Origin: a virus
Lineage: Duplodnaviria > Caudoviricetes
Strand: one strand, 5' to 3'
Virus record (IMG/VR): IMGVR_UViG_3300034682_000127
Span: 1 to 34,576 of that record
DNA: 34,576 nt
Shown here: positions 1 to 34,576 of the stretch, piece after piece
Layout: the number at the start of each line of letters is the position of its first letter
Numbering within the stretch: the first letter of the stretch is position 1
The notes under the pieces: model-generated
The model's database searches: none
What the model saw: the letters and a program-made list of their open reading frames with translations, nothing else
Told to the model about the DNA's origin: nothing
Made by a program: the position numbers and the translations under genes

Positions 1-207
1 CAGCTGGATCAGTTAGTACTGACAGTACGTCAAATAGACGACCACGACCAAATACTGCAGGTGGGTATTAAGTCGGCTTAATCTATAGAAGTAAGCCTTA
101 CGCCGGATAAATGAGTTGAAACCGGCATAAGGTCTTAATGCTGTTTGAATATCTGGATTGCGGGAGAAGTGAAGTTGTTTACTCAACCTTATAGACACCC
201 ATAATGA

Positions 208-235
208 ATTTAACATAATAATCAATATATTGGCG
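208..235 (-). repeat. Left dif-like site (attL): canonical XerD arm, degenerate XerC arm
   Basis: Minus strand reads CGCCAATATAT-TGATTA-TTATGTTAAAT. TTATGTTAAAT is the XerD arm of E. coli and Vibrio dif. Confidence 0.85.
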
Positions 236-275
236 ATAAGTTAAAAATTACCGCCAAAATCAAGAGGATAGTGCA

Positions 276-587
276 TTATGCCGCTGCGCTATTGGTTAAA
301 ATGTCGCCGCCTTTTGAAGCCCTTTTAGCTACATCCTTCCAAAAGTTAAGCATTTCATAATTTCCGGTTCTTTCTTCGCGTTCAACATGAACGGATGCCA
401 TAACCCGCAAGGGATCAACATCCAAAAGGTCGGCAATTTGGAGCGCTAGAGAATCATCCATAAAACTGCGGCCAGAGCGGTAATTTGCAATGCGTGACGT
501 TCCGGTGGAAAGTTTCTTTGCAAGCTGATAGTCAGAAGTCAGGCCATAAGCGGCTTTGACGGCGTCAAGGAATTCGACCGTTTTCAT
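276..587 (-). CDS. HTH repressor of the filamentous-phage/satellite type (DUF3693-like)
   Basis: FLDAVKAAYGLTSDYQLAKKL...IANYRSGRSFMDD..ALQIADLL and a C-terminal W..VAK pattern. Transcribed divergently from the early operon. Confidence 0.75.
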   Translation of the reverse strand: MKTVEFLDAVKAAYGLTSDYQLAKKLSTGTSRIANYRSGRSFMDDSLALQIADLLDVDPLRVMASVHVEREERTGNYEMLNFWKDVAKRASKGGDILTNSAAA

Positions 588-654
588 GTTTTCTTTCCCA
601 TTTGTTCAAAAAATCCGCTGTAAGTTTAGATCAATACGTCAAGTCGCGTAACAC

Positions 655-687
655 CTCAATCGGATTGCGTGACTCAATCAGATTGAG
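655..687. promoter_or_regulatory. Tandem palindromic operators in the divergent repressor/early promoter region
   Basis: CTCAATC-G-GATTGCG (655-669) and perfect CTCAATC-A-GATTGAG (673-687). Possible rightward -35 TTGCGT (665-670) and -10 TAGCCT (689-694). Confidence 0.7.
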
Positions 688-827
688 CTAGCCTGATAAC
701 GCTTTCCCAAAAAGCAAAAAATCCCTACGGGCGGTCAGTTGGTTTCTTCACACCAGCTGACTTAGCCCGACCTACTGTAGGGGTAGGGTTAAGGGGTAGG
801 TCAAAAACACACAGTGGAGTATCCAGC

Positions 828-1118
828 ATGGATATAAATACAGTACATTCCGAAAATGAACACAAACTTAAAGCCACATTAGAGCTTTTGACGTACATGG
901 CAGAACATGCCAGCGACGACAAAGCTGCTGCCGATAGCATCAAATCAACCATTGCCTGTATCAAAGACTGCGGTAGCGATAACGCGATCAGTCCTGAGCA
1001 GGCCAAGCGCAACGCCTCCTACCTTGACCAAATTAAATCCTTTCTAAAACCAGCCAAAGCCGTTACGCAGTCAGCCAAGCCTGTTTACCAAAACCGATTG
1101 ATGGGGCTGCCGCTATGA
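828..1118 (+). CDS. Hypothetical early protein
   Basis: GGAG RBS. First gene of an ATGA-coupled early operon. Confidence 0.7.
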   Translation: MDINTVHSENEHKLKATLELLTYMAEHASDDKAAADSIKSTIACIKDCGSDNAISPEQAKRNASYLDQIKSFLKPAKAVTQSAKPVYQNRLMGLPL

Positions 1119-1357
1119 AAAACCGTCATTACCAACAAAAAACAGCCCTGGCGCTGTTATTCGTGCAGTCCTGTTTTATTGCCGGAGCCAAGTTTATGGG
1201 TGGTGAGGAAGGCAAAAAGCGGGTTTTGTTATCAGAAGTAACAATGCGAGCCAGCTTCTTTGTTAGTCCAAAGTGCGCCACGGTTGCACGCCGCATAGCA
1301 AGCGCCAGAATAGAACGCGCCTTACGTCAATTAAATGGACGGAGGCTGCCAGCATGA
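1115..1357 (+). CDS. Hypothetical early protein
   Basis: ATGA overlaps at both ends. Confidence 0.65.
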   Translation: MKNRHYQQKTALALLFVQSCFIAGAKFMGGEEGKKRVLLSEVTMRASFFVSPKCATVARRIASARIERALRQLNGRRLPA

Positions 1358-1746
1358 GCAACGTAACCAGCATTGAACAAATCCGCCGCGAAGCTGCGGC
1401 CAGGTCTCTGGAAATTGAAGCAAATAATTTGATGTGCGCGACAATGGAAAAAGACGAAAACTATTTTTTAACAGCCCGATTAGCCAAGTTATTCAAGGAC
1501 AGAGCGCAAAAGTACCGCGACGGTTTATTGCCGCTTACTTTGATGTGCCCAGGCTGCGGTATTCAGTTGCTTAAAGAGCTGGAAGGCGGCTACCACTGTT
1601 TTTGCCGCTTCTGTGTTCAGAAATTTCCGCCAGCGCCAGACGCCAACGGCTTTATTTTAGTTGGCACCTATCCAAACTTTGAGTGGAAACCAGTCACAAA
1701 GAGCGCTGTTGCTTACATCCAGAACAACGGGAAGGTGGCGCTATGA
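1354..1746 (+). CDS. Hypothetical protein with C-terminal Cys4 zinc-finger-like domain (GTYPNFEW motif)
   Basis: Start reassigned to ATG 1354 (GGAGG RBS, ATGA overlap). Contains CPGC...CFCRFC. Confidence 0.7.
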   Translation: MSNVTSIEQIRREAAARSLEIEANNLMCATMEKDENYFLTARLAKLFKDRAQKYRDGLLPLTLMCPGCGIQLLKELEGGYHCFCRFCVQKFPPAPDANGFILVGTYPNFEWKPVTKSAVAYIQNNGKVAL

Positions 1747-2195
1747 ACAGCATAAAAGAAAACAGCCAGTTGCTGAGCCAGTTCGCCAGCTTTGTGACTA
1801 TGCCTTTGCAGATCAAAGCCTACCAAATTAAACAAGGCGACACGGTGGAATACGTCACCGGAAGCATTGCAGAGCTGACCACCCAACACGGCAAGATTGA
1901 GTTTAGCCACACTAGGCCTATCGCTTTGGGTGATTACTTAATTACTGCAATGGTTAATGGCGTCTGCTACGCGTTGCACATGGATAAGCAGACATTCGTT
2001 GGCATTTATGCGCCACAGGCCGAACACGTTCCCACGGCGATAAACGAAAGCGCAGCAAAAGAGCTGATCGAACAAGCCAATGTTTTAGAACGGCTGCCAG
2101 CGCTAAACCACACCACCAGAAAAGCCAAAACCAAAGTAGCCAACACGCTTAAAAGCGTGGCTTTCCTGTTGCGTAACGGGGAGAAGCCAATATGA
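1743..2195 (+). CDS. Hypothetical early protein
   Basis: Start reassigned to ATG 1743 (ATGA overlap, GAAGG upstream). Confidence 0.7.
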   Translation: MNSIKENSQLLSQFASFVTMPLQIKAYQIKQGDTVEYVTGSIAELTTQHGKIEFSHTRPIALGDYLITAMVNGVCYALHMDKQTFVGIYAPQAEHVPTAINESAAKELIEQANVLERLPALNHTTRKAKTKVANTLKSVAFLLRNGEKPI

Positions 2196-2665
2196 ACAAT
2201 TTCAAAGACCAAGCCTACAAGCTTTCACCGCCAACAGGCCGTGGAACTGGCTTTAAGTTAGAAGAAGGCAATTACGATAACGGCCATGTTTGGAGAAGTA
2301 ACAGGGGTTTGGTTGAAACAATCCAAGGGATCGTTATTGCTTCCAGCTATTACTACGAAAAAAGCAAAAAACAAGGTAGCTGCCTGAGCATCATCAAAAA
2401 CGGTATGCAGCATCACCGCTTCTTTGAAAAAGAGTACACACAGAAAACGCTGGTTACTCTGGCTAAAAATTTTGCTGCAGATGTATTCAGCAACGAATTA
2501 GCCAGCGCAGCCGCGCACGATGCAGAAGTGGCAGCCAAAGCAATAGAAGAAGCCGCAGATTACATGATGGAGTATCTGGGCTTACCGAAGGACATAACTT
2601 CGGTTTCGACCATAGCACTTAAAGAATATGCGGCGAATATCAAAGCTAAGGCAGGTATCAAATGA
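2192..2665 (+). CDS. Hypothetical early protein
   Basis: ATGA-coupled, GGAG RBS. Confidence 0.7.
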   Translation: MNNFKDQAYKLSPPTGRGTGFKLEEGNYDNGHVWRSNRGLVETIQGIVIASSYYYEKSKKQGSCLSIIKNGMQHHRFFEKEYTQKTLVTLAKNFAADVFSNELASAAAHDAEVAAKAIEEAADYMMEYLGLPKDITSVSTIALKEYAANIKAKAGIK

Positions 2666-2919
2666 CTATCGGTTCCTTTGATATTCCATGTTCAGGCTGT
2701 GGCGTGAATTTAACGCAGGACAATATCGGCGGGTATCGCTGTTACTGCGATACCTGCGTTGCAGCCATACCACCAATGCCAGAAGCGCCGAAAGGAGCTG
2801 GCTTTATCCTCAGTGGCACCTATCCAAACTTTGAATGGCATGCCGCCACGCAAATGGTGGTTAAGCCGTCAACGCTTAGCCAGTGGCCGAACTTCACGGA
2901 CGAGGATATACCACAATGA
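2662..2919 (+). CDS. Small Cys4 zinc-finger-like protein, paralogous to the C-terminus of 1354-1746
   Basis: CSGC...CYCDTC...GFILSGTYPNFEW. Confidence 0.7.
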   Translation: MTIGSFDIPCSGCGVNLTQDNIGGYRCYCDTCVAAIPPMPEAPKGAGFILSGTYPNFEWHAATQMVVKPSTLSQWPNFTDEDIPQ

Positions 2920-3728
2920 ACAAGCCGTTTTTAAAATGGGCTGGTGGCAAGTCGAAACTGGCGGCCCGTATCAGCGCTGTGTTGCCAAAGGCTAAGTGCC
3001 TGGTCGAGCCGTTTGTGGGGGCTGGTTCAATTTTCCTGAACACGGATTATGAAGCCTATGTGTTGTGCGACATAAACCCCGACCTGATCAACACATTCAC
3101 GCAGCTAAAAAACCAGCCAGCGGCCTTTAGTGCCGATGCAGAGGCGCTTTTTGTGCCAGCTAACAATACAGACGCCATGTTTCGCCAACTGAAAGCCCGG
3201 TTTAATTCCACTGCGGATCAGTACGAAAAGGCGTTGTTGTTCGTGTACCTGAACCGCTTTTGCTTTAACGGCCTGTGCCGGTACAACAAGAAAGGCGAGT
3301 TTAATGTGGCCTTTGGTAAATACGCCTCGCCGTACTTTCCAAAAGAAGAACTGGCCGCTTTCGCCAGCCGCTTAGACCGTGCAGAGCTACATTGCCGCAG
3401 CTTTGAAGAAACCTTCAAACACCTGCCAGCCGACAGCGTTGTGTATTGCGATCCGCCCTACGTGCCGCTATCAAACACCGCCAACTTTACAGCCTACAGC
3501 ACAGGCGGTTTTGGCACAGTCGAACAGCGCTATTTGGCCTATCTGGCGAAAAACTGCCAAGTGCCTGTGGTTATTTCAAACCACGATACAGCCGAAAGCC
3601 GAGGCCTGTACTCAGGCGCAGAACTGCAGTGCTTTGAAGTACAGCGCAGCATATCAACCGACATCGAAAACAGGGGCAAAGCCAAAGAACTGATCGCCTC
3701 GTTTATGCCACAGGAGAAGGCAGCATGA
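2916..3728 (+). CDS. dam: Dam-family DNA adenine methyltransferase
   Basis: KPFLKWAGGK, EPFVGAGS, FNGLCRYN and DPPY motifs. Start at ATG 2916 with GAGGA RBS. Confidence 0.95.
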   Translation: MNKPFLKWAGGKSKLAARISAVLPKAKCLVEPFVGAGSIFLNTDYEAYVLCDINPDLINTFTQLKNQPAAFSADAEALFVPANNTDAMFRQLKARFNSTADQYEKALLFVYLNRFCFNGLCRYNKKGEFNVAFGKYASPYFPKEELAAFASRLDRAELHCRSFEETFKHLPADSVVYCDPPYVPLSNTANFTAYSTGGFGTVEQRYLAYLAKNCQVPVVISNHDTAESRGLYSGAELQCFEVQRSISTDIENRGKAKELIASFMPQEKAA

Positions 3729-4615
3729 TAATTACAGCAAACAGCTATTTCAGCGGCATAGGCCTGCTGGACTTGGGTTTAATGCAAGCCGGAATTGTCA
3801 TCAACAGCGCCTTTGAACTGGATGCAGACGCTTGTAAAACTTACAGGGCGAATCATCAGCACAAGCTGATCCAGTGCGACTTGTCCCAGCAGTTGGTTAT
3901 GGAGCAAGAAAGCTGCGACATCATGGCTTTTACTTACCCATGCACCAAGTACAGCACTATGGCGGATATAAACGGAACCCGCACCGGTGACGATTTATTC
4001 CTGCATGCGTTGCGTCATTTAGCCATAGCAAGGCCAGAAGCATACATGGTTGAAAACGTGCCAGGCATGCGCGCTTTTCCGGTGGTAATGGAAGCCATGA
4101 GCAGGTTGCCGGATTACTACGTGCAGGTGTTTTGCCCGATTAAAACCGAAACTTGGTTACCACAACGCCGTGACAGATTGATCATTATTGGCACACGCCG
4201 CCAGTTCGCAATTCGGCCGCCAGAAGGAACAAGGGCTATCAGCCTTGCGGATGTCGTGGAAGCAGATCCGCAGGTAACTTTACCCACTGCAATAGCCACC
4301 AGAATGAGCGGCCAGTACCGTGATTTACCAATTATTTCAGACCCAGCAAAAGGCGATATAGCGCCAACCTGCATTGCACATTATGCCAAAGACAAAAGCA
4401 CCCGCCTTATTGCGGATAAACGTTTTCCGTTAGGGGTTCGCCCTTACTCAGTACGTGAATACGCACGCCTTCAAGGCATACCGGATTCGTTCAAATTTCC
4501 AGTGTCAGAAACCGCCGCTTATCGCCAGATAGGCAACGGCGAACCAGTGGATATGGGCCGTTGGGCAGGAAAGGAATTAGTGCGTTATTTCAAACACAGG
4601 AGCTTAGCAGCATGA
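3725..4615 (+). CDS. C5-cytosine DNA methyltransferase (orphan)
   Basis: FSGIG (motif I), catalytic YPC, ENVPG, PQRRDR, REYARLQG and QIGN motifs. Confidence 0.92.
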   Translation: MIITANSYFSGIGLLDLGLMQAGIVINSAFELDADACKTYRANHQHKLIQCDLSQQLVMEQESCDIMAFTYPCTKYSTMADINGTRTGDDLFLHALRHLAIARPEAYMVENVPGMRAFPVVMEAMSRLPDYYVQVFCPIKTETWLPQRRDRLIIIGTRRQFAIRPPEGTRAISLADVVEADPQVTLPTAIATRMSGQYRDLPIISDPAKGDIAPTCIAHYAKDKSTRLIADKRFPLGVRPYSVREYARLQGIPDSFKFPVSETAAYRQIGNGEPVDMGRWAGKELVRYFKHRSLAA

Positions 4616-4794
4616 CAGCAATAGCCGTAGGAATCCTAACTGGCCTGTCGTGGGCTTTGAATCTGTTTTTGCTGATCAAAGAAGCGAATAAACCGCTAAC
4701 CAGGTCAGAAAAAATCGCAAAAGTTACATCACAAACTCTGCTTGTTGTGATGGTCATTTTATTAATTAATTTCCAAAGATTGGTGACAGCATGA
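4612..4794 (+). CDS. Small two-TM membrane protein
   Basis: ATGA-coupled start at 4612. Two hydrophobic segments. Confidence 0.55.
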   Translation: MTAIAVGILTGLSWALNLFLLIKEANKPLTRSEKIAKVTSQTLLVVMVILLINFQRLVTA

Positions 4795-5174
4795 GCCAGA
4801 AACCAAATACAGCCGCAGTAGCGGCAATCACAAATTTCCGTGTTCCGGCTGGCCGTGCTGTAGCCGTTTTAAAAGACAAGCTACAGGGCTTAATGGCTAT
4901 AGCGCCTGTCGGTTATTCCAATGGCGGTACAGAAGTGCATGAGCGCTTGGGCTTTATTCGCCACATAAACCCTGATCCAACCTGCGAACACGCCGCCTTT
5001 GATTTTATGTACACCGACGAAGAAGGCACCGCAGAAACCACAATCGTAGACGACGAAGAAATAACATTGTGCCTGCTGCCAAACCAGATGCATTTGCTGG
5101 CGAAGTTTCACCGACAAGCTTCTGCATCATGGGTCTTTGAAGCCTATGAAAAAGGCGAGGGGTTGCAGTCATGA
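4791..5174 (+). CDS. Hypothetical protein
   Basis: ATGA-coupled in the early operon. Confidence 0.65.
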   Translation: MSQKPNTAAVAAITNFRVPAGRAVAVLKDKLQGLMAIAPVGYSNGGTEVHERLGFIRHINPDPTCEHAAFDFMYTDEEGTAETTIVDDEEITLCLLPNQMHLLAKFHRQASASWVFEAYEKGEGLQS

Positions 5175-5383
5175 AATACCCACAGATATGCACAGCTATG
5201 GGAATTGTCGGAATTCTGGCAATCACCTTTATCGGCATTTACCCAAACAAAACCACAAGCCACGCCGAGTACTGCGCCGAAGAGCTGGTATCACGCAAGC
5301 CAGTAAACGGCCGCCTGGTTGAATCGCGTACCTGCAAAAGCTGGGTAGGTTGGCCAATTGAAATTCGCGAAGTAAAGCAGTGA
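5171..5383 (+). CDS. Small protein with N-terminal hydrophobic anchor and two distal Cys
   Basis: ATGA-coupled, GAGGGG RBS. Confidence 0.55.
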   Translation: MKYPQICTAMGIVGILAITFIGIYPNKTTSHAEYCAEELVSRKPVNGRLVESRTCKSWVGWPIEIREVKQ

Positions 5384-5390
5384 TCAGGTC

Positions 5391-7355
5391 ATGCACTTAA
5401 ACCCAGCCCTTAACCGCGACCAGCAGCGCTTTGTCGACAACATGCTGCACGGCCTGCCGAAGTCTTTCACGGCAGGCCTTTGGCCGTTGGCGCAGGCAGC
5501 AAAAGACAATCCAACACCGGAAAACAACAAAGCCTTTCGTAAAGCAGCAGTGAAAAAGCGGCAGCAGTACGGCCGCAAACTGCGCTACCTGCAACAGTTC
5601 AAAATACCCGCCAAGGTGATCAATCATAAAGAAAGCACTAAAAAGCTGGCCGACGAACTGGCCCAGCAGTGCTTTAGCGACATGGTAGAAGCCGCCGAAG
5701 GCTTGGGGCAGGAATACACCGAACACGAAGACAGAGTAAAAGCGGTGTACGACATTGTTTGTCAGCTTAGCGTGCAGCGCCTGCCGCAAGTGCAGCCGCC
5801 GCTGTGGGGCATGGAAACCGACACTTTAGCCATGGAATGCGCTTTATTGCGGATCCAGTGTGCCAAGTGGTGGCGTCGTAAGCTGTTAAAGCTGCGCCGT
5901 CAGCACCTTGAAACACTGGAAATACTGCAAGGGCAGGTTGGTAAAGGGGTTAGCCCATACGCCAGCAAACGCGCTGTTGCAGAGTTTATCCGCGATAAAG
6001 CAGCACAACGCCGCTGGGCAGAGTCGTTAACACTGGTCAATGAATGCGGCGACGAAATAGCTCTGATCAATGCCATTGAAGCCAGTACAGCCAACCCTGA
6101 AAACGCCAGGGCTGAACTGATGAAACGAATTCGCGGCCTTGAAGAGTGGGCCGAAGAAATCGGCTTTGGTGCCGTCTTTATCACAGTAACAGCGCCGTCG
6201 GATTATCACGCAACCAGCAACAACTGGAACGGCAGCACACCCAAAGACACCAACCGTTACATGGTCGACACCTGGGCGAAAGCCCGTGCCAAGTTAAAAA
6301 GGGAAGGTGCTGAGTATTTTGGTGTACGGGTAGCTGAACCGCATCAAGACGGTACGCCACACTGGCACATGATGTTATTCGCGCCAAAGGGCGACCTTAA
6401 GGCGATTTGCCGTTGTATTCGCTGGTACTTCTGCAAAGAAAACAAAGCCGAGCTGTTAGCCCGTTTTAAAAACCGCAAAAAGTTACGCAAGCTTTACCGC
6501 AAGGCGCGCCAACATTGGGGCTATCAAAAGTCGAAAGGAATAAAAGCCAGCGAACCGCGCAAGTTTCATTACCCGTTCCAACCGCGTTTTGATGCGGAAT
6601 ACATCGACCCAAGCAAGGGCAGTGCGTCGGCTTATATCGCTAAATACATCAGCAAAAACATCAACGGTTTCGAAGTGGCTGATCTGATAGATACCGAAAC
6701 AGGCAAAACCTTGGGTGATGGCGTGATGAACGTCAAAACATGGGCTAGCGTGTGGAGCGTTCGCCAGTTCCAGTTTCAGGGCTGCGACCCAATAACCGCA
6801 TACCGCGAAATTCGCCGTGTGCGCGAAGCCTTCACCGAAGAACACATGAAAGAACTAGAGCAATTGCGCCAGGCTGCAGACAGCAACGACTTTGTAAATT
6901 TCATCAGAGCATTACGCACCATAAAGGTAGAAATTCAATACGAAGTTACCCCATACGGCAACGAGTACGGCGAAGCAGTAAAACGAGTGAAGGGAATAGG
7001 GACCAGAGCAGTGGCAGTTTTGACGCGGCCGCATAAGTGGGAAATGCGCCGGAGCGCTGTTAAGTCTGGCGCAGCCGGACAATCTTGGACTTGTGGCGCT
7101 AACTGTACGGGTGGATCTGAGGATCGCGGTTATGTCCGAAACTCAGGTAAACCAACAGCGCCAACTCAAAAGCCGCCAGAAAAGGCCAATATCCACGGAC
7201 TTGACGCCGAGGCCATGACCATGTTGCAGCGAGGCTATACGGTAAACATTGCAGGCCAGCGCTGGAAAATACGCCACGGCACCGTGGAACAGCTGCCAGA
7301 ACCACCAAATTTAAGCCAGAGGGTGAATTATGTTGTTGCTCGAGGTCGACCATAG
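5391..7355 (+). CDS. P2 gpA-family rolling-circle replication endonuclease
   Basis: FITVTAPSDYH, RVAEPHQDGTPHWH (HUH), YIAKYISKNI (two catalytic Tyr), RQFQF. Confidence 0.95.
   Translation: MHLNPALNRDQQRFVDNMLHGLPKSFTAGLWPLAQAAKDNPTPENNKAFRKAAVKKRQQYGRKLRYLQQFKIPAKVINHKESTKKLADELAQQCFSDMVEAAEGLGQEYTEHEDRVKAVYDIVCQLSVQRLPQVQPPLWGMETDTLAMECALLRIQCAKWWRRKLLKLRRQHLETLEILQGQVGKGVSPYASKRAVAEFIRDKAAQRRWAESLTLVNECGDEIALINAIEASTANPENARAELMKRIRGLEEWAEEIGFGAVFITVTAPSDYHATSNNWNGSTPKDTNRYMVDTWAKARAKLKREGAEYFGVRVAEPHQDGTPHWHMMLFAPKGDLKAICRCIRWYFCKENKAELLARFKNRKKLRKLYRKARQHWGYQKSKGIKASEPRKFHYPFQPRFDAEYIDPSKGSASAYIAKYISKNINGFEVADLIDTETGKTLGDGVMNVKTWASVWSVRQFQFQGCDPITAYREIRRVREAFTEEHMKELEQLRQAADSNDFVNFIRALRTIKVEIQYEVTPYGNEYGEAVKRVKGIGTRAVAVLTRPHKWEMRRSAVKSGAAGQSWTCGANCTGGSEDRGYVRNSGKPTAPTQKPPEKANIHGLDAEAMTMLQRGYTVNIAGQRWKIRHGTVEQLPEPPNLSQRVNYVVARGRP
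7084..7106 (+). other. Putative rolling-circle origin inside gpA
   Basis: CTTG^GACTTGTGGCGCTAACTGT aligns with the P2 ori CTCG^GAGTCCTGTCAATAACTGT, at the same relative position in gene A. Confidence 0.7.
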
Positions 7356-7762
7356 TCGGCAATGTCTGCGCCAGCTGCTACCGTCACCAATAGACAGCGC
7401 TGACAGCACAGGCCTTGCTGCTGGTTTTACAGCTGAAGCACAGTTAGTTGTGACTACGCTGTCCAGAATAGTCAGGGGTAGCTATGTCAGCAGCTAGTTA
7501 TTTGGGCGCCAAAAATGGCAGTGGTGTTTACCAGGCGATTATCAACCTGATGCCACCCCATGACACTTACATCGAAGCGTTTTTAGGCACCGGTGCAGTA
7601 ATGCGCAGGAAAGGCCCAGCCAGCCGCAGTATTGGTATTGATAAAAATCAGCAGTGCATAGACGGTTTTGTCTATGAAGTACTCGGAATAGATGCAGCTG
7701 ACTACGTGGTACCAGAACTTGTTTTAGGGGACGCCTTTAGCTACATAGCGAACTTTGACTAC
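7352..7762. repeat. Array 1 of the 18-bp palindromic motif RYAGHY-N6-RDCTRY
   Basis: Copies start at 7352, 7440, 7468, 7658 and 7688. Near-matches at 7390 and 7745. Confidence 0.8.
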
Positions 7763-8181
7763 GCTGCAGCTGGTAAAACTCTGATCTACTGCGACCCGCC
7801 TTATGTGCATAGCACCAGAACAAGCAACGCCAGGTATCAGCACAACTAACCGACGATGAGCACAGAGAATTGCTGGCCATACTAAAAGCAGTGCCTGCGC
7901 TGGTGATCTTATCAGGCTACCGCAACGACATTTACGAACAGGAATTATCAGACTGGTGGAGCATGGATTTTCAAGCCATGACACGCGGCGGGGTAAGAAC
8001 CGAAACTGTGTGGTGCAACTTTGAGCCAGGTAAAATCCATTACCATAGCTATGCCGGTAAAAACGCCACCGACAGGCAACGAATTAAGCGCAAGGCTGCG
8101 CGCTGGGCCAAGGACTTTGCCAAACTACCGCAGCCAGAACAGCAAGCAATACTGGCCGCTTTGTTATCAGCTGGAGAGTAA
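7484..8181 (+). pseudogene. Small D12-class N6-adenine methyltransferase interrupted by a 1-bp frameshift
   Basis: YLGAK, YIEAFLGTGAV and DPPY lie in the 5' frame. LTDDEHRELL, ILSGY and RTETVWCNF lie in the -1 frame. Adding one base at 7843/7844 (CAC [G]AA CTA ACC GAC) rejoins them. Confidence 0.8.
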
Positions 8182-8199
8182 AATAATAGGAGCTTTGCA

Positions 8200-8520
8200 A
8201 TGGAATTAGCAGAAGTGATCAGAAGGTTACACGGTGTGGTAAAGCCAGATTTTGTTTGGCCTGAAATACCAGCAGGTTGGCAACTGGAGTTCCTAGCTTT
8301 CTCAAACACTGAAGTAGATATGGATTTGCTGCATCCGGTATCAGCAAAGTTCTGGTCTGACGATAATGGCCAATTTGCACCACCAGTTATGCTAAACGGC
8401 AGGAATATAACGGCTACAGCATTGAAAGCTGCAGGAGTGCCATTTATGACACCATGCGGAACGGTGGCCGTCATAGATAAACCAAAACAGCCGCATCTGG
8501 TTGTTGTTGCTGGCGAGTAA
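8200..8520 (+). CDS. Hypothetical protein
   Basis: AGGAG RBS. Fills the gap between the methyltransferase and ogr. Confidence 0.7.
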   Translation: MELAEVIRRLHGVVKPDFVWPEIPAGWQLEFLAFSNTEVDMDLLHPVSAKFWSDDNGQFAPPVMLNGRNITATALKAAGVPFMTPCGTVAVIDKPKQPHLVVVAGE

Positions 8521-8534
8521 AGAGAGGTAAAACT

Positions 8535-8783
8535 ATGCGGATACTATGCCCAACGTGTTCAGCAAAAGCGGTGATCGGGAAAACAGACAGAATCAGTGTT
8601 GCTTACGCAAACCTTTACTGTTCCTGCACTGATCCTGAATGCGGCCACACCTTTGTTAGTACAGTGTCCTATAGCCACACCTTGAGCCCGTCGGCAAAAA
8701 CAGCGACTGAATTAGTATCAGCGCTGTTTAAAGCATTGCCGCCAGACCAACGCAAAAAGCTGCAGCAGGAACTGGCGTTTTAA
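8535..8783 (+). CDS. ogr: Ogr/Delta-like zinc-finger late transcription activator
   Basis: CPTC...YCSCTDPECGHTF...HTLSPS. Convergent with the portal gene. Confidence 0.92.
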   Translation: MRILCPTCSAKAVIGKTDRISVAYANLYCSCTDPECGHTFVSTVSYSHTLSPSAKTATELVSALFKALPPDQRKKLQQELAF

Positions 8784-8799
8784 TGTCAATGACCAGCAT

Positions 8800-9837
8800 T
8801 TAAACCGCCGCCTTTTCCTTTGCTTCCATATCAAAAACCAGCCGTAAACTGGCTGGCACTTCCGGATCACGCGCCACCGCATCAACCATTATTTTAATCA
8901 GCGGCTTGGTTTCACTTTTAAAATAGACTTCATCGTATTTAGTCGGGTCACCAAGGCCAGCTGTGTTAGTTGGGATCATGCCACCCAAACCAGCGGGGAA
9001 GCGGTGTGCGTTAAAAACGTCCTGCGCGCTGACAGACTTCACCTGGCTAAATTCGTCCTTACTTTCAAAGTTGCCCACAGGAATAATCTGAATGCCTTTT
9101 TCTTTGCCGTTGGGGATATTCACAAACAGCGAATTAAAGTTGCCAACGCCTTTGCTGTCTTGAATTTTTTTCGTCAGTTCCACTTCAACAGCTGGATCAA
9201 GGTTTGGGTCAGTGGCGTACAGAATAAAGCCCATGTGGGCGCCGTTAATGTAGTACTTGCGCCGGAACATGGTGGCGTCTTCACTCAGCATGGCCGATTG
9301 CAGGCCGCCAAGGTAATCAGGGCAGCCATAGACCTGTTGCACCGGGTCGTAAATCTGGCACCAGATAATGTCGGATGCTTTATAGCGCTTGATCTGGTTG
9401 TCACGTTCCAGAACTGCACAGCCACCGTCACCCGTTACGCGGCTGCGATAGCTTGGCAGCGGAAAAAGACGGATCACTTTGTTGAAGCCATTCCGGATTT
9501 TTAGCAGTGGCACGTCACCAAACTGGATCAGGTTTAAAAAGGCCGAACCCGTTTGCTGTGCACTCATGCCGCCAGACTGATAACGGGCCGCTGCCATATT
9601 GGCGCGGCTTTGCAAAATGCCGCCGTGCTGGGCATTACGGCGCGGCAGGTTAGCCAGCAAGTGGCGGTCTATAGGTGGCTCCCAGTAGTCGTATGTGTCG
9701 TTAAAATAAAGCGAGTCGTAATCGGTTAACCACATTTTAGGCATCACGGTTTCAGGCATGCTGAAAACCACTGTGGCGGGTTTTTTATCTGCTTCAGCGC
9801 TTTGCTGATCAGTGGTTGTCAGTGCTAAATCGACCAT
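8800..9837 (-). CDS. Portal protein (P2 gpQ-like)
   Basis: [43 protein letters not shown]. Confidence 0.95.
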
Positions 9838-11624
9838 GTGGAAGACCTCTTATGCTGATAGTTAATTGGTTCGTTAATGATGGCGTGGCTAAGCGCCCAA
9901 AAGCCGTCGGCGTGGCCCACTTTTTCAGACCGGTCAGCCTTGAATGTCATCATCCCGCCGCCGCCGCTCATGCCGCGTTTAATAGCCATAAAGGCCGCGG
10001 GTAAATCTTTCATATCCTGATCAAGCTGCAGCCGGTTGCCTTCGACTACATCAATCATTTTCATCACCAGGCGGTTTTTGTTTTCGTTGCTGTAGTGAAT
10101 AGCAACCGCTTCGCGGGGGTGCAGGGTGTGAATAATGTCCCAAACGCCAGCGCCAATACCTGTGGTGTCCACTCCCAGGTAAGTGACGTTATAGCGTTTA
10201 AACACTTTTTCTATTTCGTTAACGTGATGCTGAAAGTTCAGGCCGCGCCAGTAGTGCCGTTCAAGGCAGCGGAATTTCTCAATGGCGACAATGGGAGGCG
10301 CAACAACCACTAAACAAGCGTTGTCGCGGGTACGGGACGGATCATAACCCAGCCACACTTCACGATTGCCAAAGGGCCGCGCTTCGCCTGGCTTAAAGTC
10401 CTGCCATTTAGTGGCATCAATCATCAGCTTAGACAGCGCATCAAACTTGAACACAGATGCGCTATCGTCAACGAATACGCACAAGTAAAGGTTGGCGTAA
10501 ACCTCTGGGCTGTATTCCTCTTTGAGTTCTGCCGGGTCAATCAGATGGCAACCCATAGCAACAGCGGTTTCAACATCAATGATGTAGCGCCATTGCTTAT
10601 CCGGACAAACGCGGCCGCCGTCTTTTAATTCTGCATCGGTAGGGAAATCAATAAATTCGCGGGTTTTGTTATCGCCTTTCCAATCGTCACCTGTCCAGAA
10701 CGGGTAAGCGGGGTGGTTCTTCGCGCTGGGTGTTGAAAAGTAAGTTTTGTGAAAACGGGTTTGAGTGGCACAAGCCGTAACAACAGCGCTGACCTTTTTA
10801 AAGTCTTTGATCCAGAAGTATTCGTCCACATACACGTTACCTGAACGGGACTGTGCAGAGCTTGCGCTGGTGGCCAAAAAGTGAAGTTCAGCACCGTTGC
10901 TTAAAACAATCGGGTTGCCTTTGAGCTCAATCTCAAAGAATTCCCATGCTGTTTTTACAATGTAAGAGCGGAATACTTCAGCCTGGGCGCGTGTTGCAGA
11001 GATAAAAATCTGATTTTCGCCAGTAAGTACTGCATCTTCAAACGCTTCACCAGCACAGCCGTAGGTAAAACCGATTTGGCGCGACTTCAACACATTACGT
11101 GTTCGTGGTTTGTTGGGGTCGTTTTTCACTTCCCGCATTAGCTTTTGATAATCAAATAAGCTGTCGACCCAGGTTTCAAAATCTTCGGGTGTCAGCTGGC
11201 TTATGTCGTTTTTCTTCTTGCTACCGCCTTTGCCTTTACCATTGCCTTTACTGGATGGACTACCATCAGCGGCAGGGGACTTGCTGCTTTGCTCTGCGTG
11301 GGTTTCGCTGCTTGCTTCCGCTGCTGCCTTACGCTCTGCATCAACACGTTGCTTTTTAAGTCGCACATGCTGGTTAATGAGCATTTCCAGTTCTTTGATC
11401 TGGTTATTTGACTTGTCCGGTACATCGACCAGAATAGCTATCCGGCGTGCAATAGCGTCGTCGACTTCTTCTTCGCGCAGCAGGTCGCGCCAGCTGTGTT
11501 TATCGGCCCAGTAATAGATTATCCGGTTGTTGGGTAAGCCCAGGTCGTCGCGTATTTCGTCAGGCGTCCAGCGCTTTAAATAAAGACGTTTTGCGGCTTC
11601 GCGGATTTCGGGAGAGTAGGCCAT
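9825..11624 (-). CDS. Terminase large (ATPase) subunit (P2 gpP-like)
   Basis: LKSRQIGFT Walker A, VYVDEYFW Walker B, FSTPS, GYDPSR, HADGFWA. Confidence 0.95.
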
Positions 11625-11711
11625 AAATGCGGTGCGGTTGCCCGGTTAACTATCACAATATCCTCAGTGTATTGTCTCGCTGCCAAGCATTAACTAACTA
11701 ATTTTCTTAGG

Positions 11712-11738
11712 AATTCCGTTTTATCAAAAATCGGAATT
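11712..11738. promoter_or_regulatory. Inverted repeat in the divergent late promoter region (candidate activator site)
   Basis: AATTCCG-N13-CGGAATT between the divergent terminase and scaffold genes. Confidence 0.5.
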
Positions 11739-11824
11739 GCACAGAATAAAGCCCCGTGATTAACCATTTACAACTGCTTAAGCTGTCTGCATTAACGCAT
11801 ATTTTCACAGCAAAGAGCGGACAA

Positions 11825-12712
11825 ATGCCAAAACAAACTGGATGGGTAATAGCAGCAACAGCAGGCGCAACAGTCGATAAGCGAGTTATTTCCGAACAGT
11901 GGATTAAAGATATGGCTGAGCAGTATTCAAAAGAAGAGTACACAGCCATGATTTGGCCAGAGCATTCACGCTCTGATTGGGCGAAGTATCAAGGTAAAAA
12001 CTGGGGCGAAGTAGACGAAGTAAAAGCCGCAGTTAAAGGCGGAAAGTGGCGCCTTTTTGTGAAGATAACAGCCAATGATTACCTGCTTAAAGAAAACAAA
12101 GACGGCCAGAAACTGTTTATGTCTATTGAGCCGGAGCCAGACTATTACACAGGTAAATGCTATCTGTTAGGGCTTGCCGTAACAGACTCACCAGCTTCAA
12201 CCGGCACAACACGCCTTCAGTTCTCAATGGGTGAAAAAAAGATAGATCACGAAGTAAGTGATTTAGAAGAGCTGCTTTTATCCGATTTCATCAAAGACCA
12301 ATCCGAACCAACCGACCAAAACTACCAAGCCAAGGAAAAGGGCCTGTTTGCCGTTATTACCAACTATTTAAAAACATTCAACACGCCTGCACCGGCAACA
12401 GTCACCACCGAGGAAGAACCGATGAACGAAAAACAATTTGAAGCCCTGATGGGCAAGGTAGGCGGCATTGAAGCGAAAGTTTCAGAGCTGGAAACCAAAT
12501 TTAGTAAAGCACCGGAAGGTGACAAGCCAGCAGATAAACCAGCTGACACCATCACCATCAGCCAGGAACAGTTCAACAAGCTGAACGAAAGCCTTACAGG
12601 TCTGGTGCAAAAAGTAGAAGGGCTTGAAACCAAGTTCACAAAAATGAGCGCTGAAGTGCCAGGCCAAGAGCCAGACAAAGCAGGTGCTGGCGAATCGTTC
12701 ACCGTCGTTTAA
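11825..12712 (+). CDS. Capsid scaffolding protein/protease (gpO-like)
   Basis: IAATAGATVDKR, IWPEH, LFMSIE, GLAVTDSPASTGT. Start reassigned to ATG 11825. Confidence 0.92.
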   Translation: MPKQTGWVIAATAGATVDKRVISEQWIKDMAEQYSKEEYTAMIWPEHSRSDWAKYQGKNWGEVDEVKAAVKGGKWRLFVKITANDYLLKENKDGQKLFMSIEPEPDYYTGKCYLLGLAVTDSPASTGTTRLQFSMGEKKIDHEVSDLEELLLSDFIKDQSEPTDQNYQAKEKGLFAVITNYLKTFNTPAPATVTTEEEPMNEKQFEALMGKVGGIEAKVSELETKFSKAPEGDKPADKPADTITISQEQFNKLNESLTGLVQKVEGLETKFTKMSAEVPGQEPDKAGAGESFTVV

Positions 12713-12765
12713 TCGCTGCCAGTCAGCACTTAAACCTTAGTCAAAATTAGCAGCGAGAATAAAAG

Positions 12766-13794
12766 ATGAACTTAACAACAATTGCATTGAGCTGTTTGCT
12801 GGCGTACAGCCAGAACATGGCAAAGGGCTATCAAACAGCAGACGTTAGCAAACAGTTTGCAGTCACTGGCCCAATGGAAACAAAACTACGTGCTGCCATT
12901 CTGGATTCAGTGGAGTTTTTACGACTGATCACAGCAATGCCAGTTGACCAAATCACAGGCCAAGTAGTGAACGTGGGCAATAACACTATTGCAACCGGCC
13001 GTCACGCCACACAGCGCTTTACGTCGGGTCAGTCTCAGGACGGCCACACGTACAACCTGAAAGAAACCGACTCTTGCGCCTATGTTACATGGGCAACACT
13101 GGCCACCTGGGCGAACGCTGGTAGCGAGCGCGAATTCATGCAGCTTATGTCACAAAACGCTACTCAGCGCTTTGCTTTGGATATTTTGCGTGTGGGCTTT
13201 AACGGCACATCAGTGGCAGCAACCACTGATCCAGTTGCCAACCCATTGGGTCAGGACGTGAACAAAGGCTGGCATCAACTGGTAAAAGAAAATGCGCCGG
13301 ATCAGGTAATGACCGACGAAATCTACTTTAACCCGGACGCAACAGGTGACCTGAAGGACGGCGAATATAAAACGCTGGATGCCATCGTCACAGAAATCCG
13401 CTTAACGCTGATCCCTGAACAGTTGCGGAACGACCCGCGTCTTGTCGTGCTGGTGGGCAGCGACTTAATTGCAGCCGCACAAATCAAGCTGATGAATCAG
13501 GCAGACAAACCAACAGAGCGCGTGGCCGCACAAATGATGGACAAATCCATCGGTGGTTTACGTGCCTATACGCCGCCGTTTTTTCCAGGCAAACGCATTG
13601 TTGTAACCATGCTTTCAAACCTGCATGTGTACACACAAAAAGGCACCAGTTCGCGCAAATCTGAAAACGTGGAAGACCGCAAACGCTGGGAAGACAAATA
13701 CTGGCGCTATGAAGGCTATGCAGTTGAAGAGTATCTGGCCTATGGCGCAGTGGATGAAGCTGCCATGAACATTGGCCCAGCTCCGGCACCTTAA
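12766..13794 (+). CDS. Major capsid protein (gpN-like)
   Basis: ALDILRVGFNGTSVAATTDP..NPLGQDVNKGW, PPFFP, YEGYAVE. Confidence 0.95.
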   Translation: MNLTTIALSCLLAYSQNMAKGYQTADVSKQFAVTGPMETKLRAAILDSVEFLRLITAMPVDQITGQVVNVGNNTIATGRHATQRFTSGQSQDGHTYNLKETDSCAYVTWATLATWANAGSEREFMQLMSQNATQRFALDILRVGFNGTSVAATTDPVANPLGQDVNKGWHQLVKENAPDQVMTDEIYFNPDATGDLKDGEYKTLDAIVTEIRLTLIPEQLRNDPRLVVLVGSDLIAAAQIKLMNQADKPTERVAAQMMDKSIGGLRAYTPPFFPGKRIVVTMLSNLHVYTQKGTSSRKSENVEDRKRWEDKYWRYEGYAVEEYLAYGAVDEAAMNIGPAPAP

Positions 13795-13877
13795 GCCATA
13801 ACCAGCCAGGCACTGATTGGGTGCCTGGTTATTCATCCACATGATTTTAGTAAACCGAAGAACAGCAGGAAAAAGCC

Positions 13878-14627
13878 ATGGGTGCAATTGCCAATTATCA
13901 AAAACGACGTGCTGCAGAACGCGCACTGAAAGCCAATTTTGCAGAAGCAAAAGAGCAGGTCATCAACAGCAAAGCGCCTGAAAACGAAGCTCTGGCCCTG
14001 CTGGCTTCTTTGCTAGGTGTTGAACAGGAAAAAGCCATTGAAGCCGCCAGTAAATTTGGTGGTGAAGAATGCCTGATCATCAGCCAGGCCGACGCATTGG
14101 CGTTACAAAGAGAAGTAGACGACGCACAAAATAAATCATACGAACTGCTGGAACTGCTGGCCAAGCTGCTGGCATGCGAAGAAGAAAACGCCGTTGAACA
14201 GGCAAAAGAGCTTGTCGAAAAAGGTGCCTACATTGCCGGGTTAACTGAAGAGCAGTTAGACAAAGTGCAGCATCAAATCGGCGTCGACTTAGCCAGTGGT
14301 GAAGACAAAGCCGTAATTGTCAATGTAAAAGGCGGCCAAATCGAAAGCATTACCGAACTGGCCAAGCAAACAGCCACTGATCTGGAACAAAGCGCCGGTG
14401 CAGTGGAAGGCGCAGCAGATGCCGTAACGGGTGCCGCTGAACAAGTGGGTAGCGCAGCTGCTGATCTGGAAGACACAGCCAGCCAGTTGGCCTATACGGC
14501 TGACAGCATTGGTCAAGCTACTGCCGAACTGCAAGAAGCGACTGCCGAATTAAAAAAGCCGTTGGCGGTGCAAGAATCCTTGCCTGGAAAAACAGCCGAC
14601 AAGCCGAAAAACAACTCGAAAAAGTAA
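13878..14627 (+). CDS. Acidic Ala/Glu-rich helical protein; probable N-terminal part of a frameshifted small terminase
   Basis: AGGA RBS, 249 codons. In-frame slippery heptamer A_AAA_AAG at 14552-14558. Confidence 0.75.
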   Translation: MGAIANYQKRRAAERALKANFAEAKEQVINSKAPENEALALLASLLGVEQEKAIEAASKFGGEECLIISQADALALQREVDDAQNKSYELLELLAKLLACEEENAVEQAKELVEKGAYIAGLTEEQLDKVQHQIGVDLASGEDKAVIVNVKGGQIESITELAKQTATDLEQSAGAVEGAADAVTGAAEQVGSAAADLEDTASQLAYTADSIGQATAELQEATAELKKPLAVQESLPGKTADKPKNNSKK

Positions 14628-15316
14628 GGCTAACCGGTAACGCGGAACACGCGCCGAGCCTGCACCTACAGCTGATAGAGCTGGAAGCAGACTTAAAACG
14701 CCTGAAAGCCTTTGAACGCAGGGCCGACAAAATAGCCCACAAACGCGACGTATTGCTACCGAAGTGGCTGCCAATAGTGGACGCCTACTTAACTGAACGG
14801 AAGGAAAAGAGTAATGAAAAAACGCTTAACGACCATCCTATTTTCGCTTATTGCACTGTCTGGCTGTTTGACACCGGCAACCTGTGCCGAGCTCTTGAGT
14901 TCGCCTTCACTGCAATCGAAGTCGGCCAGCCAATGGCCGGAGAAATTCGCCGCAAATGGCCAGGATTTATTGCAGACACCGTCTTTGACTGGGCAGAGCT
15001 GCAAGCAGAGCAAGGCAACAGCATTGAGCCTTACTTCGGCACCGTGTTTAAGCGCGTTATTAACGACTGGAAACTACCAGAACCCGTTACCGCAAAGTTT
15101 TACAAATTCGCGGGGCTGGCGTTACTACGCGCCAAAAATGGCGAAATTGCCCCGAGCCACGTTGGCGACATTGAACGCCTTAAACAGGCCGATCAGCTTT
15201 TAGAAAAAGCCGCCAACCTGCACAAGCACGCGCAGGTAAAAACGGTAAGAAACAAAATTGCAATGCGGATCAGGGCTATTGAAGAACTGACCAGCCAGGG
15301 CAAAAGCCCAGAATAA
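14558..15316 (+). CDS. Terminase small (endonuclease) subunit, gpM-like domain in the -1 frame
   Basis: Frame is open from the slippery site: AVGGARILAW...SLHLQLIELEADLKRLK...KIAHKRDVLLPKW...VWLFDTG...AKFYKFAG. No ATG/GTG/TTG before 14753. Confidence 0.85.
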   Translation, partial: AVGGARILAWKNSRQAEKQLEKVRLTGNAEHAPSLHLQLIELEADLKRLKAFERRADKIAHKRDVLLPKWLPIVDAYLTERKEKSNEKTLNDHPIFAYCTVWLFDTGNLCRALEFAFTAIEVGQPMAGEIRRKWPGFIADTVFDWAELQAEQGNSIEPYFGTVFKRVINDWKLPEPVTAKFYKFAGLALLRAKNGEIAPSHVGDIERLKQADQLLEKAANLHKHAQVKTVRNKIAMRIRAIEELTSQGKSPE

Positions 15317-15507
15317 AACGCAAAGGATTTGCTGCAGTGTAGTTAGTGCCGTCTATCCGGTACCAACACAGAAAATGCAGCGGGAATGACTCCCAACCCT
15401 CCAGTGCACTAGCGGAGTGTTTAGCAGGCGACTGTTAAAACCACTGTGAAGCTAACTGCACTGAACCTAATTCAACAAGTGAACGAGCAGGCAGAGCGGG
15501 TAAACAT

Positions 15508-15969
15508 ATGAGCGGTTTCGGGTATCAATCACCAGCACAACAAAGCATCGTCATAGATGCCAATAGCGGCTGGCCGGAACTGTCAACGGCTGATTTTCGC
15601 AAGTTACGCCGTATACCTGAAATTTTTGAAGAGGCAGCACTTGCCGACTCACTCAACAAAAGCGTGGCTGAAATTCAGCAGCAACTGATCGGTTTTGCAC
15701 TACAGGCAAGCAATGACACGGACGTCCCTTTTACCCTGGGCGAAGGCTTAGCACCTAATTTTAGTGTGCAGCAAATTAGCATTTACCGGGGCGCTGTGTA
15801 TGCACGTTCCCACGCCGATTTGCTGGGTTATTTTTCTGCTGTCGACCAAAAAGAGGCAGGAAACAACAAGGCACAAGATGCCACGCAGCAGGACGCAATA
15901 CTTGCCCAGTCCAACCGTTCAGTGCGTTTACTGCTGGGCCTTGGCCGTGTCGGGGTGCATTCGCTATGA
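15508..15969 (+). CDS. Head completion/stabilisation protein (gpL-like)
   Basis: GWPELSTADFRKLRRIP, YRGAVYARSHADLL; synteny. Confidence 0.88.
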   Translation: MSGFGYQSPAQQSIVIDANSGWPELSTADFRKLRRIPEIFEEAALADSLNKSVAEIQQQLIGFALQASNDTDVPFTLGEGLAPNFSVQQISIYRGAVYARSHADLLGYFSAVDQKEAGNNKAQDATQQDAILAQSNRSVRLLLGLGRVGVHSL

Positions 15970-16454
15970 GTCAAACCGTCTCACAATTACAGCAAGTTAC
16001 CGACTTTCTACTGGCCAGCCTGCAGCCTTACGTTACCGCAAACACCATAGACGCTTGGCAGGAGGGCGGCAGCCTGATCTTAAGTGGCGAAGACCTTGGC
16101 ACCGACGGTTACCAGGTTGCGAAGTGGAAACACCGCGCCACCATCGCCTTTGAAAAATTCCCACACCACCGGGTCAATCCTTACAACCTGCTGGCCATGC
16201 TGGCGGCGTTTTTAATCGATAGCGAATGGCCGCGTGATGAATACAACTTAAGTGATCCAGAGCTAGACATAGACGTCGTAAGCCGCGACAACGCCACTGT
16301 GCTGGTAGAGCTGGAACTGATGGACGATATCGACCTGATCCCGGACGCAGCAGGGCCAGTTTTGTTTAACGGCCAACGCTACCGCGTGGCATTAGTGCCT
16401 GTGAACGTAGCCGAAGACGTCGACGTGCAAACACAGCCAGGCGGTGCGTCATGA
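15966..16454 (+). CDS. Tail completion protein (gpR-like)
   Basis: Synteny with HP1/K139-type phages, size, IAFEKFP motif. Confidence 0.7.
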   Translation: MSQTVSQLQQVTDFLLASLQPYVTANTIDAWQEGGSLILSGEDLGTDGYQVAKWKHRATIAFEKFPHHRVNPYNLLAMLAAFLIDSEWPRDEYNLSDPELDIDVVSRDNATVLVELELMDDIDLIPDAAGPVLFNGQRYRVALVPVNVAEDVDVQTQPGGAS

Positions 16455-17110
16455 GCCTGATCATCAAGCCAAACAAGCAACAGGCTTTAAATGTCAGCAT
16501 GCAATTAGCGCTGCTAAGAATGCCAGCCAACAAGCGCACCAGAGTTTTAAAAACACTGGGCCGTTACGAAAAAGCCTTAGCCCGTAAACGCATTAACACT
16601 CAGACAACAGTGGAAGGCGGCCCGTTTAAAGCCAGAGCAAACGGCAAAAAAGGCCGCATGCTGAAGAAATTAGCAAAGACATTGGAGCCATTTGTAAAAG
16701 CCGGTCATTTGCTGGAACTAAAGCACAAGCAAGCATCGGTGGGTCGTGTTGCCGCACTACATCAGGACGGTGGCCGAGAAAAAATGACAGCCACCCGCAT
16801 GGCACGGATCCACAGCAAAACAAACTACGACGCCCCATGCAGCAGAGGCGCAGCCAAAGCCTTAGTGGCCGAAGGCTACAAAGTGAGAAAAGCCAAAAGC
16901 AAGCGCTACCGCAAGGCCACCATCAATGAAGTGATGGAGTCCATGAACCAAGGGCAGGCCTCGCTGATCTTGCGCATTATGCGCGACAAACCAAACAAGA
17001 AAAGCTGGGATATCCCAGTAGATGGCCGTCCGTTCCTTGGCGACACCACGCCAAACGTACAGCGCCAGTTAGTCAGCATCATTGAAAAAATTAACCAGAA
17101 AAGGGGCTAA
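16451..17110 (+). CDS. Virion morphogenesis protein (gpS-like)
   Basis: Basic protein; VAALHQDG and C-terminal RPFLG. Confidence 0.8.
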   Translation: MSLIIKPNKQQALNVSMQLALLRMPANKRTRVLKTLGRYEKALARKRINTQTTVEGGPFKARANGKKGRMLKKLAKTLEPFVKAGHLLELKHKQASVGRVAALHQDGGREKMTATRMARIHSKTNYDAPCSRGAAKALVAEGYKVRKAKSKRYRKATINEVMESMNQGQASLILRIMRDKPNKKSWDIPVDGRPFLGDTTPNVQRQLVSIIEKINQKRG

Positions 17111-17112
17111 AA

Positions 17113-18219
17113 ATGTCACTAGGTAAAGTACAGGTAAATAATCTCAATCAAGGCCAGGGTGACATTCAAGCCATTGAGCGCCACTTTTTATTTATCGGCC
17201 GCGCAGGCGATGCCGACGAAGAAAGCCAACTGTTTAGCGTAGGCGCACAGACGGATCTGGTAGAGAATTTTGCCGCCAGCAACCTGCGAACCCAGCTTAT
17301 TGCCGCACAGTTAAACGCTGGTCAAAACTGGACAGCAGCAGTCTACCCACTGGCAGCAGATGAAGACATTTACGACGCAATCACCGCAGCAAACGAAGTG
17401 CAAAGCTTTGAAATTGTGGTGTTCTGCGACATCAGCACAGAAGCTGTGGCCATTACAGCCAAACATGACTATTTGCAAAGCTTGCAAGCCTCACTGGGTC
17501 GCTTCGTATCGGGCATCGTTGCTATAGCTGGCATTAACCCAGCAAACCAAACATGGAGCCAGTACGAAACTGCACTGGCTGCACTGCAAAACGGCATTGC
17601 CGCTCATTTGCTGCTACCAGTACCACAACTGCATGGCAACAACGTCGGCGTGTTGGCTGGCCGTCTGTGTAACCGTGCTGTCAGTATTGCCGACAGTCCA
17701 ATGCGTGTGGCCACAGGTGCAGTGCTTGGCTTAGGCGCTGCACCTGCAGACAGTGCAGAAAAACCACTGACACTGGCCACACTGGAAACGCTGGCGAATA
17801 ACCGTTACAGCGTGCCGCAGTGGTATCCGGATTTAGAAGGCGTGTACTGGAGCGACGGCACCACATTAGACGCAAACGGCGGCGACTACCAATACATAGA
17901 ACACCTGCGCCCGGTGCATAAAGCCAGCCGCGAAGTACGCATTTTGGCGATCCGCCGCATTGCCAACCGTTCGCTGAACTCTACACCAGCCAGCATCGAA
18001 CTGAATAAAGCCTACTTTATGAAGCCACTGCGCAACATGAGCAAAAGCACCGTGATTTTAGGCACCCAGTTCCCAGGCGATATTCAGCCGCCGTTAGAAG
18101 GTGATGTAACCATTGTCTGGACCAGCAACAAGGCAGTGACCATTTATCTGATCATCCGGCCGTACAACTCGCCGAAAGAAATCACAGTAAACATCCTGCT
18201 TGATTTAAGCAGCAACTAA
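17113..18219 (+). CDS. Tail sheath protein (HP1-type, DUF2586-like)
   Basis: VQVNNLNQGQG, IERHFLFIG, SIADSPMRVATG, VPQWYPD, GGDYQYIE. Confidence 0.9.
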   Translation: MSLGKVQVNNLNQGQGDIQAIERHFLFIGRAGDADEESQLFSVGAQTDLVENFAASNLRTQLIAAQLNAGQNWTAAVYPLAADEDIYDAITAANEVQSFEIVVFCDISTEAVAITAKHDYLQSLQASLGRFVSGIVAIAGINPANQTWSQYETALAALQNGIAAHLLLPVPQLHGNNVGVLAGRLCNRAVSIADSPMRVATGAVLGLGAAPADSAEKPLTLATLETLANNRYSVPQWYPDLEGVYWSDGTTLDANGGDYQYIEHLRPVHKASREVRILAIRRIANRSLNSTPASIELNKAYFMKPLRNMSKSTVILGTQFPGDIQPPLEGDVTIVWTSNKAVTIYLIIRPYNSPKEITVNILLDLSSN

Positions 18220-18232
18220 CGGAGCCGGCACC

Positions 18233-18682
18233 ATGCGTATTTCTGGAATGAATTTCACCGTAACTATGGGTGACATTAAGGTAACAGTTGACACAGCAAC
18301 TCTGGCAATAACGGACAACAGCGGAGTAAGCCAAAGCGGAGGCGTGCCAGATGGTTGGGTCGATGGAGACGTTGCGGCCAGCGGTGAGATGAACGTCAAC
18401 GCGAGCAATTTTACTCTGATCTCCGATGCAGCAAAGTCGGCAGGTGCATGGCGCGCTATGGAGACGTTCGACATCATGTTTTATGCGAAAACAGCCAAAG
18501 ACGAAATAAAAGTGGAAGCTTTCGGCTGCCGCATCAAGCTATCGGACATTTTGGACATCGACAAAAAAGGCGGCCAAGCCAGCCTTTTCAAAATCCCGTT
18601 TGACGTCACCAGCCCCGACTTTGTGCATATCAACGGTGTGCCATACCTGCGGCCGGAAGAAATCGAAGACATTAAACAGTAA
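18233..18682 (+). CDS. Tail tube protein (DUF2597-like)
   Basis: MRISGMNF, GVPDGWVDGDV, VEAFGC, VTSPDFVHINGVPYL. Confidence 0.88.
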   Translation: MRISGMNFTVTMGDIKVTVDTATLAITDNSGVSQSGGVPDGWVDGDVAASGEMNVNASNFTLISDAAKSAGAWRAMETFDIMFYAKTAKDEIKVEAFGCRIKLSDILDIDKKGGQASLFKIPFDVTSPDFVHINGVPYLRPEEIEDIKQ

Positions 18683-18756
18683 AGCTGCAGCACAGTCAGT
18701 TTTGACTGTGCCAGCTGTGGCAAACGTGAAACACCAGGCGAATAAGGCAACGGCAA

Positions 18757-19305
18757 ATGACAAAAGTGAACTTTGGCTTAATTTCGGAATTAGAAGGTGG
18801 CGCAGCCTTAAAAGGCTACGTGCCGGATCCGAAAAACTCCAACTCTGGGGTAACCATTGCCACTGGTTTTGATATTGGCCAACGTTCGCTGAATGAGCTT
18901 TACAGCATGTTTTCGCCTGAGCTTGCCAAAAAGTTAGCGCCTTACTACGGCCTGAAAAAGCAAAAAGCGGTGGCAGAGCTGCAAAAAACACCACTGCGGA
19001 TCACTGCCGAGCAAGCCGCAGAAATTGACCAAGCGGTAAAAAGCCAGCTGCTGGTTCAGCTGGAACAGCGCTACAACAACGCAGCACAAACGCGTTTTGC
19101 TGATCTGCCGGAGTGCATGCAAACAATCATTGCATCAGTGGCATTTCAGTACGGTGACTTGGCAAAGCGCTGCCCTAAATTCTGGCAAGCGGCCACAAAT
19201 GCAGACAACCAGGCAATGGCCGGTGAGCTGCGCAACTTTGGCGATATCTACCCAACACGGCGCAACAAAGAAGCCGACTACCTAATAAAAAGCGAGGCCG
19301 TATGA
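18757..19305 (+). CDS. Endolysin, pesticin C-terminal-like muramidase
   Basis: ELEGG...GYVP...SGVTIATGFDIGQ, SVAFQYG, YPTRRNKEADYL. Confidence 0.88.
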   Translation: MTKVNFGLISELEGGAALKGYVPDPKNSNSGVTIATGFDIGQRSLNELYSMFSPELAKKLAPYYGLKKQKAVAELQKTPLRITAEQAAEIDQAVKSQLLVQLEQRYNNAAQTRFADLPECMQTIIASVAFQYGDLAKRCPKFWQAATNADNQAMAGELRNFGDIYPTRRNKEADYLIKSEAV

Positions 19306-19853
19306 ACTGGAAAGACATTGCAAGCACAGTCGGCGGCATAGCTGGCGCAGTAGCCCCGCTGTTAACCGGCCCCGTAGGTTTAGCGGTCAGCATTGGCAGC
19401 CAAATCGCTGGCGCACTGGGCACCGAAAACAAACCTGAAGCCGTGGCCGCAGCATTGCGCAACGACCCCAACGCAGCCTTAAAGCTGCAGGAGTGGGCCC
19501 ACGAAGAACGCGAACAAATCCGCAACAACCATGTGCAGCTGCAACAGATAGAGCTGGAACGGGAAAAAGCGTTATTAACAGACCGGCAGAACGCACGCCA
19601 CGAGCACAAAGACCACTGGATGCCAGCGGTGCTAACACTGATTTTGGTCGCAATGTTTGCCGCGCAATTGGCCGTCCTATTTTTTGTGGATATCCCAACT
19701 GGCAACCGCGACTTACTGGTTTACCTGTCGGGTAACTTCCTGCCGTTTATTGCGGCAGCGGTGGGCTACTGGGTCAGTTCAACCAAAGACGCCAACGACC
19801 GCGAAAAAATATTAAGTGGCAACGGAACACAGGAGAAAAAGCCATGGAATTAA
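19302..19853 (+). CDS. Putative holin-like membrane protein
   Basis: Gly/Ala-rich N-terminus, coiled coil, DRQNAR, two C-terminal TM segments ending GYWVSS. Follows the lysin. Confidence 0.6.
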   Translation: MNWKDIASTVGGIAGAVAPLLTGPVGLAVSIGSQIAGALGTENKPEAVAAALRNDPNAALKLQEWAHEEREQIRNNHVQLQQIELEREKALLTDRQNARHEHKDHWMPAVLTLILVAMFAAQLAVLFFVDIPTGNRDLLVYLSGNFLPFIAAAVGYWVSSTKDANDREKILSGNGTQEKKPWN

Positions 19854-20110
19854 GTAACGGGTTATCAGTGGCTATTGGTTTCATCGGAATTGCACTAACC
19901 GTGTTAGTGCCTTTAGTTGCCAGCATTTACAACAGCCAAAAAGCCACTGACAAAGAACTGGCCAGGCACCAAACCCACGTTGCAGAGCAGTACGCCACTA
20001 AGCACGACGTGCGCGAACTGGGCGACAGAATGGAACGCCAGATGAAAGACGGATTTGAAAACATTAAACAGCTTTTAACCAACACCAGAAAAGAAAGGGA
20101 TCACGCATGA
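19844..20110 (+). CDS. Small protein with one N-terminal TM and a coiled coil (lysis-region gene)
   Basis: AGGAG RBS; HVAEQYATKHD motif. Confidence 0.7.
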   Translation: MELSNGLSVAIGFIGIALTVLVPLVASIYNSQKATDKELARHQTHVAEQYATKHDVRELGDRMERQMKDGFENIKQLLTNTRKERDHA

Positions 20111-20373
20111 AACAGCAAATCATTTTAACCATAGGCGCCGTTGACTTTGCCTTCAACGTTACAGCGCAGGACCACAACGACTTTGTGGACGCAGCGGCAC
20201 GCGGCGGCTCTATGACAGCAGCGGCGAATAACTTTGTTGTGCGGGTGATAAACCCAGACCAAAAAGAAGAGTTTAAAAAGCTACTGCAGAGCTCACCAGG
20301 CGCTGAACTGCAAATTGCATCGGTCCTGAAAGTTGAGTTTTCGCCAGTACTGGAAATCGCCGTAAAAAAATAG
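20107..20373 (+). CDS. Tail assembly chaperone (short form)
   Basis: Lies before the tape measure gene and ends GTA AAA AAA TAG. Confidence 0.85.
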   Translation: MKQQIILTIGAVDFAFNVTAQDHNDFVDAAARGGSMTAAANNFVVRVINPDQKEEFKKLLQSSPGAELQIASVLKVEFSPVLEIAVKK

Positions 20374-20561
20374 AAGGGCTGATCGAGTCCATCGACACGA
20401 ATCAGCTTGAGCAGTTGTTTATCTTGCGGCGGCACCTGCTGCCACATGAAGACGACACAGAACAAAGTTTAGCAAGGGCGGCGTGGCTGATGAAACGCCG
20501 CAATGAAGACTTAGAAGCCATAGTCACCAATGCAGTATGTAAAGCGTTTGGTGGCAGGTAG
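20370..20561 (+). CDS. -1 frameshift extension of the tail assembly chaperone
   Basis: A_AAA_AAA at 20364-20370 opens IEGLIESIDTNQLEQLFILRRHLLPHEDD...LARAAWL...VCKAFGGR*. Confidence 0.8.
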   Translation: MEGLIESIDTNQLEQLFILRRHLLPHEDDTEQSLARAAWLMKRRNEDLEAIVTNAVCKAFGGR

Positions 20562-20582
20562 CAGCAAACAACCGGGGCACAA

Positions 20583-22313
20583 ATGAGCTTACCAGCACCG
20601 CTAATGTTCACCGTTGGCCTGATAGACCAGATAACTGCGCCGATCGCAAAAATACGCGGCCAGTTAAATGGTTTATCAGCCAACTACCAGCAAGGAACCA
20701 TGCAAATGGCTACCGGCGTGGGTGGCATTGTGGCCAGTGGTTACGCCTTGCAAAACGCCCTGATGCCAGCCATTGAAATGAGCCGCGCCTTAGGTGAGGT
20801 GAAATCGCTGGGGGTGCAGGAAGGTGCACTTAAAATGCTGTCGCAAAGCTCTTACGAATACGCGCTGCAGTATGGCGAGTCGGCCACAGAGTTTGTGCGC
20901 TCAAGCTATGACATTCAATCTGCAATTGCCGGGTTAAACGCCACGGATTTATCCCGTTTTACCATGGCGTCGAACGTGCTGGCCAAAGGCACAAAATCAG
21001 ACGCTGCAACCATCACCAGTTACATGGGCACCATGTACGGCATCTTTAAAAATGATGCCATGCAAATGGGTGAGGGTGCGTGGGTAGAGCGCTTAACAGG
21101 CATGACAGCAACCGCAGTTCAGGCCTTTAAAACCGACGGTAAAAAAATGTCGGATGCATGGAGTCAATTAGGTGCTTCTGCTGGTCTGGCTCCATTGCAA
21201 GAGCAAATGGCGGTATTGGGCACTTTGCAAGCGACTATGGAAGGTGGGACATCCGCCACAAAGTATCAAGCATTTTTAGGCGGTATAGGTAAGGCACAAA
21301 AAGCACTTGGAATGAGCTTTGTTGATAGCCAAGGCCAGATGTTACCAATGGTAGAAATACTTGAAAAAATACAAGGAAAGTACGGAAAGCTGGACAGTGT
21401 ACAGGCGGATATTGACAAGTTTGATACAGCGTTCGGATCAAAAGACGCCAGGCAACTAATCCAATTACTGCTTAAAGATGTCGATGGGCTGAAAGGTTCA
21501 ATCAACACGCTTGGACAGGTAAAAGGCATGGAGCAGGCAACAAAAATGGCCGAAGCCATGATAGACCCAAGCCAACAGTTAAGCCAAAGCTGGTACGTGA
21601 TCAGGGCGGCAATAGGTTCAGCGATTCTGCCGGCCTTTAACAGTTTTGTTGGAGGCATTGCCAGCATGGGAAAAGAGGTGATCTGGTTTACTGGCATGTT
21701 CCCAAACATTACCAGATGGCTTGGATATATCGCGGTTGCATTTCTATCTGTTGTTGCTGTGGGCGCATTGTTTAGCATCATGTTAGGTGCTGGGAAAATG
21801 GCAATGGCAGGATGGAGGGTTGTAGGTGCGTTGTTTGCATTCGACCTTGTAAAAATACGTGCCGCAATGCTGGCTTTAAATATTTCAATGTATGCAAACC
21901 CCATAGCTTGGCTAGTGGCTGGCATAGCCGCCGCAGTTATTGCCGTGGGCGCGCTGATCTACTACTGGGACGATTTAAAAGCCACTATGGGCGAATGGGG
22001 CTGGGTAAAAGCCATTGGCGGCATATTCAGCAGCTTGTGGAATGGCCTTCAAACCATGTTTAACGACACCATCAATTGGATTATCGAAAAGCTCAATCTG
22101 ATCCCATTTGTAGACATTAGCACCACAGCAGCCACTGGCAGCGTCAGCAGCATAAACGCCATTGAGCCAGTAAAAGCCACCACACCACGCGGCGGCATCA
22201 GCCAGCAAATAGCGAACGCCAATACCAGCAAATCAACCAGCGTTGGCGCGATAAACATCTACCCGCAAAAAGTGGACACAAACTTTGCAAACTACGTGGA
22301 GATGCACTCATGA
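20583..22313 (+). CDS. Tail tape measure protein
   Basis: LMFTVGLIDQITAP, ALGEVKSLGV, FVRSSYDIQSAI, ANPIAW. Confidence 0.92.
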   Translation: MSLPAPLMFTVGLIDQITAPIAKIRGQLNGLSANYQQGTMQMATGVGGIVASGYALQNALMPAIEMSRALGEVKSLGVQEGALKMLSQSSYEYALQYGESATEFVRSSYDIQSAIAGLNATDLSRFTMASNVLAKGTKSDAATITSYMGTMYGIFKNDAMQMGEGAWVERLTGMTATAVQAFKTDGKKMSDAWSQLGASAGLAPLQEQMAVLGTLQATMEGGTSATKYQAFLGGIGKAQKALGMSFVDSQGQMLPMVEILEKIQGKYGKLDSVQADIDKFDTAFGSKDARQLIQLLLKDVDGLKGSINTLGQVKGMEQATKMAEAMIDPSQQLSQSWYVIRAAIGSAILPAFNSFVGGIASMGKEVIWFTGMFPNITRWLGYIAVAFLSVVAVGALFSIMLGAGKMAMAGWRVVGALFAFDLVKIRAAMLALNISMYANPIAWLVAGIAAAVIAVGALIYYWDDLKATMGEWGWVKAIGGIFSSLWNGLQTMFNDTINWIIEKLNLIPFVDISTTAATGSVSSINAIEPVKATTPRGGISQQIANANTSKSTSVGAINIYPQKVDTNFANYVEMHS

Positions 22314-22642
22314 TCACCTACAGAGATTTGCACATCAGCAACGGCGATATAGTGCTTGATGCCGGGTTAAACCCGACCTATTTAACTGACCGCGCAGCCA
22401 TAGCACAGGACATAGTTCACGCCATTTTAGAAACCGGCATTGCCCATTTGCTGGTAAGTGACAGACGCACAGGCGTAACCGCAGACACCAAAATAAAACT
22501 GAAACTGCTGGTAGAAGACGACGTGCGGATCATGCCAGGCACAGTACGCATTGAAGAAGTAAGCAGCGGCCAATGGTGGGTATTTGCAGACACCATCGAC
22601 TTTGGCCCTATTTCATCCAGCATCACAGGCGGAGCACTCTAA
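22310..22642 (+). CDS. Baseplate protein (DUF2590-like)
   Basis: IAQDIVHAILETG, LLVEDDVRIMPGT; synteny. Confidence 0.8.
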   Translation: MITYRDLHISNGDIVLDAGLNPTYLTDRAAIAQDIVHAILETGIAHLLVSDRRTGVTADTKIKLKLLVEDDVRIMPGTVRIEEVSSGQWWVFADTIDFGPISSSITGGAL

Positions 22643-23842
22643 ATGGCAGATAAAATCACCGCGCCAACCATCGACTTTGCCGCCATCGTAGAAGCTGCAG
22701 GCATACCAACCACAGAGGCAGGCTGGAAAGCCCTGTTTAAGCAAGACGTAGTGGCAGAGGGTAGCATTATTGCCAATGATTCGGCCTATTCACCGTTCTG
22801 GCGATTAATTAGCGCCATAGTGGCAAAGCCAGCCACATGGATAGTAAACAACGTACTGATTGCGGTGATCCTGCCCAATTTATTTTTACTTACCGCCACA
22901 GACGACAGCTTTATCGAAGCCAAAGCGTGGGAACACGACTTAACGCGAAAAGAACAAACCAAAGCACAAGGTAAAGTCAGATTTAACCGCGCTGCAGCAA
23001 GTGGCCCAGGGCTTCTGATACCGGCCAATACCGTGATACAAACCGACGCAATCAACGGCACAGTGTACAGAGTGGTAAGCGTTGCCGACGTGATCTTGCC
23101 GCAAAACAGCCTAAGCGTACTGGTGCCGGTAATAGCCGAAAACGCAGGGGCAGCCTACAACTTAGGCGCTGGCTATTTTCATATTTTACCGGTTGCAGTC
23201 ACCGGCATTGGCAGCGTGGCAAACGAGGCCGACTGGCTCGACGTACTGGGCGCAGACAGCGAAAGCAACGACGATTTAAAGCAACGCACACGCAACGCTT
23301 TTACAGCAGCTGCACCGTGGCACATTGACGCTGTGTACCGTTCTATCATCACAAGACGCGCAGGCCTGAACACCGACAACGTGTATTTTGAACACGACGC
23401 ACCACGCGGCCCAGGCACAGCTAACGCCTATATTTTGCTGGACACTGGCGAACCATCATCAGAACTGCTGGCAGACCTGCAAAACTACATCATGGAACAA
23501 GGCTACCACGGCCACGGCGACGATATGCTGATCATGGCAATGCCAGCCGTAAACGTGGCGATAGGCGTCACCATTTACCCGCACACCTACTTACTGGAAG
23601 CTGAAGTAACCACCTTACTAAGTGACGTCGAAAACTTTATCCGCTGTGCATTCCGCGAAAACACCAACTACAGCGCCACCAAAACAGAACCGTTTGGCCG
23701 CTTTAGCTTTAGCCGCTTAGGCCAAGAGCTACACGACCAATTTGCAGGCATTGAATCATTGAACTGGCATCAAATGGATATCACCAGCGCAAACAGTGTG
23801 CCGCGCCTGACGACCCTGACCATTCAAAACGGTAACGCGTAA
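22643..23842 (+). CDS. Baseplate J-like protein
   Basis: SPFWRL, GADSESNDDLKQR, HDAPRGPGTANA, HGHGDD. Confidence 0.9.
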   Translation: MADKITAPTIDFAAIVEAAGIPTTEAGWKALFKQDVVAEGSIIANDSAYSPFWRLISAIVAKPATWIVNNVLIAVILPNLFLLTATDDSFIEAKAWEHDLTRKEQTKAQGKVRFNRAAASGPGLLIPANTVIQTDAINGTVYRVVSVADVILPQNSLSVLVPVIAENAGAAYNLGAGYFHILPVAVTGIGSVANEADWLDVLGADSESNDDLKQRTRNAFTAAAPWHIDAVYRSIITRRAGLNTDNVYFEHDAPRGPGTANAYILLDTGEPSSELLADLQNYIMEQGYHGHGDDMLIMAMPAVNVAIGVTIYPHTYLLEAEVTTLLSDVENFIRCAFRENTNYSATKTEPFGRFSFSRLGQELHDQFAGIESLNWHQMDITSANSVPRLTTLTIQNGNA

Positions 23843-24468
23843 TGGCTATTGAATGGAACGTCATCACCAAAATGCCTTACTGGCTGGCGCGTCCGGCCAG
23901 CGAGTTGGACAAGCTACGCAAAGGCGCGGTGCGGTTTTGGCAGCGCTTGGCAGACATGCTGCAATTCGTGAACAACCAGCTGGACCCTATGACAGCAGAA
24001 CTGGCCTTTGTCCACCTGTTGGCATGGGAGCGCGACATAGAGCAAATACCCACAGAAACAGAACTGATCTACCGCACCCGGGTTAAATACGCCTTACCGT
24101 TCGCCAAAGGCGCAGGTAGCACAGCCGGTTGGCTGGATATGTTTAAAAAGCTGGGTATGCCCTATGTAGCCATAGGCGAACGCTTCAGCGCCACCGACTG
24201 GGACGTCATAGACCTGCTGTTGTTGGACGTAGACGTCAGCACAAGACAAGCCTTGCTGGGTTCAATTTGCCGTCAGTACGGCCGAACAACACGGCGCTAC
24301 AGGTACAGCACAGTCGCAAAAATGCCAGTGCAAACGGCATTAGCAGCATTTGACAACCACAGCAGCTTTAACGTGGCAAAAGCCAACACCAACCTTTTGC
24401 CAGCAAAAAGATTTATGACAATGGACAGCGGATCAAGCTACCAGGTCGCAAAAACTCAGCAGAATTAG
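23842..24468 (+). CDS. Baseplate/tail protein (gpI-like)
   Basis: LDPMTA, LLAWERDI, YRTRVKYA, QYGRTTRRY. Confidence 0.85.
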   Translation: MAIEWNVITKMPYWLARPASELDKLRKGAVRFWQRLADMLQFVNNQLDPMTAELAFVHLLAWERDIEQIPTETELIYRTRVKYALPFAKGAGSTAGWLDMFKKLGMPYVAIGERFSATDWDVIDLLLLDVDVSTRQALLGSICRQYGRTTRRYRYSTVAKMPVQTALAAFDNHSSFNVAKANTNLLPAKRFMTMDSGSSYQVAKTQQN

Positions 24469-24480
24469 AAGAGGTAAACC

Positions 24481-27456
24481 ATGGCACAAGTGATCACAAC
24501 AGCAGGCGAACAGTTATTTGCCATTAAAGCGCAAAACAACCAGCCGTTAGATATCGACACCTTTATTTTTGCTTATGTGCCTGGTCAGGATTCGTCAGCA
24601 GCTATTGACCGCAACGAGGGCTTGCCGCCAGTAGGCCAGCGCGTACATCAGCAAATAGTGCAGCAACGCGGCCGGGTCAACTCCAACGTGGTGATTTACT
24701 CCACAGTGATGGACAGCATAACGGGCCCGTTTGAATTTAACTGGGTAGGGCTGTATTCCTCGGTCAACAACACGTTAGTAGCGATCAGCAAAATACCAAC
24801 GGTTGTAAAAACAGTCACAGTGCCAGGCACTGCAGGCAACATTTTAAACCGCAACTTTGGTATAGAGTACAGCGGTATTGCCGACTTAGACGGCATCACC
24901 GTGGATCCAGAAACATGGCAACTGGACTACACAGCGCGCCTGAACGGCATGGACGAACTAACCCGCCAACTGGCCGCAGACATGAACGGCCGCGACTGGT
25001 TTATCGACAACGGCTTTAAAGTAGCGCCACTGCCAACACCAAACAATTTCAAAGTAACAGCAGGCGCTGGCTATGTGTCCGGCCTGCGCATAGCCATTGA
25101 AGAAGAACCAACGCTTATTGCAGCCAGCTACCCGCAGTTCGTCTATGTAAACGCCTGGTTCGACGGCACATCAGAGGCAACTTGGAAGGGGCAAACCACA
25201 TTCCAGATCACACCCGCAGAACAGGAAGACTACACCGACGAAACCGGCAAACGCCATTACCTGTTTAAGCTGGCCACCATCACCGCGGCGGATACAGTGA
25301 TAGACCACAGAAGCGGCAATGCAACCAGCCCACACCCAGGCATTAAATACCTGTTAAAAGTGCCAGGCATTAAACAAACAACACTGAGTTTACATACCGG
25401 TTTAGGTGTAGGCGGCGCAGAATATGTGTGGCTGCCAGATGCTGATCAATCACAGCACCTAAAGCGTGGTCCAAATGGCGGTATTTTATTTTCTTCAGAA
25501 GCAATTAATTTATATGATGGAACGCCAGCAACACTAAACGCTTTATTGTCCGGCGGTTTCACTGGGATGGGTTGCTTTGAACAGATAACCACAAGTATTT
25601 CTGAAGTAAACTTCGGCGCGGTGCCTAACAATGACAACCTACTAGCTATCAGAGCTGCAATTGAGTACTGCAATACCTACAAAAAACCATTTAATGTCGA
25701 AATTGATAACTATACAACTGATGTGATCAGGCTGCCATCAGACATCGAAATTATTTTCGATGGAGGCAGAATAGATAACATAGGAACAATTAGCAGCCTA
25801 AGAAAGGCTGTATTTATGGCCGGGCATTGGCACCCTGAAATGTACGGATCCAGAGCGATAGGTGCGATAACTCCTTATGTCAGGCAGGTAGACAGATACC
25901 GCTGCACAGGAGTTGTAACCAGTAATCAAACGTCAATAACGCTTGTAAATGCTTCAGATGCTTCAAATTTTATAGCTGAAGAGCTCTATTTCATTGCCAC
26001 AGATGAAAGCTACCCGCAAACAGGGACAGGTGTTGATATTGACCTACCATCTCAATCGAGTGTCATTAAATGTAAAACATCTGACTCAAGTACAGGTGTT
26101 GTCACCTTTTACGATAGTATTGATTTTAATAGTGTAAGTGCCCCTTGGTTATGTAAATTGAGAGCTGGGGAAGAAAACCAGTCATTTCAAATATATTTAG
26201 CAAAAAACATCACTATAAAAAATGCGAATGGGTCAGGCCGTTCACTATTAGGGCTAACAAGCTGTTGTTATAACCTAGACGTTGATAAATGGAGTGGGCA
26301 CTACTCCTACATTATTCAGCTCAATGGATTAATCAAATCTAAGATGAAAGGTTTCTTAGGTACGTTTGATTTGTCTGCTATAGAGATCAAGTTTTGCACC
26401 AATAACGCTGATGTAGCTGATATTAAGGGAACATGCCTGACAGATGGAACGGGAACGCCAGTAGGTTTAATCAGTTACGGGGAAGGTGCAAAAAATCTAG
26501 ATATTCATGATTTCAAGATTGTTGCCCCAAAATTCGCCCCTGCATCGAATCCTATTATTCAGCAGCAACCTGGCATTAACTGCAAAATATACGACGGATT
26601 GATATATACACCATTATGCGATAGACAACCGATCCAGTTTTATTCTGACTCTAGAAGTAGTTTGGAGAACTGCCACGTCGCCAACTTAGAGATATATAGT
26701 GCCTCAAGACTTGGTATTCGCATGGGAGGAAACTATGGTGCGTACACACCTAAAAATTGTACTGCCAAAAACATTAAGTTATATACCTCTTATGCGGGTG
26801 TTGATTCAATGTATCTAATTAGATTTGAGCACAGTAATGACTGTGAAATTTCTGCTTGTTCCTCTCCAAATCTAAAAATAATAGACATTCTTAACGGTTC
26901 AGTTAACCCAATTTGCTTCGAAAATGTTACTGGGCCATCTGGTTCACTGTCTGGCACTAACTCAGGATTGTTAGGTATTAGAGATAACAAATCACTTGAG
27001 TTAACAGGCCCTATTGCCTTAGGTACAGATAAAAAACCAAGAACTTCATTTGGCACGAATGCTGCCCCAGCTTGCTCAGTAGAAGGAGTGGGGGCTGGAA
27101 GATTCATGGGACAAGATGTGCCGACCTCTGGCACTGGAACTGAAGTAGGTTACGACCAAACTACAGGTGTGGGATATGCACAAGCCCGAAACCGATCAAC
27201 TTCAGAATACATGCCTTATCGGATTTTCGGCAGCATTGTCGATATTTTTGTAGGTGCGTTTCAGTCGGTCAGGTTCAGCATCTGGGGTACACCAACTCGG
27301 TTTGACATTATAAATTCAGATGCAGATCCAGAAGGTATTGTGTCAGCTCCGATTGGAAGTGTTTGCTCAGTAAAATTTGGTGGCACTGCATCACTATGGT
27401 TTAAATCTGGCGGCGGTTCTGGAAACACCGGCTGGCATCAGGTGCCACTGTTATAA
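24481..27456 (+). CDS. Tail fibre/tailspike: P2/HP1-type N-terminal anchor plus AT-rich putative beta-helix receptor-binding domain
   Basis: N-terminal GPFEFNWVGL and TWQLDYTARL. NFGAVP..DNLLAIRAAI marks a pectate-lyase-like helix start, followed by Asn/Ile/Cys-rich repeats. Confidence 0.88.
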   Translation: MAQVITTAGEQLFAIKAQNNQPLDIDTFIFAYVPGQDSSAAIDRNEGLPPVGQRVHQQIVQQRGRVNSNVVIYSTVMDSITGPFEFNWVGLYSSVNNTLVAISKIPTVVKTVTVPGTAGNILNRNFGIEYSGIADLDGITVDPETWQLDYTARLNGMDELTRQLAADMNGRDWFIDNGFKVAPLPTPNNFKVTAGAGYVSGLRIAIEEEPTLIAASYPQFVYVNAWFDGTSEATWKGQTTFQITPAEQEDYTDETGKRHYLFKLATITAADTVIDHRSGNATSPHPGIKYLLKVPGIKQTTLSLHTGLGVGGAEYVWLPDADQSQHLKRGPNGGILFSSEAINLYDGTPATLNALLSGGFTGMGCFEQITTSISEVNFGAVPNNDNLLAIRAAIEYCNTYKKPFNVEIDNYTTDVIRLPSDIEIIFDGGRIDNIGTISSLRKAVFMAGHWHPEMYGSRAIGAITPYVRQVDRYRCTGVVTSNQTSITLVNASDASNFIAEELYFIATDESYPQTGTGVDIDLPSQSSVIKCKTSDSSTGVVTFYDSIDFNSVSAPWLCKLRAGEENQSFQIYLAKNITIKNANGSGRSLLGLTSCCYNLDVDKWSGHYSYIIQLNGLIKSKMKGFLGTFDLSAIEIKFCTNNADVADIKGTCLTDGTGTPVGLISYGEGAKNLDIHDFKIVAPKFAPASNPIIQQQPGINCKIYDGLIYTPLCDRQPIQFYSDSRSSLENCHVANLEIYSASRLGIRMGGNYGAYTPKNCTAKNIKLYTSYAGVDSMYLIRFEHSNDCEISACSSPNLKIIDILNGSVNPICFENVTGPSGSLSGTNSGLLGIRDNKSLELTGPIALGTDKKPRTSFGTNAAPACSVEGVGAGRFMGQDVPTSGTGTEVGYDQTTGVGYAQARNRSTSEYMPYRIFGSIVDIFVGAFQSVRFSIWGTPTRFDIINSDADPEGIVSAPIGSVCSVKFGGTASLWFKSGGGSGNTGWHQVPLL

Positions 27457-27504
27457 AAAATATTTGGACAAGGAATTAACCTTAAAATAATAGAGGTGTA
27501 GAAC

Positions 27505-27753
27505 ATGGCTTTGCAAAATAACATTGAATATAAGGGCATAGTTGTCGAGGGCAGCTATATCAGGATTAATCGCTTTGAAGGGAATAAAGGCACGATTAAC
27601 TTTATCGTAACTTACCATAAAGATAGCCAGTCACAGCCATTCAACTTTAAAGAGTTTGAATGCAGCAACAACTTAAATTCGGGGAATATTATAGAACAAG
27701 GGTATATGCATCTAAAAACGTTGCCTGAGTTTGCTGATGCTGTTGACTGTTAG
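27505..27753 (+). CDS. Small tail-fibre-associated protein
   Basis: GAGG RBS. C-terminal QGYMHLKTLPEFADAVDC is a pattern I recall from genes following tailspikes. Confidence 0.7.
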   Translation: MALQNNIEYKGIVVEGSYIRINRFEGNKGTINFIVTYHKDSQSQPFNFKEFECSNNLNSGNIIEQGYMHLKTLPEFADAVDC

Positions 27754-27765
27754 CGAAGTAAAAGC

Positions 27766-28230
27766 ATGCTAAATAAAACAAAAGTAGCGTTAGTATCCGC
27801 CCTAATCATCCTATCCGCCTGCAGCCCTCCAACGCTGCAGCAGGAGCACAGCTGGGCGCTGAAAAAGCACCAGTACATCACTGATCAAGAACAGTACGGC
27901 ATACCCAACAAATGGGTGGCAAGCCTGAAGGGCGACTGTGAAGACTACGCCTTAGTGATGAAAAACAAAGTAGGTGGCACCATGCTTTACGTGCGTGCCT
28001 ACACCGGCGAGGCGCATATTGTGCTACTTGTTGATGGCGTATTTGACAAAAACAACAAGCCCATTTCTGGGCAGGTGTTAGATAACATGTCAAAAGTGGT
28101 TTACCCTCTGGGCGAAATGCGGCACAAATACGTTTACACCATCAAAGAAACCGATATAGAACACTGGTTAGCCAAAGCCCAGGCACACGACGAAGCCATA
28201 GCAAATCAGGTGGCCTATGCTAACCCTTAA
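27766..28230 (+). CDS. Lipoprotein with transglutaminase-like cysteine peptidase (BTLCP/LapG-like) motifs
   Basis: Signal peptide with lipobox LSA-C. GDCEDYA, HIVLLV and VLDN give a Cys-His-Asp triad. Confidence 0.78.
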   Translation: MLNKTKVALVSALIILSACSPPTLQQEHSWALKKHQYITDQEQYGIPNKWVASLKGDCEDYALVMKNKVGGTMLYVRAYTGEAHIVLLVDGVFDKNNKPISGQVLDNMSKVVYPLGEMRHKYVYTIKETDIEHWLAKAQAHDEAIANQVAYANP

Positions 28231-28756
28231 CGCAACCCAAATACTGCTAAAAGCCATTCGGATCACGGCCAGCCAAGAGCTGGCAACCGAAGACGCCAGC
28301 GGCCAGAGCAGCAGCACCGACACAGCCGAAACAGGCATGAAAGCCAAAATGTTATCCGTAACGGGCTTCATCCCGTTTGCTGATCAACAGCAACTAACCG
28401 ACCTGTTCACGCTGGCCGAAGCCACCGAAGCCGGGGCGCGGGTAACGTACCGCATCAGCAACCGAACCGCGTCGGCGCTGGGTGTAAAAGAAGTAAAATT
28501 CAGCAGCAGCATTGAAGCTGTGGAACAAGAAACAACCCGCCAATGGAGCATTAGTTTCACACTGGCGGAAGTGCGAAGCGTACCGCAGAAAAAAGAAGAA
28601 CGGACACCACAAGCCGCAGCAGCACAGCAGGGCGCAACGGGCCAAACGGCGGCCGAAGACAACGCGCCACCAGAAACCGAAATACCATTAACCGGCTTTA
28701 CTGCCTTTTTAAAGTCAGTCGATAACAGTCTGGCAGCAGACACAGGCAACGCATAA
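28217..28756 (+). CDS. Conserved HP1/K139-type tail/baseplate protein
   Basis: DASGQSSSTDTAETGMKAKMLSVTG, WSISFTLAE; synteny. Confidence 0.75.
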   Translation: MLTLNATQILLKAIRITASQELATEDASGQSSSTDTAETGMKAKMLSVTGFIPFADQQQLTDLFTLAEATEAGARVTYRISNRTASALGVKEVKFSSSIEAVEQETTRQWSISFTLAEVRSVPQKKEERTPQAAAAQQGATGQTAAEDNAPPETEIPLTGFTAFLKSVDNSLAADTGNA

Positions 28757-29446
28757 ATGGCAGAGCCCAACGCCAAATTTATCACCCGAGCCTACATTGG
28801 CAGCCAAAAAGTGGCTGTCAGTGATCATTGGGTAGTACTGCAAGCCAAAAGCCCAGGCACCTGCCAAATTACCATCAACCAAAGCGCAGAACGCCTTACA
28901 CCTGTAGCCTTTGAAATGGGTTGGGGCGAAATGATAGACCGCGTGTTTTTTGGTTACATCGAACGGATCATGCCAGCAGCCAACGGCCACTACACCGTAT
29001 TTTGCCGCGAACTATCATCAGCGCTGGCCAACAACATCAGCGTAATGCTACGCCACCCAACACTGCGCCAGGTATGCGCCGAAATCACAGCACAAACAGG
29101 CCTTGAATTCGTATTGCCAGAAAAGGCATACACCAACACCGCCATACCAAGCTTTTACGCCGACACCTCAGGCTACGCCATGCTGGACAACTTAGGCCGC
29201 TGCTTCAAAATTCCAGATTTCATCTGGCAACAGCAAGGCAACGGCAAAATCTACTTAGGCAGCTATGCCGATTCATACTGGAACGGCAAAAACATAGCGA
29301 TACCGCAAAACCTGATGACCGAGCAGCAAAACGGAAAAACCGCCACCATACCAGCCACGCCAAAACTACGCCCAAATGCCACCGCCAACGGCCAGCGCAT
29401 TACCAAGGCCGAGTTCAAAGGCACCAACCTGACAATCACCTGGTAA
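28757..29446 (+). CDS. Baseplate hub-like protein
   Basis: FFGYIER, FCRELS, LRHPTL, FIWQQQGNGKIYLGS. Confidence 0.72.
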   Translation: MAEPNAKFITRAYIGSQKVAVSDHWVVLQAKSPGTCQITINQSAERLTPVAFEMGWGEMIDRVFFGYIERIMPAANGHYTVFCRELSSALANNISVMLRHPTLRQVCAEITAQTGLEFVLPEKAYTNTAIPSFYADTSGYAMLDNLGRCFKIPDFIWQQQGNGKIYLGSYADSYWNGKNIAIPQNLMTEQQNGKTATIPATPKLRPNATANGQRITKAEFKGTNLTITW

Positions 29447-29450
29447 AGCT

Positions 29451-30188
29451 ATGGAAGCAATCATCAAAAAATTAGTGTTACGCCTCTGGCCAGAATTAAG
29501 CGCCGGGTTACACCTGCCGCGCTGGGGCCAGGTAGTTGCACTGCCAGAACTGCCAGCCGAAGACGGCGAACGCGGCAGCGACCCGTTTTACCCACGTTAT
29601 GCAGTAGACGTACAACTGCTGGACGAAAACGGCACCGCAACTAAATCCAAAGTACTGCAAGCCGTGCCACTTCCACTCATGGGCGCAGGCGACAAAGCAG
29701 GGCGCATGCAACCACCGGCCATCGGCAGCATTGTCGAAATAGCCTTTGCCTACGGACGCCCGGATAAACCATTTATTCGCACAGTATTACCATTCGGCTG
29801 GAACCTGCCGCCCATCAAAGAAGGTGAGTACCGCACCCAAACCAAAGAAGGCGTATACCAGCACATAGACGAAGCGGGAAACTTTGAAAACAAAACGCCA
29901 GAAAACCTAAAAGACATCATAGGCAAACTGGCCGAACTGCAATGCCAAACACGAAAAGTGATTGCCACCACAGAGCAAGACCACCGCAGCCCAAAAACAT
30001 GGCTGGGCAGCGAAGGGGAAAACGTGCTTAAGTTGCTGTCTGAACTCATGGCAACAGTAAAAGCATTAGCCACCGAATGCGCAGGCCACACCCACGCAGG
30101 GCCAGCCCCTGATCAAGCCGCAGCATTTACCGCCAAAGCCAACGAAGCCCAAGCCCAGAAAAGCAGGCTAGACCCAATCACCAAATAG
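29451..30188 (+). CDS. Baseplate spike-like protein (gpV-like)
   Basis: PELSAGLHLP, YAVDVQLLDE, VEIAFAYGRPDKPFIR, C-terminal HTH (His-x-His) metal motif. Confidence 0.75.
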   Translation: MEAIIKKLVLRLWPELSAGLHLPRWGQVVALPELPAEDGERGSDPFYPRYAVDVQLLDENGTATKSKVLQAVPLPLMGAGDKAGRMQPPAIGSIVEIAFAYGRPDKPFIRTVLPFGWNLPPIKEGEYRTQTKEGVYQHIDEAGNFENKTPENLKDIIGKLAELQCQTRKVIATTEQDHRSPKTWLGSEGENVLKLLSELMATVKALATECAGHTHAGPAPDQAAAFTAKANEAQAQKSRLDPITK

Positions 30189-30318
30189 TCAAAAACATCT
30201 ACGCTGGCCAGCATAGTCAAAAGCAACTGTGCTGCAGCGTAGTTGCAACCGTCTACCCATGCCGGAATACATAGCCAGCCATAACTACAGTCGACAAAAA
30301 ATAGCCAACCGTGACACT
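30185..30318. repeat. Array 2 of the 18-bp palindromic motif RYAGHY-N6-RDCTRY
   Basis: Copies at 30185, 30213, 30239 and 30271, near-match at 30301. Period 26-32 bp. Confidence 0.8.
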
Positions 30319-30416
30319 GCCGGCCGATGAAACTCTGACTTGACGGATATGACATTTTTGCTAATGTGAACTTTCCATAAAGGAAACATTCAAAATAAAT
30401 AACGGAAGAACAGACA

Positions 30417-30764
30417 ATGCATGAAGTGCAAACAAAAGAAGTAGAACAGGAAGACGTAGAAAAGCTTTACCAGTCAGTGTTTAAAGTTGCGAAACATTTT
30501 TTAAATCAGTCAAAGCGTTTTACCATCCACGAATTAGCAATGCATAACGAACCCACATACGACGAAGTGGCAAAGTTGGCAAACAACTTGGCAGCGATTA
30601 TCGGGGTTACAGCAAGTACTGGCGGATGGGAAGAAGAACGGATCGCTTTAAACGCCAGGCAAGCGGCCCTATTTATGGAGCAAATGGCGCTGGCAATTTC
30701 AGCGAAGGACGATAAAGCTTTATATGAAGCTGCCGACAAGCTTGAGAAGATGGACTTTATTTAG
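30417..30764 (+). CDS. Hypothetical accessory (moron) protein
   Basis: Upstream TTGACG and AT-rich leader suggest its own promoter. All-helical appearance. Confidence 0.7.
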   Translation: MHEVQTKEVEQEDVEKLYQSVFKVAKHFLNQSKRFTIHELAMHNEPTYDEVAKLANNLAAIIGVTASTGGWEEERIALNARQAALFMEQMALAISAKDDKALYEAADKLEKMDFI

Positions 30765-30836
30765 TACTATGGCGGCCGTTTAGCGTATAGTTAAACGGCG
30801 TAATTAAAACAGATTACGTATAAACGGGAGCGTCTT

Positions 30837-30956
30837 ATGAAAAATACCAATGAATTCACAAAGAAAAAACTTTTAAAAGAAGGTTTTGCTTGTGTGAAAA
30901 AAATTGAGGCTTTGCTTAAATCTGTAGATGCAAAACTGCTACAGAAAGCAGCCTGA
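30837..30956 (+). CDS. 39-aa basic small protein (absent from the ORF track)
   Basis: GGGAG RBS; MKNTNEFTKKKLLKEGFACVKKIEALLKSVDAKLLQKAA; followed by a terminator. Confidence 0.55.
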   Translation: MKNTNEFTKKKLLKEGFACVKKIEALLKSVDAKLLQKAA

Positions 30957-30971
30957 TAAATTACTTTTGAT

Positions 30972-31000
30972 AAAAGCCGCACCTTGCGGCTTTTTTGTTT
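30972..31000 (+). terminator. Rho-independent terminator
   Basis: AAAAGCCGCA-CCT-TGCGGCTTTTTTGTTT. Confidence 0.85.
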
Positions 31001-31132
31001 TTAGACACCCACATTCCGCAATAAATACCCATTCATCCAGCTCAAGGCAAAAGCCGTCCCTAAACTTGAACAAAAAAACGAAAGCGGCTAGTTTAAGTAT
31101 TCCTTGGGGGAACTGATAAATAGGGATTATTT

Positions 31133-31993
31133 ATGACTAAGAAAAAAGACCACACAGTCGCAGACTCTGAAAAGGCGCTTAATTCACTATTAGGCGTGGT
31201 TGAAGGTATCACCATAGATAGCCTAATCAACCAAGCAGAAATACAGTTTTTAGTAAACTGGATGAACGAGCACCGAATCAACGAAGAACAGCAGCCATAC
31301 AAAGAGTTGATACCATTGGTGGCAGAAGTAGTTTCAGATGGAGTTATTACCAAAGAAGAGCTGCTAAGAATAAAGCGGGTGTGCAACATGCTGGCCGCCC
31401 ACAACTACTTCAGCGAACAAACCGCAGATATACAGCGCCTGCACACATTATTGGCAGGAGTTGCAGCAGATCAGGTTATATCAGTTGAAGAGCTAACCGG
31501 AGTTGCACAGTGGTTAATAGACCATAGCCACCTGCAGAACACCTATCCATACGACGAAGTGCTAACCAAAATAACCACAGTGCTGAAACACAAAGTAATA
31601 GACCAGCATGAGCACAACGAACTGATCAAACTGTTCGGTGAATTCGTTTCAATGTACGACGACAAAACCATTACTAACCCAACAGTGAACGAAAACAGCC
31701 TGTGCGAAACAAACCCGCAGATAAACTTTAACGGCCTGTTCTGCTTCACAGGTAAATCATCCAGGTACAGCCGCACTGACTTCAAAAAGCTGATCACAGA
31801 ACTGGGCGGAAAAGTAACCGACGACATCACTACACGGCTTAACTATCTGGTTATTGGTGACAAAGGCCAGCCACAATGGAAGTTCGGCAGTTATGGCGGC
31901 AAGATAGACGAAGCCATCAAGCTAAAGAAGAACGGCCACCCAATCCTAATAATCCATGAGAAAGACCTGCACGCCGCAGTCGATGCCCGTTAA
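31133..31993 (+). CDS. BRCT-domain protein with duplicated helical (TerB-like) N-terminal region
   Basis: C-terminal FCFTG...R...ITELGGKV...LNYLVIG...YGGKIDEA...IIHE. N-terminal repeats GITIDSLINQAE..L..W and GVAADQVISVEE..V..W. Confidence 0.85.
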   Translation: MTKKKDHTVADSEKALNSLLGVVEGITIDSLINQAEIQFLVNWMNEHRINEEQQPYKELIPLVAEVVSDGVITKEELLRIKRVCNMLAAHNYFSEQTADIQRLHTLLAGVAADQVISVEELTGVAQWLIDHSHLQNTYPYDEVLTKITTVLKHKVIDQHEHNELIKLFGEFVSMYDDKTITNPTVNENSLCETNPQINFNGLFCFTGKSSRYSRTDFKKLITELGGKVTDDITTRLNYLVIGDKGQPQWKFGSYGGKIDEAIKLKKNGHPILIIHEKDLHAAVDAR

Positions 31994-32019
31994 CCTGTAA
32001 ACAACCAACCACCCCCAAG

Positions 32020-32055
32020 AAAAATGGCCGCCGCAAAAAGCGGCCATTTTTATTT
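32020..32055 (+). terminator. Rho-independent terminator
   Basis: AAAAATGGCCGC-N8-GCGGCCATTTTTATTT. Confidence 0.85.
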
Positions 32056-32272
32056 GCCGCCCAACCAACTACATCAGCAAACATCACGGTATCTGTACGG
32101 CATCAAATAAACAGCCTCACTGTAAGCCACCACCACGCGACAAACAAATAAAGACGAAAGCGAACGAAAGTAGGGCGCTGATCACGCATCAGGGCCAACC
32201 AGAGGCGCGAAAACGAGCCAAACGCACCGCATCACGGAAACCAAGGGCAGGGAAAAGCCGCGCCACGGAAAC

Positions 32273-32298
32273 GGCACTCTTCCTCACCCTCCTGCGCG
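32273..32298. other. Putative cos (cohesive end) site
   Basis: GGCACTCTTCCTCACCCTCCTGCGCG resembles the pyrimidine-rich P2-family cos strand (P2 GTGCTTTCCCCGCCTCGCC). Lies in a non-coding gap right of the tail genes, followed by repeated TTTTCAGT motifs. Confidence 0.6.
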
Positions 32299-32692
32299 CC
32301 CTGTTTTTGCGTTTTTTTTCAGTTTTTTGCCCCTACAGTTCATACCCGCAGGCCGCGCCATTTCTAAAGGCTTGCGAGGATCGAAGGATCTGAAAAGAGT
32401 GCTGTTTTTTTCAGTGTTTTTCAGTTTTGCACTATGCCTTTAGTGCAAAGCCAAAAAGCTAAGTGCATGAAATAAAAGCGGATTACCTGGATTCCGTGAG
32501 GTTTTAGCCAAAGCAGCGATTCAGAGGGGACAAGGTAAGTTATTGAAAATAAATAATAAACTCAAAAATAAAACTGAAATAAAAAACGCCTGAAAGGATC
32601 TACATAAAAGCGGGGCACAAAATATACAATTGAAAAAGGCACCGTTTTGACGTACATTAAGCAAATATGAGCAAGCAACAGAGGCAAACAAA

Positions 32693-32980
32693 ATGAGCGC
32701 CATGTTAGACATGAAACAGGACCGGATTAATTTAAGGTTAAAGCCAAGCGCTAAACGCGATTTAGAACGTGCAGCCAGCTTTGAAGGTAAAACAGTCAGC
32801 AGTTTTATTCTCAGCAGCGCATTAGCGCATGCAGAAAAAACCATACACGAACACGAAACCATGCGCCTGAACAAACAGGACTCAGAAGTGTTCTTCGCAG
32901 CGCTTTCAAAACCAGTGAAGTTTAACAGCGCACTGACAGCAGCATTTGCAGAGCATGAAAAACGTGTGACCACTAAATGA
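32693..32980 (+). CDS. DUF1778/RHH antitoxin (TacA/AtaR-like)
   Basis: DRINLRL...LERAA...TVSSFILSSAL...FFAALSKP. Confidence 0.92.
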   Translation: MSAMLDMKQDRINLRLKPSAKRDLERAASFEGKTVSSFILSSALAHAEKTIHEHETMRLNKQDSEVFFAALSKPVKFNSALTAAFAEHEKRVTTK

Positions 32981-33477
32981 CTGAACAGCAAAACCTAATC
33001 ATAAGGCCACTGGACGGCCAGCATAAAAGAGCAGCGTTTACCTGCGGAACACCATCACTGGACCAGTACATTCAAAAGCAGGCAGGTCAAGACATAAAGC
33101 GCCGTGTAAGCCGCGTATTTATTGCAAGTACACAACAGCTTCCTAATGAAATAGTGGGGTACTACACACTATCCAGCATGTCGATAGAGCTAAGCCACTT
33201 ACCGCCTGAAATTACCAAAAAGCTACCACGCTACCCAGTGCCAGCCGCACTTATTGGCAGGCTGGCAGTCAGCCAGAGCGCACAGGGCCAGGGCGTTGGT
33301 AAAATGCTATTGGTTGACGCCATCAAAAGAACAATGGCTGTTAGCCAGGACATCGCCATTTACAGCATGGTAGTAGATGCTATCGACCAAAACGCCCAGG
33401 CATTCTATGAAAGGTTTGGCTTCACCCAGCTAACGACCAATAAAAATCGTTTATTCCTGCCATTACAAACCATCTGA
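32977..33477 (+). CDS. GNAT acetyltransferase toxin (TacT/AtaT-like)
   Basis: FTCGTPSLDQY, GYYTL, PVPAALIGRLAV, QGQGVG, VVDA, FYERFGF. ATGA-coupled to the antitoxin. Confidence 0.93.
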   Translation: MTEQQNLIIRPLDGQHKRAAFTCGTPSLDQYIQKQAGQDIKRRVSRVFIASTQQLPNEIVGYYTLSSMSIELSHLPPEITKKLPRYPVPAALIGRLAVSQSAQGQGVGKMLLVDAIKRTMAVSQDIAIYSMVVDAIDQNAQAFYERFGFTQLTTNKNRLFLPLQTI

Positions 33478-33486
33478 AAGCTTCAA

Positions 33487-33504
33487 TGGGCGCAGCAGCG
33501 CCCA
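33487..33504. terminator. Hairpin between convergent genes
   Basis: TGGGCGC-AGCA-GCGCCCA. Confidence 0.5.
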
Positions 33505-33517
33505 ATCATCTAACGAC

Positions 33518-33901
33518 CTAAGTAGAGCGCTCAATCACCAGCTTTGGCACCTTATCCCAGTTAACGGCTTGCATCAGAAACGGCCAAAACTGAATAGTAC
33601 CCAGGCGAACCAAACGACCATCAGCCAGCAAAACACCATCATCACATACCTTAAGACCAGCCTTACGCCAACTGTATGGAAGCGAATCACCAGCGTAAAT
33701 CATTTCAAGTTGATGCCTGGCTTTAGGCGGAAATCCAGCCTTCAGCCATCGGCGAACAGTGCGGGGGGAAACTAAAAAGAACGAACAAATCTTCTCAATG
33801 TTAGGTATGGATTTAACATCAGTTGAGGTGATCTGAGTGTGTGAGAATCCAGTGAGCCACAATAATTGTTGATCTTTAATAGACCGAGTTTGCATTAACA
33901 T
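33518..33901 (-). CDS. HTH + DUF3653-like protein, candidate XafT-like Xer activation factor
   Basis: HTH IEKICSFFLVSPRTVRRWLKAG.P followed by LPYSWRKAGLKVCDDGVLLADGRLV, similar to the W-x-G..G-x-L-x-x-P-x-G pattern of DUF3653. Starts 140 bp from the dif-like site. Confidence 0.62.
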   Translation of the reverse strand: MLMQTRSIKDQQLLWLTGFSHTQITSTDVKSIPNIEKICSFFLVSPRTVRRWLKAGFPPKARHQLEMIYAGDSLPYSWRKAGLKVCDDGVLLADGRLVRLGTIQFWPFLMQAVNWDKVPKLVIERST

Positions 33902-34040
33902 AGACGTTTCAATTCCATTTAGTTATCTAAATCATGTTTTTCCCAGTTTTAGATAACTGCAAAAAACAGGCCTGTGTTTGGATTTTTTGAACGAACAGGC
34001 TAAAAAACGTTTTTGCTATTAATTATTGATGACTTACTTC

Positions 34041-34068
34041 ATTTAACATAATAATCATTATGTGATAC
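34041..34068 (-). repeat. Right dif-like site (attR), both arms well formed
   Basis: Minus strand GTATCACATAA-TGATTA-TTATGTTAAAT, compared with E. coli dif GGTGCGCATAA-TGTATA-TTATGTTAAAT. Confidence 0.88.
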
Positions 34069-34197
34069 TTAATATATTGGAGGTATCAATCAGATACCTC
34101 TATTTACAGCGTTAAACTCGTTAATTAGAACACATGCCCAAGCTATGCAGGAAAACCATACACATCAACGCCTATGGTTTCCTGATCAAGATGAAGA

Positions 34198-34563
34198 TTA
34201 ATTGCGGGAAATCAGTTTAATACCGCCATCGTAACATTCGGTTGTTTTGTCTGAATCCGATATCACCTGGATATGATCAAAACCGCCGGCTGGCGCTGAC
34301 TTCTCCAACAAGTCGGTAAAGTCATCGGCTATGTCGCTGATTTCATCACCTTTTTGTTCTAAAGCTGCAAAATGTGGTTTGTAACGACTTGTGATTTCCT
34401 GAATTTCTTCGGCTAATTTGTGTTGTTCTGCCATTTTAACTTTATCTATCCGAATACTGTATTCATCTTCCTGATGCATAAGATCTGAAAGCTCAGCCAT
34501 ACGTTCGCCGTGCTGCTCCATTTCTGCTTCAAAAGCTTTTAAAGGTAAATGCAACTCTTCCAT
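34198..34563 (-). CDS. Hypothetical acidic coiled-coil protein outside the prophage (may be 5'-partial)
   Basis: 121-codon ORF at the window edge; no recognised motif. Confidence 0.5.
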   Translation of the reverse strand: MEELHLPLKAFEAEMEQHGERMAELSDLMHQEDEYSIRIDKVKMAEQHKLAEEIQEITSRYKPHFAALEQKGDEISDIADDFTDLLEKSAPAGGFDHIQVISDSDKTTECYDGGIKLISRN

Positions 34564-34576
34564 TTGTTGCTCAACA

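Follow-up and report, generated by a model that had tools for sequence, protein, structure and literature searches.

A complete P2/HP1-type tailed prophage at the dif site of Rheinheimera that likely relies on the host Xer recombinases

The common assumption is that a tailed temperate phage encodes its own integrase, and those without one are read as lytic or defective. The regulatory region of typical Peduoviridae consists of int, C/CI and cox/apl (PMC3448106). The IMEX lysogeny module was presented in 2025 solely for inoviruses and for phages of the double-jelly-roll (DJR) type, in a report which names PM2 P15 a transcriptional regulator and treats IMEX arrays as peculiar to non-tailed phages (PMC12715192). 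In PM2 and CTX-I this module places a P16/RstR-type repressor at one prophage terminus and a P15/XafT-type gene at the other. The survey of Xer-exploiting elements in the first-pass annotation of our locus, which listed filamentous phages, the TLC satellite and the gonococcal genetic island, was thus incomplete, DJR dsDNA phages having already been described as IMEXs (PMC12715192). Our locus resembles the satellite TLC-phi (XafT; PMC6744903, PMC9226527) and the filamentous phage VGJ-phi (XafV; bioRxiv 10.64898/2026.06.12.731946), both of which encode beside attP an HTH protein that is Xer-activating there, and it shares the gene order orf154 - attP - orf136 of VGJ-phi. The same annotation had left open whether tailed phages of this kind were on record; integrase-less P2-likes with this att type had in fact been published from Burkholderia in a 2010 paper that gave no mechanism, in the case of the isolated myovirus phiE12-2, whose attP was left unexplained in a text that mentions neither 'dif' nor 'Xer' (PMC2920897). 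No tailed IMEX was found in the literature searched. Since tailless prophages at dif often carry integrases (PMC11630473), a position at dif alone is insufficient as proof of Xer use.

The window, i.e. the whole stretch of 34,576 nucleotides analysed here, comes from a Rheinheimera host, and we regard it as highly probable (about 0.88) that it contains a complete P2/HP1-type tailed prophage inside dif which likely uses host XerCD via a 17-bp dif-like att, that is, a tailed IMEX (Table 1). Three features of an IMEX, namely insertion at the chromosomal dif, no recombinase of its own and a dif-like att regenerating dif, were all found, and borrowing of the host XerC/XerD is likely because the element has no enzyme of its own, is inserted at dif and carries the cassette of tailless phages. 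Unlike Vibrio dif-type DJR prophages, CTX-I inoviruses and PM2, the module here serves a 34-kb contractile-tailed Caudoviricetes genome.

Table 1. Features of the element and its flanks (positions in the window)
Feature	Position	Strand	Basis or remark
Host flank, XerD side of dif	1..207	.	Matches empty locus G044
Prophage-side junction	208..235	-	Host XerD arm 208-218, core of 6 bp 219-224, phage XerC-side arm (degenerate) 225-235
XRE-HTH repressor, PM2 P16 / VGJ ORF154 / CTX-I RstR type	276..587	-	Profile and sequence matches
Early operon, small ORFs without known function	828..5383	+	Partly common to relatives
Dam-like methyltransferase	2883-3728	+	In early operon
Cytosine methyltransferase	3725-4615	+	In early operon
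P2 gpA-type rolling-circle initiator (RepA)	5391..7355	+	PF05840, E 2.5e-84
Second adenine methyltransferase, frameshifted here	7484..8181	+	Two frames in this copy
Ogr/Delta late activator	8535..8783	+	PF04606
Portal and large terminase	8800..11624	-	Pfam, PHROGs
Scaffold, P2 major capsid, small terminase, head/tail completion	11756..17110	+	PF05929, PF05125, PF05944, PF05926, PF06891
Sheath and tube of the contractile tail, HP1 type	17113..18682	+	phrog_907, phrog_1182, PF10772
Lysis genes: pesticin-like muramidase plus two membrane ORFs	18757..20110	+	PF16754, E 3.6e-47
Tail chaperone, tape measure, baseplate, tail fibre	20107..30188	+	Pfam, PHROGs
Variable cargo: unknown ORF, BRCT-domain protein, TacA/TacT-like toxin-antitoxin pair	30417..33477	+	Patchy among relatives
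127-aa HTH protein, candidate Xer activation factor	33518..33901	-	Distant PM2 P15 / XafT-like homologue
Regenerated chromosomal dif	34041..34068	-	Phage-supplied XerD arm and core, host XerC arm 34058-34068
Host flank, XerC side	34069..34576	.	Conserved Rheinheimera gene 34198-34575, minus strand

As first described, the element is flanked by an exact 17-bp direct repeat, ATTTAACATAATAATCA, starting at 208 and 34041, 33,833 bp apart, which consists of an exact 11-bp XerD arm followed by the 6-bp core. The length of this repeat is weak evidence by itself and was rejected as a stand-alone argument, because repeats of at least 17 bp arose in 23/200 Markov simulations and a longer repeat, of 21 bp, sits within two paralogous early genes. 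The exact XerD-arm 11-mer occurs twice in the window, once at each end of the element, with 0.013 occurrences expected per strand from base composition; a third, near-matching arm at 33811 falls within the terminal ORF and was taken as chance. Since the element brings an exact XerD arm together with the host's own 6-bp core, a full dif is restored at its right end, and the empty-site comparison proposed beforehand gave the anticipated outcome: the rebuilt site is identical in 28/28 bases to the single dif of an empty relative (G044), and contigs of runs X1, X2, X4 and X6 span its junction. The XerC arm is degenerate in 10/10 phage-side arms, the fifth-innermost C of this arm being present in 20/20 host arms versus 0/10 phage-side ones. 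In TLC-phi and VGJ-phi attP deviates in the XerD arm, whereas here it is the XerC arm that is degenerate, next to an exact XerD arm, so that the degenerate XerD arm of the TLC-type attP was not found. KOPS motifs point toward the rebuilt dif in 15 cases and away from it in 0, a count over related elements which are not independent. The element core is the native core of this Rheinheimera clade and differs from that of E. coli. Besides this native core, the terminal gene pair and the host XerC arm at 34058-34068 had been overlooked in the first-pass annotation.

Both flanks are chromosomal in their matches, positions 1-228 being 96.9% identical to the empty G044 locus and 74.8% to that of G012, and the flank gene on the other side having a homologue in 36/43 Rheinheimera genomes, about 0.2-1.2 kb from dif in the nearest of these. 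As neither the host XerC arm nor the core is that of E. coli, we weighed the alternative of a plasmid-type or secondary dif-like site and rejected it: the complete chromosome of G012 has a single dif, at 49.2% of its length, which coincides with the GC-skew switch (positive in 11/11 samples before dif, negative in 11/11 after), as the suggested mapping of the terminus had predicted. The skew of G006 likewise switches at its dif array, yet the two replichores appear very unequal; in G011 a dif-pattern match lies 43 kb from the flank gene, with no phage match between them. Host genomes encode Xer-type recombinases elsewhere, assigned as XerC or XerD by motifs which we take to be diagnostic.

The claim that the element lacks a recombinase held throughout: no tyrosine or serine recombinase was found with Pfam and PHROGs among the 49 ORFs selected from 172, neither PF00589 nor PF00239 had a candidate in six-frame scans (0 at E<=1), and when a profile built on 30 tyrosine recombinases was run over all six frames unfiltered, the best window had E = 6.7. 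Neither a tyrosine recombinase nor a resolvase lay within or adjoining five complete relatives. Neither of two contrary outcomes named in advance, a nearby integrase or an empty site without dif, appeared in the computational checks. The gene set is otherwise that of a P2/HP1-like member of the Peduoviridae, with capsid, scaffold, terminases, gpA, Ogr and contractile tail in 30-35 kb, and the replication, head, HP1-type tail and lysis modules recognised at first reading are all present. The int, C/CI and cox/apl region is absent; the element carries a P16-like repressor/P15-like pair at its ends in its place. The earlier proposal that Xer hijacking had replaced Int/Cox stands in that the Int/Cox positions are taken by this repressor and this ORF, the hijacking itself being likely. 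Late gene order and a sister RepA clade link the element to the Catalunyavirus phages C5a, PY3 and ACA1, HP1-like Peduoviridae of Pseudoalteromonas. Most structural proteins are 55-83% identical to those of C5a and PY3 (57-73% for matched head proteins and 77-82% for tail sheath and tube, both with C5a), and the order of the lysis genes, whose two membrane ORFs are putative holins, is also as in C5a and PY3. In contrast, these three phages carry Int and their own repressor/excisionase genes, with neither a P16-like repressor nor an exact XerD arm. The methyltransferase split here is a single open frame in the relatives L007, L010 and L015, and the cargo, which adjoins the lysogeny module, occupies the position of the hypervariable regions in PMC12715192.

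The repressor shares 29% identity with PM2 P16 (E 7e-12) and its profile matches VGJ ORF154 (E 1.6e-23), its phage matches coming from DJR phages, inoviruses and Burkholderia Peduoviridae. Profiles relate the 127-aa ORF to PM2 P15 (89%, E 2.4e-6) and, with 95.5% and E 1.5e-8, to the ORF at the terminus of dif inoviruses, and its ESM neighbours at 0.90 are DUF3653 clusters, in which 10-43% of members carry DUF3653. The protein has weak HTH matches, and its structural model has a pLDDT of 78.5. Neither Pfam, PHROGs and NCBIfam nor tblastn against phages nor Foldseek placed it directly in a family; there was no PF12375 or NF040522 match above the curated cut-offs, below both of which PM2 P15 also falls, no direct match to XafV (hhalign 0.3%), no clear match in the pTLC record and no Foldseek match to viral models at E<=0.001. 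Therefore, its link to the proven activators, including the homology to those of TLC-phi and VGJ-phi, is transitive. Of the 3 loci retrieved by a metagenome scan with this ORF, one matches G002 and the other two belong to tandem DJR prophages.

On balance, we favour the 127-aa protein as a Xer activator working without FtsK. A possible, less probable explanation retains Xer dependence and dispenses with a phage activator, FtsK or basal XerC inserting the circle and the 127-aa protein being a transcription regulator paired with the repressor; the failure to find a direct DUF3653 or VC1465-family match agrees with it, as do the phiE12-2 counterpart, without detectable relation beyond an HTH, and the preference of FtsK-driven integration for an exact XerD arm and matched core (PMC9226527). 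However, all complete elements have, adjoining att, an ORF that belongs to one or the other of two related families, and in G005 an inovirus-type terminal ORF has been swapped in whose profile matches XafV (E 2.9e-4 in a small search set); both proven activators are encoded directly beside attP, and the degeneracy of the XerC arm in all 10 phage-side arms also speaks against this explanation.

The architecture recurs among relatives. Across 43 Rheinheimera genomes 6/6 P2 capsids lie in such dif elements, with one more in Alkalimonas, and the repressor is followed by an exact XerD arm at 8/8 Rheinheimera/Alkalimonas RepA loci versus 0/4 Pseudoalteromonas/Algicola loci. The core is the same at both ends in 7/7 elements with both ends seen, four different cores being represented, and the elements form tandem arrays with inoviruses at dif. 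Outside the group the lysogeny module was found in 0/20 P2-capsid loci, 11/20 of which have an integrase, several of these loci being short contigs and the contig-edge capsid fragments G097:C80 and G369:C108 having been dropped beforehand. That the integrase was lost later or is supplied in trans, leaving a defective prophage, could be argued from the use of Int by the structural relatives C5a, PY3 and ACA1, the integrases of tailless prophages at dif (PMC11630473), the one frameshifted accessory gene and the failure to see an excised circle or attP junction in contigs of four runs, which drop rare forms. We consider this very improbable, as neither the window nor seven relatives (RepA 46-94% identical), all with the same terminal architecture, hold a recombinase remnant; the element is also polymorphic within one sample (14x against 350-1000x for the host flank), run X1 yielding empty-site contigs alongside the lysogen with depths of 350-1700x for the host flank and 14x for the element, its left end joins a different flank in run X6, and phiE12-2 is plaque-forming and came from a lysogen without Int (PMC2920897). 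Similarly improbable is a passive chimera of P2 late genes recombined into a resident DJR or filamentous IMEX and not mobile as a unit, since, although repressor (53%), RepA (59%) and terminal ORF (37%) have counterparts in the DJR prophage L014, which nests in the same RepA clade, no DJR capsid match was found in the window or the P2-like loci, the units of 29-35 kb keep intact head, tail and lysis genes, the sister RepA clade consists of Int-type tailed P2-likes, and the P2-like unit occurs in two genera and at different array positions.

On the Burkholderia side, the attP of phiE12-2 is identical to XerD arm and core of the dif annotated on K96243 chromosome 2, the Burkholderia chromosome-2 dif being listed in the supplement of PMC2731167, and the cassette is intact in 19 phage records. 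Like our element, phiE12-2, GI15 and PI-E264-2 (Duodecimduovirus), PK23 and ST79 are Peduoviridae without an annotated integrase, and their att has a homologous repressor on one side and a small HTH gene on the other. In contrast, their host is distant, RepA and capsid are 26-31% and 31-33% identical to those of the Rheinheimera element, and the attP-adjacent gene of phiE12-2 is not detectably related to the 127-aa ORF beyond an HTH. It seems reasonable to propose, with some caution, that tailed dsDNA phages are an unrecognised IMEX class, and that a portable cassette of P16-like repressor, dif-like attP, Xer activator and at times RepA crosses three virus realms at the dif array, having converted P2-likes at least twice (Rheinheimera/Alkalimonas and Burkholderia). 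No direction of transfer is claimed, because in the RepA tree the branches of Burkholderia and of one DJR row are long and the root is untested.

Under the preferred reading as a tailed IMEX, the infecting circular genome would show the order repressor - attP - P15-like gene with both genes facing the same way, as in PM2 and VGJ. The P15-like protein would then activate Xer without FtsK, most likely XerD first; an exact XerD arm and a fully matched core incline us towards this order over XerC-first exchange. The degenerate XerC arm would shield the prophage from FtsK-driven loss, until renewed expression of the activator upon induction would permit excision, with rolling-circle replication through gpA and packaging of the P2 type as the next steps. 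Given the harmless, cultured hosts of related elements (Rheinheimera marina, R. mesophila and Alkalimonas mucilaginosa), the claim is directly testable.

The dif/Xer route with this cassette has so far been described for tailless and filamentous phages. If the present reading holds, integrase-less tailed phages can be true lysogens, able to stack at dif alongside phages of the filamentous and tailless kinds and to swap replication and lysogeny cassettes with them. It would also explain the integration route of phiE12-2/GI15, open since 2010, add an activator family for sites combining an exact XerD arm with a disabled XerC arm, and bear on judging whether candidate therapeutic phages of the phiE12-2 type are temperate.

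The 17-bp direct repeat that the first-pass annotation had described is present at both ends of the element, 33,833 bp apart. Its length is weak evidence, because 23 of 200 simulated windows also yielded a repeat at least as long; its weight lies in its content, a perfect copy of the XerD arm, for which 0.013 occurrences per strand are expected and exactly two, one per end, are observed. As a virus record, the contig (34,576 bases) is rated complete. Pfam and PHROGs scans, covering 49 of the 172 ORFs listed for the window, bore out the replication, head, tail and lysis modules (gpA initiator, Ogr, P2 head genes, HP1-type sheath and tube, baseplate, fibre and a pesticin-like lysin) and the claimed absence of a recombinase among the ORFs scanned. 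Six-frame searches of the window with PF00589 and PF00239 returned 0 candidates, and no tyrosine recombinase emerged there from an unfiltered search with a profile built from 30 such enzymes; this profile recovered the integrases of the Pseudoalteromonas phages C5a, PY3 and ACA1, all three among its building sequences, as well as a Ralstonia integrase from an unrelated record.

Features of the window, its relatives and host sites
Feature	Location	Remark
Left repeat and junction	208..235	XerD arm, 6-bp core, degenerate phage XerC-side arm
Right repeat and rebuilt dif	34041..34068	
XRE-HTH repressor	276..587 (-)	left-end gene
Terminal ORF	33518..33901 (-)	127-aa HTH protein
Paralogous 50-bp stretch	1648-1697, 2800-2849	in two early genes; the 21-bp exact repeat inside it is the longest of the window
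Adenine methyltransferase	7484-8181	split by a frameshift; single frame in three relatives
Baseplate/tail-tip proteins	22310-30188	31-47% identical in G002, G003, G005, G007
Cargo	31133-33477	TerB-like/BRCT-domain protein (BRCT by Pfam match) and TacA/TacT-like pair; may serve in defence or addiction
DJR prophage at dif (G006)	L014:8020-21181	13 kb; repressor, RepA and terminal ORF in common with the tailed element
R. marina P2-like prophage (G005)	L033:17816-18352	inovirus-type terminal ORF replaces the P15-like one; unusual core at both ends
phiE12-2 attP (NC_009236.1)	L165:17190-17215	
ST79 XerD-arm-like 11-mer	L166:34950-34975	between homologous repressor and HTH gene
dif-pattern match to usual flank gene	G011:C1:440497-483711	43 kb apart; no phage match between
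dif of G012	2,277,722 of 4,628,354	complete chromosome

The dif pattern was matched in 34 of 43 Rheinheimera genomes, with a single match in 30 of the 34, and 12 genomes of this census carry the core of the window. XerC arms in the genus are non-canonical and at least five cores occur (TGTATA, TGATTA, TTATTA, TGTTTA and TTCCCA/TTTCCA), TGATTA and TTATTA strains being found together in metagenome run X1. The predicted empty site was found in the relative G044, whose one dif equals that rebuilt from the window junctions in 28/28 bases; its left flank is 96.9% identical to that of the window and its right flank resumes past an insertion of ~1.1 kb. Both window flanks also adjoin the one dif of G012, where GC skew is positive in 11/11 samples before the site and negative in 11/11 after it, and on which the KOPS motif converges (12 to 3 ahead of the site, 0 to 10 past it). 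The skew of G006 flips at its dif array too, this assembly giving weaker support because its replichores look unequal.

A RepA scan of species genomes retrieved 12 loci (7 Rheinheimera, 1 Alkalimonas and 4 Pseudoalteromonas/Algicola), and the repressor followed by an exact XerD arm was found in 8/8 Rheinheimera/Alkalimonas loci (seven P2-like and one double-jelly-roll, DJR, prophage) versus 0/4 of the others. Five P2-like relatives are complete on a single contig (29.2-35.0 kb), one is split across two and one is truncated by a contig end; no tyrosine recombinase or resolvase match lies within the five complete ones. Left and right cores are identical in all seven elements with both ends seen, including the window, across four different cores and with a single mismatch in one right arm. 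Host XerC arms carry the fifth-innermost C in 20/20 cases, phage-side arms in 0/10. Of the KOPS motifs within elements, 15 point toward the rebuilt dif and 0 away from it, a bias whose p-value is too small because the elements are kin. All six P2 capsids of the 43 Rheinheimera genomes lie inside dif-type elements. Outside the genus, P2 capsids occurred in 15/351 family and 8/401 class genomes; among 20 new loci taken as control (two edge fragments left out, several contigs short) none had the repressor type, terminal ORF or exact XerD arm, and 11 carried an integrase, as do C5a, PY3 and ACA1. Sheath and capsid of G002, G003, G005 and G007 are 76-87% identical to those of the window, and its baseplate/tail-tip proteins are 60-78% identical to G008 and C5a; the tail-tip module thus appears to have been swapped among relatives.

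The left-end repressor resembles PM2 P16 (29% identity, E 7e-12), and its profile matches VGJ ORF154 (E 1.6e-23). The terminal ORF family matches PM2 P15 (probability 89%) and the terminal ORF of neighbouring inoviruses (95.5%); PM2 P15 in turn matches the VC1465/XafT family (1.9e-7) and the inovirus family weakly matches XafV. ESM neighbours of the terminal ORF are DUF3653 clusters (0.90); counting against this relationship, it gave no direct match to PF12375, NF040522 or XafV and no fold match. The DJR prophage L014 is nested, by its RepA, in an 11-row dif-type clade (100/99), whose sister in this tree, under a provisional root, is the Int-type Pseudoalteromonas P2-likes. Further DJR elements lie at dif (L105, L169/L170), and several dif-type elements are in tandem with inoviruses. 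The distal-junction core of Rheinheimera-type inoviruses at dif (L005, L007, L026, L045, L106) is unlike the host core, whereas tailed and DJR elements show no such mismatch.

Position at dif, the rebuilt dif, the lack of a recombinase and the terminal genes are direct observations. They confirm what the first-pass annotation had seen and support its interpretation of a tailed phage exploiting Xer at dif. XerCD would join dif with an attP made of a degenerate XerC-side arm, a host-matched core and an exact XerD arm (probability about 0.88). More likely than not, the terminal ORF would activate the reaction without FtsK. XerD may somewhat more plausibly act first, the order of exchanges not being readable from sequence since identical cores hide the crossover side, and the weak XerC arm would limit FtsK-driven loss of the prophage. 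In run X1, possibly the sample of origin, the element is covered end to end by a single contig (33,939 bp, depth 14), while host flanks there reach depth 350-1000 and have empty-site continuations. Runs X2, X4 and X6, which belong to two further studies, bridge the right junction; contigs of the four runs searched contained no attP-circle junction.

In their accessible parts, PMC6744903 and PMC9226527 cover XafT, the former without the terms 'tailed', 'Caudovir' or 'Myovir', bioRxiv 10.64898/2026.06.12.731946 adds XafV, and PMC11630473 reports that tailed Vibrio prophages use their own integrases and that tailless prophages at dif often have integrases. No description of a tailed mobile element that integrates by exploiting Xer (IMEX) was found in the literature searched; subscription papers, supplements (e.g. 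the DUF3653 tables of PMC6744903) and PK23 papers may hold one.

The Burkholderia phages phiE12-2, GI15 and PI-E264-2 are reported as P2-like myoviruses without integrase whose att lies between gp24 and gp25; PMC2920897 speaks of 'a different mechanism of integration', and its accessible text mentions neither dif nor Xer. We found that gp24 is a homologue of the left-end repressor and that the phiE12-2 attP equals the K96243 chromosome-2 dif in core, XerD arm and flank, a site listed beside a phage late-control gene in the supplement of PMC2731167. The accessible text of PMC13026187, PMC11022660, PMC2612704 and PMC3448106 draws no such connection. This cassette recurs at 99% or more in 19 phage records (18 phages), and ST79 lacks a tyrosine recombinase in six frames. 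The element is a proposed IMEX with a tailed virion, its portable lysogeny module being already known; the phiE12-2 type represents a second, isolated phage lineage, whose integration route had been left open in print.

What the first reader, a model, noticed from the sequence alone, without database searches (positions are those of the whole stretch)
33518..33901. XafT-like (HTH-DUF3653) gene sits where the integrase should be
Seen: a 127-aa HTH protein with a W..AG....DGVLLADG tail lies next to attR, in the same orientation as the repressor. That is the position int occupies relative to cI in HP1/K139. Known: XafT of the TLC satellite is a DUF3653 protein that activates XerD catalysis independently of FtsK. 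Inference: this protein is the phage's integration/excision factor, letting a dsDNA attP recombine without the ssDNA hairpin route used by CTX.
Basis: partly seen in the sequence, partly recalled or inferred. Interest (0 to 1): 0.82.

Follow-up and report, generated by a model that had tools for sequence, protein, structure and literature searches.

The report
Tailed prophage borrowing host Xer recombinases
This 34-kb tailed prophage has no detectable integrase and sits in its host's chromosome-separation site (dif), and the small gene beside that site is a distant relative of known Xer-activating proteins that likely switches on the host's own recombinases to move the phage in and out, a strategy described so far for filamentous and tailless phages.

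Summary
The 127-aa ORF is real, lies 140 bp inside attR and runs the same way as the repressor. The window is a HP1/K139-like (P2-family) Rheinheimera prophage with no integrase found, bounded by a 17-bp repeat (XerD arm + overlap) at 208 and 34041; attR is the host's chromosomal dif. Five more such tailed prophages occur in relatives. The ORF misses the Pfam DUF3653 and NCBIfam VC1465 cut-offs, but profile-profile comparison (P 95.9%, E 6e-9), ESM-Atlas neighbours and dif-adjacent distant relatives make it a divergent HTH-DUF3653 (XafT/XafV/P15) protein. A close relative of this phage fills the same slot with a more typical VC1465-like gene. One correction: attP lies between repressor and ORF, as in the inovirus/PM2-like 'repressor-attP-xaf' module, not as K139 int. 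Xer activation is inferred, not shown; the XerD complex could not be run. The isolated myovirus phiE12-2, published as integrase-less with a 'different mechanism of integration', has an attP matching its host's chromosome II dif, but its neighbouring gene matches only in the HTH. Verdict: a tailed-phage variant of IMEX, not found in my paper searches.

The parts
208..235 (-). attL: host XerD arm (208-218), overlap hexamer (219-224), degenerate phage XerC arm (225-235)
230..257 (-). 10-bp stem-loop overlapping the phage XerC arm, after the repressor stop; role unclear
   Evidence: z -3.8 here; 4 of 10 relatives/self at z about -2 or lower, p=0.09 against host sites
276..587 (-). 103-aa HTH repressor, RstR/P16-like
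   Evidence: phrog_4441/638; tblastn hits are repressors of Vibrio inoviruses, NO16-like DJR phages and Burkholderia phiE12-2-like phages
5391..7355 (+). P2-type replication protein A
   Evidence: PF05840 E 2.5e-84
8800..30188 (.). HP1/K139-like head, lysis and contractile-tail genes
   Evidence: Pfam and PHROG hits
32693..33477 (+). TacA antitoxin + GNAT toxin pair in the variable cargo slot
   Evidence: PF08681, PF13508; other cargo in relatives
33518..33901 (-). 127-aa HTH + divergent DUF3653-like protein, inferred Xer activation factor
33917..33954 (-). 11-bp perfect inverted repeat just upstream of the start codon (operator or RNA hairpin)
   Evidence: z -2.8, -2.75, -2.6 in three phages
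34041..34068 (-). attR: XerD arm (34041-34051), overlap (34052-34057), host XerC arm (34058-34068) = intact chromosomal dif
34198..34576 (-). host flank gene (lipoprotein-like), next to dif in relatives

Best explanation
The window is a P2-family tailed prophage with no detectable integrase, lying between two dif-type sites at the Rheinheimera chromosomal dif, and the 127-aa protein beside attR is a divergent relative of XafT/XafV/P15 that likely activates the host XerCD recombinases so that the circular double-stranded phage can integrate and excise. Shown: att anatomy, host dif identity, absence of integrase hits, conserved gene slot, remote homology. Inferred: (1) attP = degenerate XerC arm + host-matched overlap + perfect XerD arm, recombined with dif by a full two-step crossover; (2) integration leaves one intact dif (attR) and one crippled site (attL), which would limit FtsK-driven loss at cell division; (3) the Xaf-like protein would license this poor site for recombination, in both directions; (4) because attP lies between repressor and xaf, integration changes what lies upstream of xaf, and the HTH may also autoregulate through the upstream inverted repeat. 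Whether XerD or XerC cuts first is open (about even).
For: Att sites. Host dif: pattern ATAA-N6-XerD arm in 34 of 43 genus genomes, once in 29, with the window's overlap TGATTA in 12; KOPS polarity flips across the site in G036 (22 of 22 sites + up to 756,910, next 37 of 37 - from 897,837; site at 868,830). No recombinase among 49 window ORFs nor in six-frame scans with a small tyrosine-recombinase profile. Same architecture in G001, G012, G042, G444 (33-35 kb, complete) and G002 (two contigs); each has the same overlap at both ends and it varies with the host (TGATTA, TGTATA, TTATTA), as a homology-dependent full crossover needs. All 5 strong family hits among 43 genomes lie 120-200 bp inside dif; 13 of 20 weak hits have an exact XerD arm within ~1.5 kb and 16 of 18 order-wide weak loci hit a DUF3653-set profile. 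Homology: hhalign P 95.9, E 5.7e-9, score 55 vs at most 21 in 60 shuffles; DUF3653-set HMM finds this ORF as the only window hit, E 2e-6; ESM-Atlas top hits are DUF3653 clusters for the whole protein (0.90) and for residues 58-127 (0.84). G444, 80-95% identical in most structural proteins, has a more typical VC1465-like gene in the same slot (NF040522 E 1e-5). XafT and XafV are proven activators and lie beside attP (PMC6744903; bioRxiv 10.64898/2026.06.12.731946).
Against: No DUF3653 or VC1465 hit for the ORF itself; 1 of 32 family members hits PF12375 (E 0.0012) and 4 of 32 hit NF040522 (best E 0.0015), all below cut-off. Without the HTH the profile match is weak (P 26-44%, score 21 vs at most 18 in shuffles) and a C-terminal-only HMM misses the window ORF. 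Direct matches to XafT (E 0.0014) and XafV (E 0.07) are weak; nearest described kin are DJR P15 proteins, called transcriptional regulators and untested for Xer activation (PMC12715192). The DUF3653 set came from a search whose query alignment included this ORF, so it may be biased towards it. phiE12-2 has the same att layout but its gp25 matches in the HTH only. No attP junction seen in four runs' contigs.
Confidence: 0.65

Rival explanations
1. The phage does use XerCD at dif, but the 127-aa protein is only a transcription regulator (P15-like); recombination is driven by FtsK at cell division or by basal XerC plus replication.
For: Clear part of the match is the HTH; inverted repeat upstream of the gene could be an operator; P15 is described as a transcriptional regulator (PMC12715192; PM2 P15 as a repressor is recalled, not read); phiE12-2 lacks a detectable DUF3653 gene.
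Against: The W-x-G..G-x-L..G stretch is conserved and aligns with DUF3653; VGJ ORF136 was annotated as a regulator yet raised integration 10,000-fold; the slot is refilled by a distant Xaf-like gene in G444.
Confidence: 0.25
2. Integration uses a CTX-like folded single-stranded attP made during rolling-circle replication, and the gene is incidental.
For: P2-type RepA makes single strands (established knowledge); a stem-loop overlaps the phage XerC arm.
Against: No inverted copy of the XerD arm within 400 nt of att on either side (best matches have 3 mismatches); the stem covers only the XerC arm and is not general (p=0.09); both ends share one overlap, unlike the inovirus ends in G036, G443, G444; a hairpin route gives no simple excision for a 34-kb lytic cycle.
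Confidence: 0.05
3. The prophage lost its integrase after insertion and is a stranded remnant; the gene came from a neighbouring inovirus or DJR element.
For: IMEX arrays occur at this site (G036, G444); no excision junction seen.
Against: Six tailed elements with different cargo, tail types and overlaps keep the same ends and intact modules; phiE12-2 with the same layout forms plaques (PMC2920897).
Confidence: 0.05

Closest known systems
TLC satellite XafT (VC1465) / IMEX D-pathway (PMC6744903, PMC9226527)
   Same: HTH + DUF3653-type layout, gene beside a double-stranded attP with one degenerate arm, no integrase.
   Different: TLC has a degenerate XerD arm; here the XerC arm is degenerate and the XerD arm perfect. 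Host element is a 34-kb tailed phage. Sequence match to XafT is weak (E 0.0014).
VGJ phage XafV (ORF136) (bioRxiv 10.64898/2026.06.12.731946)
   Same: Repressor-attP-xaf order; itself below the DUF3653 and VC1465 cut-offs (20.3 and 41.8 bits).
   Different: Filamentous phage, XerC-initiated, overlap unlike dif; no significant match to this family.
dif-type double-jelly-roll prophages, P16/RstR + P15/XafT + attP module (PMC12715192)
   Same: Same three-part module, 17-bp one-armed att core; closest sequence kin (fNo16 gp7, P 82.6); a Rheinheimera DJR prophage (G036) carries this very subfamily with the same repressor and RepA.
   Different: Described for tailless and filamentous phages of Vibrio only; here on a contractile-tailed P2-family genome.
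HP1/K139/186-type Peduoviridae
   Same: Replication, head and tail modules.
   Different: They carry int, cI, cox, cII with attP distal to int; all replaced here by the IMEX module.
Burkholderia phage phiE12-2 / GI15 / PI-E264-2 (PMC2920897)
   Same: P2-like, no integrase annotated, related repressor, attP between repressor and an HTH gene; attP has the overlap and XerD arm of the host chromosome II dif with a degenerate XerC arm.
   Different: gp25 matches only in the HTH; the passages read do not name dif or Xer.

Membership tests
IMEX (integrative mobile element exploiting Xer) | Flanked by dif-derived attL/attR at the chromosomal dif | tested here: met
IMEX (integrative mobile element exploiting Xer) | No recombinase gene of its own | tested here: met
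   49 ORFs; six frames, three-sequence tyrosine-recombinase profile; its K139 control was part of the profile
IMEX (integrative mobile element exploiting Xer) | Integration depends on host XerC and XerD | not testable with these tools
   Host relative encodes XerD and XerC-like genes; dependence needs mutants
DUF3653 (PF12375) | Score above Pfam gathering cut-off (22.4 bits) | tested here: not met
   proven XafV also falls short
VC1465 family Xer activation factor (NF040522) | Score above 70 bits | tested here: not met
   XafV scores 41.8
Xaf-like proteins (XafT/XafV/P15) | N-terminal HTH followed by DUF3653-type region, by remote homology | tested here: met
Xaf-like proteins (XafT/XafV/P15) | C-terminal region alone homologous to DUF3653 | tested here: inconclusive
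   above all 60 shuffles but P 26-44%; Atlas 0.84
Xaf-like proteins (XafT/XafV/P15) | Gene immediately beside attP | tested here: met
Xaf-like proteins (XafT/XafV/P15) | Binds XerD (or XerC) and activates recombination without FtsK | not tested
   complex prediction could not be queued; activity needs experiments
Peduoviridae-like (HP1/K139 type) | P2 RepA, Ogr, portal, terminase, capsid, contractile tail | tested here: met
Peduoviridae-like (HP1/K139 type) | int-cI-cox/apl lysogeny switch | tested here: not met

The most novel reading that the evidence does not exclude
Tailed P2-family phages form an unrecognised third virion lineage of IMEXs: they swapped int/cI/cox for the repressor-attP-xaf module shared with filamentous and PM2-like phages, and use a new Xaf subfamily to drive reversible XerCD crossover on a site with a crippled XerC arm (the mirror image of TLC). 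The same route explains the integrase-less myovirus phiE12-2, left open since 2010.
Probability: 0.6. Interest if true: 0.8.

Novelty: new variant of a known kind. Interest (0 to 1): 0.72.

Why it matters
Xer-hijacking phages have been treated as small, tail-less elements, explained as genome economy (PMC12715192). A lytic-competent 34-kb myovirus that does it must also excise efficiently, so it offers a harmless environmental system to study how Xer recombination is switched on and given direction without FtsK, and a third Xaf type to compare with XafT and XafV. It shows one lysogeny module moving between three viral realms, gives a rule for delimiting integrase-less prophages that tools call defective, and offers an answer to the published puzzle of phiE12-2 integration.

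Tried and rejected
Pfam, PHROG, NCBIfam on the ORF: HTH only. tblastn against cultured phages: no match. Single-sequence search of cluster representatives gave 28 hits, of which 19 were long proteins matching one short stretch and were dropped, and one 57-aa fragment (P0016) was not aligned. Foldseek of the model (pLDDT 78.6, pTM 0.56) against viral and PDB libraries: nothing at E<=0.001; no information either way. Complex prediction with XerD: the queue was full, no job ran, no verdict. Viral-contig scans with subfamily alignments found only L001 or nothing. Sigma-70 promoter scans at chance level. Read laying on 33300-34576 in 4 runs: no joint; contigs cannot show absence; no RNA holder on record. 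pTLC record NC_004982 gave no intact XafT frame; TLC-Kn1 was used instead. The tree puts the family in its own supported clade; deep placement unsure (long XafT branch). Hairpin over the phage XerC arm not general. Earlier-findings look-ups returned nothing.

Full report
Observation. It behaves as a gene: orthologues in two Rheinheimera loci are 88% and 75% identical with mainly third-position changes. Its start is 140 bp from an exact XerD arm at 34041; the only other exact arm is at 208, and the two extend to a 17-bp direct repeat, arm plus overlap hexamer. Between them lie 33.8 kb of HP1/K139-like phage: repressor, methylases, P2 RepA, Ogr, portal, terminase, capsid, contractile tail and a TacA/GNAT pair; none of 49 ORFs hits a recombinase in Pfam or PHROGs, nor does a small tyrosine-recombinase profile in six frames (its positive control, K139 Int, was in the profile).

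The site is the host dif. Relatives place the host in Rheinheimera. The pattern ATAA-N6-TTATGTTAAA occurs in 34 of 43 genomes of the genus, once in 29; the overlap is TGTATA in 18, the window's TGATTA in 12, TTATTA in 2, other in 2. In G036 the KOPS motif GGGCAGGG is on + in 22 of 22 sites up to 756,910 and on - in the next 37 from 897,837; the site is at 868,830 (first 100 of 130 matches listed, and the second switch at ~1.9 Mb makes the replichores uneven, so the assembly may be rearranged). attR is thus an intact dif, and attL has the same XerD arm and overlap but a degenerate XerC arm.

It is a family of prophages. A 32-sequence profile hit 7 of 43 genus genomes. The five strong hits all lie 120-200 bp inside dif. 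G001, G012 and G042 are 34-35-kb P2-like prophages bounded by two dif-like sites; G002 has both ends on two contigs; G036 is a 13-kb element with the same repressor and RepA but a double-jelly-roll capsid. The two weak hits lie next to Zot-like genes of inoviruses. An IMG/VR provirus, G444, is a close relative of the window phage at the same host gene, 33.1 kb between dif sites, with a different, more typical VC1465-like gene in the same slot (NF040522 E 1.1e-5, below cut-off). In all six tailed elements and the DJR element both ends share one overlap, and it follows the host variant, whereas the inovirus ends beside them differ. That is what a full, homology-dependent crossover on double-stranded DNA predicts (inference from Xer chemistry as described in PMC6744903). 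Serine recombinases were not searched for in the relatives. In a sample of 401 genomes of the order only G002 gave a strong hit; named members are Rheinheimera, Alishewanella and Arsukibacterium.

What the protein is. It does not reach PF12375 or NF040522; 1 of 32 and 4 of 32 family members hit them weakly. The proven activator XafV is also below both cut-offs. Profile-profile comparison of the family (31 rows, the bridging P0027 left out) with 72 DUF3653 proteins (71 Pfam-labelled hits, one partial left out, plus XafT) gave P 95.9, E 5.7e-9, score 55 against at most 21 in 60 column shuffles; without the HTH it fell to P 26-44, score 21 against at most 18. The set was gathered with a query that included this ORF, which may favour it. 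A full-length HMM of that set finds the ORF as the only window hit (E 2e-6); a C-terminal-only HMM does not. ESM-Atlas neighbours are DUF3653 clusters for the whole protein and for residues 58-127 (one source, scores 0.90 and 0.84). Independent of sequence labels, 13 of 20 weak profile hits have an exact XerD arm within about 1.5 kb, two more a one-mismatch arm, five none. Direct matches to XafT and XafV are weak; DJR P15 proteins are nearer. The model shows an HTH and a C-terminal hairpin; fold searches were blank. I put homology at about 0.85, Xer use by the phage at about 0.93, and activator function at 0.65.

In K139 attP is distal to int and int stays with cI. Here the circular order is repressor, attP, ORF, as for VGJ orf154/attP/orf136 and fNo16 gp6/gp7 with a XerC-arm-like motif between them. 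PMC12715192 (sections 7 and 10 and passages read; supplements listed, not read) describes this P16/RstR + P15/XafT + attP module for inoviruses and DJR phages, with 17-bp one-armed att cores. The window repressor's relatives are these repressors. So the phage carries that module in place of int/cI/cox.

Mechanism (inferred). The circular genome presents attP with a perfect XerD arm, host-matched overlap and poor XerC arm. XerCD recombine it with dif, leaving one working dif and one crippled site that would resist FtsK-driven excision. The Xaf-like protein would make the poor site reactive for entry and exit, as XafT does for TLC, whose bad arm is the XerD arm (PMC6744903: parts 1-3 of 5 read; PMC9226527: passages). 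An 11-bp inverted repeat just upstream of the gene, structured in three of three phages folded, may be an operator or hairpin. No inverted XerD arm for a CTX-type hairpin was found. The complex with XerD could not be run because the queue was full.

An active example and a counter-point. The repressor search led to Burkholderia phage phiE12-2, a plaque-forming P2-like myovirus with no integrase among 50 annotated genes. [quoted passage not shown] That attP has the overlap TTTACC and XerD arm of the host's chromosome II dif as listed in the supplement of PMC3025954 (rows for two strains seen), with a degenerate XerC arm: the same design. But gp25 matches Xaf profiles only in the HTH, so either it is too diverged or a Xaf is not always needed.

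Novelty. Nine full-text searches found no paper describing a tailed phage integrating at dif through XerCD; PMC11630473 (passages) says tailed Vibrio prophages used their own integrases; PMC3448106 and PMC3603311 (passages) do not mention it. The library lacks most subscription papers, and the PMC6744903 supplement listing 179 DUF3653 proteins was not seen and may include such prophages. IMEXs, Xaf proteins and large double-stranded IMEXs are known, so this is a new variant of a known kind: interest 0.72.

Noticed in passing
L004:5330-5470 (NC_009236, phiE12-2): Published attP of this integrase-less myovirus equals overlap + XerD arm of the host chromosome II dif; gp25 HTH gene follows.
   Followed up: partly
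G036:C1:868840-881974: 13-kb double-jelly-roll prophage with P2-type RepA, the window's repressor type and the same Xaf-like subfamily, followed by an inovirus: early module shared between tailed and tailless phages.
   Followed up: partly
G444:C1:804-43035; G443:C1:26616-35384: Tandem arrays of a P2-like prophage end and an inovirus-sized element at dif.
   Followed up: partly
window:34041-34068 and L018-L047: Rheinheimera dif is variable: overlap TGATTA/TGTATA/TTATTA and several XerC arms, possibly shaped by IMEX traffic.
   Followed up: no
window:1648-1697 and 2800-2849: 50-nt repeat (21 nt exact) among early genes, perhaps a recombination point for cassette exchange.
   Followed up: no
window:588-616 and 33980-34008: 29-nt imperfect inverted match upstream of both the repressor and the xaf-like gene; possible shared operator or chance.
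   Followed up: no
window:7484-8181: Second Dam-like methylase appears split in two ORFs; intact-length ORF in G001, G042, G444.
   Followed up: no
window:18757-19305; 31133-31993; 32693-33477: Pesticin-like lysozyme as endolysin; BRCT-domain cargo gene (K139 orf2 is also BRCT); TacA/GNAT toxin-antitoxin pair.
   Followed up: no
run X5 contig 17 on window:34052: A near-identical phage end continues after the XerD arm into a different overlap, as expected if another IMEX sits between it and the host dif.
   Followed up: no
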